From Pseudomonadota bacterium (lineage in GTDB: Bacteria > Pseudomonadota > Alphaproteobacteria > Sphingomonadales > Sphingomonadaceae), in the NCBI GenBank assembly GCA_040388765.1, contig JAZKBG010000005.1:17045-81044 (forward strand): a stretch of DNA of 64,000 bases, read 5' to 3'. Positions 1 to 64,000 of the stretch are shown piece by piece. The notes under the pieces are model-generated. The model did not search any database, was not told where the DNA came from, and worked only from the letters and a program-made list of their open reading frames with translations. The number at the start of each line of letters is the position of its first letter. Positions within the stretch are counted from its first letter, which is position 1. The position numbers were made by a program, and so were the translations under genes.

Positions 1-602
1 TCGCGCAAGTTCGTATAGGTTTGCGCGACTTCGGCGGAAAGCTGGACCTGCGCGTCAGCGGCATTGAATGCGGCCGCTGCCGCCAAAGCGTTCGCAGCTT
101 CGATTTTTCGAAGCTGCCCACCTGCCAGATCGATTTCCCAGTTTGCATTGAGGCCGAGATTGTAGAACCGCAGAGACGTGTCGACGTCGGGACTGGCCGA
201 AGGGGTCGGTGTTGGTGCGGTCGTGCTGCTTCCTTGATTTGACTGCAAATCTATGCCGGGCAGATCGGCGAATATGGCAGTTCCCTGGGCGCCCGCCGTC
301 GGAAAGCGGTTTGCGCGTTCCTGCCGTACAGATGCGCGAGCCTGTTGAACCCTGGCCTGCGCCGCCTCGACCGAAGGATTTGAGGCACGTGCGCGGCGCT
401 CAAGCTCATTGAGCACAGGGTCCTGGAGACTTGTCCACCATTCGGCAGCGACCGGCTCGCTCAATGTCGCGTCAGACGTAGCACGCACGAAGGTGGACTG
501 CGGGTTGGCATGACCGAGCTCCGGCGGTCCCGAGTAGTCCGGTCCGACGACGCATCCGCCGAGTAGCAGGGAGGATAATACTAGGCTTTTTAGCTTGGCC
601 AT
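1..602 (-). CDS. Efflux outer-membrane lipoprotein, NodT/OprM (OMF) family, 5' part only (gene runs off the left edge)
   Basis: Hand translation of the reverse strand: ATG at comp(600..602), MAKLKSLVLLSSLLLGGC lipobox signal, then AEWWTSLQDPVLNELERRA and VQLSAEVAQTYTNLR, typical of the OMF N-terminal half. Absent from the ORF track because no stop lies inside the window. Starts 8 nt after the stop of the upstream pump gene. Confidence 0.75.
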   Translation of the reverse strand, partial: MAKLKSLVLSSLLLGGCVVGPDYSGPPELGHANPQSTFVRATSDATLSEPVAAEWWTSLQDPVLNELERRARASNPSVEAAQARVQQARASVRQERANRFPTAGAQGTAIFADLPGIDLQSNQGSSTTAPTPTPSASPDVDTSLRFYNLGLNANWEIDLAGGQLRKIEAANALAAAAAFNAADAQVQLSAEVAQTYTNLR

Positions 603-609
603 CTTGACC

Positions 610-2169
610 TCAATGCATCGCCAGTGACTGCCCCTTGGGCAGTGGGCGAAGGAAAAACACGAGAGGAAGCGTGGCAAAGGTTGCGGCGGCCATCGTCAAG
701 AACACGTCGTTGTAGGTCATGATGAAAGCCTGCTGCTGGATCGTCGCGGCAAGCGACTGAAATCCGGCGTCGACGCTACCCAGCGTCCGTGACACGCCAC
801 CAAGATACTCCTGCACGCTTGGGTCGTTGGCCCACAACATCTCTTCCATTCGCCGGCTGTGGGTCCACATCCGTTGATCCTGAAAGGATGTCAGGCCGGC
901 CAACGCAAACGAGCCACCGAGATTGCGTGCAGCATTAAAGATGCCAGATGCATCGCCAGAGTCGTCCTTGCTGACCGAGGCAATCGTGGCCTGGTTCAGA
1001 AAGAGCATGGTCAGGATCATGCCGACGCCGCGGAGTAGCTGGCCGACGGTGAACGCTTCACCGGCGGAGTCCGCTGTCAGACTGGTGCTAGCGACACAAC
1101 TGACGGCCATGATCGCAAGACCAGTTCCGACGGCAAGCCTGATGTCGACGGCGCGGATGAGGAACGGGATAAACGGCATCAACAGGAGGGCCGGCACCCC
1201 CATAAGGAAGATGACCTGACCGGTTTCGAGCGCATTATAGTCGGCGATGAGCGACAGGAATTGCGGGATGACGAAAGTCGATCCGTACATCACCATGCCA
1301 AGCGCCAACGCCATGACAACGACGCTACCGAACTGCCGATTCAGCACGATGCCCAGTTTCAGGACGGGCTTCGCCGCCCGCAACTGCCCGATCGCCAGCA
1401 TAGCGAAACCAGCCAAAGTTATGGCCGTTAGCTGGACGATATAGGACGACTCGAACCACTCTTCGCGGTGCCCCTCCTCGAGCACGATCGTCAGCCCTCC
1501 AAGGCCGAGGATCATGCCGATGATCCCAAACCAATCGGCCTCACGCAGATAGACCCAGTTGGTGCGTTCATGGGGAAGCCCGAGCAGCAGAAGCAGAACC
1601 AGCAGACCGCAGACCGGCACGTTGACGAAGAACGCATAGTGCCAGCTCAGATTCTCCGTTAGCCATCCGCCAAGCAACGGTCCGAGCACCGGCCCCAGGA
1701 TCACGGTCATTCCGAACAGCGCCATCCCGATCGCCTGTTGCTGCGGAGGCAGCCGCTTTGCGACAATCGTCATCGCGGTCGGGATCAATGCCCCGCCCAT
1801 GAACCCCTGTCCCGATCGGCCTATTATCATGGTCGTCAAGCTCGTGGCGGTACCACACACGATCGAAAAGCCGGTGAAACAGACGACGGCGATCAGTAGA
1901 AGAGTTCGAAGGCCCAGCAGGCGCTCCAGCCACGCGCTCAACGGAATGATGACAATCTCGGCAACGAGGAAAGCGGTTGCGATCCAGGTTCCCTCCGTAC
2001 CGCTAGCGCCAATCTCTCCCTGGATCGTAGGGAGGGCGGAGTTGACGATCGAGATGTCCAACGTCGCGAGGAGCGCGCCAAGCGATCCAGCGGCGACAGC
2101 AATCCACGCAGTCGCGTCGGCGCGCTCCGGGTGCGCGCCACCTTGCGTAGAGGTGTCGGAGGCCATCAT
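610..2169 (-). CDS. MFS drug efflux permease, DHA2 / EmrB-QacA family
   Basis: 519 aa and hydrophobic throughout. LDISIVNSALPTI and GRSGQGFMGGALIP motifs near the N-terminus are typical of 14-TMS EmrB/QacA pumps. The start shares 1 nt with the HlyD gene stop (TGATG at 2167-2171). Confidence 0.9.
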   Translation of the reverse strand: MMASDTSTQGGAHPERADATAWIAVAAGSLGALLATLDISIVNSALPTIQGEIGASGTEGTWIATAFLVAEIVIIPLSAWLERLLGLRTLLLIAVVCFTGFSIVCGTATSLTTMIIGRSGQGFMGGALIPTAMTIVAKRLPPQQQAIGMALFGMTVILGPVLGPLLGGWLTENLSWHYAFFVNVPVCGLLVLLLLLGLPHERTNWVYLREADWFGIIGMILGLGGLTIVLEEGHREEWFESSYIVQLTAITLAGFAMLAIGQLRAAKPVLKLGIVLNRQFGSVVVMALALGMVMYGSTFVIPQFLSLIADYNALETGQVIFLMGVPALLLMPFIPFLIRAVDIRLAVGTGLAIMAVSCVASTSLTADSAGEAFTVGQLLRGVGMILTMLFLNQATIASVSKDDSGDASGIFNAARNLGGSFALAGLTSFQDQRMWTHSRRMEEMLWANDPSVQEYLGGVSRTLGSVDAGFQSLAATIQQQAFIMTYNDVFLTMAAATFATLPLVFFLRPLPKGQSLAMH

Positions 2170-3386
2170 CAGCGCTTTCGGCTTGCTACCTGGCGGATTC
2201 TGTCGAGTTCTCCCCTGGCCGAGCGCGTATCGACGGTCACGTCAACCGACATACCTGGGATAAGGAGCCGCCGAACCTCAGGAGGGGCATCTATTGCGAT
2301 GCGAACAGGCACGCGCTGAACAATCTTCGTAAAGTTGCCGGTCGCATTCTGCGGTGGCAGAACGGAGAATTGGGCGCCTGTGCCGGGGGCAAAGCTGGCG
2401 ACGCGGCCTGTCACTTCAATGCCGGAGAGCGCATCGATTTCGACTTTCACCGACTGTCCGACACGCATAAGGCCGAGCTGCGTTTCCTTGAAATTTGCCT
2501 CGATAAAAAGTCGGTCTGTGGGCACCAGTGTCATCATCCGCATGCCGGGTTGCACAAACTGCCCGACGCGGACTGAAAGATCGCCGACGCGGCCATCGAT
2601 TGCCGCCCTGAGCACGGTCGATTCCACATTCACGCGCGCGGCGGAAAGTTGCGCGCGAGCAGTTTGAGCCTGCGACTGAGCCTGCCGAACCTGCGCGTTG
2701 AGCGTGCCGACCCTCCGCTGTGCGCCCAAGAGTCCAGCCTGGGCTACATTGACCCGCTCGCGCGCTTGTCGCGCTTGCGTCTGAAGCTGAGCGAGCCGCT
2801 CGCGAGGCTCAGCGCCAGTCGCTGCCAGTGGCTGATACCGCAGTACCTGCTGGGATACGAAAGCCGCTTCATCGCGCGCGGAGTAGAGTTGGGCCTGCGC
2901 CTGAGAAATTGCCGCCTGCTGCTCGGCAATCTGCGCTCGGCTAGTGTCGCCCGCAGCGTTCGCAGTTGCGATCTGGCTTGTTATCTGAGCGGTTTGCGAC
3001 CGATACTCGCGAGGGTCGAGTTCAGCCAGGGGCTGCCCTCGTCTGACAGACTGGTTCTCGGTGACGTATACACGCTCGACATATCCGGAAATCTTCGGGG
3101 CGATGACCACGGAATCCGCCGCGATATATGCGTTGTCAGTGGCCTGCATAAATTGGCCGCGGTTCTGATGATCGAAATACCAGATAAGGCCGATAGCGAC
3201 GAGCACGATCGCGCCGACCAGAAGAGCGAGCCTGACGCGCGGCGATTTGAGGGGGGAGCTCCGGACGTCGTCGGTGTCCGCAGTTTCCACCGTAGCGGCG
3301 GCCGACTCGTCCGGCATAATAACTTCCATTCCAGCTTGATGGCTTATCGTTCCGTTGCCGCACTCTAGACCATTAGGCAACCGCAT
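2169..3386 (-). CDS. HlyD/EmrA-family periplasmic adaptor (membrane fusion protein)
   Basis: 405-aa ORF with one N-terminal TM (LALLVGAIVLVAIGLIWYF), a long Q/A-rich coiled coil and a C-terminal beta-barrel region (NFTKIVQRVPVRI), typical of EmrA. The true start may be the internal ATG at 3317 (MPDES...) or 3329 rather than 3386. Confidence 0.85.
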   Translation of the reverse strand: MRLPNGLECGNGTISHQAGMEVIMPDESAAATVETADTDDVRSSPLKSPRVRLALLVGAIVLVAIGLIWYFDHQNRGQFMQATDNAYIAADSVVIAPKISGYVERVYVTENQSVRRGQPLAELDPREYRSQTAQITSQIATANAAGDTSRAQIAEQQAAISQAQAQLYSARDEAAFVSQQVLRYQPLAATGAEPRERLAQLQTQARQARERVNVAQAGLLGAQRRVGTLNAQVRQAQSQAQTARAQLSAARVNVESTVLRAAIDGRVGDLSVRVGQFVQPGMRMMTLVPTDRLFIEANFKETQLGLMRVGQSVKVEIDALSGIEVTGRVASFAPGTGAQFSVLPPQNATGNFTKIVQRVPVRIAIDAPPEVRRLLIPGMSVDVTVDTRSARGELDRIRQVASRKR

Positions 3387-3406
3387 ATCATATGCAACCT
3401 CAGGAA
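3384..3406. repeat. Left copy of a perfect 23-bp direct repeat CATATCATATGCAACCTCAGGAA
   Basis: Identical 23-mer at 19610-19632 in the same orientation. Its first 11 nt form the palindrome CATAT-C-ATATG. It lies in the emrA upstream region. Confidence 0.9.
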
Positions 3407-3592
3407 TGACATGTTGCTGCTGTTACCCATCTGCCCGCCACCCCCGGCGTTGATACTCCGCCCATGTTGGCGCTTGGCACCAGTATTTTGATGACGCGTA
3501 GTGCGCATTCGTATTCGCACGGGGGGCCATCAGTTGGACTTGGTCCTCCCCCCAGAATATCCTATGGACGCTTAGCCTTCTGCCGGACGCAA

Positions 3593-4624
3593 TCAGGTCG
3601 AGCGCTCAATGAGCCGTGTCGGCAACATCGCTGATTTTACACGCCGTCCATCAAGCAGCTGCATCAATTTCTCGACAAGCATGGCGCCAGCCACGCCAGT
3701 GGGCTGTTCGATAGTCGTGATTGCAGGCGTAAAATGCGCTGCGGGTGGGATGTCGTTATAGCCTACCAACGAATAATCACGCGGGGTTTGATGGCCACGC
3801 CTCGCAAAGGCGCCGATGATCGCCATCGCTGCGGTGTCGGAAAACGCGAACACGGCGTCCGGCAAGGCACTAGTGTCCAGATAGCGGTCCGCCGCGGTCT
3901 GGATTGACGTGAACGCTAGAGAATCGGTCGCAAACTGATCTAACGCGATCGACGGGTGCTCAGCACCAGCGGTTGCCAAACCTTGATACCGGAGCCGTAA
4001 TTCTTCATGCGCCGTATCGCCCACAAAGAGCCAGCGCCTGCGGCGGCGGCGGACGAAATGTTCTCCGGCAAGCTTCCCACCTAGGAAATTGTCGGTGCCA
4101 ACGGCACAATAGTCTGATACGGCATGGACTGCGCCCCAGACGACCATCGGTACGCCGGCCCGAGCAACCTCGGTCAAAATGCCTTCGCGCGTCCCTTGTC
4201 CCAGCACGATGAAACCGTCAGTACCGCGCGAGCGATGAAGCTCAATAAACGCGTCCACCGAGTCCAACCCGGCTGGCGATAGCAAAAGGTCGATCTCGCG
4301 GGCCGAAAGAGCCTCCGACACCCCAGCCAAGAGCTCAAAAATGAACGGGTCGCCGATAGCGCCATGACGATGTGAAGCGAAGTCAAGCACCACGGCAACG
4401 GTATTTGACCGTTCTTGGCGAAGCTTCTTAGCGTTGCGGTTGACGGCGTACCCCTGGGCCCGCGCCGCCTCAAGCACCCGGGTGCGGGTTGCCGCCGTTA
4501 CTATTGGGCTATTGCTCAACACCCTAGACACAGTGGTTTTTGAAACGTTTGCAGCTTTCGCGACATCGTCCATCGTCGGACGAGAGCCGCGCTGCGGTGG
4601 GGTTGGATCTGCACTTCGGGCCAT
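3593..4624 (-). CDS. LacI-family transcriptional regulator
   Basis: 343 aa. N-terminal HTH TMDDVAKAANVSKTTVSRVLSN followed by a periplasmic-binding-protein-like sugar-binding fold. Divergent from the TonB receptor operon. Confidence 0.9.
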   Translation of the reverse strand: MARSADPTPPQRGSRPTMDDVAKAANVSKTTVSRVLSNSPIVTAATRTRVLEAARAQGYAVNRNAKKLRQERSNTVAVVLDFASHRHGAIGDPFIFELLAGVSEALSAREIDLLLSPAGLDSVDAFIELHRSRGTDGFIVLGQGTREGILTEVARAGVPMVVWGAVHAVSDYCAVGTDNFLGGKLAGEHFVRRRRRRWLFVGDTAHEELRLRYQGLATAGAEHPSIALDQFATDSLAFTSIQTAADRYLDTSALPDAVFAFSDTAAMAIIGAFARRGHQTPRDYSLVGYNDIPPAAHFTPAITTIEQPTGVAGAMLVEKLMQLLDGRRVKSAMLPTRLIERST

Positions 4625-4686
4625 CCCTCATTGGTACGTGCTGCAGCAGGGTCACGCAATCGCCCTCGTCTTCTTGAAACAATTCT

Positions 4687-4700
4687 TGAAATGCATTTCA
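4687..4700. promoter_or_regulatory. Candidate LacI-type operator, perfect 14-bp palindrome TGAAATGCATTTCA
   Basis: Perfect inverted repeat in the 128-bp lacI/TonB-receptor divergent intergenic region. It resembles the TGnAAnCGnTTnCA architecture of LacI-family operators, though the centre is TGCA rather than CG. Confidence 0.45.
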
Positions 4701-4752
4701 GAAATGGGTAGCGAAACGAGATTGAGTCGGCAAAGTCCGCACTGGGAGAGGG

Positions 4753-7269
4753 TTGATGGCAAAAAAAAGGAATCACGGAGTGATGCTGGCGTTTGGCACA
4801 GCAATGATTGCGCTGATCGGGACGACACCGGCGATCGCGCAAATCGTTCCCCTCGACTCTCCGCAACCCGACCCGAACCTAACCACTGCGGACGGCAGCG
4901 GGATCGATGAAATCGTCGTTACCGCCCGCCGTGAATCGGAACGAGCCCAGGATGTCCCAATCTCGCTGACCGCCTTCTCGCAGGACACGATCCGCGCGAA
5001 GGGAATCAATTCGGCGACCGACCTGCAGAACTTTACACCGTCGCTGACGGTGCTTGGCGATGTTAGTCGCAACCAGGAGACCTACGCGATCCGTGGCCTC
5101 GGGGGCAACGGCGGCGCGGGTACGGGAAGCGGTCCGGGCGTGGTCGCCTATTTCGCCGAAGTTCCGACCAGCGCAAGCGGGCCCGGTAACTTTTACGACC
5201 TTGCATCGCTGCAGGTTTTGAAGGGCCCTCAGGGTACGCTATTCGGGAGGAACACCACAGGAGGAGCGGTTCTGCTTGAGCCGGCCCATCCGAAAATGAA
5301 TATCGTCGAAGGGTATGCAGATGTCACCGTCGGCAATCTAAAACGGCGCGGTGCGCAAGGCGCGCTCAATATTCCGATCATCGACGATGTCTTGGCAATC
5401 CGAGTGGCCGGCCAGTTCGACAAGCGCGATGGCTATGTCCGCGATGCCGTCACCGGCGTCGATTATCTCAACCGCAACAACTTCTCCCTCCGGCTGGGCA
5501 TCCAGTTCAATCCCAGCGACAGCATCAGTAGCTATACCGCAGTCAACTATATCGACGTCGAAGAACATGGCGGCGGCAGCATCCTGCTCGCGGTGCGTCC
5601 GGGCAGCGGCTATGCGGCGTTGCTGCAACCCTATCTGACTCAGCAACGGGCCTGGGGTCCGCGCAAGACCGCGCTTAGCACCCCGACCTTCGAGAAGGCG
5701 AAAAGATTCCTCGCGCTCAACAATACCGAGTTCAGGGTCAACGACGCGTTCACGATCAAGAACGTGTTCAGCTATGCCCGCACCCGGTCGACCTCGGCGA
5801 CCGATCGCGATTCAACTCTGTTGCCGATCGCCGACCTGCTCGGCGCTTTCCCCGGTAGCTACAACAATAACCTGCGCACGATCACAGAAGAATTGCAGCT
5901 TCGGTACGACAGCGGTCCGTTCCGGCTGCAAGTCGGCGGCTTTTACCTGACCGAGAAGAGCCCGCAGCCTCTCACTTTCCTGACGCGCAATCCGCTACAG
6001 GCTGGCGGAATCCTTGGAGGCGGCCCGATCATCCTGCCACCTGCGCTGCAGACGGTGCTCGGCGTCAACACCCCACTGCTTCCGGCCCTCAACGTCCAGC
6101 CCGACGCGTCTGTCTATGCCCGCAGCAAGGCGCTCTATGCGCAGGCGCAGTACAAGCTCACACCGGAATTGACCGCGACCGCAGGCTTTCGCTGGACGTG
6201 GGACAAGTTCGGCGGTGACATCACGTCCTATCAGGACGCATCGAGCTACCAGGTGTTCAATCAGCTGGCCGCGCTCGGGGTGGTGACCCAGTCCCAAGCC
6301 GCGCAGGTCATCGGCCTGAACGCCAATCTGTGCGTCTTCGACGCCTTCCAGGCAGTGGCGGCGGGCGGCTTCCCGACGCTCAAATATCCGAACTGCACCA
6401 AGCCAAGCTTTAACGGAAAGAGCGAAGGGCCAACGTGGCAGTTCGGGCTCGACTGGCAGGCCGATACCGATACGCTCGTCTACGCGGTTTCGCGGCGCGG
6501 ATATAAATCGGGCGCCAACAATCCGATCGTGACCCTGTTCCTCGGCAACAGCTATCCGCTGGCGGCGGTCAAGCCGGAGAAGGTGACCGACGCCGAAATC
6601 GGTGTGAAGCGTGACTGGGACCTGGGCGGCGGAGTGCGGGCCCGCACCAACATCGCGGCCTTCTACACCTGGTTCAACGACGTCCAGGTGATCCAGAGGG
6701 CAGCGATCGCCGGAGCAGACATCTTGGCCAACGCACAAAAGGCGCGCGTGGTCGGCGTGGAGTTCGAAGGGCTGCTGATGCCCAGCAAGTGGATCACGCT
6801 GGGCGGCACCTATTCCTACAACGACGCCAAATATGTCGATTACACAACGATCGCGATTCCCGCGATCCCGTCGGCGCTGACTCCGGCGCAGCCTTCGCGC
6901 AATCTGACGGGCACGCCGTTCACCTTCGTGGCCAAGCACAAGTTCAGCCTCGACGCCCGCATCGGTATGCCAATTCCGGAAAGCGAAGGCGATCTGAGCC
7001 TGCGTGCGGCCTACACCTGGCAGTCGCGCCAGCGCGTAGCATCTGACCCACAACCGTTCGACACGATCGCGCCCTATGGCTTGCTGAACCTGCGAGTCGA
7101 GTGGAACGGTATCCACGGGACGCCGCTCGATGCAGCTGTTTTCGGTACGAACGTCCTCGACAAGGAATATCGAGTGACGGCCAACACCGGCTACAACAAT
7201 TCGGGGTTTTCGAACTCGATCTACGGCGAGCCCGCGCAATATGGCGTTCAGCTCCGCTATCGTTTTTAG
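4753..7269 (+). CDS. TonB-dependent outer-membrane receptor
   Basis: 838 aa. Signal peptide ending AIAQ, TonB-box/plug region DEIVVTARRESERAQDVPISLTAF, terminal aromatic residue (LRYRF). The likely start is ATG 4756, after GGGAGAGGG. Confidence 0.9.
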   Translation: MMAKKRNHGVMLAFGTAMIALIGTTPAIAQIVPLDSPQPDPNLTTADGSGIDEIVVTARRESERAQDVPISLTAFSQDTIRAKGINSATDLQNFTPSLTVLGDVSRNQETYAIRGLGGNGGAGTGSGPGVVAYFAEVPTSASGPGNFYDLASLQVLKGPQGTLFGRNTTGGAVLLEPAHPKMNIVEGYADVTVGNLKRRGAQGALNIPIIDDVLAIRVAGQFDKRDGYVRDAVTGVDYLNRNNFSLRLGIQFNPSDSISSYTAVNYIDVEEHGGGSILLAVRPGSGYAALLQPYLTQQRAWGPRKTALSTPTFEKAKRFLALNNTEFRVNDAFTIKNVFSYARTRSTSATDRDSTLLPIADLLGAFPGSYNNNLRTITEELQLRYDSGPFRLQVGGFYLTEKSPQPLTFLTRNPLQAGGILGGGPIILPPALQTVLGVNTPLLPALNVQPDASVYARSKALYAQAQYKLTPELTATAGFRWTWDKFGGDITSYQDASSYQVFNQLAALGVVTQSQAAQVIGLNANLCVFDAFQAVAAGGFPTLKYPNCTKPSFNGKSEGPTWQFGLDWQADTDTLVYAVSRRGYKSGANNPIVTLFLGNSYPLAAVKPEKVTDAEIGVKRDWDLGGGVRARTNIAAFYTWFNDVQVIQRAAIAGADILANAQKARVVGVEFEGLLMPSKWITLGGTYSYNDAKYVDYTTIAIPAIPSALTPAQPSRNLTGTPFTFVAKHKFSLDARIGMPIPESEGDLSLRAAYTWQSRQRVASDPQPFDTIAPYGLLNLRVEWNGIHGTPLDAAVFGTNVLDKEYRVTANTGYNNSGFSNSIYGEPAQYGVQLRYRF

Positions 7270-7278
7270 GATCACGCC

Positions 7279-8646
7279 ATGAGGATTGTCCACGCCGCCT
7301 TGCCGATGGTGTTATTCGCGGGGGGGGTCTTCGCGCAGACTGCGCCCTCGGTGCCCGCTGTGTCATCGGCCGCCAAGGCGTTTACGCCTGACTCTGCGCA
7401 ACTCGTGCTGATCGAAAAAGCTCGTGCCGGCGGCGCGCGCGATATCGTGGCAACTGCTGGCCCGAACGGCGGCATGATCCTTAACGGCACGATTGAAAGC
7501 CGACAATTTGTGCTCGCATTGCCGGCCCGGTGGACTGGCGAAATGGTCTTGTTTGGGCAAGGCTACGCGACCCCGGGCTCGACGGCGACAGTTCCTTCCG
7601 ATCCGATCGCCAAGGATCCCGGCGGCGGCACGTTCCGCCATGTGTATGACAAGGGCATCGCCTCCGGGATCGCCGCGTTCGACAAGAATGGCGTCGCGAC
7701 CGAAAGTGGTACCCGCAATGCGATGCGGTTGCGGGCACTTGCCGTGAAGATGGGTGCTCGCCGCTTCTATGCCCTTGGCGGATCAATGGGAGGCAGCATC
7801 GTGATGTCGCTCATCGAGCGCCATCCCAACGCCTTTTCGGGCGCGGTATCGATGTGCGGAATTACCGAAGGCTGGCTGCCACTGGTCCAGCAGCTGGCGG
7901 ACCTGCGTGGCGCCTACGATATTCTCACTGCCGGCACGCCATATGCTATTCCAGGGGACAAAGACCTCACGCGGTCAGCATTGCCGGTAATCCCGCCCGT
8001 GGGTAGCGCCGTTGCGGGCGATGCATTTCGCGAACAGCAGAAAATGAAGCTGATCATGCCGGTGCTGGCGCTGTTCCAAGCGGCAAAGAAGGATCCACAA
8101 GGCCGTGAGGCGAGAATCATTCGCCAGATCGCGGCGGTCGGTGGCTTTCCGCCCGACGCCGCAGCGATCGGTGCGCCACTTTATTCGGCGGCATTGGGGA
8201 TGGATGACATCGTGGCAACGATGGGCGGCATACCGATTGGAAATCGCGGTCGCATCTTTGCGCCCCCCGAGATGACGGACGCCGAAGCCGCCGACTTCAA
8301 TCGCAGGATGCAGCGCTACGATGCCAATCCCAGGGCTCTCGCCTATGCCCGTTCCTGGCATCAATCGACCGGACGCTTCCGAGTGCCACTGGTGACGGTG
8401 CATCAAACGCTGGACTCGCTGGTGCCGTTCTCGCAGTCCGAGGCTCTCGGGCGCCTTGTTGCCAAGGCCGGAAACGGCGTCAGAATTGCGCAATATGCCG
8501 TGCCGCCGACGCGATTTCCGCTACCCGGCGGGTTGGACGGATATTCCCATTGCGGATTTACGCCGGCACAGAATATCGCCGCGTTCGAAGCGATGCGCGA
8601 CTGGGTCTTGACCGGTAAGCGCCCCGGGCCGGAGGCAGTGCGATGA
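7279..8646 (+). CDS. Secreted alpha/beta-hydrolase-like protein of unknown specificity (paralogue of 15906-17306)
   Basis: 455 aa. Sec-type signal (MRIVHAALPMVLFAGGVFAQ), nucleophile elbow GGSMGG, then a long insertion before candidate Asp (HQTLDSLVP) and His (GYSHCGF) residues. I could not place it in a named family. Confidence 0.6.
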   Translation: MRIVHAALPMVLFAGGVFAQTAPSVPAVSSAAKAFTPDSAQLVLIEKARAGGARDIVATAGPNGGMILNGTIESRQFVLALPARWTGEMVLFGQGYATPGSTATVPSDPIAKDPGGGTFRHVYDKGIASGIAAFDKNGVATESGTRNAMRLRALAVKMGARRFYALGGSMGGSIVMSLIERHPNAFSGAVSMCGITEGWLPLVQQLADLRGAYDILTAGTPYAIPGDKDLTRSALPVIPPVGSAVAGDAFREQQKMKLIMPVLALFQAAKKDPQGREARIIRQIAAVGGFPPDAAAIGAPLYSAALGMDDIVATMGGIPIGNRGRIFAPPEMTDAEAADFNRRMQRYDANPRALAYARSWHQSTGRFRVPLVTVHQTLDSLVPFSQSEALGRLVAKAGNGVRIAQYAVPPTRFPLPGGLDGYSHCGFTPAQNIAAFEAMRDWVLTGKRPGPEAVR

Positions 8647-9947
8647 GCGGCGCAATCGGGCGGCGCGGCGTACTCGGCATTGGCACCGCTGCGGTGGTGA
8701 CCGCGGCCTTGCCGGCACAGGCGGCGCGGCGGTCGCCGTTTCTGTGGGGCGCGGCGACGGCGGGCCATCAGATCGAAGGCAACAACGTCAACGCCGATAT
8801 ATGGCTGCTGGAGCAGGTCAAGCCGACCGTGTTCGCGGAGCCGTCGGGCGACGCGTGTGACAGCCTCAATCGCTGGCGCGAAGACGTTGCGATCGTCAAG
8901 GCGCTCGGGCTGAACTGCTATCGCTTCTCCCTGGAATGGTCGCGGATCGAGCCTGCCCCGGGGCAGTTCAGCCAGGCCTATCTGGATCATTATGCCCGCA
9001 TCGTCGACCATTGCCGCGATCTCGGCCTCGCGCCGATCGTCACGTTCAACCACTTCACCTGCCCGCGCTGGTTCGCCGCCGCCGGTGGCTGGGAGAACAA
9101 GGACGCGCCGGATCTGTTTGCGCGCTATTGCGACAAGGTGGCTCGGGCGATGGGATCGGGCATCAGCCATGCCCTGACCTTCAACGAGCCGAACCTGGCA
9201 CTTGGCGGACGCTGGGCCGCGAGTCCGCCACCACCGGCATTCATGGACAAGATGGCGGCCTGTATCGCAGCGGCGGCAAAAGCCAGCGGATCGGATCGCT
9301 TTTCGCTGCTCAATGGTGGCGATCCCGCGCCGATGATCCCGGGCGTCACCGCCGCGCACGTAAAGGGACGCGAGGCGATTCGCGCCGTGCGGAGCGATCT
9401 GCCGATCGGCATGAGCCTGGCGATTCCTGACAATGTCCCGGTCGGTGCCGATAGCGGGATCGAGCGCAAGCGTGCCGAGATTTACGGGCCGTTCTTTGCA
9501 GTGATCGACAAGGACGATTTCGTCGGCGTCCAGACCTACGGACAGGCCTTTGTCGGTCGGGACCGGGACGTGGCGGCGCCCGCTGGCTCCGCGCAAGGCC
9601 CGGATGGCAAGGAATGGTTTCCGGCCGCGATCGGCAATGTCCTGCGCTATGTGCACAAGGCGACCGGAAAGCCGGTCATGGTCACTGAAAATGGCGTGGA
9701 TGCGGCGGACGATGCCAAGCGCCAGCGCTTCATCACCGAGGCGATTGCGTCTGTCCAGGCAGCGGCGCGAGACGGGGTGCCGGTACTCGGCTATATCCAT
9801 TGGTCGCTGCTCGACAATTTCGAATGGTTCTCGGGCTATGGCCCCAAGTTCGGCCTGGTCTCGGTCGATCGCACCACCTTCAAGCGCACGGTCAAGTCCA
9901 GCGCCCGCTTGCTCGGCCGGATTGCGAAGGCGGGCGGTGTGCGGTGA
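8643..9947 (+). CDS. GH1 family beta-glucosidase/beta-galactosidase, exported (Tat-type signal)
   Basis: 434 aa. Twin-arginine leader IGRRGVLGIGTAAVVTAALPAQA, then WGAATAGHQIEGNN, the acid/base motif TFNEPN and the nucleophile motif VTENG. ATGA overlap with the upstream gene. Confidence 0.88.
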   Translation: MSGAIGRRGVLGIGTAAVVTAALPAQAARRSPFLWGAATAGHQIEGNNVNADIWLLEQVKPTVFAEPSGDACDSLNRWREDVAIVKALGLNCYRFSLEWSRIEPAPGQFSQAYLDHYARIVDHCRDLGLAPIVTFNHFTCPRWFAAAGGWENKDAPDLFARYCDKVARAMGSGISHALTFNEPNLALGGRWAASPPPPAFMDKMAACIAAAAKASGSDRFSLLNGGDPAPMIPGVTAAHVKGREAIRAVRSDLPIGMSLAIPDNVPVGADSGIERKRAEIYGPFFAVIDKDDFVGVQTYGQAFVGRDRDVAAPAGSAQGPDGKEWFPAAIGNVLRYVHKATGKPVMVTENGVDAADDAKRQRFITEAIASVQAAARDGVPVLGYIHWSLLDNFEWFSGYGPKFGLVSVDRTTFKRTVKSSARLLGRIAKAGGVR

Positions 9948-11155
9948 CAGCACCGTTTCTTTGGGGCGCAGCAACCGCCGGGCACCAGATCGAAGGCAAT
10001 AATGTGAATGCGGATATCTGGCTGCTCGAGCAGGTGCCGGGGACATCGTTCCGGGAACCATCGGGCGACGCCTGCGACAGCCTGAACCGCTGGCAGGAAG
10101 ACATTGCGATAGTCCGTCGCCTCGGCCTTGGCGCCTATCGCTTCTCCACCGAATGGTCGCGGATCGAGCCGGCCGAGGGACAGTTCAGCCAAGCATGGCT
10201 CGGTCACTATGCGCGGATCGCCGCGACCTGCCGTGAGTGCGGGATCGCGCCCGTCGTGACGTTGAGCCATTTCACTTCGCCGCGCTGGTTCGCCGCAACC
10301 GGTGGCTGGGGCAACGCGCAGGCGCCGCAGCTTTTCGCGCGCTTCGCCGGTCGGGTAGCGCAGGCGCTGGCACCCTTTGCCAGCCATGTCATCACCTTCA
10401 ACGAACCCAATCTGCCGCTGATGGGAAAATGGAGCGCAACGCCGATCGCCGATCCCATCCGCACCGGGTTGGATGCAATGCTGGCAGCGGCTGCGCATGC
10501 CAGCGGATCGGACCGCTACGACGTTTGGGTCTATTCGCGCGGGGAGCATCTGGAATCGCTCTTGGCCGGGCATCGCGCCGCGCGGCTGACCTGGAAGAAT
10601 GTCCGCCCGGATACCTATATCGGCATGAGTCTGGCGATCCCAGATACCCAGGGCGTGGGCAGCGAGGCCGGTGTGGCAGCCTATCGCCGGCATGCCGAGG
10701 CGCCGTTCTTCGCCGCTGCGCGCGACGATGATTTCATCGGCGTGCAAACCTATGGCCGGCTGCGGCTGGGTGCCGATGCAGTCCTGCCGCCACCCGATGG
10801 CGCTGAACGCACCCAATCGGGCGATGAATTCTATCCGCAGGCGCTGGGTGCGGCGGTGACCCATGGGCACCGCGAAACCGGCAAGCCGGTGTTCGTGACA
10901 GAAAATGGCATCGCCGCGGCGGACGACGCGCAACGGGCGCGCTACATCCTTGCCGCAATCGCCTCGCTAAGTGCCGCGCGCCGCGCCGGCGCGCCGGTGA
11001 TCGGCTATCTCCACTGGTCGCTGCTCGATAATTTCGAGTGGCGGCGCGGATATTCGCAGCAATTCGGCCTGGTTGCGGTCGATCGCCGCAGCTTCACGCG
11101 GACCCCCAAGCCAAGCGCGCGCCTGTATGCGGATATCGTGCGGAGCGCGGCATGA
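9944..11155 (+). CDS. GH1 family beta-glucosidase, no signal peptide (cytoplasmic paralogue)
   Basis: The ORF track entry starts at 9800. Homology to the preceding GH1 begins at VTAPFLWGAATAGHQIEGNN, so the start is placed at GTG 9944, overlapping the upstream TGA (GTGA). TFNEPN and VTENG motifs are present. Confidence 0.85.
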   Translation: MTAPFLWGAATAGHQIEGNNVNADIWLLEQVPGTSFREPSGDACDSLNRWQEDIAIVRRLGLGAYRFSTEWSRIEPAEGQFSQAWLGHYARIAATCRECGIAPVVTLSHFTSPRWFAATGGWGNAQAPQLFARFAGRVAQALAPFASHVITFNEPNLPLMGKWSATPIADPIRTGLDAMLAAAAHASGSDRYDVWVYSRGEHLESLLAGHRAARLTWKNVRPDTYIGMSLAIPDTQGVGSEAGVAAYRRHAEAPFFAAARDDDFIGVQTYGRLRLGADAVLPPPDGAERTQSGDEFYPQALGAAVTHGHRETGKPVFVTENGIAAADDAQRARYILAAIASLSAARRAGAPVIGYLHWSLLDNFEWRRGYSQQFGLVAVDRRSFTRTPKPSARLYADIVRSAA

Positions 11156-12123
11156 ACGCGAAGACACTGCTGTGCGTCATCGCGTCATTGGTGATCGGCG
11201 GCGTGGCGCAGGCACAAGTGGCGGGATTGCCGCCGGCTGCTGGGATCAGCGCAGAGGCGCGCGCATCGCTGGCGGCGGATGCTTCGCGCCCGGCGTCGGG
11301 CCCTGCCATTGCCGACCGACGCGCGCGGATCGAGGCGATCCAGCAGGAAATCGGCGGCCGGATGCTGGTCCGCTACGGCGTAACCATGGCGGATGGCGAG
11401 ATTGCGGGAATTCCGGTGCGTAGCTTCACGCCCAAGGGATGGCGGCCCGGCGGGCCAATCCTGATGAACCTGCACGGCGGAGGCTTCGTTGTCGATTCCG
11501 GATCGCGCACCGAAAATATCCCGATCGCCGCGCTGACCGGTTATCGGGTGGTGGCGGTCCTGTACCGGCTTGCGCCCGAGCATGTGTTTTCGGCCGCCCT
11601 CGACGATGCCGAGTCAGTGTACCGCGTGCTCCGCGCCGACACGTCTAACGGTCGGGTCGGCGTCTACGGCACGTCGGCGGGCGCAATCCTGACTGCAGAA
11701 CTGATTGCCCGGCTGAAGGCAAAGGCCGTGCCCTTGCCGGCGGCGATCGGAATTTTCTCCGGCACGGCCGATCTAGCCTCCACCAATGACGATTCGGCGC
11801 AGTTGTACGGCGGTCCGGGAATGGATGCCGTTGCGCAACTCTATGCCGGCGAACACGACCTGGAAGATCCGGCATTCTCTCCCTTGCGGGGTGATCTCAG
11901 CGGCTGGCCGCCAGCGCTGTGCCTGACGAGCGGCCGGGATTTTCTGCTGGGTGCCACCGCCGCCTTGTGCCGTGAGATCGACGCGGCCGGCGGTACGGCG
12001 ACGCTGCATTTGTTTGACGGCTTGCCGCATGCCTTCTGGGCCTATGTCGAGGCGCCCGAAAGCGACGCTGCTTTCATGCTGATGGCCCGTTTTCTTCAGC
12101 GTCATCTGGGAGCCAAGCAATGA
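11152..12123 (+). CDS. Alpha/beta hydrolase fold-3 carboxylesterase/lipase (HSL-like), exported
   Basis: Start set at ATG 11152 (ATGA overlap), giving signal MNAKTLLCVIASLVIGGVAQAQ. HGGGF oxyanion motif and GTSAGA nucleophile elbow. Confidence 0.85.
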   Translation: MNAKTLLCVIASLVIGGVAQAQVAGLPPAAGISAEARASLAADASRPASGPAIADRRARIEAIQQEIGGRMLVRYGVTMADGEIAGIPVRSFTPKGWRPGGPILMNLHGGGFVVDSGSRTENIPIAALTGYRVVAVLYRLAPEHVFSAALDDAESVYRVLRADTSNGRVGVYGTSAGAILTAELIARLKAKAVPLPAAIGIFSGTADLASTNDDSAQLYGGPGMDAVAQLYAGEHDLEDPAFSPLRGDLSGWPPALCLTSGRDFLLGATAALCREIDAAGGTATLHLFDGLPHAFWAYVEAPESDAAFMLMARFLQRHLGAKQ

Positions 12124-13169
12124 TCCGAAAGGCGTGGACGATTTTTGCGGGCGCCTGTGCGGTTTTGGCGCCGGCGCATGCGCAAGAGGTGGGGCCGGTG
12201 CAAGTCCTTGGCTTTACGCTGCCGACATCGAACCAGCTGAGTCCCGAGGCTCGGATCGTGCTGGCGCGTATGAACGACGCCAAGGCGCCCGATCTCAAAG
12301 GCGACATCGCGAAGTCGCGCGCCTTTTACGGAAAATGGAATGACGACCGCCTGGTCGAGGTGCGGCGTCATTTCGCGACGCGCGAGGCGCGCGTGCAGCT
12401 GGGCGGCGTCATCGTCGACATCGTGACGCCCACAGCCGGCGTGCCGCGCGCCAATGCCGGGCGGGTGCTGATAAACGTTCATGGCGGTGCGTTCATATGG
12501 GGCGGCGGCAGCGGTGCGCTGGTCGAAGCGATTCCCATTGCGGCAACCATGGGCGTAAAGGTCGTCACCGTCGATTATCGGCTCGCGCCCGAACACAAAT
12601 ATCCGGCGGCGTCGGAAGACGTGACCGCAGTCTATCGCGCACTGCTCAAAGAATATCGCCCAGAGAATATCGGCATCTATGGCTGTTCCGCCGGCGGGAT
12701 AATCACCGCACAGGCGGTGTCCTGGATCCGCCGCCAAGGCCTGCCCCGGCCTGGTGCGATTGGCACGCTATGTGGCACCGGCGCGCCGTATAGCGGCGAT
12801 AGCGCCTATCTTTCGGGACCGTTGGCAGGGGGTTCGCCGATGATCAGCGGCCCGTTGCCCGACATCCTGCCGACCGCCTATATGGCGGGCGTCCCGGCCA
12901 GCGACGCAGCCGCCTATCCGCTTGCCGACAAAGCCGAGACCCGGACCTTCCCGCCGACGCTGTTGCTGGCGGGCGGCCGCGATTTCGCAGTGAGTGGCCT
13001 GACCCTGGCGCATCGCCGGCTTACCGCGGCGGGCGTGCCGTCGGAACTCTATCTGTTCGACGGGCTGCCGCATGCTTTCTTTATGTGGCCGGATATGCCG
13101 GAATCGATCGAGACCTATGGCTTGATCGCACGCTTCTTCGATCATCATCTCGGCAGGCGTGCGCGCTGA
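12120..13169 (+). CDS. Alpha/beta hydrolase fold-3 carboxylesterase/lipase (HSL-like), exported
   Basis: 349 aa. Signal MIRKAWTIFAGACAVLAPAHAQ, HGGAF and GCSAGG motifs. ATGA overlap with the upstream esterase. Confidence 0.85.
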   Translation: MIRKAWTIFAGACAVLAPAHAQEVGPVQVLGFTLPTSNQLSPEARIVLARMNDAKAPDLKGDIAKSRAFYGKWNDDRLVEVRRHFATREARVQLGGVIVDIVTPTAGVPRANAGRVLINVHGGAFIWGGGSGALVEAIPIAATMGVKVVTVDYRLAPEHKYPAASEDVTAVYRALLKEYRPENIGIYGCSAGGIITAQAVSWIRRQGLPRPGAIGTLCGTGAPYSGDSAYLSGPLAGGSPMISGPLPDILPTAYMAGVPASDAAAYPLADKAETRTFPPTLLLAGGRDFAVSGLTLAHRRLTAAGVPSELYLFDGLPHAFFMWPDMPESIETYGLIARFFDHHLGRRAR

Positions 13170-14395
13170 TGCGGATACGAACCATCGTCGCGCTGGCGCT
13201 GACCTACGCTCTGCTCGGCATCCTGATGAACAGTGTCGGCGTGGTGATCCTGCAATCGATCCGCCATCTGAACGCGACCAAGGTGATGGGATCGAGCCTG
13301 GAGGCCTGCAAGGACCTGTCGGTCGTCGCGGCATCCTTCCTCCTGGCAACCCGCGTCCCTGCGTTCGGATACCGGCGGGCGCTGATCGCGGTGCTGGCGG
13401 TGATGGCCGGCGCTTGCCTGGCCGCTTCGTTCGCCAGCACCTTCCTTGCCATGCAATTGCTGTTCGTCGTGACCGGCCTGAATTTCGGAGTGGCGAAGAT
13501 CGCGACCTATTCGACGATCGGCCTGCTCGCCCGCGACCCGGCCGACCATGCCAGCATCACTGGCACGATCGAGGGCGTATTCATGGTTGGCGTGCTCGCC
13601 GGCGCCTGGCTGTTCGGATGGTTCATCGGCCCGGATGACCAGAGCGGTGCCTGGCTGCACGTCTATTGGCTGCTCGCCGGGTTGTGCGCCGTAGCGGCGC
13701 TGATGTGGCTGACGTTGCGTCTGGACGAGCGCGAAGCGGTGGCGGATGAGACGGATGCGCCTGCCGGATGGCGTGCGATGCTAGGGCTTGCCCTGCTCCC
13801 GGCGACGGTGGGCGTGCTTGCCGGGCTGTTCTTCTATGTCCTGATCGAACAGGGCATCGGCACCTGGCTGCCGACGTTCAACAGCGAGGTGCTTCATCTC
13901 CCGGCGGCGATGAGCGTGCAGATGTCGAGCATCTTCCTCGCCGCGCTCGCTCTGGGCAGGCTGGCGTCGGGCATCGTGCTTCGCCGGATTTCCTGGCTAC
14001 CGGTGCTGCTCGGCTGCCTGGCCGCAATCGCTATCATCGTTGTAGCAACGCTGCCGCTGGCGCATGGCGTGGAGCCGCGCGCGGAAAATGGCTGGGCCAA
14101 TACTCCCCTCGCCGCCTATCTCTTCCCGCTGCTCGGCCTGTTCCTGGCACCGATCTATCCCACGATATGCTCGGTGGCACTCAGCGCATTGCCGCGCCAC
14201 CGCCATCCGCCGATGGTAGGGCTGATCGTGATCTTCTCAGCCCTTGGCGGGACGATCGGCTCGTTCATCACCGGCATGCTGTTCCAGCATCTGCCCGGCG
14301 CCCTTGCCTTCTACTTCGTGCTGGTGCCGATCGGGCTGATCGCGCTGCTGCTTCCCGCGATCCGCGCGCGCCAGGTGCGGGGGCTGGCCGCATGA
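13169..14395 (+). CDS. MFS transporter (probable sugar/glycoside permease)
   Basis: Start placed at ATG 13169 (TGATG overlap), MRIRTIVALALTYALLG. About 12 predicted hydrophobic spans. The upstream 28 codons of the tracked ORF overlap the esterase gene. Confidence 0.8.
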   Translation: MRIRTIVALALTYALLGILMNSVGVVILQSIRHLNATKVMGSSLEACKDLSVVAASFLLATRVPAFGYRRALIAVLAVMAGACLAASFASTFLAMQLLFVVTGLNFGVAKIATYSTIGLLARDPADHASITGTIEGVFMVGVLAGAWLFGWFIGPDDQSGAWLHVYWLLAGLCAVAALMWLTLRLDEREAVADETDAPAGWRAMLGLALLPATVGVLAGLFFYVLIEQGIGTWLPTFNSEVLHLPAAMSVQMSSIFLAALALGRLASGIVLRRISWLPVLLGCLAAIAIIVVATLPLAHGVEPRAENGWANTPLAAYLFPLLGLFLAPIYPTICSVALSALPRHRHPPMVGLIVIFSALGGTIGSFITGMLFQHLPGALAFYFVLVPIGLIALLLPAIRARQVRGLAA

Positions 14396-15906
14396 ACCGG
14401 CCCAGTTCCCCGGCCCAGCTGTTTGGCCCGCTATTCGCCGCGGTGCAGGAGCGCGGCCTTTTCGCGGACTCCAAGACATTCGCTGATGCCATCCCGCGCT
14501 ACCCCGCAGGCCAGATAATGTCCGACTGGCAATCCGAGACACCGGACACGGACGCAGCGTTGCGTGCTTTCGTCGCATCCCATTTCGACGTGCCTGCCGA
14601 GAATGTGCCGCCGCTGCTGGATGCCCGACCGCTTGCGCCGCACATCTGCGCGCTCTGGGATGAACTTACTCGCACCGCCACCAGCGCGCCGGGTTCCTCC
14701 GAGATCGACCTACCGAAGCCTTTCGTAGTGCCCGGCGGGCGCTTTCGCGAGCTCTATTATTGGGACAGCTATTTCACGATGCTGGGCCTAGCGCGATCTG
14801 GCCGGCAGGAGTTGATCGAAGACATGATCGTCGATTTCGGCAGTCTACTCGATCGCTTTGGGTGCATCCCCAACGGGACGCGCAGCTACTATCTCACCCG
14901 TTCGCACCCGCCATTCTTCTACTTGATGGCCGGCTTATCGCGCGACCGCTCCGAAACGGCGCGGCGGTCCCGCCTCCGGTGGATGGAAATCGAGCACGCT
15001 TTCTGGATGGACGGAGCAGAGGCTCTGCCACCCGACGCTCAGACTCGGCGAGTGGTGCGGATGGCAGACGGTTCGCTACTGAACCGCTATTGGGACGACA
15101 GCGACGCTCCGCGTGACGAGTCTTGGCGCGAAGACATTGATCTGGCGGCGTCGGCAATGGGCCGAAAGCCCAGCGATCTGTGGAGGGATATTCGAGCCTC
15201 AGCGGAAAGCGGTTGGGATTTCAGCTCGCGGTGGCTGGCGGATGGGGCCTCGCTGGCGACGATACGGACGACACGCATTGTGCCGATTGACCTTAATTGC
15301 CTGCTATGCGGCCTCGAACAGGCGATTTCGCGGGAGGCGGCACTGATCGGCCAGGAGAGGAAGGCCGCTCGATTTTCAGCTTATGCGTGGTCGCGTAACG
15401 CGGCAATTGCATCCCATCTGTGGGACGACTCACGGGGCCATTACTCCGACTTCGACCTGGATTCAGCGTTAGTTTGCGATAGGCTGACCGGGGCCGCCGC
15501 CTTTCCACTGTTCGTTGGCATAGCCGACGAAACGCGCGCTCTGCACACCGTTGCGGCGCTTACGAAGCTGCTTCGCCCCGGCGGCCTAGTGACGACCCCT
15601 AGCACGACCGGTGAGCAATGGGACGCGCCGAACGGTTGGGCCCCGCTGCAGTGGATCGCGGTGGCGGGGTTGCGACGTTATGGTGAGAATACCTTGGCTG
15701 ACGAGATCGCCAATCGCTGGCTGGCGATGGTCGAGGATCAGTATCGCGCGACCGGTCAGCTCCTCGAAAAATATGATGTCGAGCAGCTCGGTGTCGGCAC
15801 AGGCGGCGAATATGTCACTGAAACCGGCTTTGGCTGGACCAATGGGGTGGCGCTAGAATTGCTCGCAACCCGCAGCATTACCCAAAATCAGTCGCAGAAA
15901 GCGTAA
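14392..15906 (+). CDS. Trehalase (GH37), cytoplasmic type
   Basis: The trehalase signatures PGGRFRELYYWDSYFTMLGL and QWDAPNGWAPLQW are both present. Start placed at ATG 14392 (ATGA overlap with the MFS stop). No signal peptide. The 208 upstream codons of the tracked 712-aa ORF overlap the MFS gene out of frame. Confidence 0.9.
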   Translation: MNRPSSPAQLFGPLFAAVQERGLFADSKTFADAIPRYPAGQIMSDWQSETPDTDAALRAFVASHFDVPAENVPPLLDARPLAPHICALWDELTRTATSAPGSSEIDLPKPFVVPGGRFRELYYWDSYFTMLGLARSGRQELIEDMIVDFGSLLDRFGCIPNGTRSYYLTRSHPPFFYLMAGLSRDRSETARRSRLRWMEIEHAFWMDGAEALPPDAQTRRVVRMADGSLLNRYWDDSDAPRDESWREDIDLAASAMGRKPSDLWRDIRASAESGWDFSSRWLADGASLATIRTTRIVPIDLNCLLCGLEQAISREAALIGQERKAARFSAYAWSRNAAIASHLWDDSRGHYSDFDLDSALVCDRLTGAAAFPLFVGIADETRALHTVAALTKLLRPGGLVTTPSTTGEQWDAPNGWAPLQWIAVAGLRRYGENTLADEIANRWLAMVEDQYRATGQLLEKYDVEQLGVGTGGEYVTETGFGWTNGVALELLATRSITQNQSQKA

Positions 15907-17306
15907 TGGAGAATGGAGAGTCCAAGATGAGCACCAAAACCAAAAATATCGCACGCTGGTCCGGCATCTTGCTGCTCACGACCGTAGCGATTGGATCTAC
16001 TCCCCTGCGGGCCCTCACGCTGCAGGCACAATCAGCGGCCCTTACCATCGCGCAAACTGTCCTGGTTGCCAAGGCCAAGACACTGGGCGCGACCGATGTC
16101 ACAACGCGCCCCGCGCCCAAGGGCGGCTTCACCTTGGGGGGCAAGCTGGAGGGCGATCAGTTCGCGGTCTCGTTCCCTGCCAATTGGAACGGCAAAGCAT
16201 TGCTGTTTGCGCATGGCTATTCGACGCCCGGATCGCCCATCGCCGTTTCCGAAGATCCGACGGCGAAGGGCACTGGCGCGGGCGGCATCCTTGCCGCGGC
16301 CTATGAAGATGGTGTCGCCGCCGGCCACTCTGCCTATGACAAAGCCGGCATGGGCGTGGAGACCGCCACGGTGAACACGCTGCGCCTGCGCAACTTCCTC
16401 GCCAAGCTGGGCGCCAAGCGCGTCTATATCAGTGGCGGATCAATGGGCGGCAATATCGTCCTTTCGCTGATCGAGCAGCATCCGCGCGCCTTCGCCGGCG
16501 GGCTTGCAGCCTGCGGCGTTACCAATGGCTGGGAATCGCTGTTCGGGCAGCTGATCGACATGCGCGTCACCTATAATTACCTGACGCGCGGGACACCCTA
16601 TGCGCTGCCAGGGGACAAGGATGCGACGCACACTGCGCTGCCGACCCTGCCGCCTTCCGGTGACGCCACCAATCCCGAAGCATATCGGTGGCAGCAGATC
16701 GGCAGGATCGCCACTCCAGTGCTCGCGTTGTTCAAGGCGGCCGCCGCCAATCCAAATGGCCCGGAGGCCAGGATCGCCCGTCAGGTCGCGGCAGTGGGCG
16801 GCTTCGAGGCCGAGCCTGCCTCAGTCGCATATCCACTGGTCACGGCAACGCTCGGTGCGGACGATCTGGTGCAAACCCTGGGCGGCCAGATCTATGGCAA
16901 TGTCGGCAAGGCCTATGTGGTGCCGGAAATGACCGCCGCCGAGTTGGCGTCGTTCAACCAGGGGGTGCAACGCATCCATGCCGACAAGGCGGCGGTGGCG
17001 AATGCGCGCCGTTGGCATCAGGCGACCGGCCGTTTCCAGGTGCCCTTGGTTACCATCCACAACCAAATCGACTCGCTCGTCCCCTATTCGCAAAATGAAG
17101 CGCTGGGGCGGATCGTTCGCGCCGCCGGCAATGAGCGGCGCTTGGTTCGCTTCACCGTGCCTGCGGTGAAGGCGCCGCTTCCGATCGGCGGCGTCGAGGG
17201 CTATACCCATTGCGGGTTCAGCACCGAGCAAGGGGCCGCGGCCTGGCGTGCGCTGTACAGCTGGGCGGAAACCGGCAAGCGGCCGGCGCCCGACGCGGTA
17301 AAATGA
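15906..17306 (+). CDS. Secreted alpha/beta-hydrolase-like protein, paralogue of 7279-8646
   Basis: 466 aa, collinear with the 455-aa protein (GGSMGGNIVLSLIEQHPRAF, HNQIDSLVPYSQNEALGR, GYTHCGF). Alternative start at ATG 15927 after GGAGAG. Confidence 0.6.
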   Translation: MENGESKMSTKTKNIARWSGILLLTTVAIGSTPLRALTLQAQSAALTIAQTVLVAKAKTLGATDVTTRPAPKGGFTLGGKLEGDQFAVSFPANWNGKALLFAHGYSTPGSPIAVSEDPTAKGTGAGGILAAAYEDGVAAGHSAYDKAGMGVETATVNTLRLRNFLAKLGAKRVYISGGSMGGNIVLSLIEQHPRAFAGGLAACGVTNGWESLFGQLIDMRVTYNYLTRGTPYALPGDKDATHTALPTLPPSGDATNPEAYRWQQIGRIATPVLALFKAAAANPNGPEARIARQVAAVGGFEAEPASVAYPLVTATLGADDLVQTLGGQIYGNVGKAYVVPEMTAAELASFNQGVQRIHADKAAVANARRWHQATGRFQVPLVTIHNQIDSLVPYSQNEALGRIVRAAGNERRLVRFTVPAVKAPLPIGGVEGYTHCGFSTEQGAAAWRALYSWAETGKRPAPDAVK

Positions 17307-19396
17307 TAGTGCGTCTGCTGGCGGTATTGCGGCGTGCGCTGGCGGCCGGGCTCCTGCTCGCCGACAGCGTTCCCGCCTCCGCAAACGCTGTCAGTACAAC
17401 CGATCCCTTCACGGTCGCCGCGCCGGCCATCGGCGCATCCTGGTATCCGGAGCAATGGCCGGAGGCGCAATGGGATCGTGATCTCGCATTGATGCGGCGC
17501 GCGAATTTCACGGTCGTCCGCGTCGGCGAGTTTGCCTGGTCACGGTTGGAGCCGAGCGACAATCGCTTCGACTTTGCCTGGCTGGACAAGGCGATTGCGG
17601 CAGCCGCCCGGCATGGCATCCGCGTGGTGATCGGCACGCCGACCGCCGCGCCGCCGATTTGGCTGACAGAGGCGCATCCCGATACGTTGCGCGTCAACGA
17701 GGATGGCAGCGTCGAGGGGCATGGTGAGCGGCGGCAATTCTCCTTCGCCAGCGCCACCTATCGCCGCTACGCCGCGCGCATAGCTGGCGAGCTGGCGCGC
17801 CGATACGGGCATAGTCCAAATGTCGTCGGGTGGCAGATCGACAATGAGATTGGCGTCCCGTCTTTCGATCGCGAAACAAAGGTGCTCTGGGCCGTGTGGC
17901 TGGAGCGGCGCTACGGCACTATCGCAGCGCTCAACCGGCGCTGGACCACCGAATATTGGAGCCAGCGCTACGAGCGCTTCGACCAAATCCCGCTGAAGTC
18001 GCGCGGACCGCAAAACCCAGCGCTGCTGCTCGACTTCCGCCGCTTCGCAAGCGCGGTGTGGGCGGATTATGTCGGCGAACAGGCCGCGGCGATCCGCACC
18101 CATGCCGATCCCCGCCAGTTCGTCGCGACCAACTCGACGGCGTGGAACAACAATTTCGACCAGTTCCTCGTTCATCGCGGGCTCGATATCGCGGCGTGGG
18201 ACGATTATGTGCCGAATGGCCGGCCCGACTGGGCAGCCAATGCGCTGCACCACGATGTGGTGCGCGGATATAAGCGCCGCAATTTCTGGGTGATGGAAGC
18301 GCAGCCCGGCCGCGTCGACTGGGCTGCGGTCAACCGGTCGCTGGAGCCCGGCCAGGTGCGCGAAGTCGCCTGGCAGACGATTGGACACGGTGGCGATGCC
18401 GTGATCTACTGGCAATGGCGCAGCGCGCTGAACGGCCAGGAGCAGCATCACGGCACGCTGGTTGGCCCGGATGGCGAGCCGATGCCGATCTTCGACGAGA
18501 TCGCCCGCACAGGCTCCGAATTTGCCGCCGCGGCGCCCTATCTTGCCGGCACCAGCGTGCCACAGGCCAAAGTCGCGCTGATCTATTCGCAGGAAAGCCG
18601 CTGGGCGACCGAGAATGAGCGGCACCATCGCGACTATGATCCTGTCGCCGTGTTGAAGGACTGGTACCGCCCTTTTGCGGCGGCAGGCCAGGCCATCGAC
18701 GTGGTCGCGCCCGACACCGATCTGGCGGGATACCGGATGGTGCTGGCGCCCAATCTGAACCTGCTGGATGCGGCGACCGCGGCACGGCTGGCCGCCTATG
18801 TCCGGGCCGGCGGCCAATTGGTGCTGGGTCCGCGATCCGGCATGAAGGACGGGGATAACGGGCTCTGGACCCAGCGCCAGCCCGGCCACTTGTCTGCACT
18901 GCTCGGTGGCCGCGTCGACTATTATTATCCGCTCGACGAACCCGCATCGATCGCCGGACAGATCGGCGATGCGAAGGTAACGATCTGGGCTGAGGTGCTT
19001 GCGCCCCGTGCCAGCGATGTGGAGATTGTGGCGCGTTATACGAGCGGCAGCGGCTGGCTGGTCGATCGACCCGCGATCCTGTCCCGCGGCATCGGCAAGG
19101 GCAGGATCACCTATGTCGGGGCAATACTGGATGGCGAGGGGCAACGGCGCCTGACGGATTGGCTGACTGCTCGCGCCACGCTGCCGCCACCGGTCATCGC
19201 GCCGCAGCCTGGCGTCGAGATCAGCGAGCGCCGCGATGCGCGCACGCGATACCTGGTGATGATCAATCACAACGACACGCCTGTGACTCTGGCGTTGCCC
19301 ACCACCGGAAAGCCAATCCTCGGCGACCTAAGGGGAAACGTGCTGCGCGGACACGGCGTCGCATTGTGGGCGCTCCCCGACAACATGGGCCGTTAA
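17303..19396 (+). CDS. GH42 family beta-galactosidase with N-terminal signal-like leader
   Basis: SWYPEQWPEAQWDRDLALMRRANFTVVRVGEFAWSRLEP and WQIDNE are typical of the GH42 TIM barrel. Start placed at ATG 17303 (ATGA overlap), giving MIVRLLAVLRRALAAGLLLADSVPASANA. Confidence 0.85.
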   Translation: MIVRLLAVLRRALAAGLLLADSVPASANAVSTTDPFTVAAPAIGASWYPEQWPEAQWDRDLALMRRANFTVVRVGEFAWSRLEPSDNRFDFAWLDKAIAAAARHGIRVVIGTPTAAPPIWLTEAHPDTLRVNEDGSVEGHGERRQFSFASATYRRYAARIAGELARRYGHSPNVVGWQIDNEIGVPSFDRETKVLWAVWLERRYGTIAALNRRWTTEYWSQRYERFDQIPLKSRGPQNPALLLDFRRFASAVWADYVGEQAAAIRTHADPRQFVATNSTAWNNNFDQFLVHRGLDIAAWDDYVPNGRPDWAANALHHDVVRGYKRRNFWVMEAQPGRVDWAAVNRSLEPGQVREVAWQTIGHGGDAVIYWQWRSALNGQEQHHGTLVGPDGEPMPIFDEIARTGSEFAAAAPYLAGTSVPQAKVALIYSQESRWATENERHHRDYDPVAVLKDWYRPFAAAGQAIDVVAPDTDLAGYRMVLAPNLNLLDAATAARLAAYVRAGGQLVLGPRSGMKDGDNGLWTQRQPGHLSALLGGRVDYYYPLDEPASIAGQIGDAKVTIWAEVLAPRASDVEIVARYTSGSGWLVDRPAILSRGIGKGRITYVGAILDGEGQRRLTDWLTARATLPPPVIAPQPGVEISERRDARTRYLVMINHNDTPVTLALPTTGKPILGDLRGNVLRGHGVALWALPDNMGR

Positions 19397-19609
19397 GCAA
19401 TACACCTCCGATCCAGCCATCGCCGTAGTTGCGATTGCACCATTATGGTGTCAGGCGGAAGTATCAAGCGATCTTCACGCGTCGCTGGTCACGGCACCAA
19501 AAGTATCATCCTCACCTTGGCATATCCGCATTTATGGCGTGATAGGGTCGGCATGGGCGATGCCGGGCAAGGCATCCCTATTGCCATTTGGATCCGTATC
19601 CAGCAAGGA

Positions 19610-19632
19610 CATATCATATGCAACCTCAGGAA
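19610..19632. repeat. Right copy of the perfect 23-bp direct repeat CATATCATATGCAACCTCAGGAA
   Basis: Identical to 3384-3406. It contains the probable marR ATG (19618-19620), preceded by AAGGA. Confidence 0.9.
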
Positions 19633-20112
19633 GAGCGGCTACGCGGAATTGCCACGGCCTTTGGCTGGACCTGGTATCGTATGCGGAGGTTGATAGATGC
19701 CCACCTCTCAGCCCAGGGCGCGTCGATGGCGCGGCTCAAGTTGCTAGCCTATTTGGCGGAACAACCGCGCCGTTCGACCGACATCGCAAGCTTCTTCGAC
19801 CAAGCACCGCGCACCGTCACGCAGGCGATTGATTCTCTCGAGCAGAAAGGCTTGGTTCTACGGTTGCCTGTCGCGGGGGACCGGCGCGCAAAACTCGTAC
19901 AGATCACCGACGTAGGTAAAGCGATGCTGGAACAGGGTCTGCCGCTGTTTGACGGGATCGTTGAACTGACGTTTGGCAGCTTGAAACCGACTGAACTTTC
20001 CGGCCTCGACGCGGCGATCCGGCACTTGGCCCAGATCGTCGAAGATCTGGAGAAAATTGGGGGGCTGATTCCGGTTCCTGTCGCCGTTGCAGAAGATCGA
20101 GGCCATGGCTGA
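19618..20112 (+). CDS. MarR-family transcriptional regulator
   Basis: Winged-HTH region RRSTDIASFFDQAPRTVTQAIDSLEQKGLVLRLPVAGDRRAKLVQITDVG. The tracked ORF begins at TTG 19588. ATG 19618 with an AAGGA 8 nt upstream is preferred. Confidence 0.85.
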   Translation: MQPQEERLRGIATAFGWTWYRMRRLIDAHLSAQGASMARLKLLAYLAEQPRRSTDIASFFDQAPRTVTQAIDSLEQKGLVLRLPVAGDRRAKLVQITDVGKAMLEQGLPLFDGIVELTFGSLKPTELSGLDAAIRHLAQIVEDLEKIGGLIPVPVAVAEDRGHG

Positions 20113-21718
20113 CCCTAATTCAATCGCTCCATCCGATGATAGCTCGATGAGAGAGCGTGATCGGTTTGCGCAAATCCTCATTCTGTTCGGACGGCACGGT
20201 CTCAAGGGCTTAGCCGCCCGGCTCGGGCTTGCGTGTTCTGAGGACGAGACGCTATCTAACGCTCGGCCAGAGGCCGTCGTTGCACTCTTACGCGACATCG
20301 GCCCGGCAGCGGTCAAGTTCGGGCAGATTCTCGCGATGCGCAGCGATCTGCTAGAGCCAGAATGGATTGAAGCGCTTTCGACGCTGCAAGACCGGGTTCC
20401 GCCCCTACCATTTGCGATCGTGCAGCCACTCGTCGAGGAGGCGATCGGCGGAACCATCGAAAGTTTCTTCGGACAGTTTGATTCCGCAGCGATTGCGGCA
20501 GGCTCAATAGCGCAGGCGCATTCAGCGACGCTGCGCGACGGGCGGGAGGTGATCGTCAAAATCCGACGGCCGGGGATTGAGCGGATCGTCGATGCAGACC
20601 TGAGAATACTGCGGCGGTTGGCCAGATTGGCAGAACGACGCATACCCGAGATTGCGCGACTGAAGCCTGACGAATTGCTGCGCAATTTCGCCGAAAGCCT
20701 CGACCGTGAAATGGATCTTAGCGCTGAAGCCCGCGCGAGCGACGAGATTGGATCTTTTCTCCAGAGTTACCGGGTCCGAACCGCGCGCTTCGACTGGGAG
20801 CTTTCCGGCAGGCGCGTGAATATCCAGGAGCGACTACGCGGCATTCCAGCGAGCGATCTCGAGGCTGCTCGCCAAAGCAATCTCGATCTCACCGCGCTTG
20901 GACGCGCCTACGCCCAAGCAATCCTGCGCATGATCATCATAAACGGTCATTTTCACGCCGATCCGCATCCCGGCAACGTCTTTTTTTTGGAAGATGGAAA
21001 TATCGGTCTCATCGACTTCGGAGCGGTCGGGACTCTGCTGCCAAGACGCCGGGAGGAACTCGTACGGCTCGGTCTGGCGATCGCTTCCGAGGATACCGGC
21101 GGCGTGGTGGATGTCCTCATGCTCTGGGCTGGCGATCCCGACGTAGACCGGGTCAGACTTGAAGAGTCGCTCGCCCTTCTGATTGACCGATTTAGCAATG
21201 TCCTGCTCGAGCAGATTGATCTTGCTGAGATCTTTCAAATGGTCTTCGCGATCCTACGCGACTTTAAGCTTGCTCTCCCGCCCGACCTGGCGCTGGTGCT
21301 ACGGACATTGCTAACCGCTGAGGGCTTCGTTCGGCGAATTGATCCGTCGTTTGACATCGCTCGCGAGCTAGCGCCGGTAGCGAAGGAACTGATGCGGGGG
21401 CGCATCAGTCCGACGCGATTGCGCGGCGAGGCTGGAAAGCTTGTCGCGGCGCTGGGCCGTGCAGCGCTATCGACGCCAAGTTTTATAGGACAGATCGAGA
21501 AAGTCGCGCGGACCGGCTCGATCACCGTCAGCATCGCTCCGAAGGATCTGGAGCGATTGCGGGGCGGCGAGCGACGCAGCAATCCCATCCCACAACTTTA
21601 CCCCGCAGCTCTAGGAATATGCGCGGCAATCTTGGTGTCGTCACAGCCGATCTTGTCGGGGCTCTTGGCGGTTGCCTGCCTCGCGCTGGCACTGGCCGAC
21701 AGAGCGAGGAGGCGATGA
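20105..21718 (+). CDS. ABC1/UbiB-family atypical protein kinase-like protein
   Basis: ABC1 motifs GPAAVKFGQILAMRSDLL, AAGSIAQAH and FHADPHPGNVFF, plus a C-terminal hydrophobic segment. ATG 20105 overlaps the marR stop by 8 nt. Confidence 0.85.
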   Translation: MADPNSIAPSDDSSMRERDRFAQILILFGRHGLKGLAARLGLACSEDETLSNARPEAVVALLRDIGPAAVKFGQILAMRSDLLEPEWIEALSTLQDRVPPLPFAIVQPLVEEAIGGTIESFFGQFDSAAIAAGSIAQAHSATLRDGREVIVKIRRPGIERIVDADLRILRRLARLAERRIPEIARLKPDELLRNFAESLDREMDLSAEARASDEIGSFLQSYRVRTARFDWELSGRRVNIQERLRGIPASDLEAARQSNLDLTALGRAYAQAILRMIIINGHFHADPHPGNVFFLEDGNIGLIDFGAVGTLLPRRREELVRLGLAIASEDTGGVVDVLMLWAGDPDVDRVRLEESLALLIDRFSNVLLEQIDLAEIFQMVFAILRDFKLALPPDLALVLRTLLTAEGFVRRIDPSFDIARELAPVAKELMRGRISPTRLRGEAGKLVAALGRAALSTPSFIGQIEKVARTGSITVSIAPKDLERLRGGERRSNPIPQLYPAALGICAAILVSSQPILSGLLAVACLALALADRARRR

Positions 21719-21789
21719 GTTCGCAATGCATTGGGTGCAGCGTGCAGGCACGCGCGCGCCTTTGCCGGCATCAGAAGCTCTAGGTCGCG

Positions 21790-22728
21790 ATGGAAACCCA
21801 CTCCAACTGGCTTAAGGTGAGCATGGTCGTAGGTCTGCTCTTGACGGCACTTATCGGGTTTGCCTTTTGGATCATCCAAGCCAGCGATGCTGAGGGACCC
21901 ACGTACGAGATCCGTTTCAAGCAATCGGTCGCTGGCGTTCAAAAAGGTTCCAGCGTCAAATTCGTCGGCGTAGCCGTTGGGCAGGTGACCGAAGTCCAGC
22001 TGCGGCCGGACAATCCGGATCTCGTGACCGTACGTTTCGTGCTGATGGAGGACGAAATGCTTCATCCCGGCGTCAAAGCGTCGATCAACAGATCATTAAT
22101 CGACGGATCTGCCACGATAGATTTGGAGGGAGGCAACGTCAACTTGCCGGCGCTTATGGCGCAGCCGGGGCAGCCCTATCCAGTCATACCTGTGAAGAGC
22201 GGTGGTTTACTCGGTGGGGGCTCCAGCCCGACAGATTTCATAGCAAAATTATCGTCAGCGACTGAAAGTTTATCCAAGAAGCTCGACCCTGCCGGGCAGA
22301 GTGCGATAGAAAGCCGTCTTGAAGACCTAGCGCGCCGATCGCATACTTGGGACAGTACCGCTGATCGGGGTGCCCGCCAAATATCGCCGCACAGACTGAA
22401 TGCAATTGGAGATGCGTTGGCCCGGACGGGAACCAATGCGGAGAAATTGCGCCGGCGGCTTGATGCGTCACGCGGAGAACTGCGCCAAAACCTCGTAGGC
22501 CCGCTGCGTGATGCCGAACTTACGGCCGAAACTCTGGGTCAGTCGATTAACCGCGCCCGGCCGAAGGTCAGGCAACTGGAAGACGATGCGCTCAAGATTA
22601 CGGAAACCGTTCGCTCACTTCGGGCACCGGTGTTGCGCGTGGGCGAGGCCGCTCAGAAACTCGAGCGTCAAGGCCTGGGATCTCTCACTCTACCTGATTA
22701 CCGCCCCTCAGATGAGGAGAAGCGATAG
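21790..22728 (+). CDS. MlaD/MCE-domain protein with long C-terminal helical extension
   Basis: 312 aa. N-terminal TM, then an MlaD domain (YEIRFKQSVAGVQKGSSVKFVGVAVGQVTEVQL). No adjacent MlaE/MlaF genes. Confidence 0.75.
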   Translation: METHSNWLKVSMVVGLLLTALIGFAFWIIQASDAEGPTYEIRFKQSVAGVQKGSSVKFVGVAVGQVTEVQLRPDNPDLVTVRFVLMEDEMLHPGVKASINRSLIDGSATIDLEGGNVNLPALMAQPGQPYPVIPVKSGGLLGGGSSPTDFIAKLSSATESLSKKLDPAGQSAIESRLEDLARRSHTWDSTADRGARQISPHRLNAIGDALARTGTNAEKLRRRLDASRGELRQNLVGPLRDAELTAETLGQSINRARPKVRQLEDDALKITETVRSLRAPVLRVGEAAQKLERQGLGSLTLPDYRPSDEEKR

Positions 22729-22958
22729 GCATTCACTATTGCCGACGCGCGTTTGGATATAGTGTTGTCTGATGTTGATTATTTCACGTACACTCAGTTC
22801 CTTGCTGAGCCAGTAGAACTTAACTGTAGATTATTTTTCCTGTGTCTTTTGCTGTATGTAGTTAACGAAACTCCAGTATCGTGCAATATATCCATGCCGA
22901 TTTGCATTAGTATTTATCAGAAACGAAGAACTTGCGTAGATTTTTGGGAGTTAAGAAT

Positions 22959-25832
22959 ATGCGCCTTGCTTTATATATGGCTTCGACTGCATCAATAGCA
23001 ATTGCTACCCCTGCCCTTGGTCAGGAGCCAGCTCGCTCCAACCGCGCCGATCCCAAACCGCCGTTGCAAAGCGCCGTCCCCGGCGCGGCTCAGTCAGGAT
23101 CTTCGGCGCAAGGAAACGCGGTGGTCAGCGAGGAGAATAGCGGTGCCGGCGACATCATCGTCACCGCCACCCGCCGCGCTAGCCCGCTGAGCGACGTGCC
23201 GATCGCGGTGAGCGCGGTGACACAGGAGGCGCTTCAGAACACCGGCGCCAACGACATTCGCGCCTTGAACCAGCTCGCACCCTCACTGCTGGTTTCTTCA
23301 ACGGGAAACGAGTCAAATGCGTCAGCGCGCATTCGTGGCATTGGCACGGTCGGGGACAATCCTGGCCTTGAAAGCTCGGTCGCCACCTTCATCGATGGCG
23401 TCTATCGCAGCCGCACCGGCGTCGGGTTGAACGAACTTGGCGAGATCGAGCGGGTTGAGGTACTGCGCGGCCCGCAGGGGACGCTATTCGGCCGCAATGC
23501 TTCCGCAGGCCTCATCAACATTGTCACTAAGTCGCCGCAATTTACGTTCGGCGGACTTGCCGAACTGACCTATGGCAATTTCGATAATAGGCGAGCACAG
23601 GTTGGCGTCACTGGACCGCTCACCGACACAATCGCGTTTCGATTTGACGGTATCTACAATATACGAGACGGCTTTTATCGAAACATTACACAAATCAACA
23701 ATGAAGCTCGGGTCAACGACCGCGATCGGTATTTCGTTCGCGGTCAATTGCTTTTCAATCCAAATGAAAGCATCCGTGTACGGCTGATCGGCGAATACAG
23801 TCATCGCGATGAAAGTTGCTGTGGCGCAACATATTATAGCAAGTTCGAGACTTTCGATCCAACCGCAAACGCAGCGCAGGCCAACGGCAGCACCGTCAAC
23901 ACCGATGGCGCATTCGCCTATGCCGATGCCAGCCGCATTCTTGGCATAATGGACCGACTGGGCGCGGTAAGACCGAGCTCCAACCCCCGCGCCAATCCGT
24001 TCGCGCGCGACGTCGCGATCTCGCCGGGCCGCACGTTCCGGAACGTCACCGAGGACTACGGCGGTTCTGGCCAGATCGACTGGGATGTGGGCGGCGTCAA
24101 CCTGACGTCGATCACTGCCTATAGACAATACAAATCTGGCAACGCCGGGGACACCGATTACGGCAACCTCGATCTTAGCTATCGCGATGTCGATTCCTAT
24201 CGGCAGTTCAAGACGTTCACCCAGGAGCTACGCCTCCAAGGTTCAGCATTTGATGGCACGCTCGACTGGCTCGTTGGAGGCTTCTACTCACACGAGAAAC
24301 TGTTGCTGGTCGACAGTACGAAATTTGGTACGCAGTACGGCACATTTGCCGCCTGTCGTCTAGTTGCCACGCTCAATCCGGCCGTCGCGTTGCAGGATCA
24401 AAACGCTCCCGGTTGCCTCAGCGCCGCGGGTCGCGCGACAGTAACCGGCGCGTTCGGCGCGACGCTGGCACCAGCAGTACTTAGTGGCCTTGACCGACTA
24501 TCTGGCAGCGTTGTTAACGGAAGCCGCGTCGGAGGCGTGAACAACGTGGGCGACAGTGGGTCGCGCTACCTGCAAACCAGCGAAAATTATGCCTTCTTCA
24601 CTCATAACATAATCAACGTAACAGATACGATCTCGCTCACCCTGGGGCTTCGTTACACCCACGAGGCAAAAGAATTCCGAGGGAACTTTAGTAATAATAA
24701 TACGGTATGCCCTGCGCAGCAATCCAATCTCTCGCCTCTTCTTTCCAATGCGGCTGTGCCGTCAACAGCTAGCACCTTCATCGGTGGGATTATTACGTTG
24801 ACCTGCACCGGAAACAGCTCGTCGACGATCAATGCGCTCAATCTCAGCGACCGCTTTTCGGATGGCGAATTTACCGGCACCGCGGTGGTGTCTTGGAAAC
24901 CGACGCCGCGATTGCTCACTTATGCATCATACGCGAAAGGGTATAAGGCTGGGGGGTACAACCTCGACCGTTCTGACCTTGGCGGCCTTTCAGGCGTTTT
25001 CTCCCCGCGCACTAATGCCGACGCGCCGGGGTTGCGCTTCGACGCCGAGAAGGTCGATGCTTACGAGATTGGCGCAAAGTACAATATCAGCCGAGCTTTC
25101 AGTCTCAATCTCGCCGCTTTTCGGCAAGAGTTCAACGATTTCCAGCTAAATACTTTTAACGGTTCTGTGTTCGTCGTTCAGAACATTCAAGGCTGCAAAT
25201 CTGACCTCGGCGGTGCTGACACTGACAGCTTGGCCGGTAATGGAACGTGCGCAGGAAACGCCGACAAGTCGGGGGTGATTTCGCAGGGTGTTGAGGCAGA
25301 AGCTACGCTAAATCCCGCGCGCAACGTTATGCTCGCCGCCGGTTATACTTACTCCGACACCTATTTTCGCCGCAATTTAGTCGGGAACGCGCAAGGTGAG
25401 GCACTCGACCCAGCTTTGTTCCTGTTGTCAGGCGCGCAACTGTCGAATGCACCGAAGCACGTCGTGACGACGTCGCTTGCCTGGACTCCGTCAATCGGGT
25501 CGAGCGGTATGTCGGCCCTGCTGTATGTCGATAGCCGAATGACGTCGGACTACAACACGGGTTCAGACCTTGCGCCGGAGAAAATTCAGGACGGTTATGT
25601 GTTGGTCAACGCGCGTCTCGGCCTTCGCGGCCGCGATCAGAGGTGGGCGCTTGAATTCTGGGCCCAGAATCTGGCCAATAAAAAGTATATCCAGGTTGCA
25701 TTCAATACACCATTTCAAGGTTCGGGCTCGATTGCCAATGTGCAGCGGTTCGGCGGTACAGCTAACGCGCTCTATTCTTCTTTCTTGGCCGAACCGCGCA
25801 CTTATGGCGTAACATTGCGCAGCCGGTTCTAA
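22959..25832 (+). CDS. TonB-dependent outer-membrane receptor (lower GC than its surroundings)
   Basis: Start ATG 22959, 8 nt after GGGAG. Signal ending ALGQE, TonB box DIIVTATRR, plug motif VEVLRGPQGTLFGRNASAGLINIV, C-terminal LRSRF. Confidence 0.9.
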   Translation: MRLALYMASTASIAIATPALGQEPARSNRADPKPPLQSAVPGAAQSGSSAQGNAVVSEENSGAGDIIVTATRRASPLSDVPIAVSAVTQEALQNTGANDIRALNQLAPSLLVSSTGNESNASARIRGIGTVGDNPGLESSVATFIDGVYRSRTGVGLNELGEIERVEVLRGPQGTLFGRNASAGLINIVTKSPQFTFGGLAELTYGNFDNRRAQVGVTGPLTDTIAFRFDGIYNIRDGFYRNITQINNEARVNDRDRYFVRGQLLFNPNESIRVRLIGEYSHRDESCCGATYYSKFETFDPTANAAQANGSTVNTDGAFAYADASRILGIMDRLGAVRPSSNPRANPFARDVAISPGRTFRNVTEDYGGSGQIDWDVGGVNLTSITAYRQYKSGNAGDTDYGNLDLSYRDVDSYRQFKTFTQELRLQGSAFDGTLDWLVGGFYSHEKLLLVDSTKFGTQYGTFAACRLVATLNPAVALQDQNAPGCLSAAGRATVTGAFGATLAPAVLSGLDRLSGSVVNGSRVGGVNNVGDSGSRYLQTSENYAFFTHNIINVTDTISLTLGLRYTHEAKEFRGNFSNNNTVCPAQQSNLSPLLSNAAVPSTASTFIGGIITLTCTGNSSSTINALNLSDRFSDGEFTGTAVVSWKPTPRLLTYASYAKGYKAGGYNLDRSDLGGLSGVFSPRTNADAPGLRFDAEKVDAYEIGAKYNISRAFSLNLAAFRQEFNDFQLNTFNGSVFVVQNIQGCKSDLGGADTDSLAGNGTCAGNADKSGVISQGVEAEATLNPARNVMLAAGYTYSDTYFRRNLVGNAQGEALDPALFLLSGAQLSNAPKHVVTTSLAWTPSIGSSGMSALLYVDSRMTSDYNTGSDLAPEKIQDGYVLVNARLGLRGRDQRWALEFWAQNLANKKYIQVAFNTPFQGSGSIANVQRFGGTANALYSSFLAEPRTYGVTLRSRF

Positions 25833-25847
25833 TATTATTTTGGAGAT

Positions 25848-26726
25848 ATGCAGATGACACATATGATCCGCGTTGTTTTGCTTCTTGGTCTGGCTGGCAG
25901 TTACGCGCTCGCGACACCTGCGGTAGCGCAGGATACGGCGGTAACTGACTCGAGCGCGCCCGCCTCCGACGTCGGTTCGGGTCTAACAATTGGCTTGGGG
26001 GGAGCATATCTGCCTGACTACGAGGGATCGGACGACTATCGCCTCGTCCCCGGGCCAGTGGCCATCGGCTCGGTGAGTGGATTCAGTTTCACGCTGGCCG
26101 GCAATCGGCTGAGCGTCGATATGATCCCGAACAAGTCCGGTCCTACTTGGGACATTCAGGCTGGCCCGATCGGCGTTCTCAACTTGAACCGAACGAGTCG
26201 GAAGAGCATTGATAATGTCCGCGTCAAAGCACTCGACGAACTCGATATGGGTATCGAAGCCGGCGGCTTTGTTGGCATTGGCAAGACCGGCCTGATCACG
26301 AGCGATTTCGATAAGCTATCCGTCTCGATTAGCTACAGGAAAGACGTTGCCGGCGCCAGCAAAGGCAGCGTTTGGCAGCCCTCGATAAACTATCTCACAC
26401 CTCTCAGCCGCAAGGCCGCCATCGCGCTATTCGCATCTGCTGAGCGTGTCAGCGATCGATACGCGCGCTACTACTTTTCGGTATCCCCGTCGGATAGCCT
26501 CCTCAGCGGATTGCCGGCATATTCCGCGGAAGGGGGAACCAAGAGTTACACTTTGGGGGCCCTTGCTACCGTCGCGTTGACAGGCGACCTTCTTCATGGC
26601 GCAAAGCTTGTGGCGGGCGGGACGTACAAACGCCTTCAAGGCAACATCGCTGATTCACCGATCGTGTCAATCGCCGGCGACCGCACTCAATGGCTTGGAG
26701 CAATCGGTTTGGCTTACACGTTCTAG
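25848..26726 (+). CDS. MipA/OmpV-family outer-membrane protein
   Basis: 292 aa. Signal ending PAVAQD, GLGGAYLPDYEGSDDYRLVP motif, terminal ...AYTF. Confidence 0.8.
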   Translation: MQMTHMIRVVLLLGLAGSYALATPAVAQDTAVTDSSAPASDVGSGLTIGLGGAYLPDYEGSDDYRLVPGPVAIGSVSGFSFTLAGNRLSVDMIPNKSGPTWDIQAGPIGVLNLNRTSRKSIDNVRVKALDELDMGIEAGGFVGIGKTGLITSDFDKLSVSISYRKDVAGASKGSVWQPSINYLTPLSRKAAIALFASAERVSDRYARYYFSVSPSDSLLSGLPAYSAEGGTKSYTLGALATVALTGDLLHGAKLVAGGTYKRLQGNIADSPIVSIAGDRTQWLGAIGLAYTF

Positions 26727-27288
26727 GTGTTTAGTCCCGGCATCTGGTGGATCGGGTTGACGATGAACCGGTCTGGCTCTGACGTCCAGATCTTGGCGAT
26801 GTACTCGTAGGGTGTAAGGCCACTGAGCGTCTTGAGCCGGCGGGCAAAGTTGTAGGCGGCCATGAAGTCGGCGAGGTGCGTCCGGAGCTGGTCGTGGGTC
26901 TCATATTGGAAGCGTTTGACGGTAGCTTCCTTGATGGTTCGGTTCATCCGCTCGACCTGACCGTTTGTCCACGGGTGGTTCGGCTTGGTGAGCCGGTGTT
27001 CGATGTCGTGCGCCTCGCAGATCATGTCGAAGCGCATCTGGCGCGACCAGGCGGTGTTTCGGTTGCGCGGCTGCTCGGCGAACTGGATACCGTTATCGGT
27101 CAGGATCGTGTGGATGCGGTAGGGCACGGCTTTCAGGAGGTGTTCCAGGAACTCCCACGCTGTCCGTCGATCAGCCTTGTCGACCAGCTGGGTGACGGCA
27201 AACTTGCTGGTGCGGTCGATGCCGACGAACAGGTAGAGCTTGCCTTCGGCAGTCTGCACCTCGGCGATATCCATGTGGAAGAAGCCGA
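26723..27288 (-). pseudogene. IS481-family transposase, C-terminal DDE (rve) part
   Basis: GFFHMDIAEVQTAEGKLYLFVGIDRTSKF...TDNGIQF...HPWTNGQVERMNRTIK. The stop TAG lies 2 nt beyond the IS terminus and shares CTAG with the mipA stop. Confidence 0.8.
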
Positions 27289-27389
27289 TTTGACGTGACC
27301 CCCGCCTTTCATCCAGCGGCAACCAGAGACCGACCGTTGTTTGAGGGTCCCCCGGTTTCTCATCCAGATCGAGGGTGAGTATCCGGCGT

Positions 27390-28236
27390 TCATTCGGCGG
27401 CGATCTTGCCCGCGACGGCAGCATATTCGATCGGCGTCAGCCAGCCAAGCGATGTGTGAGGACGGCTCTCGTTATAGTCCCGTCGCCACGCCTCGATCTT
27501 GGCTCGGGCGTCCTCCAGCGACAGGAACCAATGCGTGTTCAGGCATTCGTCCCGCAGGCGACCGTTGAACGATTCCACGAACGCATTGTCCGTAGGTTTA
27601 CCCGGTCGGCTGAAGTCTAGCGTGACGCCATTCTCGTACGCCCAGCGGTCGAGCGCCTTAGAGATGAACTCCGGACCATTGTCGACCCGGATGGTGCGAG
27701 GCCGCCCCAAGGGACAGTGCGATACGCGTCATCGCCGCGACCACCTGCTCGCCCTTGATGCCCTGATCGACGTCGATCGCCAGCGCCTCGCGAGTGAACG
27801 CATCGACGACGGTCAGCGCTCGCAGTCGCCGACCGTCGAACAGCGCATCGGAGACAAAGTCCATCGACCACATCTCGTTCGCCGCCAACGCCGCAGGTTG
27901 CCGCTCGCGGTTGGCAGCGCTGACGTTGCGTCTGGGCCTCTTGAGCCGAAGGCTCAGACCATCGTCCCGGTAGAGCCGGTAGACACGCTTGTGGTTCACC
28001 AACCATCCGTCCCTGCGCAGCAGGATGTAGATCCTGAAGTAGCCGTACCGCGTCCGCGTCGCCGCAAGATCACGGATGCGCAGCATCAGCGGCGCCTGAT
28101 CCGGACGATGCGACACGTACCGCACCGACGACCGATCGACGCCGAGCGCCAGACAACTGCGCCGCTCGCTGACCCCGTGAGACGCCTGGACGTGCGCGAC
28201 GATCTCGCGTCGTCGCCCAGGCGTCAGAGCTTTTTT
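27390..28236 (-). pseudogene. IS3-family transposase OrfB (DDE), carrying an extra frameshift
   Basis: Reads KKALTPGRRREIV... in the -1 frame after the slippery site, then leaves that frame near 27705-27712 (a G run) and resumes as GRPRTIRVDNGPEF...[12 protein letters not shown] in ORF 27390-27710. Confidence 0.75.
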
Positions 28237-28490
28237 GACAGAACGTCCTGCAGGATATGCTTGTCCAGACTGAGGTCCGCGACCAGTTGCTTGAGCTTGC
28301 GGTTCTCCTCCTCGAGCAGCTTCAGACGCCGCAGCTCGCCGACACCGAGCCCGCCGTACACCTTCTTCCAGCGGTAAAACGTCTGCTCCGAAATCCCCAT
28401 CCGGCGGATCACTTCGGCCACTGGCGTGCCGCTCTCCGCCTGCTTCAATGCGAACGCAATCTGCTCCTCCGTATGCCTCGTCTTCTTCAT
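28224..28490 (-). CDS. IS3-family transposase OrfA (HTH)
   Basis: 88 aa, MKKTRHTEEQIAFALKQAESGTPVAEVIRRMGISEQTFYRWKKVYGG plus a leucine-zipper-like tail. Confidence 0.85.
   Translation of the reverse strand: MKKTRHTEEQIAFALKQAESGTPVAEVIRRMGISEQTFYRWKKVYGGLGVGELRRLKLLEEENRKLKQLVADLSLDKHILQDVLSKKL
28230..28236 (-). promoter_or_regulatory. Programmed -1 ribosomal frameshift heptamer A_AAA_AAG
   Basis: Reverse complement of CTTTTTT at 28230-28236, read as tcA AAA AAG in the orfA frame, 2 codons before the orfA stop. The -1 frame continues into orfB. Confidence 0.7.
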
Positions 28491-28571
28491 CGTCAGCTCC
28501 TTCCTCGCGGGTCGTCACAAGGCCGGAAAACTCTCATTCAATCCGGAGGAAAAAACAGGGGGGACGTCAAG

Positions 28572-28966
28572 ATTGGATAGCGCTTGAAGCGCTGGCGCTT
28601 CGGCTTGTCACCTTCGATGTCCGGCAGGCGGGAGATGCCGTGCCGCTGGAGGCAACGATGCAGCGCTGACCGGGTCAGATGCGGGATCGATGGCTGCAGG
28701 GCATAGAGGCAGTCGTCCAATGGCAGCAGGGTATGGCGTCGGAAGGCGACCACCATCGCCTCCTCAGCCTCAGTCAGGGTCGTTGAATGAGGGGCCTTCG
28801 GCCCGGTCTTCAAATCCTCCACCGTCGCCCGCTTGCGCCACTTCGCTACCGTCTTGGGATTGACGCCCAGCTCCCGGCTCAGCGTCGCGAGCGAAGCTTG
28901 CGATCGCTGTATTGCTGCTCTGACGGCGTGCGTGGTCGTGGCGCTCCCGTGACGAACTTGTCCCAT
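28572..28966 (-). pseudogene. IS481-family transposase, N-terminal HTH part
   Basis: MGQVRHGSATTTHAVRAAIQRSQASLATLSRELGVNPKTVAKWRKR... ending at ...RQRFKRYPI, where the IS3 element is inserted. Confidence 0.8.
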
Positions 28967-29023
28967 ATGGCTTCCTTCCACTCCAACGAAAGGATCGCAC
29001 CATCAAACCGTGGGATCAAACAA

Positions 29024-29941
29024 TCTTAGCTTCGGTGACCATATGCCCTTGGCGGGGGCGGTTCGTAAACCCGGCGGGTGCCAACCCGCTAAGGCTGCTG
29101 TGCGGACGTACGGTGTTGTAGTCCGTCCGCCATGCCTCGATGATCCGTCTCGCCGCAGCCAGCGTTGGGAAGAGATGCTCGTTCAGGCACTCATCGCGTA
29201 AGCGACCATTAAACGATTCCACGAAGCCGTTCTGCTGAGGTTTGCCCGGCGCGATGCCACTCGACTCCGGTGTCCTGGCACCAGGTGAGGACGGCGGCTG
29301 GTCAGTTCCGTTCCGTTGTCGCTAACCACCATGCACGGCAGCCCACGATGCTCGGCGATGGCGCTCAGCTCGCGGACGACGCGCCGGCCCGACAGCGAGG
29401 TATCGACGATACACCCCAAGCACTCCCGGCTGTAGTCGTCGATCACGTTGAGCAAGCGGGACAGCCGGCCGCAGGCCAATGCATCCGATACGAAGTCGAG
29501 CGACCAGCGCTGGTTGGGCTCCAGCGGGATCGCCATCGGTGCCCGCGTGCCCAGAGCGCGCTTGCGCCCGCCACGCTTGCGCACCGTCAGCCGCTCCTCG
29601 CGATACAGCCGGTACACCTTCTTCAGGTTCATGCCCTTGCCCTCACGCCGCAGCAGGATCGCCAGCCGCCGGCAGCAGCTTCTTCAGCCGGCGGTTCTCG
29701 TCTTCCAGCGCCCGCAACCGTGCAGCGTCGGACACCGTCAGGCCACCGTACTTCGACTTCCAGTTGTAAAAGGTCGCATCGCTGATCCCGTGCTTGCGGC
29801 ACAGGTCGGCGGTCTTCACGCCAGCCTCATGCTCGCGCAGCACGCCAATGATCTGATCCTCGGTAAATCGGCTTCGCCGCATCGCTCGTCTCCATCTGAC
29901 GAGCTAACTTACCAATGGCATGATTTCTGGGGAGCACGTCA
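29024..29941 (-). mobile_element. Degenerate IS3-family element (internal deletion, frameshifts, one end missing)
   Basis: One recognisable end (comp 29941, TGACGTGCTCCCCAGAAATC). OrfA-like MRRSRFTEDQIIGVLREHEAGVKTADLCRKHGISDATFYNWKSKYGG (29643-29882) is fused by a deletion to OrfB fragments (LLRREGKGMNLKKVYRLY; [11 protein letters not shown]; [17 protein letters not shown]) lying in three frames. The other end is cut by the IS481 terminus at 29023. Confidence 0.7.
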
Positions 29942-30209
29942 ACGTTACCAAAGCGGGGCGAAATATCTCAAAGTCGATGAGCCCGTTCAATTCCTCCAGC
30001 GGATCGCCATTCGCTGCTAGCCGATTCAATGCTCCGATAAGCCAAGAAGTCCCGATTGCCGCATGCCAGTCCGATCCTCGTCAGCAATGAATCATGCCCG
30101 CAGCCGTTTGGCGAGAAGTAAAATGGGTGCCCAGGTTGCTGACTTCTTAGCTTATGTCGACTTCGCACTTGGGCGGAAGGCACCTCCACAGGGGCTTAAT
30201 AGCGACCTG

Positions 30210-31430
30210 CTAAATCAGGCTCCGGAGCGGAACCTGCACGTCACCCGCGGCGGCAAGGTTGACGACCGCGCGCCTGCCAACTAGCCGTCGGCCAACCGCC
30301 ATGTCCGCGCCCCGGTTGAAGGTAAGAACACCTTCTACAATTTTATCCGAGAGAAAGAGGGCAGTAAAGCTGTCGCCCTCCAAGTCGCCGCGCAATATTA
30401 GCCTCAAGCTGTCGTCGATGCGTCCAGCGACCTGGATGTTGAAATCGTACTGGTCGGACCAGAACCAGCAGGGCTGAACATAGCCGCCAGCGCCACCCAA
30501 TATTGCAGCGGCCGCGACGTCCGCCTGCCCAGCCGCGTTCTGAAAGGTCTCCAGCCTGACCCGAGTACCGAAGAAACCGGGCTGGTTGCTCACGTCGCCC
30601 GCTGCCCAGACATGGGGATGGCTCGTCCGGCCCTGCGCATCGACCACGATCCCGTTGGCCACACGGAGGCCTGCGGCCGCCGCGAGTTCGACGTTGGGGT
30701 CGACGCCGATGCCCACCACCACGGCGTCCGATTCCAGACGCACGCCGTTGGTCAGGATCACGGTGCGTACCGTACCGCCTTCCCGCTCCAGCGCAGAGAC
30801 TCCCACTCCGTAATGCCCGGTCACGCCCCGCGCCCTGTGGAGTTCCGATAACCACCCTCCGAAACGGCCACCCAGTGTGCGCAGCATGGCCGCGCTGCCC
30901 GGTTCCACGGCGGTGACCCGACATCCGGCCTGGACGGCACTCGCCGCGACCTCCGCGCCGATCACGCCCATCCCCACCACGACGATCGCGGCCCCCGGCC
31001 GAAGCGCCGCGCGCAGGTCGTCCGCATCGGCGCGGGTCCTGAGGTGATGCACGTTAGCCGCATCCGCGCCCGGAAGATTTAGCCTGCGCGCCCGCACGCC
31101 GGTGGCCAGCAGGACCCGATCTGCCGGGATGCAACGGCTGTCGGCCAGTCGCAGTTGGCCCCCGGAAAGGTCCAGCGCCTCGACCCTCGTCCCGAGTATC
31201 AGGTCGATCTGATTGTCGTCGTACCACCGATCGTCTCGAAGCTCGAACCCCGCCGGCACCGTGTCCGACCGCAACCATTCTTTGGACAGCATCGGCCGAT
31301 GATAGGGCCGCCACGGCTCCTCGCCGATCAGGACGACGCGCCCCTCGAACCCGCCGGAGCGGACAGCGGCCGCCGCCTGAGCGCCGGCAAGATTGGCGCC
31401 GACTATAGCGATCGTTCCGATCATGGTCAT
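30210..31430 (-). CDS. Ferredoxin--NAD(P)+ reductase (FAD-dependent pyridine nucleotide-disulfide oxidoreductase) of a Rieske/P450 electron chain
   Basis: 406 aa. FAD site IAIVGANLAG, NAD site VVVGMGVIGAEVA, overall layout of BphA4/CamA-type reductases. Confidence 0.85.
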   Translation of the reverse strand: MTMIGTIAIVGANLAGAQAAAAVRSGGFEGRVVLIGEEPWRPYHRPMLSKEWLRSDTVPAGFELRDDRWYDDNQIDLILGTRVEALDLSGGQLRLADSRCIPADRVLLATGVRARRLNLPGADAANVHHLRTRADADDLRAALRPGAAIVVVGMGVIGAEVAASAVQAGCRVTAVEPGSAAMLRTLGGRFGGWLSELHRARGVTGHYGVGVSALEREGGTVRTVILTNGVRLESDAVVVGIGVDPNVELAAAAGLRVANGIVVDAQGRTSHPHVWAAGDVSNQPGFFGTRVRLETFQNAAGQADVAAAAILGGAGGYVQPCWFWSDQYDFNIQVAGRIDDSLRLILRGDLEGDSFTALFLSDKIVEGVLTFNRGADMAVGRRLVGRRAVVNLAAAGDVQVPLRSLI

Positions 31431-31454
31431 GCCGGCCTCGTCGTTCCCCGCTAC

Positions 31455-33656
31455 CTAGAAGCGGATTTCCGCACCGATGCCGACGCGCCGCGGACGTTCG
31501 TAGATGATATAGGTGCCAAGCGGGCCCGGGGAGATTTGCTGCGCCACCTTCGCGTTCGTCAGATTGCTGGCAAAGAAGTTGACGCTAATCTTCTCGCCAG
31601 GAAGGCGCAAGCCGATCTCCCCGGACAGCATCGTATATGAATTCTGCACCAGCGAGTTAAGGAAGTCGTAATAAACCTTGCCGCTGTGGAACAAGTTCGC
31701 GCTCGCGGTGAGGCGGCTTTTGCCGATGTCGATGCCATACGTGCCGCCCAGATTGAAGGTATAGCGCGGCGTGCGGATCATCCATTTGCCAGAAACATCT
31801 GCGGAGCTAACGATATTGCCGCCGGTTGGCTTGGGGATGAAGACCTGGGCCTGCGGAAATTTGTCGTACTCGGCGTGGGTGTAGACAGCTGACGCCCGCA
31901 AGTTGAGGTCTCGCATAGGAACAAGGGTGACTTCCAGCTCCCCGCCGTAGATCTTCGCCGTCGCCGCATTCTGCAAGATGAAAGCATTGCCGGCCGAACG
32001 CGCCGTCACCTGCAGGTCGCTATAGTCATAGCGATAGGCCGACAGGTTGGTCCTGAGCCATGACGCGGGGTCGACCTTCAACCCGATTTCGGCCGCCTTG
32101 ATCGACTCCGGATTCACCGCGATCGGCGACGTGCCGAAAGTGTTGAACACCCCGCTCTTGAAGCCGGTGCCGTAGCTTGCGTACACATTGGCGTGATCGG
32201 CAAAATTATATCGCAGCGCAGCGCGATAGGTAAATTTGTTAAATGATTTGCGGGCGGTGCCGAACGGCAGCGGTGTGCCATTGACCGATTGCTCGAATGT
32301 CCGTTTCTCGGTCGTGTAGCGCACACCGCCGGTCAGAAAGAGCGAATCGACGATCTCGTAAGTGCCCTCCGCAAAGCCTGCAAAGGAGGTTGTCGTGACC
32401 TTCGGCTCAAGTAGTGTTTGGCTCGGCACCGCAGTGGGAGATACCGCGCTGTAGATGAACACCGGCTGTTCGCCGGTCAGGCGAAACGCATAGGCTCCGA
32501 GGATCCATTTGAACCGCCCGACACCGGTGGAAAGCAGCCGCACCTCCTGGCTATACGTTTTGGGCCGGACCCGCATGTCGGTATAGCCTAGCAGAATGTT
32601 CGAGGAGTCCGAATCGGCGTATTGATTGACACGCGTCGTCATGAAGGCGCCGGTAGTCTCCAGGTTCACGCCGCCCAGATCGAACTGCGTGCGCAGCGAC
32701 AGATCGAACCGGTTGTAGTCGGATCTCCCGCGCCCATTGAGCGATGCCTCCCAAGCCTGGTCAGGAATAATCACTCCCGGAAATGGCGCACCGGCGGTGT
32801 TTCCCCGGAACGGCTGCTGCGACGCCACCTGATCTTTCGAATCGACATACGCCGCGGTCAGGATGATTTTTGCCGAATCGCTGGGTTCGAACATTAGCTT
32901 GCTGCGTAGCGAAATCGTCCGCGCAGCGCCCAACGTTCCACCGGTGTTGAGGTCACTGATGTAACCGTCGCTCTTGCGGTATAACACCGCAAGATCGGCT
33001 GCGACTGTTTTGCCAAGCCCTCCGGTCACATAACCGCGAACATCGACGTCATTCGCCTCTTCTCGGGAGCGACCGTAGCGCGCGGCGATCCGGCCACTCG
33101 TCGTGAAACTGGGATCCGGCGTGATGACGTTGACCAGCCCGCCAGTGGCATTGCGGCCGAACACGGTGCCCTGCGGGCCGCGCAACACCTCGACCCGCTC
33201 GACCTGGACGAGGTCGATCTGCGTCGAATATGGGTCCGCCTGATAGACGCCATCGACGTAGATCGCGACATTGCTCTCGTCCCCGGTAGAATTCCCTGCC
33301 GAACCGACTCCGCGTATGCTCGGCTGCATCACGTTCTGGTTACGACCGCCGTTGAATGCCGGAATGATCTGGGTAAGGCTGCGGACCTCGCGCACGCCCG
33401 AATTTTCGAGTGCATCGCCACCGATCGCCGTCACCGTCACTGGAATGTTTTGAAGCCGTTCTTCACGGCGCGTAGCGGTGACCACGATGTCGGCAATGCC
33501 GCTGTTATCGGGCGGGGTCGCGGCGGGAGCCGCTGGCGTCTCCTGCGGCGTGGCCGCAGCGGAAGGAACTGGCGCGACCGCTTGCGCCTGCGCGATCGCC
33601 GGGAAACTCACCGCGCAAAATAATGCGAACGGCCGCTTCAGAACCTGCATTGCCAT
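31455..33656 (-). CDS. TonB-dependent outer-membrane receptor embedded in the aromatic catabolic operon
   Basis: 733 aa. Signal ...AIAQAQA, TonB box DIVVTATRREERLQNIPVTVTAI, plug VEVLRGPQGTVFGRNATGGLVNVI, C-terminal EIRF. Confidence 0.9.
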   Translation of the reverse strand: MAMQVLKRPFALFCAVSFPAIAQAQAVAPVPSAAATPQETPAAPAATPPDNSGIADIVVTATRREERLQNIPVTVTAIGGDALENSGVREVRSLTQIIPAFNGGRNQNVMQPSIRGVGSAGNSTGDESNVAIYVDGVYQADPYSTQIDLVQVERVEVLRGPQGTVFGRNATGGLVNVITPDPSFTTSGRIAARYGRSREEANDVDVRGYVTGGLGKTVAADLAVLYRKSDGYISDLNTGGTLGAARTISLRSKLMFEPSDSAKIILTAAYVDSKDQVASQQPFRGNTAGAPFPGVIIPDQAWEASLNGRGRSDYNRFDLSLRTQFDLGGVNLETTGAFMTTRVNQYADSDSSNILLGYTDMRVRPKTYSQEVRLLSTGVGRFKWILGAYAFRLTGEQPVFIYSAVSPTAVPSQTLLEPKVTTTSFAGFAEGTYEIVDSLFLTGGVRYTTEKRTFEQSVNGTPLPFGTARKSFNKFTYRAALRYNFADHANVYASYGTGFKSGVFNTFGTSPIAVNPESIKAAEIGLKVDPASWLRTNLSAYRYDYSDLQVTARSAGNAFILQNAATAKIYGGELEVTLVPMRDLNLRASAVYTHAEYDKFPQAQVFIPKPTGGNIVSSADVSGKWMIRTPRYTFNLGGTYGIDIGKSRLTASANLFHSGKVYYDFLNSLVQNSYTMLSGEIGLRLPGEKISVNFFASNLTNAKVAQQISPGPLGTYIIYERPRRVGIGAEIRF

Positions 33657-33767
33657 ATTCCTCTCCCCTTGCCTCGTTGGGCAACACCAAGATACGCGCA
33701 GCTCATCCGGCGGACTTCCCGCGTGTCAATACGGCGGCGTATGTTTATGGTCCATTCTTGTCAATGC

Positions 33768-34715
33768 TTATGTTTGCTCGCCCGTGGCGGTGAGGTGCGC
33801 GACACCAGAGATCCATCCCGGCGCCGGCCGATATTCTTTCTGTGCGACACGGTATTGACCCGTTGCTCCCATCGCTGCGGACGCGGCGACCCATGCCAAA
33901 AGTTCGTTGGCTCCCGAACCCGCGACCGCGTCGACCGCCGCGGTATCCAAGGCGTCGAGAGCGTCCCAGTCCTGCGCCGCGATCATTTCCAGGACACAAG
34001 CGTCCCAGGCCGGATTGAGCGGCCGTACCGGCCCCTCCCCGCGCGCGGCGTCCGCTGCGACGGCAAGAACCTTAGTTTCCCGTGCTCGCTGCTCGTCACG
34101 GGTCAGCGCTGCCGCCCCGGTCAGGCGGGCCCGCACTTCCGGGCTCGCTCCAGCGATCTGGGGCACCAAGGGGTCGTGGGACAGCCCGCCCGATGCGGCG
34201 AACAGGATGCGCAGGCTGCAGCGTCGCGCGAAACGTCCTACCGCTTCACCCAGCAGACGCGCGCGCCGATAGGTCGGCAGCGGCGGGGCGGCGCAGTTCA
34301 CGAAGATCGGCACAACGGGATAGCGGTCCGCCCGGCCGAACATCAGTTCCCACATCTGCACGAAGCCGTGATCAACCACCATCGCGTAGGAAAGCGCTGC
34401 GTCCACGTCTCCTGCACGTACCGCGTCGAGCACCTGCAGCGCGAACACTTCATCGACCTTCAGCGGTTCGTCTGACGTTGCCCAGTCACCATAGGAACGC
34501 GCAGCCGTCCCAACGCAGAAGCTCGGCATCAGACCGTAGTTGAAACCGTGAAAATGGTCAGGCGCGAACTGGATGATGTGATCGGGGGCAAAGTCTTCGA
34601 CGAAGTTGGCCATCCGGTCGAAAGACGCCTTCACCGCCATGCAAGTGGCATCGTCCGCGAGTTCCGGGTTGAGCATGACGGGGGAGTGCGAGGCACAGGC
34701 GAGGGCGAACGGCAT
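33768..34715 (-). CDS. Class III (LigB-superfamily) extradiol dioxygenase, MhpB-like single-subunit type
   Basis: 315 aa, collinear by eye with E. coli MhpB (FAPDHFHGFNYGLMPSFCVG, VVDHGFVQ, ASGGLSHDPLVP, PLNPAWD). Confidence 0.8.
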   Translation of the reverse strand: MPFALACASHSPVMLNPELADDATCMAVKASFDRMANFVEDFAPDHIIQFAPDHFHGFNYGLMPSFCVGTAARSYGDWATSDEPLKVDEVFALQVLDAVRAGDVDAALSYAMVVDHGFVQMWELMFGRADRYPVVPIFVNCAAPPLPTYRRARLLGEAVGRFARRCSLRILFAASGGLSHDPLVPQIAGASPEVRARLTGAAALTRDEQRARETKVLAVAADAARGEGPVRPLNPAWDACVLEMIAAQDWDALDALDTAAVDAVAGSGANELLAWVAASAAMGATGQYRVAQKEYRPAPGWISGVAHLTATGEQT

Positions 34716-34717
34716 CG

Positions 34718-35605
34718 CTATTCTCCCCCGACGCCGGCGTCGCGACCGAGCAGGAACGCCAGGTGGATACGGTTGAACGTGTCCGCATCCTCATATTGCG
34801 GCCAGTGCCCACACTCGTTCATCACGGCGAACTGGCTGCCCGGAATCATGTCGGCGATCTGCTTGCCTTCGACTGCGGTCGCGGTGGGATCATGCGAGGT
34901 CCACAACACCAGCGTTGGCGCCTTGATCGACGCATATTGTTCGGGCGTGACCATATTGCGCCGCCGGATCTCCATGTCCTGAAGGCACAGGATCTCGCGC
35001 ATCACAGCTGCGAAACCCGGCTGGCTGTAGATGCGCCGGCGCACCTCGACGAGATCGTCGGTGACCTTGGTCTTGTCGTGCATCAGCATCTCGAGGCGCT
35101 CGCGAATCATCGCAGGATCGGGATGCTCCACCGCCCGCATCGACAAGCGCCTGATTCGCTCCATCACCTCCGGGTGCGCGGTCCAGCCGCCCGCGGTATT
35201 GAGCACGACCCGGTCCACCGCATCCGGGTGGTTCACCGCAAGATAAGTCGCGATCCAGCCTCCGAGCGATTCGCCCGAGACGTGCGCCCGCTCGCGCCCG
35301 AGCGCTTTCATCGCTGCCAGCACGTGCCTCGCGTAATCGCAAATTTCATAACCGCCGGTCGGCTTGTCGCTCCAGCCATGCCCAACGCTGTCGATCGCCA
35401 CGGTCCAGAAGTGCTCCGCATGCGCGGCGAAGTTGCGCACAAAGGCTTCCGCATGGCCGCCGGTGCCATGGAGCAGCAGCAGCAGCGGCTTGTCGCTGTC
35501 GCCGGCGCTGATGAACCGCGTTCGGACACCGCCGGCGTCGATGAAGCCCTGGCGGAACTCGGTGGGACCGAGATCGGCCCAGATGCTGTGGTACGGCGTT
35601 TCCAT
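34718..35605 (-). CDS. Meta-cleavage product (C-C bond) hydrolase, MhpC/BphD-like alpha/beta hydrolase
   Basis: 295 aa. LLLLHGTGGHAEAF, nucleophile GESLGGW, C-terminal ECGHWPQYE. Confidence 0.85.
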   Translation of the reverse strand: METPYHSIWADLGPTEFRQGFIDAGGVRTRFISAGDSDKPLLLLLHGTGGHAEAFVRNFAAHAEHFWTVAIDSVGHGWSDKPTGGYEICDYARHVLAAMKALGRERAHVSGESLGGWIATYLAVNHPDAVDRVVLNTAGGWTAHPEVMERIRRLSMRAVEHPDPAMIRERLEMLMHDKTKVTDDLVEVRRRIYSQPGFAAVMREILCLQDMEIRRRNMVTPEQYASIKAPTLVLWTSHDPTATAVEGKQIADMIPGSQFAVMNECGHWPQYEDADTFNRIHLAFLLGRDAGVGGE

Positions 35606-35635
35606 TGGCGTATCCTGTTATCGTTGCTGCGGGGG

Positions 35636-36136
35636 TCAGGCGATGTTGTGATAGCCACCTCGCCAGTGGACGAGCGGCGGCCTGTCGTGGTGGCGCGCGT
35701 GCATTACGCGGCCCAGAAAGATCGCGTGATCACCGCCGGGAAACTCGGCGACCCTCTCGCATTCGATCCATGCGAGCGCACCCGGCAACAGGGGTATGTC
35801 TGCCATGCCGGTCGCCGCACGGAGCGCAGCGAAGCGATCGACCGGAGCGCAGAATCGCCGGGACACTTCCTCCTGGTCAGCGGCCAGGATGTTGGCCGCG
35901 AAGTGGCGCGCCTTGCTGAAAACCGCATAAGAGGGCGCGGTTCGACGCAGGCTCCACTGCACCAGCGGCGGATCGAGTGACAGCGAAACGAACGAACTGA
36001 CGGTGACGCCGTGGGGCGCGCCCTGCGCGTCCCGAGTGGAGATCACGGTCACACCACTGGCCAGGCACGCCATCGCGCCGCGGAACGAATCCGCGCTAAC
36101 GCAGGGTGAAGCCTGCCCCTCGGACCGGCCGTTCAC
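35636..36136 (-). CDS. NAD(P)H-flavin reductase component (HpaC-like)
   Basis: 166 aa. FRGAMACLASGVTVISTRD...HGVTVSSFVSLSLDPPLVQW. GTG start overlaps the hpaB-like stop (GTGA). Confidence 0.85.
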   Translation of the reverse strand: MNGRSEGQASPCVSADSFRGAMACLASGVTVISTRDAQGAPHGVTVSSFVSLSLDPPLVQWSLRRTAPSYAVFSKARHFAANILAADQEEVSRRFCAPVDRFAALRAATGMADIPLLPGALAWIECERVAEFPGGDHAIFLGRVMHARHHDRPPLVHWRGGYHNIA

Positions 36137-37620
36137 GCCCCCGATCCTGGCGCGGCCCCTGCGGGTTGCGGCTCCCCTGCCAGCGCCAGAGCCGCATCCA
36201 CCAACCGCCGGTAATCGGTGTCGTCAACCGCCAGATAGGTGCCGGCGATGTTGCGGACGGGATCGCCTGCATAATAGCGCTCATACTGGACGAGCCGCTG
36301 GCCAAACGCCTCGCCGGCCAGATCCCAGGCGAGCTTGAACAGCTTCACCCGATCGATCGACGGCAGCTGCGCGCCGGCATAATAGGTCGCGGTATCTCCG
36401 GCGATCTCCTCCGCCGCCAGATCGGCGCCCGACGGCATCAGCATGAACCCGCCGGCGCCGATCGTCTGGAGGATTTCGATCACGCGCGGATAGGCTTGCG
36501 GCAGCATCGTCCGCAGCGTCTGGAGCGGCGCGAGCGCAGGCCGGAGCGTACCGCTCGCGGTTCGCTCCGCCTCGACCTCGGCGCGTGCCAATCCGCTCTT
36601 GAGATGCTCGACATAGCCGATGCATTCCCCCAGCATGTGCTGCACATGCAGGAAGGTGTCGGCACCGATCGACCGGGCAACCGCCATGGCGAGGCCGGTG
36701 GCGAACTGCATTTTCGCCAAGGCGCGTGTATTGGTCTGGTACGCCGTGTGATTGCGGATCGCGGTGCGGAAATACATCTCCCCCGACAATTTAACGTTGC
36801 GGTAGCTGAAAACCCGTTGCCACGGCACGAACACGTCATGGAACACCAGAAGCGAGTCGTTTTCCTCGAACCGGGTCGAAAGCGGATGGTCGAACGAAGC
36901 ACGCTCCCCTGCGATAACGTAGGGCTGGCGGCAGATCTGGCGAAGGCCCGGCGCACTGGCGGGGACCGCGCAGATCAGCGCGTGGTCCTCGTCGCCGGGC
37001 TTCATCCCGGGCAAATTGTACAGCAGGATTTCATCTGCGACAGGCCCCAGCGTGGCGATCATCCGGGCGCCGCTGATGCGGATCCCGCCATCTTCCTCTC
37101 CGGTGACACGCAGATGAAGTGCGCCCTGTTCGTGGCTCTGTTTGGTGCGATCGTTCTGCGGCGGGACCAGCGCATGGCTGAGAAACAGGTCGTGGCGGCG
37201 GACATGATCGTAATACCACGCGACGCTGTCCGCATATCGCTCGCCGGCCTCGCCAAAGACGCTCCGGTCCTCCCAGAGCGCCAGTAGGGTGGTATTGAGG
37301 AAATCGGGGGACCGCCCGAGCAGGCCGAAGCTCGCCTCCGCCCAAAGCCTGAACCCTTCGCGCCGCCTGCGCAGGTCGTCGACGGTCTGCGCGGGCTCGA
37401 ACGCGATTCCGCAGCGCTCGCCGGTGACAGCGTCGAGCGCGGTCAGGCTGTCGCGATGCTCGAGCTGGTGCTGCATGTCATACAGCGCCGCAATCTCGCG
37501 CGCGACCGCGCAGAACGCCGGGTGATCGGCGACGTTGTCGACTCGCTGACCGCCAACCCATACGTCGCGCGGACTCGATCGCAACCCCTGCAGATACTCG
37601 GCCCCGGTCCGCACACCCAT
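36133..37620 (-). CDS. Two-component flavin-dependent aromatic monooxygenase, oxygenase component (HpaB / 4-hydroxyphenylacetate 3-hydroxylase family)
   Basis: 495 aa. N-terminus MGVRTGAEYLQGLRSSPRDVWVGGQRVDNVADHPAF and overall length are typical of the HpaB family. Confidence 0.85.
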   Translation of the reverse strand: MGVRTGAEYLQGLRSSPRDVWVGGQRVDNVADHPAFCAVAREIAALYDMQHQLEHRDSLTALDAVTGERCGIAFEPAQTVDDLRRRREGFRLWAEASFGLLGRSPDFLNTTLLALWEDRSVFGEAGERYADSVAWYYDHVRRHDLFLSHALVPPQNDRTKQSHEQGALHLRVTGEEDGGIRISGARMIATLGPVADEILLYNLPGMKPGDEDHALICAVPASAPGLRQICRQPYVIAGERASFDHPLSTRFEENDSLLVFHDVFVPWQRVFSYRNVKLSGEMYFRTAIRNHTAYQTNTRALAKMQFATGLAMAVARSIGADTFLHVQHMLGECIGYVEHLKSGLARAEVEAERTASGTLRPALAPLQTLRTMLPQAYPRVIEILQTIGAGGFMLMPSGADLAAEEIAGDTATYYAGAQLPSIDRVKLFKLAWDLAGEAFGQRLVQYERYYAGDPVRNIAGTYLAVDDTDYRRLVDAALALAGEPQPAGAAPGSGA

Positions 37621-37701
37621 CCACTCTCTCCCGCCGATCGAAACACCGTACCTGAGAGTATCTAATCCCGGGCGACTGGTTGCCCCAAGCCGAACTTCCA
37701 G

Positions 37702-37722
37702 ACTGTTCGTCTGGTGAACAGT
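37702..37722. promoter_or_regulatory. Candidate operator, 21-bp palindrome ACTGTTC-N7-GAACAGT
   Basis: Perfect 7-bp arms with a 7-nt spacer, abutting the iclR stop and about 80 nt upstream of the hpaB-like start. No U-tract follows, so a terminator is unlikely. Confidence 0.35.
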
Positions 37723-38501
37723 CAGTTGAGGAAACCGATTCTCGCTTCGAGCCGCTCGACGCAGTCGCGCAACGGCTGCAGAAACCGAGCGGCCGCGACC
37801 GCCGGCGTCAGCACCGAAGAAAAGAAAACGATGTTGACCGCACCGATAACATTCGCGTCTCGGCGCACCGGGAGTGCGATTGCGCTAGTACCGGATTCAA
37901 TCAGGCCATGGCTGGCGCCGAATCCATCCCGCCGCGCCTGCTCAATGGCCCGGGTAACTGCGCCATCAACTTCGATCTCACTAGCGTCTTCCCCCGCTGC
38001 GGCGCGCACCAGTTCAAGCGTTTGCGCAAGCTGCCCATCGTCCATTGCCGCCAGCATCGCACGGCCCAGGGCAGAGCGCAGCAGGGGGCGATGCTGTCCG
38101 ATGAGCCGGCGAAAAACCGTCATTGTAGTCCGCGGGTGCGTGGAAGCGGCGATCATCAGGCGCCCGTCCTTGATGACGGCGTAGTCGCTCGGCCAGCCGA
38201 TTCGGACGACAAGCACATCCAACTCAGACTGTGCGGCCTGCGGTTCAAGATCGTCTTGCCGAATCTCCAGCCCGATCCGTTGCACCTTCGGCGCCAGATA
38301 ATAGCGACCGTCGTCGCGGCGCACGGCGAACCCTGCCGCGGCCAATGTCGCCAGCAACCGATAGACGCTGGACCGGTCGATGCCGGCCCGGTTTGCGAGC
38401 GCGGTCGGCGATGACCAGCCCATGTCCGCCATCGCGTCCAGCAACGCAAGCCCGCGTTCCAGAGCCCGAACCTCTCGATAGGGACGGTTCGGCTCGGCCA
38501 T
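37722..38501 (-). CDS. IclR-family transcriptional regulator
   Basis: Start placed at ATG 38501 (MAEPNRPYREVRALERGLALLDAM), which avoids an 80-nt overlap with the TetR gene. N-terminal wHTH and C-terminal effector domain are typical of IclR. Confidence 0.85.
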   Translation of the reverse strand: MAEPNRPYREVRALERGLALLDAMADMGWSSPTALANRAGIDRSSVYRLLATLAAAGFAVRRDDGRYYLAPKVQRIGLEIRQDDLEPQAAQSELDVLVVRIGWPSDYAVIKDGRLMIAASTHPRTTMTVFRRLIGQHRPLLRSALGRAMLAAMDDGQLAQTLELVRAAAGEDASEIEVDGAVTRAIEQARRDGFGASHGLIESGTSAIALPVRRDANVIGAVNIVFFSSVLTPAVAAARFLQPLRDCVERLEARIGFLN

Positions 38502-38511
38502 CAGTATGAAG

Positions 38512-39117
38512 TCACTGCATCCGTTCGGGAAGTTCGAGAAGGAATTCCAAACAGACCTCCCGCTGCGCTCGAAAGGCCTGAAGTCCGACATCTCGGTGAA
38601 TGACGTTGACTCCGATGAGATGCGACAGCGCGAGCAGCGCGGCGGCGGCGGCGCGAGATTTGCTCATCCCCATGTCGCGGTAGATTTCGGCGATGATCGT
38701 GAGTCGCTCACTGTCGACCTCGGAGATGGCGCGGCGCGCCAGTTCGGAAGACCGCGCCCATTCGCGCAGCGCATGTTCGATCGTTCCGCCGGGGACGTCG
38801 CTGCGATCTTCCGATGCAAGTCCTAGAAGGTATGAGAGACGGTCGCGGGGTGTCTCGATCTTCGTGCGCACGAAGCGGCCCACCGCTGAAGTCAGGCTTT
38901 GCTGCCAGAACCGGAGCATTTCGCCCAGCAGCGCGTCGCGGTCCTTGAAATGCCAGTAGAAGCTGCCCTTCGTCACGCCCAGGGCGCGTGCCAGCACCTC
39001 GATGCGGACCTGCGCGACGCCACCATTCCCGACTTCTTGCAGCGCGGCCACGATCCAGTCGTGTTTCGACAGACGCTCTGACTGATCGGCATTTGCCTGC
39101 GCCTGTTGCTTTGCCAT
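38512..39117 (-). CDS. TetR-family transcriptional regulator
   Basis: Start placed at ATG 39117 (MAKQQAQ...). HTH VRIEVLARALGVTKGSFYWHFKDRDALL. Confidence 0.85.
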   Translation of the reverse strand: MAKQQAQANADQSERLSKHDWIVAALQEVGNGGVAQVRIEVLARALGVTKGSFYWHFKDRDALLGEMLRFWQQSLTSAVGRFVRTKIETPRDRLSYLLGLASEDRSDVPGGTIEHALREWARSSELARRAISEVDSERLTIIAEIYRDMGMSKSRAAAAALLALSHLIGVNVIHRDVGLQAFRAQREVCLEFLLELPERMQ

Positions 39118-39191
39118 GTAGACCGCCACCTCCGTTATTGCCTGGGCCGATATCGCAATCGTCGGCAAACCGGAATTACAATGACTCCGGG

Positions 39192-40163
39192 TCAAGCATT
39201 TTCCACATCGAGAACCAGCTTTCCAATGGTGCGCCCGCCTGCAAGTTCCGCAAGCCCCTCCTTGAGCGCCGCGAACGCCACTGTCGCGCCGATTATGGGA
39301 CGGATAGTTCCCTCTGCCAGTGCCGTGGCGAACCCCCTCTGTACCGCAGCGATGCCGGATGGATCAGCATCGAATTTCCAGAACACGCCCCGTGCCGACG
39401 CCGCCTTTACGAGCAGGCGGTTGGCGGGGATCGCGGGAATAGCCCCGCTGGCAAAGCCGACGATAAGAAGACGCCCGCCCCAGGCGAGCGCGCGGACGCT
39501 CTGCAGCGTGATGTCTCCGCCCACCGGATCCAGCACGACATCAATCCCGCCCGGCGCGATCCCGCGTAGCGTTTCGACCCAGTCGGCGGCGCGGTTGTTG
39601 ACGATGGCACTGGCACCGTTGGCGGTCGCCACCGCTGCCTTTTCCGGCGCGGCGGTCGCCGCGATGACGCGCGCGCCGGCGTTGCGTGCGAGCTGCGTCG
39701 CGGCGATGCCGGTGCCGCCCGCTGCGGCGTGTATCAGCACGCTCTCGCCCGCTCGCAAGCCGGCGGTGTCGAAGAGCGCGATCGACGCAGTTGTATAGGA
39801 GATCGGGATCGCGGCGGCCTGTGTGGGGTCTGTGCCCGGCGCGAGACGGATCAGCCGCGCAGCGTCCACTGCGCAATATTCCGCATAGGCGCCCGAGGTA
39901 ACCTGCGCCATCACCAGGTCGCCAACGACAAGATGTGCGAAGCCACCCGTATCGACGACCTGGCCGGCGATTTCCGCACCAAGGATAAACGGCGGATCGG
40001 TCCTGACCTGATATTCGCCGCGCACGCTGATGACGTCGGCGAAATTCAATCCGGCGCGCAGCACACGGACCAGCGCGCAGCCCGCCGGCACGACGGGAAT
40101 GCGAACGTCCCGGATGCTGACGCGGTCCAGCGTCCCATACCCCTCAACCACCCAAGCCTTCAT
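39192..40163 (-). CDS. NADPH:quinone oxidoreductase / zinc-type alcohol dehydrogenase-like (MDR superfamily)
   Basis: Start placed at ATG 40163 (MKAWVVEGYG...). AAAGGTGIAATQLA nucleotide-binding motif. The upstream 118 codons of the tracked ORF are Arg/Gly-rich read-through. Confidence 0.8.
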   Translation of the reverse strand: MKAWVVEGYGTLDRVSIRDVRIPVVPAGCALVRVLRAGLNFADVISVRGEYQVRTDPPFILGAEIAGQVVDTGGFAHLVVGDLVMAQVTSGAYAEYCAVDAARLIRLAPGTDPTQAAAIPISYTTASIALFDTAGLRAGESVLIHAAAGGTGIAATQLARNAGARVIAATAAPEKAAVATANGASAIVNNRAADWVETLRGIAPGGIDVVLDPVGGDITLQSVRALAWGGRLLIVGFASGAIPAIPANRLLVKAASARGVFWKFDADPSGIAAVQRGFATALAEGTIRPIIGATVAFAALKEGLAELAGGRTIGKLVLDVENA

Positions 40164-40244
40164 CGCGCCACCCTCCTGTTGCATCCAGCCATACGCACGG
40201 GTATGTTTTCGGGCAAGGCGCACCGACGTCAGGATATCGAGAGG

Positions 40245-41912
40245 ATGACGACCGCCATGACGACCTCCGCAACGAGCCAGCCCTGGGCCCGCTTCTATAA
40301 TCCGCGCGCCGCGGCGCTGGCGTCGCCCGACCCCATGCCGCTGTCCGTCCTGCTCGATCGGGCAGCGTCGACCTTCGGCGCGCGCCCATGTTCGTCGTTC
40401 GCCGAGGAGAGCTTTAGTTACGCGGAGGTCGCTGCCTTCGTGGAGGACCTCGCCGCCGGTTTCGCCGCGGCGGGCATCGGCGCAGGCGACAGGGTCGGCT
40501 TCCTCGCCCCGGCCCATCCTTCATTCACCGTCTTCACCTTCGCCCTGTGGCACGTCGGCGCAATCGGAGTCGGGCTGAACCCGCTCTATTCCGTCAGGCG
40601 CCTTACCGACCAGGCCAACGATGCTGGACTGAAGGCGATCTTCACGCTCGACGATGCAGCGCTGCTCGGCAAGGCGGCCCAGATCCGGCGCGCGTCGGCG
40701 GTGAAGCCGACGCTGATCGCGACGAGCGCGCGCAGCGGCGATCCCCACGCGCCCGCATCGGTTGGCAACGGCGAAGGCACGCTGACCACTGCTGCCATCA
40801 TGGCTGGAGCGGGCCGGGTCGCACGCGCCACGGTCGACCCGCTCACGCAGCCGGCGGTGCTGCAATATACCGGCGGCACGACCGGCGCGCCCAAGGCAGC
40901 GGTGCTGACCCATGCGAACCTGTCGGTCAACGTCGTGCAGATGCACAGCTGGTTCCCCGAACTGAGGCCTGGTGCGGAATCCGTGCTCGCCGCAGCACCC
41001 GTCACGCATGTGTCGGGCGTCGGACCCATCCAGAACTTCATGGTCAACATTGCAGGCGAGATGGCCTGGATGCCCCGGTTCGACGCCGACGCGGCGCTGG
41101 ACACCATCGAGCAGCGGAGGATTACGTTGCTGTTGGCGCCGCCGACCATGTTCACCGCGCTGCTGCATGCCGCGGAAACGCGCGGCAAGTTCGACTGGTC
41201 GTCGCTGCGCAATGCGCAATGCGGCGCCGCGCCGGTCTCAGTCGAGCTCAAGAAGCGATTTCGCGACGCGACGGGCCTGACGATCACGACCCTGTATGGC
41301 ATGACCGAAACGTCGCCCGCAGCGATCTATTCCTCACCGACCCCGCATCATGAGCGAGCAACCGGTATCCCTCTGCCCTTCACCCAAGTGGAGGTCCGCT
41401 CGACGAGCGATCCGTCGATCCGCATGGCAACCGGTGAGCCGGGCGAGATCTGCATCCGGGGGCCGCAGGTCATGCCGCACTACTGGCAGCGCCCCGATGC
41501 GACCGCGCAGGCGTTCGTCGACGGCTTCTTCCGCAGCGGCGATATCGGCACCATGGACGCCGACGGCGCGGTCACGGTGTTCGACCGGCTGAAAGACGTG
41601 ATCATCGCCAGCGGCTACAACGTCTATCCTGCCGATGTGGAAAGCGCGGTCCTGAAGCACCCCGCGGTGCGCGAAGCCGCAGTGATCGGGGTACCCTGCG
41701 CCTATCGCGGGGAGACCGTGAAGGCGATCGTCAGCCTGCGCGACGCCGCCGGACTCACGATCGAGAATCTGCGGCTGTTCCTGGCCGACCTGCTGTCACC
41801 GATGGAAATCCCCAAATTGCTCGAGATCGTCGACGAGATCCCGCGCAACGAGAACCTGAAGATCTCACGCCTCGCGCTACGCGAGCGCGAGGCCCGGCGA
41901 CGCGAAGGCTAG
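40245..41912 (+). CDS. AMP-dependent acyl-CoA synthetase/ligase (second copy)
   Basis: Start placed at ATG 40245 after GAGAGG. AMP-binding motif LQYTGGTTGAPKAAVLTH. The C-terminal region has the GEICIRGPQVM and GDIG patterns. Confidence 0.85.
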   Translation: MTTAMTTSATSQPWARFYNPRAAALASPDPMPLSVLLDRAASTFGARPCSSFAEESFSYAEVAAFVEDLAAGFAAAGIGAGDRVGFLAPAHPSFTVFTFALWHVGAIGVGLNPLYSVRRLTDQANDAGLKAIFTLDDAALLGKAAQIRRASAVKPTLIATSARSGDPHAPASVGNGEGTLTTAAIMAGAGRVARATVDPLTQPAVLQYTGGTTGAPKAAVLTHANLSVNVVQMHSWFPELRPGAESVLAAAPVTHVSGVGPIQNFMVNIAGEMAWMPRFDADAALDTIEQRRITLLLAPPTMFTALLHAAETRGKFDWSSLRNAQCGAAPVSVELKKRFRDATGLTITTLYGMTETSPAAIYSSPTPHHERATGIPLPFTQVEVRSTSDPSIRMATGEPGEICIRGPQVMPHYWQRPDATAQAFVDGFFRSGDIGTMDADGAVTVFDRLKDVIIASGYNVYPADVESAVLKHPAVREAAVIGVPCAYRGETVKAIVSLRDAAGLTIENLRLFLADLLSPMEIPKLLEIVDEIPRNENLKISRLALREREARRREG

Positions 41913-42229
41913 GCAGGCACCACCACGTGCAGCACGCCGTCGATGCGGCGGAGAGCGTAGGTGGCGACCGGCTCGGTGACGGGAAAGGCGAGCGGCGCTC
42001 CGCTCCGGATGTCGAATCGCCCCGAGTGGACCGGACATTCGATCTCGAACCCTTCGAGCCAGCCTTCGGCCAGAGACGCCTGGCCGTGGCTGCACGTGTC
42101 GGCGATGGCGTAAAACGCGCCATCCATGCGGAAGAGCGCGACCGGGCCGGTCGCTGGCGAACACAGGCGGCGGACGCCGCCATCGGCCATGCCGTCGGCT
42201 TCGGGGACGGCAATAAGCACTTCACTCAT
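41909..42229 (-). CDS. Rieske-type [2Fe-2S] ferredoxin (electron carrier for ring-hydroxylating dioxygenase)
   Basis: 106 aa. CSHGQASL...CPVHSGRF (CxH...CxxH). Size and layout of BphF/CarAc-type ferredoxins. Confidence 0.85.
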   Translation of the reverse strand: MSEVLIAVPEADGMADGGVRRLCSPATGPVALFRMDGAFYAIADTCSHGQASLAEGWLEGFEIECPVHSGRFDIRSGAPLAFPVTEPVATYALRRIDGVLHVVVPA

Positions 42230-42244
42230 GAAAGGATCTTTCGA

Positions 42245-43273
42245 TTAGGCCACGCGGGCCTTGAGCATGTCGAGCGCGACGTCGACGATCATGTCTTCCT
42301 GGCCACCGACCATCTTGCGACGGCCGAGTTCCACCAGGATCTCGCGAGTATCGAGACCATATTCGAGAGCCGCTTTTTCGGCATGACGCAGGAAGCTGGA
42401 ATAGACCCCCGCATATCCCAGCGTCAGGGTTTCGCGGTCGACCCGAACCGGCCGATCCTGGAGCGGGCGGACCAGTTCCTCTGCGGCATCCATCAGCTTC
42501 ATCACGTCGCAGCCGTGTTGCCATCCCTTACGATCGATCGCAGCGATGAACACTTCCAGGGGCGCGTTGCCGGCTCCAGCGCCCATCCCGGCCAGGCTGG
42601 CGTCGATCCGCACCGCGCCTTCCTGGGCAGCGACGATCGAATTGGCGACGCCCAGCGAGAGATTGTGGTGCGCGTGCATCCCGCGCTGAGTCTCCGGCTT
42701 GAGCACACGGTCATACGCACGGAGCCGATCGGCAACCCCGTCCATGTCTAGCGCACCGCCCGAATCGGTGACGTAAACGCAATGCGCACCACAGTTTTCC
42801 ATCACCAGCGCCTGCTGCGCGAGCGCCTCGGCATCGATCATGTGGCTCATCATCAGAAAGCCCGACACGTCCATGCCGAGGTCGCGCGCGATCCGCATAT
42901 GCTGACGGGCAACGTCCGCCTCGGTGCAGTGCGTTGCCACGCGCACTGAGCGGACGCCGAGATCGTAGGCCCGTCGCAGCTCGTCCACCGTTGCGATGCC
43001 GGGCAGGATCAGCGTGGTCAGAACAGCATGCTCCACGACGTCAGCCACCGCTGCGATCCATTCCCAGTCGGTCTGCGCCCCGAACCCATAGTTCAAGGAA
43101 GCACCCGAAAGACCGTCGCCATGCGCGATCTCGATTGCATCGACCCCCGCTTCGTCGAGTGCCCTGCCGATGGCCCGGACATGATCGAGCGTGTACATGT
43201 GGCGCACGGCGTGCATGCCATCGCGCAGCGTCACGTCCTGGATATAGAGGCGCTGATCGGGATTGCGGGTCAT
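42245..43273 (-). CDS. 4-hydroxy-2-oxovalerate aldolase (MhpE/BphI/DmpG type)
   Basis: 342 aa. [17 protein letters not shown] start motif, [16 protein letters not shown]. Confidence 0.9.
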
Positions 43274-44208
43274 GCCGCCACCGTCCGAAGCTTGCGCGCG
43301 GCGATTGCGTCGCCCGTGGCCTGGGCCGACGCTGTCATGATGTCGAGATTGCCCGAGTAACTTGGCAGGTAATCGCCCGCACCCTCCACCTCGAGATAAA
43401 TCGCCGTCTTCAGGCCAATAAAGTCTTCCTGTCCTGGGATCAGGAGCGGCCGGTTCGCGCCGTACCGTTCGAATTGCACTTCTTGCTTGAGCCGGTAACC
43501 GGGGACGTAACGCTGCACCGCCGCCACCATCGTCGCGACCGAAGCGCGCACCGCATCTTCGTCCGCCATGTCCGACAGCGTGAACACAGTGTCGCGCATG
43601 ATCATGGGCGGCTCTGCCGGGTTCAGGATGATGATTGCCTTGCCGCGCTCGGCCCCGCCAACGACTTCGATGGCGCGCGCCGTCGTGCGCGTGAATTCGT
43701 CAATATTGGCGCGCGTTCCCGGCCCCGCCGAGCGAGACGATACGGACGCGACGATTTCGGCGTAGCGAACCCGCGCGACCCGGCTGACCGCGGCGACCAT
43801 CGGGATTGTCGCCTGACCACCGCAGGTCACCATGTTGACGTTCGGTGCGTCCTGGTGCTCGTCGATGTTGACCGGCGGCACCGTGAACGGACCGATTGCT
43901 GCCGGCGTCAGATCGATCACCTGCTTGCCGTCACGGCTCAGAACCGCGTCGTGATGGCGGTGCGCATAGGCGGAGGTCGCATCGAACACGATCCCGATGT
44001 CCGGGTAGGCGTCCATCCCTACCAGTCCGTCGATCCCGTCGTGAGTGGTCGCCACGCCTCGTTCCCTTGCCATCGCGAGCCCTTCCGAGCCGGCATCGAT
44101 GCCCACCATAGCGACCAGTTCCATATTTCCCGGCCGTTTCAGCATCTTGATCATCAGATCGGTGCCGATATTGCCCGAGCCGATTATGGCTGCCTTGATT
44201 CTACTCAC
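43270..44208 (-). CDS. Acetaldehyde dehydrogenase (acylating) (MhpF/BphJ/DmpF type)
   Basis: Start placed at GTG comp(44206..44208) after AGGAGA, giving [25 protein letters not shown] overlap with the CoA ligase stop. The rest of the tracked 630-aa ORF is out-of-frame overlap with the ligase gene. Confidence 0.9.
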
Positions 44209-45794
44209 TCGTTCTCTCCTGGTGGCTGCTGCTCCGCCGCAAGGCCTGCAAGCGTCTTGCGGCAGATCTTGTTCGCAGGAGTCTTGGGGATCGCGTCCAT
44301 CAGCGTCACCGAACGCGGCCGCTTGTACGCGACCAGATGGGCGGCGCAGTAATCCGCGAGGGCGGTGGGGCTGGCCGTTGCCCCGTGGCGCAGCCGCGCG
44401 AAGGCCACGGGCACCTCGCCCTTGCGCGCGTCGGACGTCCCCACCACCGCCGCTTCGGCGACAGCGGGATGGCGCGCCAGCACTTCCTCTATCTCGCGCG
44501 GGTAGACGTTGAAGCCACCGACGATCAGCATGTCCTTGGTCCGGTCGACCAGCCGGAGATAGCCGTCGGCGTCGAACACGCCGACATCTCCGGTGTACAG
44601 CCAGCCATCCGCCCGCCCCGCGCCCTGCCCGCGATAGGCGTGGACGACGCGCGATCCACGGACGCGGATCTCGCCCAGTTGGCCCGTCGGCACCGCGCGC
44701 TCCGGATCGTCGAGCGCCGCGATCGAAACCTCGAGCCCTGGCAGCGGGCACCCGACGGTGCCGAACCTGTGGGTGCCGTCGGTCGGGTTGGCGCAGATTG
44801 GCCCGCCTTCGGTCATGCCGAAGGCTTCGAGGATCGGAACCCCAGTTCGCGCATACCAGGCGGTCAGCGTCTCCATCAGGAACGGCGATCCGCCGCCGGG
44901 ACAGATGCGCAGCGACGACAGGTCGGTGCGATCGATTCCCGCTGCGGTAAGGAGGCCGACATAGATCGCGGCAGGCCCGCCGCTGAACACCGTCACCCGG
45001 TGCCGTTCCAGCGCGGCAAGGACCAGATCGGGCTGGTAGCGGGATATGATCACCACGGGGCTGCGGCAATAGACGGGATTGAGACACCCCATCAGCGAAC
45101 CCCAGACGTGGAACACCGGCGCGACATTCAGCCACACCTCTTGGTCGATGCGGGTCGGCCACGCCTGATGCATCCCGTGGACTATCTCGACCAGGGTGCC
45201 GTGGGGGCGATCGACGCCCTTCGGCACGCCAGTGGTGCCGCCGGTGAAAAGCAAGGTGGCCAGATCGCCGCGGTCGATCCTCACCGCCGGCCGCGTGGCG
45301 GCCTGCGCCACCAGTGCCGGTGTTGACAGGTCGCCTTCGCCGACCACCAGCAGGTGGTCAATGCTGTGCGCAGCGGCGATCCCGCGCGCCGCCCGCGCGC
45401 CGCCGACCCCGGCAATGATGACCTTGGGCCGGGCGATGTCGAAGAGCGGCGCCAGTTCATCCGCGCCATAGCCCGGATTGAGCAGCGCGACCTGCGCGCC
45501 GGCGGCCAGCGCCGCGTAGATCGCGACGTTCGCCTCGATCGAATTCGGCACCAGGATCGCGACCCGCTCCCCTGCCACGCCGATCGCCACCAGCCGCGCC
45601 GCCAGGGCCGCGACCGCGGCGCCATAGTCGCGGTAGCTCAGCGTCCGCTCGCCATCGATCAGGGCGATGCGGTCGCCCGCCGCGTCGACCGCCTCCCAGA
45701 ACATGTCGACGACCGTCGCGAAGTCGGCGCGGCCGAACGCCGCGTCGTCATCCGCAGGCGACGGCCCGCCACCCGCCTGCGTCACGCCGTTCAT
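44205..45794 (-). CDS. AMP-dependent acyl-CoA synthetase/ligase, translationally coupled to the dioxygenase beta subunit
   Basis: 529 aa. [13 protein letters not shown] motif. ATGA overlap with the upstream beta-subunit gene. Confidence 0.85.
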
Positions 45795-46333
45795 AAGAAC
45801 GTATTGATGTTCTTTGCCTGCAACACCGTCTGTTGCAGGCGGATGAGCCGACGCGCGAGCTTCAACGCTCCGGTCCCGTCACGGCGGACGAGGTCCTGGC
45901 GGCGGGCTGTCAGCGTCTGCTCTTCTGTCTCGTTGCGGTGCCGTAGATTGTGGACGAGCGAGTGGACCACCCATTCGTTCGGCAGCGCCGTCGCCTCCAC
46001 CTCGACGTTGCCGACCATGTGGAAGTGCCGGGTGGGCGGGTCCTCCGCCCAGGCGGTGGTCTGCTTGGCGCGATCGACGCGCTTGGTCAGATAATCCAGG
46101 TCGTCGTCGAAAAACGCCATCCGCGTCCGGCTGAGCGCGTCCGCCCTGTCTGCGCGGTAGCGGGCCTGGATCCCGGGCATCCAGTAATGGATGTCGGGCG
46201 CCATCATCGCCAGCCACTCGTCATAGCGCTCCGCGTCGAGAAGCCGCGCCTCGCGATAGAGGAACTGCTCGATCTCGAACGCCAGGTCGCGGTCGACGCG
46301 GGCGGCCCCCGCATTGCCTTCGATGCCGCTCAT
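45791..46333 (-). CDS. Aromatic ring-hydroxylating dioxygenase, beta (small) subunit
   Basis: 180 aa. IEQFLYREARLLDAERYDEWLAMMAPDIHYWMP is typical of the SnoaL-like beta-subunit fold. Confidence 0.85.
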   Translation of the reverse strand: MSGIEGNAGAARVDRDLAFEIEQFLYREARLLDAERYDEWLAMMAPDIHYWMPGIQARYRADRADALSRTRMAFFDDDLDYLTKRVDRAKQTTAWAEDPPTRHFHMVGNVEVEATALPNEWVVHSLVHNLRHRNETEEQTLTARRQDLVRRDGTGALKLARRLIRLQQTVLQAKNINTFL

Positions 46334-47691
46334 CGTGCCGGCACGTCCGACCAGCGGGGTGCGGTCATAAGGTCACTCCAGCGCTGATAGAAAGCGCGGT
46401 GGTTGGCCTCGTTCACCTGATTGCGGTGCACATGCCCCTTCAGTTCGGGGTGGTCGACCTCCGATCCGAGGCCAAGGCCGGTATGCAGCTTGCGACGGCG
46501 CGTGACCACGCCCGCGTTCGACGCGGTGCAATGCTCGAAATTCTCCCCGTCATCCATCTCGAAGATCCCCGCCGGCGAGAACGTTAGCATGACGCCACGC
46601 CGGTATTTTTCCCTCAGGCTGTCCGGCGCGTTGCGATTGAGGAACACCCAGGTGTGAAGCTCGGTCTCGCTCGGGCCTTTCGGATTCCAGGTGCGGAAGG
46701 TGTTGTGCCCGGCAAGGAAGGACAGGTTGGGGAATACCGTTGCGGAGCTCAGCGAGGCAACCATTCGGCTCCGCATCTTGCCGAGGCGTTCGGCGAACTT
46801 TGCTTCGTTCTCGCGCAGATAGTCAACGATCTCCGGCTCGCACAGAGTCGCGGCGTTGCCGATGAAGTCGAGTCCGAACTCCCAGCCATGCCCATTGGCG
46901 TTGACCTGGAACGATCGATCCGCCTTCATTGTCGGCGCGCCGCCGAACAGCGCCTGCAATGCGGAGCTGTGCGTCCAGGTCGCATGGTACGCGTCGCCGA
47001 CGAAGTTTTCGGCCGGGAACTTCCAGTTACATTTGAGCCGCGACTTGATGTTGCCGTCGATGAACTCGATCCCGCCCTCATCGTTGTCGAGCAGCACGTC
47101 GAGATACCAGCGGAAGTCGCCAAGATAATCCGCGAGCGAAGGCGCCTCCGGATCGAAACAGGCAAAGTGCATGCCCCCATAGCTCTCGACCCGCGCATTA
47201 TGCAGCCCGAGCTTGCTGCGGTCGAAGCTGGGGTTGTCCTTGTAAAGTTCCTCGGCCGTCACCCCGGACAGCGACCCGTCCAGCGCATAGGACCAGCCAT
47301 GGAAGTTGCAGGTGAACCGTCGCGCGCTGCCTGCCTCGGCGAAGCACACGCGGTTGCCGCGGTGGCTGCACGAATTGATGAAGGCATGCACCCGGCGGTC
47401 GCGGGCCCGCGCGACGATGACCGCGTCCTCACCCACATAGGTCGTAACGAAATCGCCGACCTCCGGGATCTGGCTGTCATGCGCCACGAAGATCCAGCAG
47501 CGCGCGAAGATACGTTCCATCTCCAGCGCATAGACCTGGGGATCCCAGAAGATCCGCCGATCGATCCAGCCCTGTTCGCCGTCGACCATCGCCCGTATCG
47601 TCGCGGCATCGAGCGGTGCGGAATCCGGGGCCGGCGCCCGGTCGCGCGGCAGCTCCGCCGGCGTAATGCCCTGCCCTAGCGGCGTGGTCAT
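46330..47691 (-). CDS. Aromatic ring-hydroxylating dioxygenase, alpha (large, Rieske) subunit
   Basis: Rieske motif CSHRGNRVC...CNFHGW and mononuclear iron motif ENFVGDAYHATWTH. Start placed at ATG comp(47689..47691), which forms an ATGA overlap with the upstream gene (the tracked ORF begins 17 codons earlier). Confidence 0.88.
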   Translation of the reverse strand: MTTPLGQGITPAELPRDRAPAPDSAPLDAATIRAMVDGEQGWIDRRIFWDPQVYALEMERIFARCWIFVAHDSQIPEVGDFVTTYVGEDAVIVARARDRRVHAFINSCSHRGNRVCFAEAGSARRFTCNFHGWSYALDGSLSGVTAEELYKDNPSFDRSKLGLHNARVESYGGMHFACFDPEAPSLADYLGDFRWYLDVLLDNDEGGIEFIDGNIKSRLKCNWKFPAENFVGDAYHATWTHSSALQALFGGAPTMKADRSFQVNANGHGWEFGLDFIGNAATLCEPEIVDYLRENEAKFAERLGKMRSRMVASLSSATVFPNLSFLAGHNTFRTWNPKGPSETELHTWVFLNRNAPDSLREKYRRGVMLTFSPAGIFEMDDGENFEHCTASNAGVVTRRRKLHTGLGLGSEVDHPELKGHVHRNQVNEANHRAFYQRWSDLMTAPRWSDVPAR

Positions 47692-48512
47692 TCCGCCGGT
47701 CTCATCTGAGCGAAACCCAGGCCGGTCACTGCACCCTCCCACGCGTCATAGGCGATCACCTCGCCCGAGCCGCCGGGCATCGCGCCCATCACGGCCAGGA
47801 AATGCCGTATCTCCATCGCGCCATTGCCTCCTTCGCGCAGGATTTCCTCGTCGGTCAGAGCGAGCAGCGAGTCCGCGTCGCCCGCGACTATGGCATCGAG
47901 CACCATTCGATCGAACGCCGGGTTGGTACGTCCCATCTCGCCCGTGCCGACCCAGTGGCTGATGCCGCCGCTACCCAGCACCACGACGCGCTCTTCGTCG
48001 TTCGCGGCCTCGACAGCAGCCTTCACCATCGCGCCGAATGCGTAAGCGCGGCGCAGCCGCAGGTATGGCGCGACGCCGCTTGCCATATAAACCGCCACCG
48101 TCTTCACCGAGCCGTCCTCCGGCAGGCAGAGGTGGGCCGGCGCCCCGATGGCGTGATCCACGCCGAGCGACCGCGCGACCGCCAGATCGAACCCGACATC
48201 CTGGGCATAATCGAAGATATACCCGGCAAGCGCGGCATTGTGCGGGATCGGACGGCCGGGCAGTCCCGGCAGCTGGTCCACAGGCCCATCGAGCTCACCC
48301 AGGCAGATCAGGATCTGCGGCAGGCATTTCGGGGTGAACAGGATGTAATGATCGGCGCCGACGATCACTGCGGAGGTCGCCCCGAGCGCAACGATACGGC
48401 GCCGGATTTCGACATACGCGTCCATCAGGTGGCTGTTGTCCAGCTTTTTGGGATTAATGAAGACCGTTGGATCGTGCGGCATCATGAAGCCGCCCACTAT
48501 CTTGCCCATCAT
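47688..48512 (-). CDS. Class III extradiol dioxygenase, catalytic (LigB/CarBb-like) subunit
   Basis: 274 aa. GADHYILF, LGVDHAIG and LGSGGISHWVG motifs of the LigB superfamily. Confidence 0.8.
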   Translation of the reverse strand: MMGKIVGGFMMPHDPTVFINPKKLDNSHLMDAYVEIRRRIVALGATSAVIVGADHYILFTPKCLPQILICLGELDGPVDQLPGLPGRPIPHNAALAGYIFDYAQDVGFDLAVARSLGVDHAIGAPAHLCLPEDGSVKTVAVYMASGVAPYLRLRRAYAFGAMVKAAVEAANDEERVVVLGSGGISHWVGTGEMGRTNPAFDRMVLDAIVAGDADSLLALTDEEILREGGNGAMEIRHFLAVMGAMPGGSGEVIAYDAWEGAVTGLGFAQMRPAE

Positions 48513-48793
48513 TACTCTCCCGTGCCGAGCGTCGATGCAAGGGTCGGCATCTTGCTCAGATAGTCAACCATCGACGCGGGCCCATGAAAACCCATATAGA
48601 ATCCCAACAGCAACATCGGGTTCAAGCCGCGCCTGAAGAGTTCAGCGACGTCCATCTCACGAATAAGGGCCTTCTCCTCGTCGCTCAGCGCGTAGCGCGT
48701 CAGGAAGGCCTCAGGCTCGGCGGAATAACCCTTGCGCACCCGCCCCGAATTACCGAGGTCGAAGATACATTGCTCGACAGCGTTGATGCTCAT
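48512..48793 (-). CDS. Small (LigA/CarBa-like) subunit of the two-subunit extradiol dioxygenase
   Basis: About 93 aa from ATG comp(48791..48793) (MSINAVEQCIFDL...LSDEEKALIREMDVAELFRRGLNPMLL), resembling the LigA domain. ATGA overlap upstream and TAATG overlap downstream. Confidence 0.65.
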   Translation of the reverse strand: MSINAVEQCIFDLGNSGRVRKGYSAEPEAFLTRYALSDEEKALIREMDVAELFRRGLNPMLLLGFYMGFHGPASMVDYLSKMPTLASTLGTGE

Positions 48794-49626
48794 TGCGGCG
48801 ACTCCGTCATGGCAAGGAACATGGCGACTTGAGCCAAGAATTCCTCCTCGCGCTCGACCTGCACCCAGTGGCCGCACTGACCGAAGACATGCAACTGCGA
48901 CTTTGCAATGTGGCGATGCGCCCGAATGGCGACGTCAAGCGGGATCATGCGATCCTCCCGACCGTGCAGGATCAGCGTCGGTACGTCGATTGCCTCCAGT
49001 TGCTCAAGCGGGACACCGCGTACCGTCGCACGCCTCCCGTCCGTCGGACGGGGCTGAAGCTCGCGTATCGTCTCAAGCCCGGCGTTGTGCTGAGCCACTG
49101 CGAAACGCGCAGCGATCATTTCGTCGCTCACGATCGCGGGATCGAAGGGAAAGCGGCGCATCATTGCGCCCATATTCTCTAAGCTGGGTTCGAAAGCGTA
49201 ACTGTCCGCCAGGCCGACGGTTTGCTCGAACTCGCCTGCGGGCGTCCCCATGAGCACCAAAGCGCGGACACGATCCGCATGGCGCGCCATCATGGCCAGC
49301 GACAGGGCGCCGCCGAAGCTGTTGCCAACCAGCGTCGCCTCCTCGATCTCGAGCGCATCAAGGATGCCAACGAGGTGCGCCAGCCATAGCTTGATGCCAG
49401 GCTTCTCACCCTCGGGCTTGGGGCTGAAGCCGAAACCTACAATGTCGGGAGCTATGACACGATAGCGCTCCGCCAGTCGGGGGATGATTCGCTGCCAGTT
49501 CTGCCAGGCCGTCACACCCGGCCCGGAGCCGTGCAGCAACACGACCGCGCGACCGGCGCCTGCTTCGTGATAGTTGGTGGTCACGCCACCAATCGTAATG
49601 GTGCGGCCAATGTCGGGAAGTACCAT
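48790..49626 (-). CDS. Meta-cleavage product hydrolase (BphD/CarC/TodF-like alpha/beta hydrolase)
   Basis: 278 aa. VVLLHGSGPGVTAWQNW, nucleophile GNSFGG, C-terminal QCGHWVQVE. Confidence 0.85.
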   Translation of the reverse strand: MVLPDIGRTITIGGVTTNYHEAGAGRAVVLLHGSGPGVTAWQNWQRIIPRLAERYRVIAPDIVGFGFSPKPEGEKPGIKLWLAHLVGILDALEIEEATLVGNSFGGALSLAMMARHADRVRALVLMGTPAGEFEQTVGLADSYAFEPSLENMGAMMRRFPFDPAIVSDEMIAARFAVAQHNAGLETIRELQPRPTDGRRATVRGVPLEQLEAIDVPTLILHGREDRMIPLDVAIRAHRHIAKSQLHVFGQCGHWVQVEREEEFLAQVAMFLAMTESPQ

Positions 49627-49768
49627 GGCAACGCCTCTCCATACTTTATGGTATTGTGCCTAGCATCGCTAAATTTCCAAGTCAATCTGACTGAAAGGGT
49701 TTTATTCGCAGCGCCGGACATTGCCACAGACAATACCAATGCGTATGTTGATCGGCAGGAGGATGCGC

Positions 49769-50554
49769 ATGGGGTGGCTTGAAGGACAGGTGGCGATCGT
49801 CACCGGTGCCGCGTCTGGCATCGGTCGAGCGGTAGCTGTGCGATTTGTGGCTGAGGGAGCGCGCGTAGTCGCTGTTGACCGCGCCGAGAGAGCGCTCGCG
49901 ACGCTGCGGGCAGAGCTCGGTTCGGCCTGCACGTCGGTGGCGGGCGACGCCTCGCTCCCGGACGCCAACGCTCGCGCTGTAGCCGCCGCAATCACCAGCT
50001 TCGGGCGCGTCGACACCGTCATCTCGAACGTCGGAGTATTCGATTGGCACAAGCGGCTCGACCGTCTTTCGCCCGAGGACTGCATGGCCGCGTACGACGA
50101 GATGTTCGCAATTAACGTGCGGTCGCACGCGTTGATGGCTCGCGAAGCATACCCGCATTTGAAGGAGGTCCGAGGCAGCCTTGTGATGACCTGCTCCACG
50201 GCCAGTTTCCGCGGAGGTGGTGGCGGCGCGCTGTATACCGCAAGCAAGTTCGCGGTGCGCGGCCTCGTCTATCAGCTTGCCCATGAATGGGCACCCGACG
50301 TACGGGTCAACGCCGTCGCACCGGGCGGCACCGTGACCGGCCTGTCAGGAATCGATTCGTTGGGCAGCGCCGGACGCCGGCTGGAAGATGACGATCGCAT
50401 CGTCGCGGCAGTTGGAGCGGCCACCCCACTGGGATTCGCGGCCGCCCCGGAGGACCATGCCGGCGCCTACGTGCTGCTCGCATCGGCGGATAACTCGCGC
50501 GGCATGACCGGCACCGTCATCGTCAGCGATGGCGGGTTGCTGGCGAGGATCTGA
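49769..50554 (+). CDS. Short-chain dehydrogenase, cis-dihydrodiol dehydrogenase (BphB-like)
   Basis: MGWLEGQVAIVTGAASGIGRAVAVRFVAEGARVVAVDR resembles the BphB N-terminus. YTASKFAVRGL (YxxxK). Start chosen 6 nt after AGGAGG (the tracked ORF starts at 49721). Confidence 0.8.
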   Translation: MGWLEGQVAIVTGAASGIGRAVAVRFVAEGARVVAVDRAERALATLRAELGSACTSVAGDASLPDANARAVAAAITSFGRVDTVISNVGVFDWHKRLDRLSPEDCMAAYDEMFAINVRSHALMAREAYPHLKEVRGSLVMTCSTASFRGGGGGALYTASKFAVRGLVYQLAHEWAPDVRVNAVAPGGTVTGLSGIDSLGSAGRRLEDDDRIVAAVGAATPLGFAAAPEDHAGAYVLLASADNSRGMTGTVIVSDGGLLARI

Positions 50555-50565
50555 CAGGAGGAAGA

Positions 50566-51348
50566 ATGACCGAGGATGCTGTCCACCGTGCCGCGCTGGA
50601 GCTGCGCGAGGCCTATCACACAGGTGCAATCGACCCAGTCGTAGACCGGCTGGTGCCCAACGACCCCATGATTGCCTATCGAATCCAGGAGATCAACACA
50701 GCGCACTGGATCGCCGAGGGCCGGCAACTGGTAGGTCGCAAGATCGGCCTCACCTCACCCGCGGTCCAGGCCCAGCTCGGGGTTGGCGAGCCCGATTTCG
50801 GCATGCTGTTCGCCGACATGGCGGTCGCGCCCGGCGGCGCCTTCGCGGCGGCGAGCGTGTCGCAGCCGCGCGCGGAGGGCGAACTGGCCTTCGGCATCCG
50901 CCGCGCGCTGACTGATGCCGCGGTCGACGAAGCCGCCGTGGGCGATGCGGTCGAGTGGATGGCGCCCGCGATCGAGATCGTCGGCAGCCGCGTCCGAGAC
51001 TGGCAGATCAGGATCGCCGACACCGTCGCCGACAACGCATCCTCCGCGTGCTACGCCATCGGCGACGACCGCCGCCCCTTCGACCGCGCCGTGATCGACG
51101 CCCTGACGATGGAACTCTTCGAGGACGCCGTGCGGGTGTCGCATGGTCCGGCAACCGCCTGCCTGGGCAGCCCGGTGACGGCGCTGGCATGGCTGGCGCG
51201 CAAGATGGTCGAGGTCGGCCGTCCCCTTGCCGCCGGCGACATCGTGCTGTCGGGCGCGTTCGGACCGCTGGCGCCGATGACGGCCGGCCGCCATTACCGG
51301 CTCGCCATGTCCGGTTTCGCCGACCTCGTCGTCGACTGCGCCGATTAA
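50566..51348 (+). CDS. 2-oxopent-4-enoate (2-keto-4-pentenoate) hydratase (MhpD/BphH type)
   Basis: 260 aa. GRKIGLTSPAVQAQLGVGEPDFGMLF and the C-terminal GDIVLSGAFGP are typical of the family. Confidence 0.85.
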   Translation: MTEDAVHRAALELREAYHTGAIDPVVDRLVPNDPMIAYRIQEINTAHWIAEGRQLVGRKIGLTSPAVQAQLGVGEPDFGMLFADMAVAPGGAFAAASVSQPRAEGELAFGIRRALTDAAVDEAAVGDAVEWMAPAIEIVGSRVRDWQIRIADTVADNASSACYAIGDDRRPFDRAVIDALTMELFEDAVRVSHGPATACLGSPVTALAWLARKMVEVGRPLAAGDIVLSGAFGPLAPMTAGRHYRLAMSGFADLVVDCAD

Positions 51349-51847
51349 TCGCTCCGCCGGCTGCCTACAAAACGCGCAGTATCAGAATCCCTCGCACATC
51401 GCTCCATATTCCTGGAATGCCGCTCATCGGAATCTGGAGGGTTATGTGAGGTCGCGCGGCGGTGAGCGACGATCTTAGCGCGGTGGGCGACCTCACAGAA
51501 CCCTTGTCTGGGGATTTGTTTATCAAGCCATCACGCGGCTTCCACTTTTCCTGTTTTTTTTCCCGTTGCCGATTCCGACGATTCGATAGCCCCGCCTGAT
51601 TTGAGGGGATCCGAGGGCAGCCCACCATCGCGCGCACCACATGCGCCGCGATGGTGGGATCCGTGCTGGATCCCGACCATGAAGCATCCATTCGCTTCGG
51701 CGGCAAGGCTCCGAGGCGGCGGGCCCATTCTCCAGACTGCATTGGAGCCAGGTTTCTGTTCGGGTCACCACCACCTCGGATCATCGACGGCCGGTCAGAA
51801 AAACGACTGTACGTCGACCTGCTTGTTTGGTTTCCTCGCAGACCTGC

Positions 51848-53011
51848 TCAGGCCGGCTGTCGCAGCGTGACGCCAACCGGGATTTCGCCGATCGTGACCA
51901 TGCGCCACAACGCGATGAGCAGCTTGCGGGCGAGCGCTACGATCATCTTCGTTTTGCGCGTACCGCTCGGGCCCGACGTTCGCGCCCGGTACCATTGGGC
52001 GAGCGCGCTGTCGTTCTGGAACCGCAGGAAGCGCCATGCGAGCTGGATCAGCCCGCGGCGCACGCGGGCGTTGCCTGTCTTCGCCAATCCCTTCTTGAGT
52101 CGCTTGGAGCCACTTTCGTCAGCCGCGCCGGTGAGCCCCGCATAGCGGGCCACCGCTTGTCGGTCGCGCAGGTTGAGGGATAGCACCTCCTGCACCAGCA
52201 TGTCGGCGGTCTCGACGCCAATGCCAATGACGCTGACGATCAAACGCACCATCGCATGTGGCTCCGTCGCGGGGGCCTGCTCCAGACGCGCGAGGCGTGC
52301 CTCCTCGATCACCTTGATCTGCTCGCGGATCATGGTGAGTCGAGCCATATCGCGCCGCAGTTGGTCAATCGTGTTCGGTGGCAGCGGTACACCGTCCGGT
52401 GTCCGCAGCGCGTCAAGGCGCTCGACCGCTCTGCGCAATTTGGGATTGAATCCACGGATCCCGAGCCACGCCAGGATCGCCTTGATGCGGTTGATGATCC
52501 GCGTGCGCTCGCCCACCAGACTTTCCCGCTCCACGGCTCGGGCGTCTGACATCCTCTTCCTCGAGTGTCGGGATCACGACCATCCCACAATGCCAGCGCT
52601 CGCCGCGCAACCAGCCCAGGAAAACGCGCGTCAGCATCGCCGTGTCCAACCGGTCGGTCTTCGCACGGCGATGCTCGCGCGACACCGCAACGCTGGTCGA
52701 ATGGATGACATGCACCTCGATGTCGCGTGCCCGCAGCCACCGCGCCAGCCAGAACCCGTCGCGTGCCGCCCCAAAGGCCAGCGCGACCCGCTTGATCGTC
52801 CTGCCCGCCTTCACAGCCTCTTCACGCCAATGTTCCACTAGGCGCAGCAGCGCGGCTGGATCCGGTTCCAGCTTCTTCAGGGGCTGGCGGTCGAGACCGG
52901 GAACCTGTCCCGCCACAGCCAGCTCGATTCACTCATTTCGACAACGACCGTCACGCTGCTATTCTGCTCAAACGAGACAAGCGAACGGCTCAAATCGTTA
53001 ACCTGGATCAT
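51848..53011 (-). pseudogene. IS110-family transposase, inactivated by two single-nucleotide frameshifts
   Basis: MIQVNDLSRSLVSFEQNSSVTVVVEMSESSWL / (V)AGQVPGLDRQPLKKL...IPTLEEEDVRRPSR / ERESLVGERTRIINRIKAIL...ALARKLLIALWRM. Three frames must be spliced: a missing G near 52917 and an extra G near 52521. Confidence 0.75.
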
Positions 53012-53334
53012 GGGGCACCTCTCTGTCGCTTCTATCGACGACGATGGTGCCATACCGCCGCCGCTCGCCCCATAGCGTCTCCAGATTCCGACGTCGGCGC
53101 GATCGCGGTTCCGGTACGCAGCGATGGGCGGGTCCCGGGCCCCATCAATATCATCTTCTTTCGGCGCGTCGAGGCGCCCGGAGAAATCGCCGAGCGGCAT
53201 TTGGCGGATCTCCTGTCCAGCGCCGCCGCGATCGAAGCGCGCTTCGTCTCCGATGCACCGGACGACGAGTGCAGGCCGCCGGCGCCTCAACTACGGCGGC
53301 CCCGACTTTAAGATCGGCGATCTCCGGCGGCCGA

Positions 53335-56300
53335 TCATTCGGCCGCCTGGAGCTCCTCGATCGGTACGAGGAACGCGGCAAGCCGGCTGTCGCGCTCGGA
53401 GAGGGCGCCGGGCACCGACCGGTCCTTGATATGGCCATAGCCGCGGATCTTGTCCGGATAACGGGCCAGCGCCACCGCCGCGTCGTACTTCACGGGGTCG
53501 AGATGGGTCGCGATGCTGTCGAGCACCGCCTCATAATCGCGAACCAACTGGCGTTCCATCCTCCGTTCGGCGGTACGGCCGAACGGGTCGAACGCGGTTC
53601 CACGCAGCCGCTTCGCCCGCGCCAACAGGCCGAAGGCGGCCAGCATCCACGGCCCGAACTCTCGCTTTCGCGGCAACCCCGTCAACGGATCCTTGCGCGC
53701 GAACAATGGCGGCGCGAGATGGACGGACACGCGGTAATCGCCGGTGAACTGCTCGCCCAGCTTCGCGCGGAATTCAACGGTCGTATATAGCCGGGCGACC
53801 TCATATTCGTCCTTGTACGCCATCAGCTTGAACAGGTTTCGCGCCACCGCGTCGCTGAGCTCGGTGCGGCCTGGCGCCACCCTGGCCTCTGCTGCGGCGA
53901 TCGCCGCGATCTTCCGACCAAATCGCGCGGCATAGGCCGCATTCTGATAGTCGGCGAGAAGCGCAGCTCGCCGCTCGATCGCGTCACCGGTATCCGTCGA
54001 CAGCCGGAGCGATCCCTCTGCAACCGCGGCAACCTGGTCGACGAGCTGCGCCTCGATGGCGCCGGGCTCGACCACGGCCAGCCGGCCCAGCGCGAAGGCG
54101 CGCAGGTTGAAGTCGACCGCGACGCCGTTCAGCGTGATCGCGCGTTCCACCGCCGCCAGCGATACCGGCAGCAGGCCACGCTGCAGCGCGACCCCGACAA
54201 CGAACATGTTCGCGCCGATGGCGTCGCCCATCAGGCGGTCCGCGACCCGCGTGGCGTCGACGAACGCGGAATCCGCGGCCAGCACTTCGCGCAACCGTCG
54301 CAGCGTCTGCGCGCCGGCAAAGTCTATGCCGGTGTCGATCGTGAAGGCTGCGGTGGGCGTAAGATTTTCGTTGATGACGCCGCGCGTGTGCCCAGGCTGA
54401 ACCAATGCCATCGCCTCGGCCCCGCCCGCGGTGATCATGTCGCACCCGAGCAGCAGCTCCGCACCGGCGACCGGAATGCGCGCCGCCGCGATCGCGTCAT
54501 CGCTCGGCGCGATCCGCAGATGGCTGAACACCGCCCCGTTCTTCTGCGACAGCCCGGTCACGTCGATGATGCTGGCGGACTTGCCGTCGAGATGCGCCGC
54601 CATCCCCAGCACCGCGCCGATGGTGACGACGCCGGTGCCGCCGATCCCGGCGATCAGGATCGCGAGCGCGCCTTCGACGGGCGGCGGCGGGGCGGATAGC
54701 GGAGGGATCGCCGCAGCCCGGGCGACGGCGGCCCGCCCCTTAAGGTTGCCGCCGCTGACCGTCACGAAGGACGGGCAGAACCCGTTGATGCAGCTGAAAT
54801 CCTTGTTGCAGTTCGACTGGTCGATCTGACGCTTGCGGCCGAATTCGGTTTCGAGGGGCTGTACGCTGACACAGTTCGACTTGACCGAACAGTCGCCGCA
54901 TCCCTCGCACACTAGGTCATTGATGAAGATCCGCTTTGCCGGGTCGGGGAAGGTCCCCTTCTTTCTGCGACGGCGCTTCTCCGCCGCGCACACCTGATCA
55001 TAGATCAGCACGGTCACGCCATCGATCGTGGCGAGGTCGCGCTGCACGGCGTCCAGCTCCTCGCGCGGGCGGATCGCGACGCCGTCTGGGAAACGCACTG
55101 TCGACGGATATTTGTCGGGATCGTCGGCGACGACCACGACCTTGCGCACCCCCTCCTGCAAAAGCTCGGACGCGATCTGCCACGGCGTCATTTGCCCCTC
55201 GACGGGCTGGCCGCCCGTCATCGCCACCGCATCGTTGAACAACAGCTTGTAGGTGATGCCGATACCCGCCGACACTGCGGCTCGGACAGCCAGCGAACCG
55301 GAGTGATGGTAGGTCCCGTCGCCCAGATTCTGGAAAATATGCCGGGTGTCCGTGAACGGGGCGACGCCGATCCAATTGGCCCCCTCGCCCCCCATCTGCA
55401 CCGGCCAGACGTGCTTGCGATGCGGCATCATCGCCGCCATCACGTGGCAGCCGATCCCGGACAGCGCGACCGATCCGTCGGGCACGACGGTCGACGTGTT
55501 GTGCGGACACCCGGAACAGAAGAACGGCATGCGGTTGAACGGCGTCAACGCCGCGCTTCCTGCCGCGAGCCTAGCCTCAATCTCCGCGCGGCGCGCCCGC
55601 AGCGGCTCGTCGACAAGGCCGAGCGCCTCGAGCTGGCCGAACAGGACGGCGCCGATCTCGGTGGGGCCGAGTTCCCCGTTCTGAGGAAGCAACGGGCGGC
55701 CGGTCGCGTCGGCCTTTCCCGTCAGCAGCGGGCGCTCGCCGGCATCGAGGTGATACAGCAGCGAGGCGACTTGCGGTTCGATAAACGCGCGCTTCTCCTC
55801 AACCACCAGCACTTGGCGATGCCCGCGCGCGAAGGCCCTGGTCACGTCCGGCTCGACGGGCCAGGTCATCGCCAGCTTCAGCACGCGGATGCCGAGCGCG
55901 CGGCAGCGCACGTCATTCAGGCCGAGCTGATTCAGCGCCTCGATCACATCGAGGGCGGCCTTCCCGGCGGTGACGATGCCGAGCGTCCGGCGATCGCCGT
56001 CGCGCAGCACCCGGTCGAGCTGGTTCGCGCGAATGAACGCCTGTGCCGCCGGCAGTCGGAAATCGGTTGTCCGGCGTTCCATCGACAATTGGGATTCGCC
56101 CTGGAAGATGTTGAGGCCCTCGGGGGGCACCTCCACTTCGGGGCAGAGCCATCGGCGCAGTGGATCGCCCAGCGACGCGGTCGCGGTCGCGTCGGCGGTG
56201 TCGTTGATGCACTTGAAGCCGGCCCACAGCCCCGAAAAGCGCGACAGCGCGATACCGAAAGCCCCAAATTCCAGGAATTCGGCAACCGATGCGGGATAAA

Positions 56301-56808
56301 GCACCGGGATTAGCGAGGCGACGAGCGCCTGTTCGGACTGGTGCGCGGTCGTCGACGACTTGGCCGAATGGTCGTCCCCGGCCAGGACCAGCACCCCGCC
56401 AAGCGCGGCAGTCCCCGCGAGATTGCCGTGCTTGAGCGCATCGCCGGCCCTGTCAACCCCGGGCCCCTTGCCGTACCAGGCGGCGAACACGCCGTCATGG
56501 CGCGCGCCGGGAAAGAAGCCGAGTTGCTGGGAACCATAGACGGCGGTCGCGGCCAGTTCCTCGTTCACGCCGGGCTGGAAGACGATCCCCCCGTCCTTCA
56601 GCGCCCCCCGCGCCGCCCAGAGGGCAGTGTCTAGCGAGCCCAGCGGCGAGCCGCGATAGCCCGAGACAAAGCCGCCGGTGTTGAGTCCCTGCGCCGCATC
56701 CGATCGCCGCTGGGACAGGAGTACACGGGTCAGCGCCTGCGTGCCGGACAGGAACACGCGCCCCTGATCGAGCATGTATTTGTCGCTCAGCGCCACTTCG
56801 TATGACAT
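53335..56808 (-). CDS. Indolepyruvate/2-oxoacid:ferredoxin oxidoreductase, fused IorA-IorB type
   Basis: About 1157 aa from ATG 56808 (MSYEVALSDKYMLDQGRVFLSGTQAL). ThDP motif GDGTYHHSG, ferredoxin-like cluster CEGCGDCSVKSNC. The tracked ORF starts 41 codons earlier. Confidence 0.85.
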   Translation of the reverse strand: MSYEVALSDKYMLDQGRVFLSGTQALTRVLLSQRRSDAAQGLNTGGFVSGYRGSPLGSLDTALWAARGALKDGGIVFQPGVNEELAATAVYGSQQLGFFPGARHDGVFAAWYGKGPGVDRAGDALKHGNLAGTAALGGVLVLAGDDHSAKSSTTAHQSEQALVASLIPVLYPASVAEFLEFGAFGIALSRFSGLWAGFKCINDTADATATASLGDPLRRWLCPEVEVPPEGLNIFQGESQLSMERRTTDFRLPAAQAFIRANQLDRVLRDGDRRTLGIVTAGKAALDVIEALNQLGLNDVRCRALGIRVLKLAMTWPVEPDVTRAFARGHRQVLVVEEKRAFIEPQVASLLYHLDAGERPLLTGKADATGRPLLPQNGELGPTEIGAVLFGQLEALGLVDEPLRARRAEIEARLAAGSAALTPFNRMPFFCSGCPHNTSTVVPDGSVALSGIGCHVMAAMMPHRKHVWPVQMGGEGANWIGVAPFTDTRHIFQNLGDGTYHHSGSLAVRAAVSAGIGITYKLLFNDAVAMTGGQPVEGQMTPWQIASELLQEGVRKVVVVADDPDKYPSTVRFPDGVAIRPREELDAVQRDLATIDGVTVLIYDQVCAAEKRRRRKKGTFPDPAKRIFINDLVCEGCGDCSVKSNCVSVQPLETEFGRKRQIDQSNCNKDFSCINGFCPSFVTVSGGNLKGRAAVARAAAIPPLSAPPPPVEGALAILIAGIGGTGVVTIGAVLGMAAHLDGKSASIIDVTGLSQKNGAVFSHLRIAPSDDAIAAARIPVAGAELLLGCDMITAGGAEAMALVQPGHTRGVINENLTPTAAFTIDTGIDFAGAQTLRRLREVLAADSAFVDATRVADRLMGDAIGANMFVVGVALQRGLLPVSLAAVERAITLNGVAVDFNLRAFALGRLAVVEPGAIEAQLVDQVAAVAEGSLRLSTDTGDAIERRAALLADYQNAAYAARFGRKIAAIAAAEARVAPGRTELSDAVARNLFKLMAYKDEYEVARLYTTVEFRAKLGEQFTGDYRVSVHLAPPLFARKDPLTGLPRKREFGPWMLAAFGLLARAKRLRGTAFDPFGRTAERRMERQLVRDYEAVLDSIATHLDPVKYDAAVALARYPDKIRGYGHIKDRSVPGALSERDSRLAAFLVPIEELQAAE

Positions 56809-57082
56809 GCTATCCCTCTCATACCGGATTCTCGCGTACCATGCGGTCAAGTATGGAACAAGGGTTCGCCGGCTGCCGATTCTGCACGGCGGAAATTGTC
56901 GCCCTCCCACGAAAACCGAATGCAGACTCAACCCAGCCGCTTGATGAGGACATCGGTGACGTTGGCCTGCGTCATTCAGCGCGCCCCGTCCAAAGGAGTC
57001 AGGGCGGAGCGGCTGCGGGTGGACAGACTGCGGAACGTGGACGACCCGCGGGGACGATCCATCGGCGATACTGTGTCATAGG

Positions 57083-57395
57083 TGTTTGATCCCACGGTTT
57101 GATGGTGCGATCCTTTCGTTGGAATGGAAGAAAGCCGTATGGGACAGGTACGTCACGGGAGCGCCACGACCAGGCACGCCGTCCGAGCAGCAATATAGCG
57201 ATCGCAAGCTTCGCTCGCGACGCTGAGCCGGGAGCTGGGGATCAACCCCAAGACCGTGGCGAAGTGGCGGAAGCGGGCGACGGTCGAGGATCTGAAGACC
57301 GGGCCGAAGGCCCCTCACTCTACGACTCTGTCCGAAGCGGATGAAGCGGCGGTCGTCGCATTCCGGCGGCACACTCTGCTACCGCTCGACGACTG
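57083..57395 (+). mobile_element. 313-bp fragment (left end only) of a diverged IS481-family element
   Basis: Starts with the same terminus TGTTTGATCCCACGGTTTGATGGTGCGATCC as comp(29023). Roughly 85-90% identical by eye to comp(28711..29023). The transposase reading frame has a TAG where the intact copy has CAG. Homology stops at ...CTCGACGACTG. Confidence 0.8.
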
Positions 57396-58190
57396 ACCTG
57401 GGCGAGCGCTGCCACATTGCGACGTTGCTGTGCAAAGCGCGCGAGCGAGTTCTCGGCGTCCTGAAACGCACCTAGAACTACCTGTCGATATTGTGCCTTA
57501 GCTTCGTCTCGTCCAGCGCGCGCTTGCGTTATCTGGGCCGAAGTTCGTCCAAAATCGAGCAACCCCCATTGTAGATGGGACACGGCAATGTTGGAGATGT
57601 TTCCCAGATCGACCAGGTCTCAGACAGACGTTCCACCGATGCCTAGGATCCCCATAAAGCTGATCTTGGGAAAGCGCGCCGCTTCAGCGACGCCAATCCG
57701 GGCGGTCGTGGCCGCCAGATTGCGCTCGACGGCGCGTATGTCGGGTCGACGGCGAAGGAAAGAGGCGGGATATCCGATGGCGACGACCTGTGGCGGCAAA
57801 GGGACGGCACGCGGGACAACCAGCAAGGTATCGAGCGTCCCTGGCGCCTCACCTGCAAGCACGGCGAGCGCATTGAGATAGATTCCGATCTCCGCCTCAG
57901 CCGCAGCGAGATCGGCGTTGGTAGCCTGAATAGCGCGGTTCGCCTGACCAATCGCAAAGGCTGGCATCGTGCCCTGCTGAAAGCGTCGCCGCGCGAGGCC
58001 TAGCTGCTGCATCTGCAGGTCGAGCCCGCGACGAAGTGCAGGGGCGCGCTGCTACCGGTCCCGCAGGTTCGTGTAACTTTGCGCGACATCCGCTGCGAGT
58101 TGAACTTGTGCAGCCGCTGGCGTTCGTCGCCGCCTTGCGCGCGTCGCTGGCGGGCTGGAGCATCGAGCGCAGCTAGACCGGTTTGATGCC
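57396..58190 (-). pseudogene. OMF-family outer-membrane efflux protein remnant (two in-frame stops, truncated at both ends)
   Basis: Three tracked ORFs (58052-58261, 57620-58012, 57320-57583) lie in one frame, separated by TAG (58052-58054) and TGA (57620-57622). Content includes VQLAADVAQSYTNLRDR, FPKISFMGILG and WGLLDFGRTSAQITQARA, typical of OMF. The 3' end is cut by the IS481 fragment. The upstream boundary is approximate. Confidence 0.7.
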
Positions 58191-58280
58191 AGGCTATACG
58201 CCTGCGTCCGAGCAGGGTTGTAGGGGAGCGTTTGGCAGGCGTTCGCCAATCTTGGGAGCAAACCGACCAGTACTCCGGTA

Positions 58281-58856
58281 TTACGTCTGCGGCTTCACAA
58301 GAGCGCGTATCGTCAATCGTTCGATCAAGCTGCTGACGTCATCGGCTGAACTGGTCAATCCCTCTGTCAACCACCAGCTTAAAATGGTGATTATTCCGCC
58401 CACTACGACGCGAACAGCGAGTCCGCGAGGCACGGATGAATCAAACGGAAGATCGAGCCCCTCTGCGTATCGAATGGCGCGAGCCGTCACTTCCTGTCGC
58501 ACTGCATCGCCACCGCCAACCAGCAGAGCTGCCGACGCGTGCCGGTGTAGATCGACGAACTCCACGACCGATCGCACGGCGTTTCCCACATCTCCACGTA
58601 CGAGAGCCGGGGCCACCTGCTTAACCAACCGTCCCATCAACTCGTCCGCCACGTCGAGCAACAGCGTGTCGACGCCGGGATAATGGCGAAAGAAGGTCGC
58701 GTAGCCGACTCCGGCCTGGGCGACGATACGTTGCGCAGTGATCGAATGCGCGTCGCCGTCTTGCAACAGCGCCAGCATCGCGTCGCGCAGCAGCGAACGG
58801 GTTCGCGTGACACGAGCGTCCACGCCCTTTTCGCTATTACCCCTTTTATGAGCCAC
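58281..58856 (-). CDS. TetR-family transcriptional regulator
   Basis: 191 aa. HTH ITAQRIVAQAGVGYATFFRHY. Divergent from the P450 gene with a 43-bp intergenic region. Confidence 0.85.
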   Translation of the reverse strand: MAHKRGNSEKGVDARVTRTRSLLRDAMLALLQDGDAHSITAQRIVAQAGVGYATFFRHYPGVDTLLLDVADELMGRLVKQVAPALVRGDVGNAVRSVVEFVDLHRHASAALLVGGGDAVRQEVTARAIRYAEGLDLPFDSSVPRGLAVRVVVGGIITILSWWLTEGLTSSADDVSSLIERLTIRALVKPQT

Positions 58857-58899
58857 AGTAGATCATATATAGCGGACCTTGGAGTAAAGGAGCAAAGCG

Positions 58900-60084
58900 A
58901 TGAGTTCGTATTCCACGCAATCGCGCGAACCGTCCAGCGGGGTCGATGATCCACGTGATGATCGAAAAAGCATTCCATCGCAGCCCATGGGTCGCGGTTG
59001 CCCAGTCCAGTCTTTTTCGGAAGCACGCGCGCTGCTCCGGGACGATGAGCTGCATCAGGCCAGTTTCCGCGCTGATCTGATGGCAAGGTTCAGCGACGAG
59101 CGCTTTGCGCCGATCATTTTCCAGCACGGTGAGCGCCATCGCCGTCAGCGTGCTGCGACCGCTCGGTTCTTCACCCCCAAAACCGTCGACACCAGCTACC
59201 GTGCGATCATCCAACGTGAATCCGATGCGTTAATCGGCGACATGCAGCGTCGCGGCCACGCAAAGCTGGACGACATGAGCATGCGGCTGGCGGTGTCCGT
59301 TGCGGCCGAGGTTGTCGGTGTTACCGATAGTAATCGCACCGGGATGGCGCGTCGGCTCGAACGCTTTTTTCAGACTGGCAATGTCGCGCTCGGCAAGTCG
59401 ATCCTCGATCTGCCACGCTTCGCGCGGGCTCAGATCCACATGCTTAATTTTTACGTTCGAGACGTGTTCCCAGCGGTTCTCGCGCGTCGCCGTGCCCCGC
59501 GCGAAGACGTGATCTCGCATTTGATCGCCGAAGGCTATTCGGACCGCGCGATACTTACCGAGTGCGTGACCTACGCTGCCGCCGGCATGGTGACGACACG
59601 CGAATTCATCACGATGGCGGGATGGCATTTGCTCGAGCGCGAGGAGCTTCGGAAACGCTTCCTTGCCACAGATGAGACCGGGCGGATCGCCATCTTGGAA
59701 GAGATCCTTAGGCTCGAACCCGTCGTCGGGGAGCTTTCGCGACGGAATCCAAATACGGGCCAGATTTTCAAAATCGATATTCGACAGGCGAACGCTGATG
59801 TTGCGGCGGTGGGCGCGTGTCCGCATGCAGTCGATCCTGATCGCGCCTTGGCAGCGCGGGTTGGTAGCGCGGGGCTTGCGTTCGGTGATGGTTCGCATCG
59901 ATGCCCTGGTGCGAGCATCGCAATTCTCGAAACCGCAATCTTTCTCGATCGCCTGCTGCGCATTGCGGACTTAACGCTGGAAGCACCGCCGAAGATCAAC
60001 TGGAACGCGTTGATCACAGGGTATGAACTTCGCGATTGTCGCCTTCGCATTGCACCCACAATCAGCTTGAGTTCCGGAACCTGA
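58900..60084 (+). CDS. Cytochrome P450
   Basis: 394 aa. Heme-thiolate loop FGDGSHRCPGASIA, I-helix AAAGMVTTRE, EILRLEP (ExxR). AAGGAG RBS. Confidence 0.88.
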   Translation: MSSYSTQSREPSSGVDDPRDDRKSIPSQPMGRGCPVQSFSEARALLRDDELHQASFRADLMARFSDERFAPIIFQHGERHRRQRAATARFFTPKTVDTSYRAIIQRESDALIGDMQRRGHAKLDDMSMRLAVSVAAEVVGVTDSNRTGMARRLERFFQTGNVALGKSILDLPRFARAQIHMLNFYVRDVFPAVLARRRAPREDVISHLIAEGYSDRAILTECVTYAAAGMVTTREFITMAGWHLLEREELRKRFLATDETGRIAILEEILRLEPVVGELSRRNPNTGQIFKIDIRQANADVAAVGACPHAVDPDRALAARVGSAGLAFGDGSHRCPGASIAILETAIFLDRLLRIADLTLEAPPKINWNALITGYELRDCRLRIAPTISLSSGT

Positions 60085-60202
60085 CCCGGCGCTGCCGCAT
60101 TGCTTCCCGCAGCCATCATATGGCTCGGTAGCACCCCCCTTGCCTGACGGAACCGGCAAGAATGACGAGACGTTCAAAAGAACATATTAACAGGAGAAAA
60201 CG

Positions 60203-60781
60203 ATGCTTCGAGCTCTTATACTTTCCAGCGCTGCCGCAATCATGATGGCTACGCCTGTCGTCGCTCAGGACATGATGGCTTCTACCGGATCCCTGTCGCC
60301 GACAGAGGTGGGGGTGTCGCCCCTCTCTGCAACATCAGCGACCGACTATGTCAAATTGGCGGCTGACTCGGACATTTACGAAATTCAGTCCAGCCGTCTG
60401 GCTCTGACGAAAAGCAAGCGCGACGACATCAAGTCTTTTGCCCAGCAGATGATCACCGATCATACCGGCACGACGAAGGCACTGATGGCAGCGCTGAAGA
60501 ATGACGACCGCACGATCGCGCGGCCCTCGACAAAGCTGTCCGCGCCCAACGCTGCCAAAATCGCGTTGCTGAAAAAAGCGCCCAAGGCGACGTTCGATGA
60601 TCTTTATCTGCAGCAGCAGGCACAGGCGCATCAGGCGGCTTGGGCTCTGCATAAGGGCTTTGCCACTGACGGGACTGATGCTGCCCTGAAGCAGGTGGCT
60701 TCAACCGCAGTTCCTGTGATCGAACGGCATTTGCAGCATGCCAAGCAGATGCTGCCGGCTGGGCTATCGCCCGTATACTGA
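60203..60781 (+). CDS. DUF4142-domain (ferritin-like) exported protein
   Basis: 192 aa. Signal ...PVVAQD, then repeated four-helix pattern YEIQSSRLALTKSK...FAQQMITDHT...FDDLYLQQQAQAHQ. Confidence 0.7.
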   Translation: MLRALILSSAAAIMMATPVVAQDMMASTGSLSPTEVGVSPLSATSATDYVKLAADSDIYEIQSSRLALTKSKRDDIKSFAQQMITDHTGTTKALMAALKNDDRTIARPSTKLSAPNAAKIALLKKAPKATFDDLYLQQQAQAHQAAWALHKGFATDGTDAALKQVASTAVPVIERHLQHAKQMLPAGLSPVY

Positions 60782-60803
60782 CGACTGGGACGCCAGCCGC
60801 GGC

Positions 60804-61222
60804 TTAATCTCTGGATCTTGGCCGCGGCACGGCAATCTCCTGCTGCACCAACCATTCGACGATCTCGCCTTTCGGACCTAGTATCGGAACAGCGCGGGAC
60901 AGCGTCCAGCCGACTGTCCCGTCCTCGCGAACAACGCGATATTCAAGATCGAAGGTCGTCTGAACCGGATCGCCTCGTCGATCGCAGCGATCACAGCTGG
61001 CTGATCGCTCTCAGGAATATAAGCGAGCAACCACGAACGGTTCGGCTGCTAAGACGGGGTGCCGGGTAGAAAGCCACCTCCATCCAGTTCCTTCATCTTG
61101 CCCCAGTCCGGACTCATCCGGTACAGGGCATTCGCACTTGCCTCGGCGAGTAGGCGGAGCCTGGCCTCACTCTCCAGAAGGCGCTGTTCGATACCGAGGG
61201 CATCTTCGCTCTGATCTGTCAT
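60804..61222 (-). pseudogene. Stand-alone PAS-domain protein, disrupted by at least two frame changes
   Basis: Hand translation: MTDQSEDALGIEQRLLESEARLRLLAEASANALYRMSPDWGKMKELDGGGFLPGTPS-stop; next frame PNRSWLLAYIPESDQPAVIAAIDEAIR; next frame FDLEYRVVREDGTVGWTLSRAVPILGPKGEIVEW. The spliced sequence matches the common alphaproteobacterial PAS pattern. Confidence 0.5.
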
Positions 61223-61794
61223 AAGTCTCTTAACGTCAGGATCTGATTCAGTTCTCTACCAACTGCCAAGTGTGGCAAAGCTCAACTGACTGCCGGTACC
61301 GGTGCCTTGTGTCGAGAAATCTGCGTACGACAATTAGCCAAGGCCTTCGGCTTCCCGAAAGCGCAGGTCAAACAGGACAAGGCCGTTAACACGCGCTGCG
61401 CGTTTCTTCCGGGTTACGCTTTCCCGAAATCTGTCCCGATTGGATTCTCCCGAAATTGCCGGTCGGACATGGGAAAACGGGAATTGGGCGGGCGGTTTAA
61501 ACGGCGGGTTTTCGGAACGCATACCGATCGAAAGAACGGCCGAAATGGGGCGCTAGCGGCCATGATGCGCCCAGTGTCACATCGCGCGACGTCAGCCTGA
61601 ATGGCTGCATCTGGGGCGCATAGGGGACGTCACAGTGGCCTCGCCAAAAAAATTTCCCAATGATCTGAGTGCCCATCGCTTTCATGTCGGGTGCACCAGC
61701 CTTTCCGCCGAGATCCGCGAACGCGCGATGGGCGCTGTGCACACGATCGATCGGCGCACTGGAACAAAGCGACACCCCGCGCCATATCCGGTGC

Positions 61795-63996
61795 ATGGCC
61801 ATCACGATCCGCAAGTCGCTCGCCGAGCCCGAAACCGACCAGTCGTTCGTCCCCCATCGCCCTGCGCGGCCGCCCAAGGCCGAAGGCGGCCGGCGGTTCG
61901 AGATCGTCAGCGACTATACGCCGTCGGGCGACCAGCCGACCGCGATCAAGGAACTGGTCGAACAGGTCGAGGCGGGCGAGCGTGACCAGGTGCTGCTGGG
62001 CGTCACGGGTTCGGGCAAGACCTTCACCGTCGCCAAGGTGATCGAGGCGGTGCAGCGGCCTGCGCTGGTGCTCGCCCCGAACAAGATCCTCGCCGCGCAG
62101 TTGTATGGCGAGTTCAAGTCGTTCTTCCCGAACAACGCGGTCGAATATTTCGTCAGCTATTACGATTACTACCAGCCCGAGGCGTACGTCCCGCGCTCCG
62201 ACACCTTCATCGAGAAGGAATCGAGCACCAACGAGGCGATCGACCGGATGCGCCATTCGGCGACGCGCGCGCTGCTGGAGCGCGACGACGTCATCATCAT
62301 CGCCTCGGTCTCGTGCCTCTACGGCATCGGATCGGTCGAAACCTATTCGGCGATGATCTTCGACCTGAAGAAAGGCCAGGTCGTCGACCAGCGCGAGATC
62401 GTCCGCAAGCTCGTCGCGCTGCAATACAAGCGCAACGATGCCGCGTTCCAGCGCGGCAATTTCCGTGTGCGCGGCGACGCGCTGGAGCTGTTCCCGTCGC
62501 ATTACGACGACACCGCGTGGCGCATCTCGTTCTTCGGCGACGATATCGAGGAGATCGTCGAGTTCGACCCGCTGACCGGCAGGAAGATCGCCAGTCTCGA
62601 TTCGATCCGCGTCTATGCCAATTCGCACTACGTCACGCCCGGTCCGACGCTGAAGCAGGCGATGGAAGCGATCAAGTTCGAGCTCGCCGACCGGCTGCAG
62701 GAGCTGGTGGGCGAGGGAAAATTGCTCGAGGCGCAGCGGCTCGAACAGCGCACGAACTTCGACCTCGAGATGATCGCCGCGACCGGCAGTTGCGCGGGCA
62801 TCGAGAACTACAGCCGCTTCCTGACCGGCCGCATGCCGGGCGAACCGCCGCCGACGCTGTTCGAGTACCTCCCCGAAAACGCATTGCTGTTCGTCGATGA
62901 AAGCCACCAGACGATCGGCCAGATCAACGGCATGTCGCGCGGCGATCACCGGCGGAAACTGACGCTGGCCGAATATGGCTTCCGCCTGCCGTCCGCGATC
63001 GACAACCGCCCCTTACGCTTCAACGAATGGGAGGCGATGCGCCCGCAGACGACCTATGTCTCCGCGACGCCGGGCGAGTGGGAGATGAACCAGACCGGCG
63101 GCGTGTTCGCCGAACAGGTCATCCGCCCAACCGGACTGATCGATCCGCCCGTCGAAATCCGCCCGGTCGAGGAGCAGGTCCAGGACCTGATCCAGGAGTG
63201 CAAGAAGACCACCGCAATGGGCTACCGCACCCTCGTCACCACGCTGACCAAGCGGATGGCCGAGGACCTGACTGAATATATGCACGAGGCGGGGCTGAAG
63301 GTCCGCTACATGCACAGCGACGTCGAGACACTGGAGCGCATCGAGCTGATCCGCGACCTGCGGCTCGGCGTGTACGACGTGCTGATCGGCATCAACCTGT
63401 TGCGCGAAGGGCTCGACATCCCCGAATGCGGGCTGGTCGCGATCCTCGATGCCGACAAGGAAGGCTTCCTGCGCAGCGAGACCTCGCTGATCCAGACGAT
63501 CGGCCGCGCCGCGCGCAACGTCGAGGGGCGCGTGATCCTCTACGCCGATCGCATGACCGGCAGCATGGAGCGCGCGCTCAACGAAACCAACCGCCGCCGC
63601 GAGAAACAGACGGCGTACAACACCGAACACGGCATCACCCCGACGACGATCAAGCGCGATATCGGCGACATCATCGCGCATGTCGCGTCGCAGGACCAGG
63701 TGACGGTCGAGATCGACGCGGACCGCCCGCACATGGTCGGCCACAACTTACGCGCCTACATCGAGAGCTTGGAGAAGCGCATGCGCGACGCCGCCGCCAA
63801 CCTGGAATTCGAGGAAGCCGGGCGTCTCCGCGACGAGATCCGCGGGCTGGAGCAGGAGGAACTCGGCCTCCCCGACGCCGAGCGCAGCGCCGCGCCGATC
63901 ATGGGGCGGAGCAACGAGGGCAAGCCCGGCACACGCAAGACGCGCTATGGCAAGAGCCAGAAGATGCGGATGGGGGGTGGTCGGAAGGGGCGCTGA
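61795..63996 (+). CDS. uvrB: Excinuclease ABC subunit B
   Basis: [14 protein letters not shown], Walker [27 protein letters not shown] box, helicase motifs, C-terminal UVR domain ([13 protein letters not shown]). Start placed at ATG 61795 (the tracked ORF starts at 61669). Confidence 0.95.
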
Positions 63997-64000
63997 TCTT

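What the first reader, a model, noticed from the sequence alone, without database searches (positions are those of the whole stretch)
3384..19632. Perfect 23-bp direct repeat brackets the entire 16.2-kb LacI/TonB/glycosidase island and duplicates the marR start codon
CATATCATATGCAACCTCAGGAA occurs at 3384-3406 and again at 19610-19632 in the same orientation. I saw no third copy by eye. In the right copy, the internal ATG (19618) is the probable MarR start (AAGGA 8 nt upstream, MQPQEERL...). In the left copy the same ATG opens only MQPQE-stop, and it sits in the upstream region of the divergent emrA-emrB-OMF operon. Deleting 3407-19632 would give a classic divergent marR/efflux-pump arrangement. 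The LacI gene and the 10-gene operon therefore look like an insertion into the marR-emrA intergenic region, yet the island carries no integrase or transposase. An alternative is that the 23-mer is a MarR operator shared by both promoters, since its first 11 nt form the palindrome CATAT-C-ATATG. The identity continues 12 nt past the palindrome into marR codons 2-5, which favours physical duplication.
Basis: partly seen in the sequence, partly recalled or inferred. Interest (0 to 1): 0.62.

Follow-up and report, generated by a model that had tools for sequence, protein, structure and literature searches.

The report
Old promoter relic brackets swapped-in sugar genes
The 23-base repeat is real, but it was not made when the sugar-gene cluster arrived: it is a conserved relic of the marR control region, kept beside the efflux-pump genes, and related bacteria have the same relic with other genes inserted or have nothing inserted.

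Summary
CATATCATATGCAACCTCAGGAA lies at 3384-3406 and 19610-19632, and these are the only two copies in the 3.7-Mb genome.

The insertion reading is supported. At least ten relatives have emrA facing marR directly, with about 75 bp between the start codons. That matches the spacing from emrA to the left copy's ATG here.

The repeat is probably not a target-site duplication made by this 16.2-kb island:
- It belongs to a longer duplicated control region of about 52 bp (TTGCC-N16/17-GCAA-N3-CATATNATATGGAACCTCAGGAA).
- Sphingomonas sp. AR_OL41, MAG BWSM_79 and several metagenome lineages carry the same left relic and right copy around a different cargo, a 4-kb mlaEFD operon.
- Across five lineages the left relic is 68-86% conserved, while the DNA on either side is at random level (25-32%). 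It therefore looks like a functional non-coding element, most likely the MarR operator/promoter of emrAB.
- The 11-bp palindrome occurs nowhere else in the genome.

The island is a conserved 11-gene LacI/TonB-receptor/glycosidase cluster found elsewhere in other Sphingomonas genomes. It has no mobility genes.

The perfect 23/23 identity, which includes a base change private to this genome in both copies, points to recent homogenisation.

This is an ordinary kind of event with a tidy evolutionary story. Interest is modest.

The parts
3..677 (-). Outer-membrane efflux protein gene (OMF), cut by the window end
   Evidence: Pfam OEP
610..2169 (-). emrB-like DHA2 MFS efflux permease
   Evidence: Pfam MFS_1. 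NCBIfam TIGR00711 scores 358 bits, above its cut-off of 230
2169..3317 (-). emrA-like membrane-fusion adaptor. The likely start is the ATG at 3317, not the longer ORF reaching 3386
   Evidence: Pfam HlyD_3/HlyD_D23. Orthologue alignments begin near this start, and the upstream extension is not conserved
3355..3406 (+). Left relic (L): a complete copy of the emrA|marR control region, TTGCCG-N16-GGCAA-CCG-CATATCATATG plus marR codons 1-5. It contains the left 23-mer (3384-3406) and the mini-ORF MQPQE-stop (3392-3409)
   Evidence: Its ATG lies 75 bp from the emrA ATG, against 77 bp measured in the empty site of G057. It is conserved 68-86% among five L-bearing lineages, while both flanks are at 25-32%
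3407..3592 (.). Unique spacer between the relic and the lacI stop codon. The left junction of the cargo lies at or inside it
   Evidence: No similarity to any locus or to the rest of the genome
3593..4624 (-). LacI-family regulator of the cluster
   Evidence: Pfam LacI + Peripla_BP_3. It is syntenic with the cluster in G388, G075, G157 and G306
4753..19396 (+). Ten-gene operon: TonB-dependent receptor, alpha/beta hydrolase, two GH1 genes, two Abhydrolase_3 esterases, MFS transporter, trehalase-like GH37, alpha/beta hydrolase, GH42
   Evidence: Pfam. The whole cluster is collinear in four other Sphingomonas genomes at 54-86% aa identity, in other genomic contexts
19397..19580 (.). Spacer between the GH42 stop codon and the marR promoter copy. 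The right junction of the cargo lies somewhere inside it
   Evidence: Unique in the genome. Similarity to the mlaE-marR spacers of relatives is not significant
19581..19632 (+). Right copy (R): the working marR control region, TTGCCA-N17-CAGCAAGGA-CATATCATATG plus marR codons 1-5. It contains the right 23-mer (19610-19632)
   Evidence: CAGCAAGGACATATCATATG is shared with the R copies of AR_OL41, BWSM_79 and G418, and with one or two changes in L077 and L044
19618..20112 (+). marR (164 aa)
   Evidence: Pfam MarR/MarR_2. Orthologues are 65-83% identical
20087..22728 (+). ABC1/UbiB-like kinase gene and an MlaD-domain gene, co-directional with marR
   Evidence: Pfam ABC1 and MlaD. The marR-ABC1(-mlaD) order is conserved in relatives

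Best explanation
Ancestral state (shown). The ancestral arrangement is a divergent pair, emrA-emrB-OMF to the left and marR-ABC1-mlaD to the right. They share a control region of about 75 bp. It consists of a TTGCC...GGCAA inverted repeat followed by the palindrome CATATNATATG, which overlaps the marR start codon.

Origin of the two copies (inferred). In one lineage DNA was placed between the two operons in a way that left two copies of the control region:
- A relic, L, stayed beside emrA. It runs from TTGCC through marR codon 4-5 and then breaks off.
- A full copy, R, stayed in front of marR.
This is most simply the product of recombination that was homologous on the marR side and illegitimate on the other. 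No integrase is involved.

Cargo turnover (states shown; history inferred). The DNA between L and R has since changed: an mlaEFD-aux operon in AR_OL41 and BWSM_79, the same plus a DUF4142 gene in another lineage, and in this genome a 16.2-kb LacI-regulated TonB-receptor/glycosidase/esterase cluster. That cluster is conserved as a unit elsewhere in other Sphingomonas genomes and is closest to the copy in a less related species.

Why L persists (conservation shown; function inferred). L is still the regulatory site of the pump operon. MarR made from the R side can bind both L and R, so pump control survived the separation. The conservation of L is shown; MarR binding and the cis-regulatory role are inferred from it.

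Why the 23-mers are identical (inferred). The perfect 23/23 identity here includes the R-type centre base and a G-to-C change, private to this genome, present in both copies. This is best read as recent homogenisation of L by R, by short-patch gene conversion or an equivalent process. It is not the scar of the island's arrival.
For: Empty sites:
- emrA and marR are adjacent in G057, G190, G089 and G299, in S. rhizophila and a Qipengyuania MAG, and in L052, L054, L057/L081 and L070.
- The emrA ATG to marR ATG distance is 77 bp in G057, against 75 bp to L's ATG here.

Same L/R pair around other cargo:
- AR_OL41 (L003/L035), BWSM_79 (L034/L075), and L044, L069 and L094. The cargo is annotated as MlaE, ABC_tran, MlaD and ABC_trans_aux, with or without a DUF4142 gene.

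Extent of the duplicate:
- L and R share TTGCC at the same offset. They match at 21/34 positions of the 34 nt upstream of the 23-mer in AR_OL41 and 19/34 in BWSM_79.

Conservation of L among five lineages:
- 32% in the emrA-proximal 35 nt, 68% in the TTGCC..GGCAA block, 86% in the 23-mer and 25% beyond it.

Uniqueness:
- CATATNATATG occurs only at the two sites in 3.7 Mb.

Identity of L and R 23-mers within one genome:
- 23/23 here, against 21, 20 and 18 of 23 in other genomes. Every other sequence collected has ATGGAA; only this genome has ATGCAA, and it has it in both copies.

The island:
- No mobility gene, tRNA or known RNA.
- It is a conserved syntenic cluster in G388 (75-86% aa for all but est1 at 65% and the trehalase-like gene at 62%), G075, G157 (59-73%) and G306. 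None of these has a 23-mer-like sequence at its ends.
- UvrB ranks the genomes the other way round: G157 89%, G388 86%.
Against: - Single-gene trees of emrA, emrB, marR and ABC1 are unresolved. They do not show that the L-bearing genomes form one clade, and in the marR tree this genome pairs weakly with an empty-site contig, M052.
- The L-class and R-class upstream blocks are each about as close to some empty-site alleles as to each other's class. G000_L matches M052_E at 23/40 and G157_L at 25/40; G000_R matches M081_E at 24/40 and the R copies at 20-22/40. Independent insertions into different alleles are therefore not excluded.
- No remnant of the mla operon was found in this genome. The spacers next to L and R are not significantly similar to those of mla-type genomes.
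- Gene conversion across only 23 bp of homology is inefficient.
- MarR binding is not tested. No convincing sigma-70 promoter was predicted at either copy.
- Some relatives were found with a pattern search that required the motif. This inflates apparent conservation of the core 19 nt in those rows. Relatives found by protein search still keep ATGGAACCTCA.
Confidence: 0.6

Rival explanations
1. The island inserted by itself into an empty emrA|marR site in this lineage, and the event duplicated exactly 23 bp (staggered breaks, or integration of a circle at a short homology). On this model the L/R pairs in other genomes are separate events at a recombination-prone site.
For: - The identity is a perfect 23/23, with sharp loss of similarity on both outer sides.
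- Both copies carry the genome-private ATGCAA, as a fresh duplication would.
- Gene trees do not tie this genome to the mla-type genomes.
- The closest marR known (82.7%, L052) is at an empty site.
Against: - The 9 bp directly left of the right copy (CAGCAAGGA), and a TTGCCA 29 bp upstream of it, match the marR promoters of other genomes. The island's end would have had to carry a marR promoter.
- L in this genome ends within 3 nt of where L ends in BWSM_79 and the L044 and L051 lineages.
- No transposase, integrase, inverted terminal repeats or tRNA are present.
- To my knowledge a 23-bp target duplication is longer than those of known transposon families.
- The cluster has no such sequence at its ends in four other genomes.
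Confidence: 0.2
2. No duplication history is needed to explain the identity. The two 23-mers are two operators of one regulator, held identical by selection. The G-to-C change arose in parallel because protein and operators co-evolve, and in L it extends the palindrome to GCATATCATATGC.
For: - L is conserved as a non-coding element in five lineages.
- The palindrome is unique to the two sites.
- ATGGAACCTCA is invariant at synonymous positions in relatives found by protein search.
- E. coli marO also contains TTGCC...GGCAA half-sites (PMC10799119; a resemblance only).
Against: - L reproduces the whole control region in the same order and spacing, plus marR codons 2-5. It sits exactly where marR starts in empty-site genomes. 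That is homology, not convergence.
- Selection can explain why L is kept, but not how it arose.
- The extended palindrome exists only in L, not in R.
Confidence: 0.15
3. Site-specific integration. The conserved element is an att-like site used by a recombinase encoded elsewhere, and the cargo units are mobilised in trans.
For: - Three or four different contents are found at one site, always bounded by the same sequence.
- Direct repeats flank the cargo.
Against: - No recombinase lies in or near any of the cargo units.
- The cargo consists of ordinary chromosomal operons.
- The repeats are imperfect and of unequal length between genomes.
- No excision joint was seen in four metagenomes that hold the organism, although only low-depth contigs were available.
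Confidence: 0.05

Closest known systems
MarR-family repressor divergent from an EmrAB-type efflux operon (E. coli emrRAB / MprA; mar operon operator marO)
   Same: - A MarR-domain regulator sits next to an HlyD-adaptor / DHA2-MFS / OMF pump.
- A palindromic sequence lies in the shared control region.
- TTGCC/GGCAA half-sites are also present in E. coli marO (PMC10799119 primer).
   Different: - The regulator is not an MprA equivalog (27 bits against a cut-off of 157).
- In E. coli, as I recall, emrR is the first gene of the pump operon; here marR is co-transcribed with an ABC1/UbiB-like kinase gene and an MlaD gene.
- The half-sites are 16 nt apart rather than 2-3.
- In this genome regulator and pump are 16 kb apart, and each keeps its own copy of the site.
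Homology-facilitated illegitimate recombination and sequential displacement of gene cassettes (for example Vibrio cholerae T6SS effector/immunity arrays, PMC5361080; E. coli conjugation, PMC3240628)
   Same: - Integrase-free replacement or insertion of cargo next to a conserved anchor sequence.
- It leaves truncated relics of the resident gene's end.
- Different cargo is found at one locus in different strains.
   Different: - The mechanism is inferred here, not demonstrated.
- The relic here is a promoter/operator plus 5 codons, and it appears to be kept by selection for regulation. It is not an orphan gene.
Genomic islands flanked by direct repeats (att sites of integrative elements, target-site duplications of transposons)
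   Same: A 16-kb block absent from relatives and flanked by a perfect direct repeat.
   Different: - No integrase, transposase, tRNA target or terminal inverted repeats.
- The repeat pair also exists around other cargo.
- The repeat is part of a longer, diverged duplication.
LacI-regulated TonB-dependent glycoside utilisation clusters of Sphingomonadaceae and other Proteobacteria
   Same: - A LacI gene divergent from an operon that starts with a TonB-dependent receptor gene and carries an inner-membrane MFS transporter gene and several glycoside hydrolase genes.
- It is conserved as a unit in at least 5 species.
   Different: The substrate is unknown. The mix of four hydrolase/esterase genes with GH1, GH37-like and GH42 enzymes is unusual. 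This was not studied here.

Membership tests
Mobile genomic island / transposon with target-site or att duplication | Direct repeats flanking the inserted block | tested here: met
   23/23 identity at 3384-3406 and 19610-19632, unique in the genome
Mobile genomic island / transposon with target-site or att duplication | A mobility gene (integrase, transposase or recombinase) or terminal inverted repeats in the block | tested here: not met
   All 11 genes carry metabolic, transport or regulator domains. The repeat scan shows no inverted repeat pairing the two ends
Mobile genomic island / transposon with target-site or att duplication | The repeat pair is created by this insertion, so genomes without the island have a single copy | tested here: not met
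   AR_OL41, BWSM_79, L044 and L094 lack the island at this site yet have both L and R, around an mla operon; L069 shows L beside the same cargo but its contig ends before R
Mobile genomic island / transposon with target-site or att duplication | Integration next to a tRNA/tmRNA gene or another known att target | tested here: not met
   No tRNA or tmRNA in 1-30000
MarR-family repressor controlling a divergent efflux operon | Winged-helix MarR domain | tested here: met
   PF01047 at 33 bits and PF12802 at 30 bits, both above their cut-offs
MarR-family repressor controlling a divergent efflux operon | Regulator gene adjacent and divergent to the pump genes | tested here: met
   Met in at least 10 relatives. 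In this genome they are separated by 16.2 kb
MarR-family repressor controlling a divergent efflux operon | (Pseudo)palindromic operator in the target promoters, bound by the regulator | tested here: inconclusive
   A conserved inverted repeat and an 11-bp palindrome are present at both promoters and nowhere else in the genome. Binding cannot be tested with these tools
MarR-family repressor controlling a divergent efflux operon | Equivalog of E. coli MprA/EmrR | tested here: not met
   NF008122 at 27 bits against a cut-off of 157
EmrAB-OMF type tripartite MFS efflux pump | DHA2 14-TMS MFS permease, HlyD-type adaptor and outer-membrane factor in one operon | tested here: met
   TIGR00711 at 358 bits, above its cut-off of 230. 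HlyD_3/HlyD_D23 and OEP domains are present. EmrA scores below the EmrA/EmrK subfamily cut-off (249 against 391)
LacI/TonB-dependent-receptor glycoside utilisation cluster | LacI regulator divergent from an operon with a TonB-dependent receptor, a transporter and glycoside hydrolases, conserved as a unit | tested here: met
   collinear in G388, G075, G157 and G306
Product of homology-facilitated illegitimate recombination | One junction inside homologous sequence, the other at a non-homologous point that leaves a truncated copy of the resident sequence | not testable with these tools
   The structure is compatible: an L relic truncated after marR codon 4-5, and R intact. No donor or intermediate is available

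The most novel reading that the evidence does not exclude
The conserved ~52-bp emrA|marR control element may act as an integrase-free docking site. On this reading, L-cargo-R units loop out as circles by recombination between L and R. They then re-enter empty sites of other strains through the same short conserved sequence. A transcription-factor operator would thus double as a portable recombination site that shuffles whole operons (mla, DUF4142, the LacI sugar cluster) in and out of one chromosomal position across Sphingomonadaceae.
Probability: 0.08. Interest if true: 0.6.

Novelty: new member of a known kind. Interest (0 to 1): 0.3.

Why it matters
- **A caution for island calling.** A perfect direct repeat around an island need not be the scar of that island's arrival. 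Here the repeat is an older, selectively kept regulatory duplicate.
- **A testable prediction.** The locus is a natural experiment in how a repressor/target pair survives being split. The pump keeps a private copy of the operator, which includes five now meaningless codons of the repressor gene. MarR should therefore bind both copies, and emrAB should stay under its control from 16 kb away.
- **A candidate operator.** It points to a specific ~52-bp sequence as the operator/promoter of a widespread sphingomonad marR-UbiB-like-MlaD / EmrAB module of unknown function.
- **Scope.** It does not reveal a new kind of mobile element or mechanism.

Tried and rejected
- **Longer homology at the island ends.** I looked for similarity between the spacers 3407-3592 and 19397-19580 and the corresponding spacers of mla-type genomes, to prove replacement of the mla operon.
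  - A 3-sequence nhmmer profile put its best hit in the window at 19507-19587, collinear, but with E=2.
  - A 5-sequence profile without the TTGCC part did not find it.
  - Pairwise local alignments with dinucleotide shuffles gave p = 0.014-0.86, and on the left side 0.26-0.46.
  - Result: inconclusive, and I dropped it as evidence.
- **Gene trees.** Trees of emrA, emrB, marR and ABC1 were built to test whether L-bearing genomes form a clade. The ingroup is unresolved.
- **Repeat-like sequence at cluster ends elsewhere.** I searched for the 23-mer, allowing up to 6 mismatches, and for its palindrome at the ends of the cluster in G388, G075, G157 and G306. There was none.
- **Empty-site or excision joints.** I looked in four metagenome runs holding the organism. 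Only short, low-depth contigs were available, and no 3406-to-19633 joint was seen.
- **Closer relatives.** The MarR protein search found only the same strain or a near-identical strain (island present), then a jump to 83% identity or less. Exact look-up of the LacI product found nothing.
- **Promoter and terminator scans.** Nothing useful at either copy.
- **GC content as evidence for a foreign island.** Rejected. The island (63.5%) is nearer the genome mean (67.0%) than its flanks (59-61%).
- **Cargo insertion exactly at the end of L.** The spacers after L cannot be aligned between lineages, so this could not be tested.

Full report
**1. The observation**

CATATCATATGCAACCTCAGGAA occurs at 3384-3406 and 19610-19632 on the + strand with no mismatch. 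No further copy appears at up to 3 mismatches, and shuffles of the window give none. The whole assembly (3,700,691 bp in 35 contigs; the window is C5:17045-81044) holds only these two copies. Ungapped similarity extends leftwards to 27/30, and both copies have TTGCC exactly 29 nt upstream.

- OMF 3-677(-), emrB-like DHA2 permease 610-2169(-), emrA-like adaptor 2169-3317(-).
- lacI 3593-4624(-).
- A ten-gene + strand operon, 4753-19396: TonB-dependent receptor, alpha/beta hydrolase, GH1, GH1, two Abhydrolase_3 esterases, MFS, trehalase-like, alpha/beta hydrolase, GH42.
- marR 19618-20112, ABC1/UbiB-like kinase 20087-21718, MlaD protein 21790-22728.

No integrase, transposase, tRNA or Rfam RNA lies in 1-30000.

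Both junctions are reproduced in independent assemblies. These are two Logan contigs identical to the window, an NCBI metagenome contig whose first 7.5 kb, spanning the R junction, are identical to the window (99.75% over 9.9 kb), and a 377-bp contig from an unrelated wastewater run spanning 3092-3468.

**2. Empty sites exist**

Protein searches of the genus find emrA directly facing marR-ABC1 in G057, G190, G089 and G299 (emrA 78-82% and marR 66-76% identical). More distant genomes show the same: G014, G017, G013 and G181. A pattern scan adds S. rhizophila KACC 19189, a Qipengyuania MAG and a Sphingobium MAG. Metagenome contigs L052 (the closest marR known, 82.7%), L054, L057/L081, L070 and others also have empty sites.

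In G057 the two start codons are 77 bp apart. In the window the emrA ATG (3317) is 75 bp from the ATG inside the left copy. So the left copy sits exactly where marR begins in an uninterrupted locus.

**3. The repeat is older and longer than this island**

The closest genome by flanking genes, G157 (Sphingomonas sp. AR_OL41; emrA 85%, ABC1 84%), has 4 kb between emrA and marR. That DNA encodes MlaE, an ABC ATPase, MlaD and an auxiliary lipoprotein, not the sugar cluster. It is bracketed by the same pair of sequences:
- next to emrA, TTGCCGCATTAACGAATATTCGGCAATGGCATATGATATGGAACCTCACAAA;
- next to marR, TTGTCACCCCATCGAAGATTCAGCAAGGACATATCATATGGAACCTCAGGAA.

The same structure is present in MAG BWSM_79 (G417) and in metagenome contigs L035, L073 and L075. 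L044, L069 and L094 have it with an extra 2.1 kb (a DUF4142 gene) between the relic and the mla operon. L051 and L066 carry the L relic of that lineage, but their contigs end before any cargo gene. A short contig of a "Porphyrobacter" MAG (G418) shows the marR side of it.

In every case the emrA-side copy (L) carries the whole control region, TTGCC-N16-GGCAA-N3-CATATNATATGGAACCTCAG. It loses all similarity to marR within a few bases after codon 4-5. The marR-side copy (R) has the form TTGCCA-N17-CAGCAAGGACATATCATATGGAACCTCAGGA in all these genomes and in the window (19581-19632).

Three points follow:
- (a) The duplicated unit is about 52 bp. L and R match at 21/34 of the 34 nt upstream of the 23-mer in AR_OL41 and 19/34 in BWSM_79, but only 12/34 in the window.
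- (b) The bases immediately left of the right 23-mer are marR promoter, not island. The island's right junction therefore lies somewhere in 19397-19580.
- (c) The L/R pair is not specific to this island.

**4. L is under selection**

I aligned the five distinct L copies on the ATG. Mean pairwise identity is 32% in the 35 nt next to emrA, 68% in the TTGCC..GGCAA block, 86% in the 23-mer and 25% in the next 29 nt. The flanks are at random level, so the conserved ~57-nt block is a phylogenetic footprint in non-coding DNA.

The peptides encoded after the relic's ATG differ completely after four residues, so the constraint is not on a peptide. In relatives found by protein search, without any motif requirement, ATGGAACCTCA is invariant, including synonymous positions.

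The palindrome CATATNATATG occurs at the two sites and nowhere else in 3.7 Mb.

The most economical reading is that the block is the cis-regulatory site of the pump operon and of marR: an operator, possibly with promoter elements. A pump-side copy had to be retained when the two operons were separated. MarR-family proteins bind (pseudo)palindromes, and E. coli marO also contains TTGCC..GGCAA half-sites (primer sequence in PMC10799119). That is a resemblance only, and binding here is untested. Consensus scans found no convincing sigma-70 promoter.

**5. Why 23/23 here**

Within one genome, the L and R 23-mers agree at 21/23 (BWSM_79), 20/23 (AR_OL41) and 18/23 (L044), but 23/23 in the window.

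The window's L has the centre base C typical of R copies; other L copies have T or G. Both L and R carry ATGCAA, whereas every other sequence collected has ATGGAA. By contrast, the 40 nt upstream of the two copies in the window are the least similar pair of all (12/40).

Old upstream divergence combined with perfect identity in the core, including a private substitution, is best explained by recent copying of R onto L. This could be short-patch gene conversion or an equivalent template switch. Parallel selection on two operators is a weaker alternative. It does not explain why the island's right end would carry a marR promoter of the R class, or why L ends where it ends in other lineages.

**6. 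What the island is and where it came from**

The lacI gene and ten-gene operon form a conserved, collinear cluster in G388, G075, G157 (on the same contig as its marR, 34 kb away) and G306. These copies sit in other contexts and have no repeat-like sequence at their ends.

Identity to the window is highest with G388: 75-86% for nine of the eleven proteins (est1 65%, trehalase-like 62%), against 59-73% with G157. UvrB ranks them the other way, G157 89% and G388 86%. This single-marker incongruence suggests that the cluster reached this position by transfer or recombination rather than by vertical descent from a G157-like arrangement.

Composition does not mark the island as foreign. The genome is 67.0% GC and the island 63.5%. 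The pump (60.8%) and marR (59.0%) modules lie in the lowest 1-2% of the genome.

This genome has no orthologue of the mla operon found between L and R elsewhere, only a 42% paralogue. I could not show remnants of that operon at the island's edges.

**7. History and mechanism**

The favoured scenario (confidence about 0.6) has four steps:
- One ancestral event separated emrA from marR and left L and R. Its form is a resident control region plus five codons, truncated at a non-homologous junction beside an intact copy. That is what homology-facilitated illegitimate recombination produces (PMC3240628). Sequential displacement of cassettes by that route is known elsewhere (PMC5361080).
- The content between L and R was later exchanged or extended in different lineages.
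- In this lineage the content is the sugar cluster.
- L was recently homogenised by R.

Three things are shown: the empty sites, the shared L/R structure around different cargo, and the conservation of L. Three are inferred: the single origin, the recombination mechanism and MarR binding.

Single-gene trees are star-like and cannot confirm a single origin. The L and R upstream classes each resemble some empty-site alleles about as much as their own class. An independent insertion in this lineage therefore keeps about 0.2.

**8. Verdict**

It is right that this is an insertion between marR and emrA, that the repeat is a physical duplicate and that there is no mobility gene. It is wrong that the 23-mer is the island's own bracket, and its two alternatives (duplication or operator) are not exclusive.

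The locus is a clear example of a regulatory-region relic retained after operon separation, with cargo turnover at one site. It is a new instance of known processes rather than a new kind of element.

Noticed in passing
window 1-3317 and 19618-22728: The pump module (60.8% GC) and the marR-ABC1-mlaD module (59.0%) are in the lowest 1-2% of 3.3-kb windows of a 67.0% GC genome. The island between them (63.5%) is closer to the mean. The whole neighbourhood, up to the IS cluster near 27-30 kb, may itself be acquired DNA.
   Followed up: partly
window 19618-22728; L003, L034, L044: marR-ABC1/UbiB-like kinase(-MlaD) is a conserved module. In several lineages a second MCE/Mla transporter operon (mlaE-mlaF-mlaD-aux) sits divergently next to marR. 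This suggests a functional link between this MarR, the atypical kinase, lipid/MCE transport and the EmrAB-type pump.
   Followed up: partly
L009 (G174:C62) 5157-10557: In G174 the same marR-ABC1-mlaD module, with an E-type control region, faces a different HlyD/MFS pump that is only 35% identical to emrA/emrB. The pump side of the junction has been exchanged too.
   Followed up: no
window 4753-19396; L011-L014: The 11-gene LacI/TonB-receptor cluster is collinear in at least five Sphingomonas species. It contains three tandem or dispersed paralogue pairs (two GH1, two Abhydrolase_3, two 455/466-aa alpha/beta hydrolases). The substrate is unknown.
   Followed up: partly
window 27289-29022 and 57079-57399: A near-identical strain (GCA_040384165.1 contig, L097) departs from the window at 27289, where it carries an rve-family transposase gene. 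Copies about 90% identical to that IS lie at 28571-29022 and 57079-57399 of the window. IS content therefore differs between close strains.
   Followed up: no
L007 (G014) 2200-2290; L008 (G181): In more distant relatives (MarR 42-45% identical) the emrA|marR spacer has a different pair of inverted repeats, CTTGCA-N6-TGCAAG and TGAGG-GT-CCTCA, just before the marR ATG. These may be the deeper ancestral form of the operator.
   Followed up: no
L044 5781-7928: One lineage has an extra 2.1 kb (a DUF4142 protein gene and a hypothetical gene, no mobility gene) between the L relic and the mla operon. This is another cargo state at the same position.
   Followed up: partly
window 30210-60084: Downstream of the IS cluster lies a set of aromatic-compound catabolism genes: HpaB-type hydroxylase, Rieske ring-hydroxylating dioxygenase alpha subunit, acetaldehyde dehydrogenase, ferredoxin reductase, P450, an AMP-binding enzyme and an indolepyruvate/POR-like oxidoreductase.
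   Followed up: no

Follow-up and report, generated by a model that had tools for sequence, protein, structure and literature searches.

The 64,000-nucleotide stretch of DNA analyzed here (hereafter the window) carries, between the genes for the subunits of a Rieske oxygenase and those for the lower part of a ring-cleavage pathway, a gene for an acyl-CoA ligase, which raises the question of whether CoA activation is part of this pathway and, if so, whether it precedes or follows attack on the aromatic ring. A precedent for CoA activation before Rieske dioxygenation is provided by IpfABDEF (PMC9195938). We found that, in three bacterial classes, a CoA ligase recurs beside oxygenases of one uncharacterised family and, arguing from gene context, we tentatively prefer the reading that activation may precede ring dioxygenation, at somewhat less than even confidence; the gene context accommodates activation before dioxygenation and activation of a released product about equally well.

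The minus-strand operon at 41909-49626 consists of nine ORFs with no internal stops, every one of which has an assignment backed by Pfam and NCBIfam (Table 1), and it is a genuine, tightly packed Sphingomonas unit for aromatic-ring cleavage. From the hydrolase end onward, successive genes overlap by 4 (ATGA, formed by the hydrolase stop codon and the ATG of the LigA-like gene), 1 (TAATG), 4, 4, 4, 4 (GTGA), and 4 nt, unlike the junction between the aldolase and Rieske ferredoxin genes, which is a 15-nt gap; ORFs, gene order, identities, and the seven junctions with shared nucleotides match exactly those given in a preliminary description of this DNA. The same description called the oxygenase and ligase genes "fused translationally", which is apt for the overlapping stop and start codons but not for the products, as alpha, beta, and ligase are three distinct polypeptides. 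Overlaps of 1 or 4 nt are commonplace in this genome, with at least six further same-strand pairs in the window (at 2169, 8643-8646, 12120-12123, 15906, 36133-36136, and 39192-39195). Because 5 to 51 nt separate the genes at the corresponding junctions in a homologous locus of 84% identity (L001), the tight packing is lineage-specific and not a conserved functional feature. No Shine-Dalgarno-like motif was found within 15 nt of the ATG of the ligase gene (LIG1), which makes coupling of LIG1 translation to termination of the Rieske oxygenase (RHO) beta gene plausible.

Table 1. Features of the ring-cleavage operon and its surroundings, in order of position in the window.
Feature	Position	Strand	Evidence
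Ferredoxin-NAD+ reductase, HcaD/BphA4 type	30210..31430	-	Pyr_redox_2 + Reductase_C; HcaD model 346 bits, below cutoff 450
TonB-dependent outer-membrane receptor, candidate uptake	31455..33656	-	Plug + beta-barrel domains
TetR-family regulator	38512..39195	-	TetR_N
MDR-family NAD(P)H oxidoreductase, quinone-oxidoreductase / enoyl-reductase type	39192..40217 (start approximate)	-	ADH_zinc_N + ADH_N; PIG3 family model 214 bits, below cutoff 297; best solved relatives quinone oxidoreductases, FAS/PKS ER domains, 2-haloacrylate reductase
Second acyl-CoA ligase LIG2, convergent with operon	40245..41912	+	AMP-binding 248 bits; start codon inferred
Rieske-type ferredoxin of oxygenase	41909..42229	-	Pfam Rieske 54.5 bits; HcaC-like model 94.7 bits, below cutoff 113
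4-hydroxy-2-oxovalerate aldolase, DmpG/MhpE type	42245..43273	-	TIGR03217 563 bits, cutoff 286
Acetylating acetaldehyde dehydrogenase, DmpF/MhpF type, GTG start	43270..44208	-	TIGR03215 456.6 bits, cutoff 282
Acyl-CoA ligase LIG1, ANL superfamily	44205..45794	-	AMP-binding 238.9 bits + AMP-binding_C
RHO beta subunit	45791..46333	-	Pfam Ring_hydroxyl_B 133.8 bits; NCBIfam PRK10069 subfamily 187 bits, cutoff 145
RHO alpha subunit	46330..47691	-	Pfam Rieske + Ring_hydroxyl_A
LigB-like catalytic subunit, extradiol dioxygenase	47688..48512	-	Pfam LigB 90.8 bits; identity to CarBb 29-32%, FlnD1-like enzymes 31%, unnamed plasmid homologues 46-51%
LigA-like small subunit, two-subunit class III extradiol dioxygenase	48512..48793	-	Pfam LigA 31.9 bits, cutoff 25.3
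Meta-cleavage-product (MCP) C-C hydrolase, alpha/beta fold, GNSFGG nucleophile motif	48790..49626	-	Pfam Abhydrolase_1, 111 bits; best solved relative CumD (247 bits), HsaD 146, MhpC 125
Divergent promoter region, hydrolase operon / SDR-hydratase operon	49627..49768		Relatively A+T-rich intergenic; sigma-70-like match 49721-49749, + strand
cis-Dihydrodiol dehydrogenase, SDR, HcaB/BphB type	49769..50554	+	NF004849 309.7 bits, cutoff 330; BphB_TodD 221.8 bits
2-Oxopent-4-enoate hydratase, MhpD type	50566..51348	+	FAA_hydrolase; NF008461 241.5 bits, cutoff 350
Indolepyruvate:ferredoxin oxidoreductase-family protein (POR), 2-oxoacid to acyl-CoA	53335..56931	-	NF009589 1549 bits, cutoff 816

The catalytic parts of the oxygenase and meta-cleavage route are all present and intact, and the region is predicted to encode a complete three-component Rieske-dioxygenase and meta-cleavage pathway whose chemistry resembles that of E. 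coli hca/mhp. The boundaries initially drawn around the nine genes proved too narrow, as they leave out the divergent SDR and hydratase genes (49769-51348), the convergent LIG2/MDR/TetR module (38512-41912), and the POR-family gene, which adjoins the cluster in 21 of 65 related loci. For the SDR, the in-frame ATG at 49769 has a GGAGG motif ahead of it (49758-49762), and a start there yields a protein of 261 aa, as long as its homologue in L001, while the mechanical ORF begins at 49721. LIG2 is 32% identical to LIG1, and its adjacency to the MDR reductase is kept in alphaproteobacterial loci; a search of the island for a thioesterase found none, which counts in favour of activation before dioxygenation. 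With regard to the oxygenase, RHO alpha has the invariant residues (Cys108-His110...Cys128-His131; His236, His241, and Asp381) and, judged by its sequence, is a member of a large uncharacterised family with members spanning 57-100% identity. Its closest characterised relatives are EtbAa/AkbA1 (55% identity to RHA1 EtbAa1), which act on free hydrocarbons, a kinship that counts against CoA activation before dioxygenation. Neither Arg nor Lys occurs at the pocket positions mapped by alignment from BphAE, using what we take to be the list of its pocket residues; such a pocket, together with the kinship to alkylbenzene dioxygenases, would fit a linker beside the ring that bears no charge, as expected if activation comes before dioxygenation.

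Across 65 related loci from Alpha- and Betaproteobacteria and Actinobacteria, each with at least 8 kb on each flank, an AMP-ligase or a family III CoA-transferase is present in 62, a putative MDR, NMO (nitronate monooxygenase family), or LLM (luciferase-like, F420-dependent) reductase in 55, and a TetR homologue beside the cluster in 42; many of these loci also have carboxylate-type uptake genes. The reductases adjoin the ligase, and their relatives with solved structures are reductases of enoyl thioesters: FabK in the case of NMO, and ER domains and 2-haloacrylate reductase in that of MDR. This linkage of CoA-activating enzymes with reductases, TetR regulators, and uptake genes indicates that CoA chemistry is part of the pathway, and, since the ligases belong to at least five non-orthologous subfamilies that are 23-35% identical to one another, CoA activation has been recruited repeatedly. 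LIG1 orthologues (46-91% identity) share contigs with RHO alpha orthologues, and in Actinobacteria the two are co-inherited (46-52% identity for LIG1). By contrast, a ligase is missing from both of the closest annotated outgroup loci, namely the RHA1 etb cluster and pNL1 bphA1b. These data bear out two earlier suggestions, namely that the placement of the ligase departs from classical layouts and that the ligase belongs to the pathway.

The substrate is probably an aromatic carboxylic acid whose side chain is short (cinnamate or phenylalkanoate type); an aromatic carboxylate, as already proposed in the preliminary description, is favoured because of the uptake genes within or adjacent to the operons, which encode TctC, an ABC binding protein, an MFS protein, and a TonB-dependent receptor (the last also in or beside the cluster in L001, L026, L092, and L091). 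If activation comes first, as we prefer, the acid would be taken up through the TonB-dependent receptor here, and through TctC, ABC, or MFS systems in relatives, and would be converted to its CoA thioester by LIG2 and/or LIG1, and any unsaturated side chain would be reduced by the adjacent MDR reductase or, in other lineages, by NMO/FabK-like or LLM-class enzymes. The ligase would thus act before the oxygenase, and the ring-cleavage steps would probably all take place on the thioester: an alpha3beta3 oxygenase, receiving electrons via the Rieske ferredoxin and the reductase at 30210, would dioxygenate the aryl-acyl-CoA, the SDR would re-aromatise the product, the LigAB-type extradiol enzyme would cleave the ring, and the CumD-like hydrolase would release 2-hydroxypenta-2,4-dienoate and an acyl-CoA (with a C3 side chain, succinyl-CoA). 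Pyruvate and acetyl-CoA would then be reached through the hydratase, aldolase, and acetaldehyde dehydrogenase.

Gene order in several lineages speaks for activation before dioxygenation. About 20 Burkholderiales loci have the order TetR / NMO / ligase-TctC-LigA-LigB-alpha-beta-SDR-hydrolase, in which the ligase, as first gene, precedes that for TctC, a carboxylate-binding protein whose best solved relatives are terephthalate-binding proteins; the ligase gene of Pimelobacter runs in the same direction as an ABC uptake system and diverges from the oxygenase operon; in Sphingosinicella, a LIG1 orthologue immediately precedes the alpha gene; and in one Streptomyces locus, on a 19.5-kb contig with no LigAB, SDR, or hydrolase, a LIG1 orthologue has stayed with ferredoxin, alpha, and beta, accompanied by a DUF35 protein. 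Other arrangements fit product activation equally well: LIG1 is downstream of the oxygenase genes and adjoins lower-pathway genes in the window, it directly follows the hydrolase in L026 and L092, and the CoA synthase of B. cenocepacia pBcn842-1 is located between hydratase and acetaldehyde dehydrogenase. Under product activation, an alternative in which we place only slightly less confidence, oxygenase, SDR, LigAB, and hydrolase would act on the free aromatic acid, a ligase or CoA-transferase would activate the released (di)carboxylic acid, and a reductase, or a MaoC hydratase with SDR and thiolase, would process the acyl-CoA. In Paraburkholderia-type loci, a MaoC hydratase, an SDR, and a CoA-transferase with succinate-glutarate CoA-transferase as its best model come after the hydrolase, an order that suggests such activation of a released (di)carboxylate; L004, L053, and L056 show this arrangement, with a dicarboxylate-type CoA-transferase. 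LIG1 and LIG2 also have moderate scores against malonyl-CoA synthase and PimA dicarboxylate-ligase models, and the logic would be that of the tetralin thn cluster, with pimelate activation and beta-oxidation, and of steroid catabolism, in which FadD3 acts after HsaD. An apparent frameshift in LIG1 of Sphingomonas sp. Ant H11, whose assembly is near-identical, likewise counts against activation before dioxygenation. However, the simplest substrates would release succinate or fumarate, which require no activation, beta-oxidation genes are present in just 12 of the 65 loci and absent from the 64-kb window, many lineages have the ligase as first gene, paired with uptake proteins and TetR, and product activation leaves the hydrolase-less Streptomyces locus unexplained.

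The oxygenase could also serve a hydrocarbon pathway, an unlikely reading under which an alkyl- or alkenyl-benzene would be the substrate, as for EtbA/AkbA, and ligase and enoyl reductase would detoxify the aliphatic acid that the hydrolase sets free (e.g., a vinyl side chain would give acrylate, acryloyl-CoA, and then propionyl-CoA). While the alpha subunit's identity to EtbAa1, the closeness of the hydrolase to CumD, an alkyl-substituted MCP hydrolase, and the weak similarity of the MDR protein to acryloyl-CoA reductase models, next to that to 2-haloacrylate reductase, are consistent with this pathway, the four unrelated uptake systems in or beside the clusters are typical of non-volatile or anionic substrates, and MhpB of a neighbouring module in the window scores above its curated cutoff, which points to phenylpropanoid acids. 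We consider it very unlikely that LIG1 is a general fatty-acid enzyme that happens to lie in the operon; the best names that it receives from NCBIfam and JGI are generic labels for long-chain acyl-CoA synthetases and it reaches none of the curated NCBIfam cutoffs, but its orthologues accompany the oxygenase across phyla, and the co-occurrence of CoA-activating enzymes with the oxygenase, together with their absence from both outgroup loci, argues strongly against this identity, which we rejected. Least probable of all is a route of the ipf type (PMC9195938), in which a thiolase/DUF35-type enzyme would strip the CoA-activated acyl side chain from the dihydrodiol to give the catechol directly. 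Compared with ipf, the sole proven Rieske system with prior CoA activation, alpha and ligase show homology at the superfamily level only (alpha/IpfA 28%, beta/IpfB 28%, and ligase/IpfF 30% identity), and, in contrast to thiolytic side-chain removal, the dihydrodiol dehydrogenase, kept in 58 of the 65 loci, represents classical re-aromatisation; the earlier analogy to ipf therefore does not extend to homology. The reported absence of a thiolase/DUF35 pair held up, as tblastn with IpfD and IpfE gave no matches in the window. Among the related loci searched, homologues of these two proteins were confined to the one Streptomyces locus, the DUF35 protein of which is 35% identical to IpfE over 88 residues.

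The cluster encodes a meta-cleavage pathway that is widely distributed but uncharacterised and of which a CoA module forms an integral part, and in the literature searched we found no description of its combination of Rieske oxygenase (RHO), LigAB-type ring-cleavage enzyme, CumD-like hydrolase, CoA ligase or transferase, reductase and TetR regulator. The nine minus-strand open reading frames of the operon have zero internal stops and each identity is backed by Pfam and NCBIfam matches, confirming the genes and the operon of the preliminary description. Successive genes overlap by 4, 1, 4, 4, 4, 4 and 4 nt, followed by a 15-nt gap; the "translational fusion" of dioxygenase and acyl-CoA synthetase claimed earlier thus amounts to overlapping stop and start codons, with no fusion protein. 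These overlaps are unexceptional, as 1- or 4-nt overlaps also occur in at least six other same-strand gene pairs of this window, and the equivalent junctions in L001, the closest metagenomic homologue (alpha subunit 84% identical), are gaps of 5 to 51 nt. The in-operon ligase gene, LIG1, has no upstream Shine-Dalgarno-like motif, and its translation is therefore probably coupled to that of the beta subunit gene. A promoter and terminator scan found no convincing internal signals. The ferredoxin gene and the gene for a second ligase, LIG2, are convergent, and their stop codons overlap on a shared palindromic CTAG, which leaves zero intergenic room for a terminator.

Features of the operon, the surrounding aromatic island and the remaining window (scores in bits, given against the curated cutoff where there is one)
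Feature	Position	Strand	Details
MCP (meta-cleavage product) hydrolase		minus	alpha/beta fold
LigA-like small subunit		minus	93 aa
LigB-like subunit		minus	274 aa
RHO alpha	ATG at 47691	minus	453 aa
RHO beta	45791-46333	minus	Ring_hydroxyl_B 133.8
LIG1, AMP-binding ligase	44205-45794	minus	529 aa
Acetylating acetaldehyde dehydrogenase		minus	GTG start; 456.6 vs 282
4-hydroxy-2-oxovalerate aldolase		minus	563 vs 286
Rieske ferredoxin	41909-42229	minus	
Overlapping ferredoxin and LIG2 stops	41909-41912		CTAG
LIG2	40245-41912	plus	32% identical to LIG1
SDR (HcaB/BphB-type cis-dihydrodiol dehydrogenase)	start probably 49769		divergent from hydrolase gene
MhpD-type hydratase	50566-51348		divergent from hydrolase gene
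IS110-family fragment	51848-52552		between hydratase and POR
POR (indolepyruvate:ferredoxin-oxidoreductase family)	53335-56931	minus	1198 aa; 1549 vs 816
Second meta-cleavage module	33768-38591	minus	separate from operon
LigB2, in second module	33768-34715	minus	MhpB (3-carboxyethylcatechol 2,3-dioxygenase) 324.5 vs 291
HcaD-type ferredoxin reductase	30210-31430		Pyr_redox_2, Reductase_C
Integrase-core (rve-domain) transposase fragments	26723-29632		several; left bound of island
Carbohydrate/ester utilisation locus	3593-19396		
TetR-like regulator and cytochrome P450	58281-60084		divergent; P450 Pfam match weak (37.9)

The alpha subunit is part of a large, uncharacterised protein family; a search with it gives more than 2000 matches at E <= 1e-50, the best 120 of which are 57-100% identical to it. 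It carries the Rieske CxH...CxxH motif and a 2-His-1-carboxylate site, with both the Pfam Rieske and Ring_hydroxyl_A domains, and Cys108, His110, Cys128, His131, His236, His241 and Asp381 are invariant in an alignment of 25 family sequences. The last three of these residues align to His233, His239 and Asp388 of BphAE. With the beta subunit, ferredoxin and reductase, the three-component set of a toluene/biphenyl-family Rieske dioxygenase (alpha3beta3 oxygenase, Rieske ferredoxin and GR-type reductase) is complete. A mapping of BphAE pocket residues onto the alpha subunit in search of a carboxylate- or CoA-binding Arg or Lys yielded nothing diagnostic. Sphingomonas sp. AR_OL41, Sphingomonas sp. 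Ant H11 and a metagenome-assembled genome encode proteins 100% identical to the alpha subunit, and at the DNA level their contigs match the operon at 97.5-99%. When the 7.7-kb operon was compared with plasmids by megablast, only its aldolase and dehydrogenase genes gave matches (70-80% identity), and no close plasmid relative emerged.

By alpha-subunit phylogeny, the cluster is nearest to the EtbA/AkbA alkylbenzene dioxygenases. The closest characterised relative is EtbAa1/AkbA1 of Rhodococcus RHA1/DK17 (55% identity over 423 residues), followed by a bphA1b-type alpha subunit of pNL1 (53%), and matches to solved structures score 384 bits for Sphingobium yanoikuyae BphA1f, 330 for LB400-type BphA, 326 for HcaE and 283 for naphthalene dioxygenase. 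The etb/akb clusters (RHA1 pRHL2, DK17) share the alpha-beta, Rieske ferredoxin and reductase architecture but have a type I BphC extradiol enzyme and lack a CoA ligase, a TetR-ligase module and a carboxylate transporter. In enzyme logic, by contrast, the cluster is closest to E. coli hca/mhp for 3-phenylpropionate and cinnamate, which likewise combines an alpha-beta Rieske dioxygenase, Rieske ferredoxin, reductase and HcaB-type SDR with a LigB-superfamily extradiol enzyme, MCP hydrolase, MhpD-type hydratase and MhpE/MhpF aldolase-dehydrogenase pair; as in hca/mhp, a bona fide MhpB is present, here 8 kb from the operon. Hca models are the best NCBIfam matches of the operon alpha, beta and ferredoxin, the SDR and the reductase, with scores below the equivalog cutoffs throughout (HcaE, 383 vs 830; HcaF, 117.5 vs 230; HcaC, 94.7 vs 113; HcaB-type, 309.7 vs 330; HcaD, 346 vs 450); only the PRK10069 beta subfamily model of this set was passed (187 vs 145). 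The present cluster differs from hca/mhp in that its operon extradiol enzyme is a two-subunit LigA-LigB protein with no more than a remote relationship to MhpB (78 bits for LigB, where the MhpB model cutoff is 286), in that its hydrolase is CumD-like rather than MhpC-like, and in the addition of two CoA ligases, a reductase and a 2-oxoacid oxidoreductase.

Both ring-cleavage subunits pass Pfam gathering scores as separate proteins (LigA, 31.9 vs 25.3; LigB, 90.8 vs 26.3). CarBaBb and FlnD1D2 are similar in that a LigA-like plus LigB-like enzyme lies beside an MCP hydrolase and a Rieske oxygenase; however, LigB is only 29-32% identical to CarBb and FlnD1-type enzymes, which attack products of biaryl or angular dioxygenation without CoA chemistry. 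The hydrolase, with a GNSFGG (Gly-x-Ser-x-Gly) nucleophile elbow in its translation, is homologous over its full length to solved MCP hydrolases and matches CumD best (247 bits over residues 5-275), followed by HsaD (146) and MhpC (125), with BphD and CarC also matching. LIG1 is an ANL ligase (AMP-binding, 238.9 bits; AMP-binding_C, 74.2 bits) in whose translation a ten-residue core motif and the core motif PKTPANK are visible; no substrate-specific curated NCBIfam model was passed. In locus L009 of Ant H11 (NZ_JSBN01000026.1, 11898-13484), otherwise 97.5% identical, LIG1 is split over three segments in frames 3, 1 and 3, reflecting either draft sequencing errors or a strain pseudogene. The abietane dit cluster was considered and rejected, as DitA3 is not known to be a Rieske ferredoxin and DitA1 probably represents a distant lineage.

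Homologues of every window protein and of accessory proteins were mapped onto 87 related loci, consisting of 80 genomic loci encoding alpha-family members and 7 from other look-ups. Counts refer to 65 loci in which the alpha gene has 8 kb or more on each flank, with features scored within approximately 10 kb, and these loci are not phylogenetically independent. The conserved core order is LigA-LigB-(ferredoxin)-alpha-beta-SDR-hydrolase, and the LigA/LigB pair is kept in 58/65 loci. An AMP-ligase is present in 56 loci and a family III CoA-transferase in 17, so that 62 of the 65 have one or the other; putative reductases of MDR, NMO/FabK-like or LLM-class F420-dependent type were found in 55, TetR regulators in 42, transporter homologues in 34, indolepyruvate-oxidoreductase-family enzymes in 21 and beta-oxidation-type genes in 12. 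The linkage of ligase and oxygenase spans Alphaproteobacteria, Betaproteobacteria and Actinobacteria in several gene orders, and orthologues of LIG1 (46-52% identical) share contigs with alpha orthologues in Actinomadura, Nocardia, Embleya, Streptomyces and Pimelobacter. This co-occurrence across three classes and several gene orders argues strongly that the ligase is a genuine pathway component, and a ligase unrelated to the pathway would be very improbable. RHA1 etb and pNL1, which are the nearest outgroup loci, lack a ligase. As the ligases of related loci fall into at least five subfamilies with mutual identities of 23-35%, ligase function was recruited repeatedly rather than inherited once.

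Some related loci have further features. In two cases, a single contig carries two paralogous oxygenase clusters about 15-17 kb apart, i.e., Phenylobacterium NZ_MEEX01000014.1 (L032/L054; alpha subunits 66% and 63% identical to that of the window) and JAHJHL010000206.1 (L013/L037; 91% and 66%); this pairing suggests sub-specialisation for related substrates. Locus L095 of Pseudomonas putida S12 pTTS12 (9700-10846) looks like a remnant of a related cluster, with a TetR gene and a LigA/LigB pair (46% to window LigB) truncated by a Tn3/mer transposon and adjoining benzyl-alcohol and benzaldehyde dehydrogenase genes. In Streptomyces sp. B1866, locus L098 (1783-11737) encodes two AMP-ligases, a ferredoxin, RHO alpha and beta, an LLM-class oxidoreductase, a 498-aa protein without a Pfam domain and a DUF35 protein (zf-ChsH2 + OB_ChsH2_C) that shares 35% identity with IpfE across 88 residues; the 19.5-kb contig lacks an extradiol enzyme, an SDR and a hydrolase.

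A role for CoA ahead of a Rieske dioxygenase had been proposed by analogy with the ibuprofen system, ipf, the only one in which a Rieske dioxygenase has been proven to act on an aromatic acid after its CoA activation (PMC9195938). The ipfABDEF genes of Sphingomonas Ibu-2 and Rhizorhabdus MPO218 (pIBU218) also place a CoA ligase gene beside a Rieske alpha-beta pair in a sphingomonad, yet identities to pIBU218 are only 28% for alpha/IpfA and beta/IpfB and 30% for LIG1/IpfF, and the similarity of alpha to IpfA falls below that to EtbAa (55%), BphA, HcaE and naphthalene dioxygenase. The absence of a thiolase/DUF35 pair, remarked on in the preliminary description, was upheld, as tblastn searches with IpfD (SCPx-type thiolase) and IpfE (DUF35) gave no match in the 64-kb window; among the 87 related loci, the search for DUF35/SCPx homologues found only the single DUF35 protein of Streptomyces L098. 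With both the homology and the IpfD/IpfE test failing, identity with the ipf system was rejected, and the interpretation given earlier is borne out only in part. Unlike ipf, the cluster also encodes a dihydrodiol dehydrogenase along with a LigAB enzyme, a hydrolase and a lower pathway of its own, and the conserved dihydrodiol dehydrogenase indicates that CoA, if present, would not serve thiolytic side-chain removal; an ipf-type thiolytic mechanism is thus extremely unlikely.

With regard to where CoA enters, our tentative preference is for putative thioester formation before Rieske dioxygenation, a reading drawn from gene content and order. In many lineages, the cluster begins with the ligase gene, which is accompanied by genes for TetR and uptake proteins. 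Reductase genes adjoin the ligase, and their solved relatives are FabK (NMO type) as well as FAS/PKS ER domains and 2-haloacrylate reductase (MDR); these enoyl-thioester reductase relatives suggest a sequence in which the acid would be converted to an enoyl-CoA and then a saturated acyl-CoA prior to ring attack. The hydrolase would then release an acyl-CoA, i.e., succinyl-CoA for a C3 side chain. We also counted for this order that no thioesterase able to free an acid was found in the aromatic island, and that L098 pairs a LIG1 orthologue with ferredoxin, alpha, beta and DUF35 where LigAB, SDR and hydrolase are missing. It is possible, if somewhat more speculative, that the whole meta-cleavage route of this RHO family runs on CoA-tethered aryl-alkanoates, with ligase, enoyl-thioester reductase where needed, dioxygenation, re-aromatisation, extradiol cleavage and C-C hydrolysis in that order, which would make it a second CoA-first Rieske solution mechanistically unlike ipf. 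Alternatively, the ring steps may act on the free aromatic acid with CoA added later to the acid released by the C-C hydrolase, a reading that we consider only slightly less probable. CoA activation of a C-C hydrolase product has precedents in the tetralin (thn) pathway of Sphingopyxis granuli TFA and in FadD3, acting after HsaD on steroids, where it is co-encoded or co-regulated with a Rieske or meta-cleavage route. Consistent with such late activation, LIG1 adjoins lower-pathway genes in the window and comes after the hydrolase in L026 and L092, two related loci; Burkholderia cenocepacia pBcn842-1 has a CoA synthase between hydratase and acetaldehyde dehydrogenase; and in Paraburkholderia-type loci the hydrolase is followed by a MaoC hydratase, an SDR and a dicarboxylate-type CoA-transferase. 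The thn cluster, however, differs in using a CoA-transferase, an extradiol enzyme of type I and a complete set of beta-oxidation genes. Beta-oxidation genes were not found in this window; searches of the 64 kb for thiolase, DUF35, enoyl-CoA hydratase, MaoC and CoA-transferase homologues were likewise negative.

The JGI label of the alpha family, "ethylbenzene dioxygenase", was assigned via orthology transfer, and the substrates of the etb/akb dioxygenases are hydrocarbons. A hydrocarbon substrate, with the ligase detoxifying products, nevertheless appears improbable here. Uptake genes of four unrelated kinds are located in or beside related clusters, including a TctC binding protein directly after the ligase in approximately 20 Burkholderiales loci (best solved relatives, terephthalate-binding proteins, 212 bits, with BugD nearly equal at 197), an ABC system with a Peripla_BP_6 binding protein adjoining the ligase in Pimelobacter and Actinomadura, an MFS transporter in a Phenylobacterium cluster, and TonB-dependent receptors in sphingomonad clusters. 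Together with the neighbouring MhpB module, these uptake types favour a non-volatile aromatic carboxylate over a hydrocarbon, and the substrate is likely to be a phenylpropanoid- or phenylalkanoate-type acid. A link to steroids or estrogens, raised by HsaD-like, FadD3-like, POR, P450 and TonB-receptor matches, was rejected, since the scores fell well short of cutoffs and Ksh and Hsa genes are absent. The Nocardioides simplex transcriptome papers (Pimelobacter simplex carries the cluster) discuss only steroid genes.

There are precedents for CoA ligases in aromatic clusters. Enzymes known to attack the ring of CoA thioesters aerobically are the diiron epoxidases (Paa, Box) and one Rieske system (ipf), and KshA prefers steroid-CoA esters. 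If thioesters are the substrates of the present family, CoA-tethered intermediates could pass through a complete classical meta-cleavage sequence of dioxygenase, dehydrogenase, extradiol enzyme and hydrolase. The annotation of such clusters would then change from the current JGI name of the alpha subunit, and aryl-alkanoic acids of plant or pharmaceutical origin would have a defined degradation route common in soil and water. Even if CoA is added last, the conserved association of ligase, reductase, TetR and transporter points to a catabolic pathway that is widespread and uncharacterised and has clear candidate genes.

Beyond LIG2, on the opposite strand, are genes for an MDR-family NAD(P)H oxidoreductase and then a TetR regulator. 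The second meta-cleavage module encodes an IclR regulator, an HpaB-type two-component monooxygenase (402 bits vs a cutoff of 480), a flavin reductase, an MCP hydrolase and the LigB-family enzyme LigB2; it probably serves hydroxyphenylpropionate breakdown and feeds into the same lower pathway. Past this module lie a TonB-dependent receptor and the ferredoxin reductase. On the other side of the operon, past the IS110 fragment, POR, a homologue of which adjoins the oxygenase cluster in 21/65 related loci, could make aryl-acetyl-CoA from aryl-pyruvates or use a 2-oxoacid intermediate. The aromatic island looks horizontally acquired and partly decayed, and the DNA outside it is chromosomal and carries uvrB as well as sugar and esterase genes. 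The carbohydrate/ester locus comprises a LacI regulator, a TonB-dependent receptor, a GH42 beta-galactosidase, a trehalase-family enzyme, two GH1 beta-glucosidases, two Abhydrolase_3/BD-FAE-type esterases and two more alpha/beta hydrolases, and may free aromatic aglycones and acids from plant glycosides and esters.
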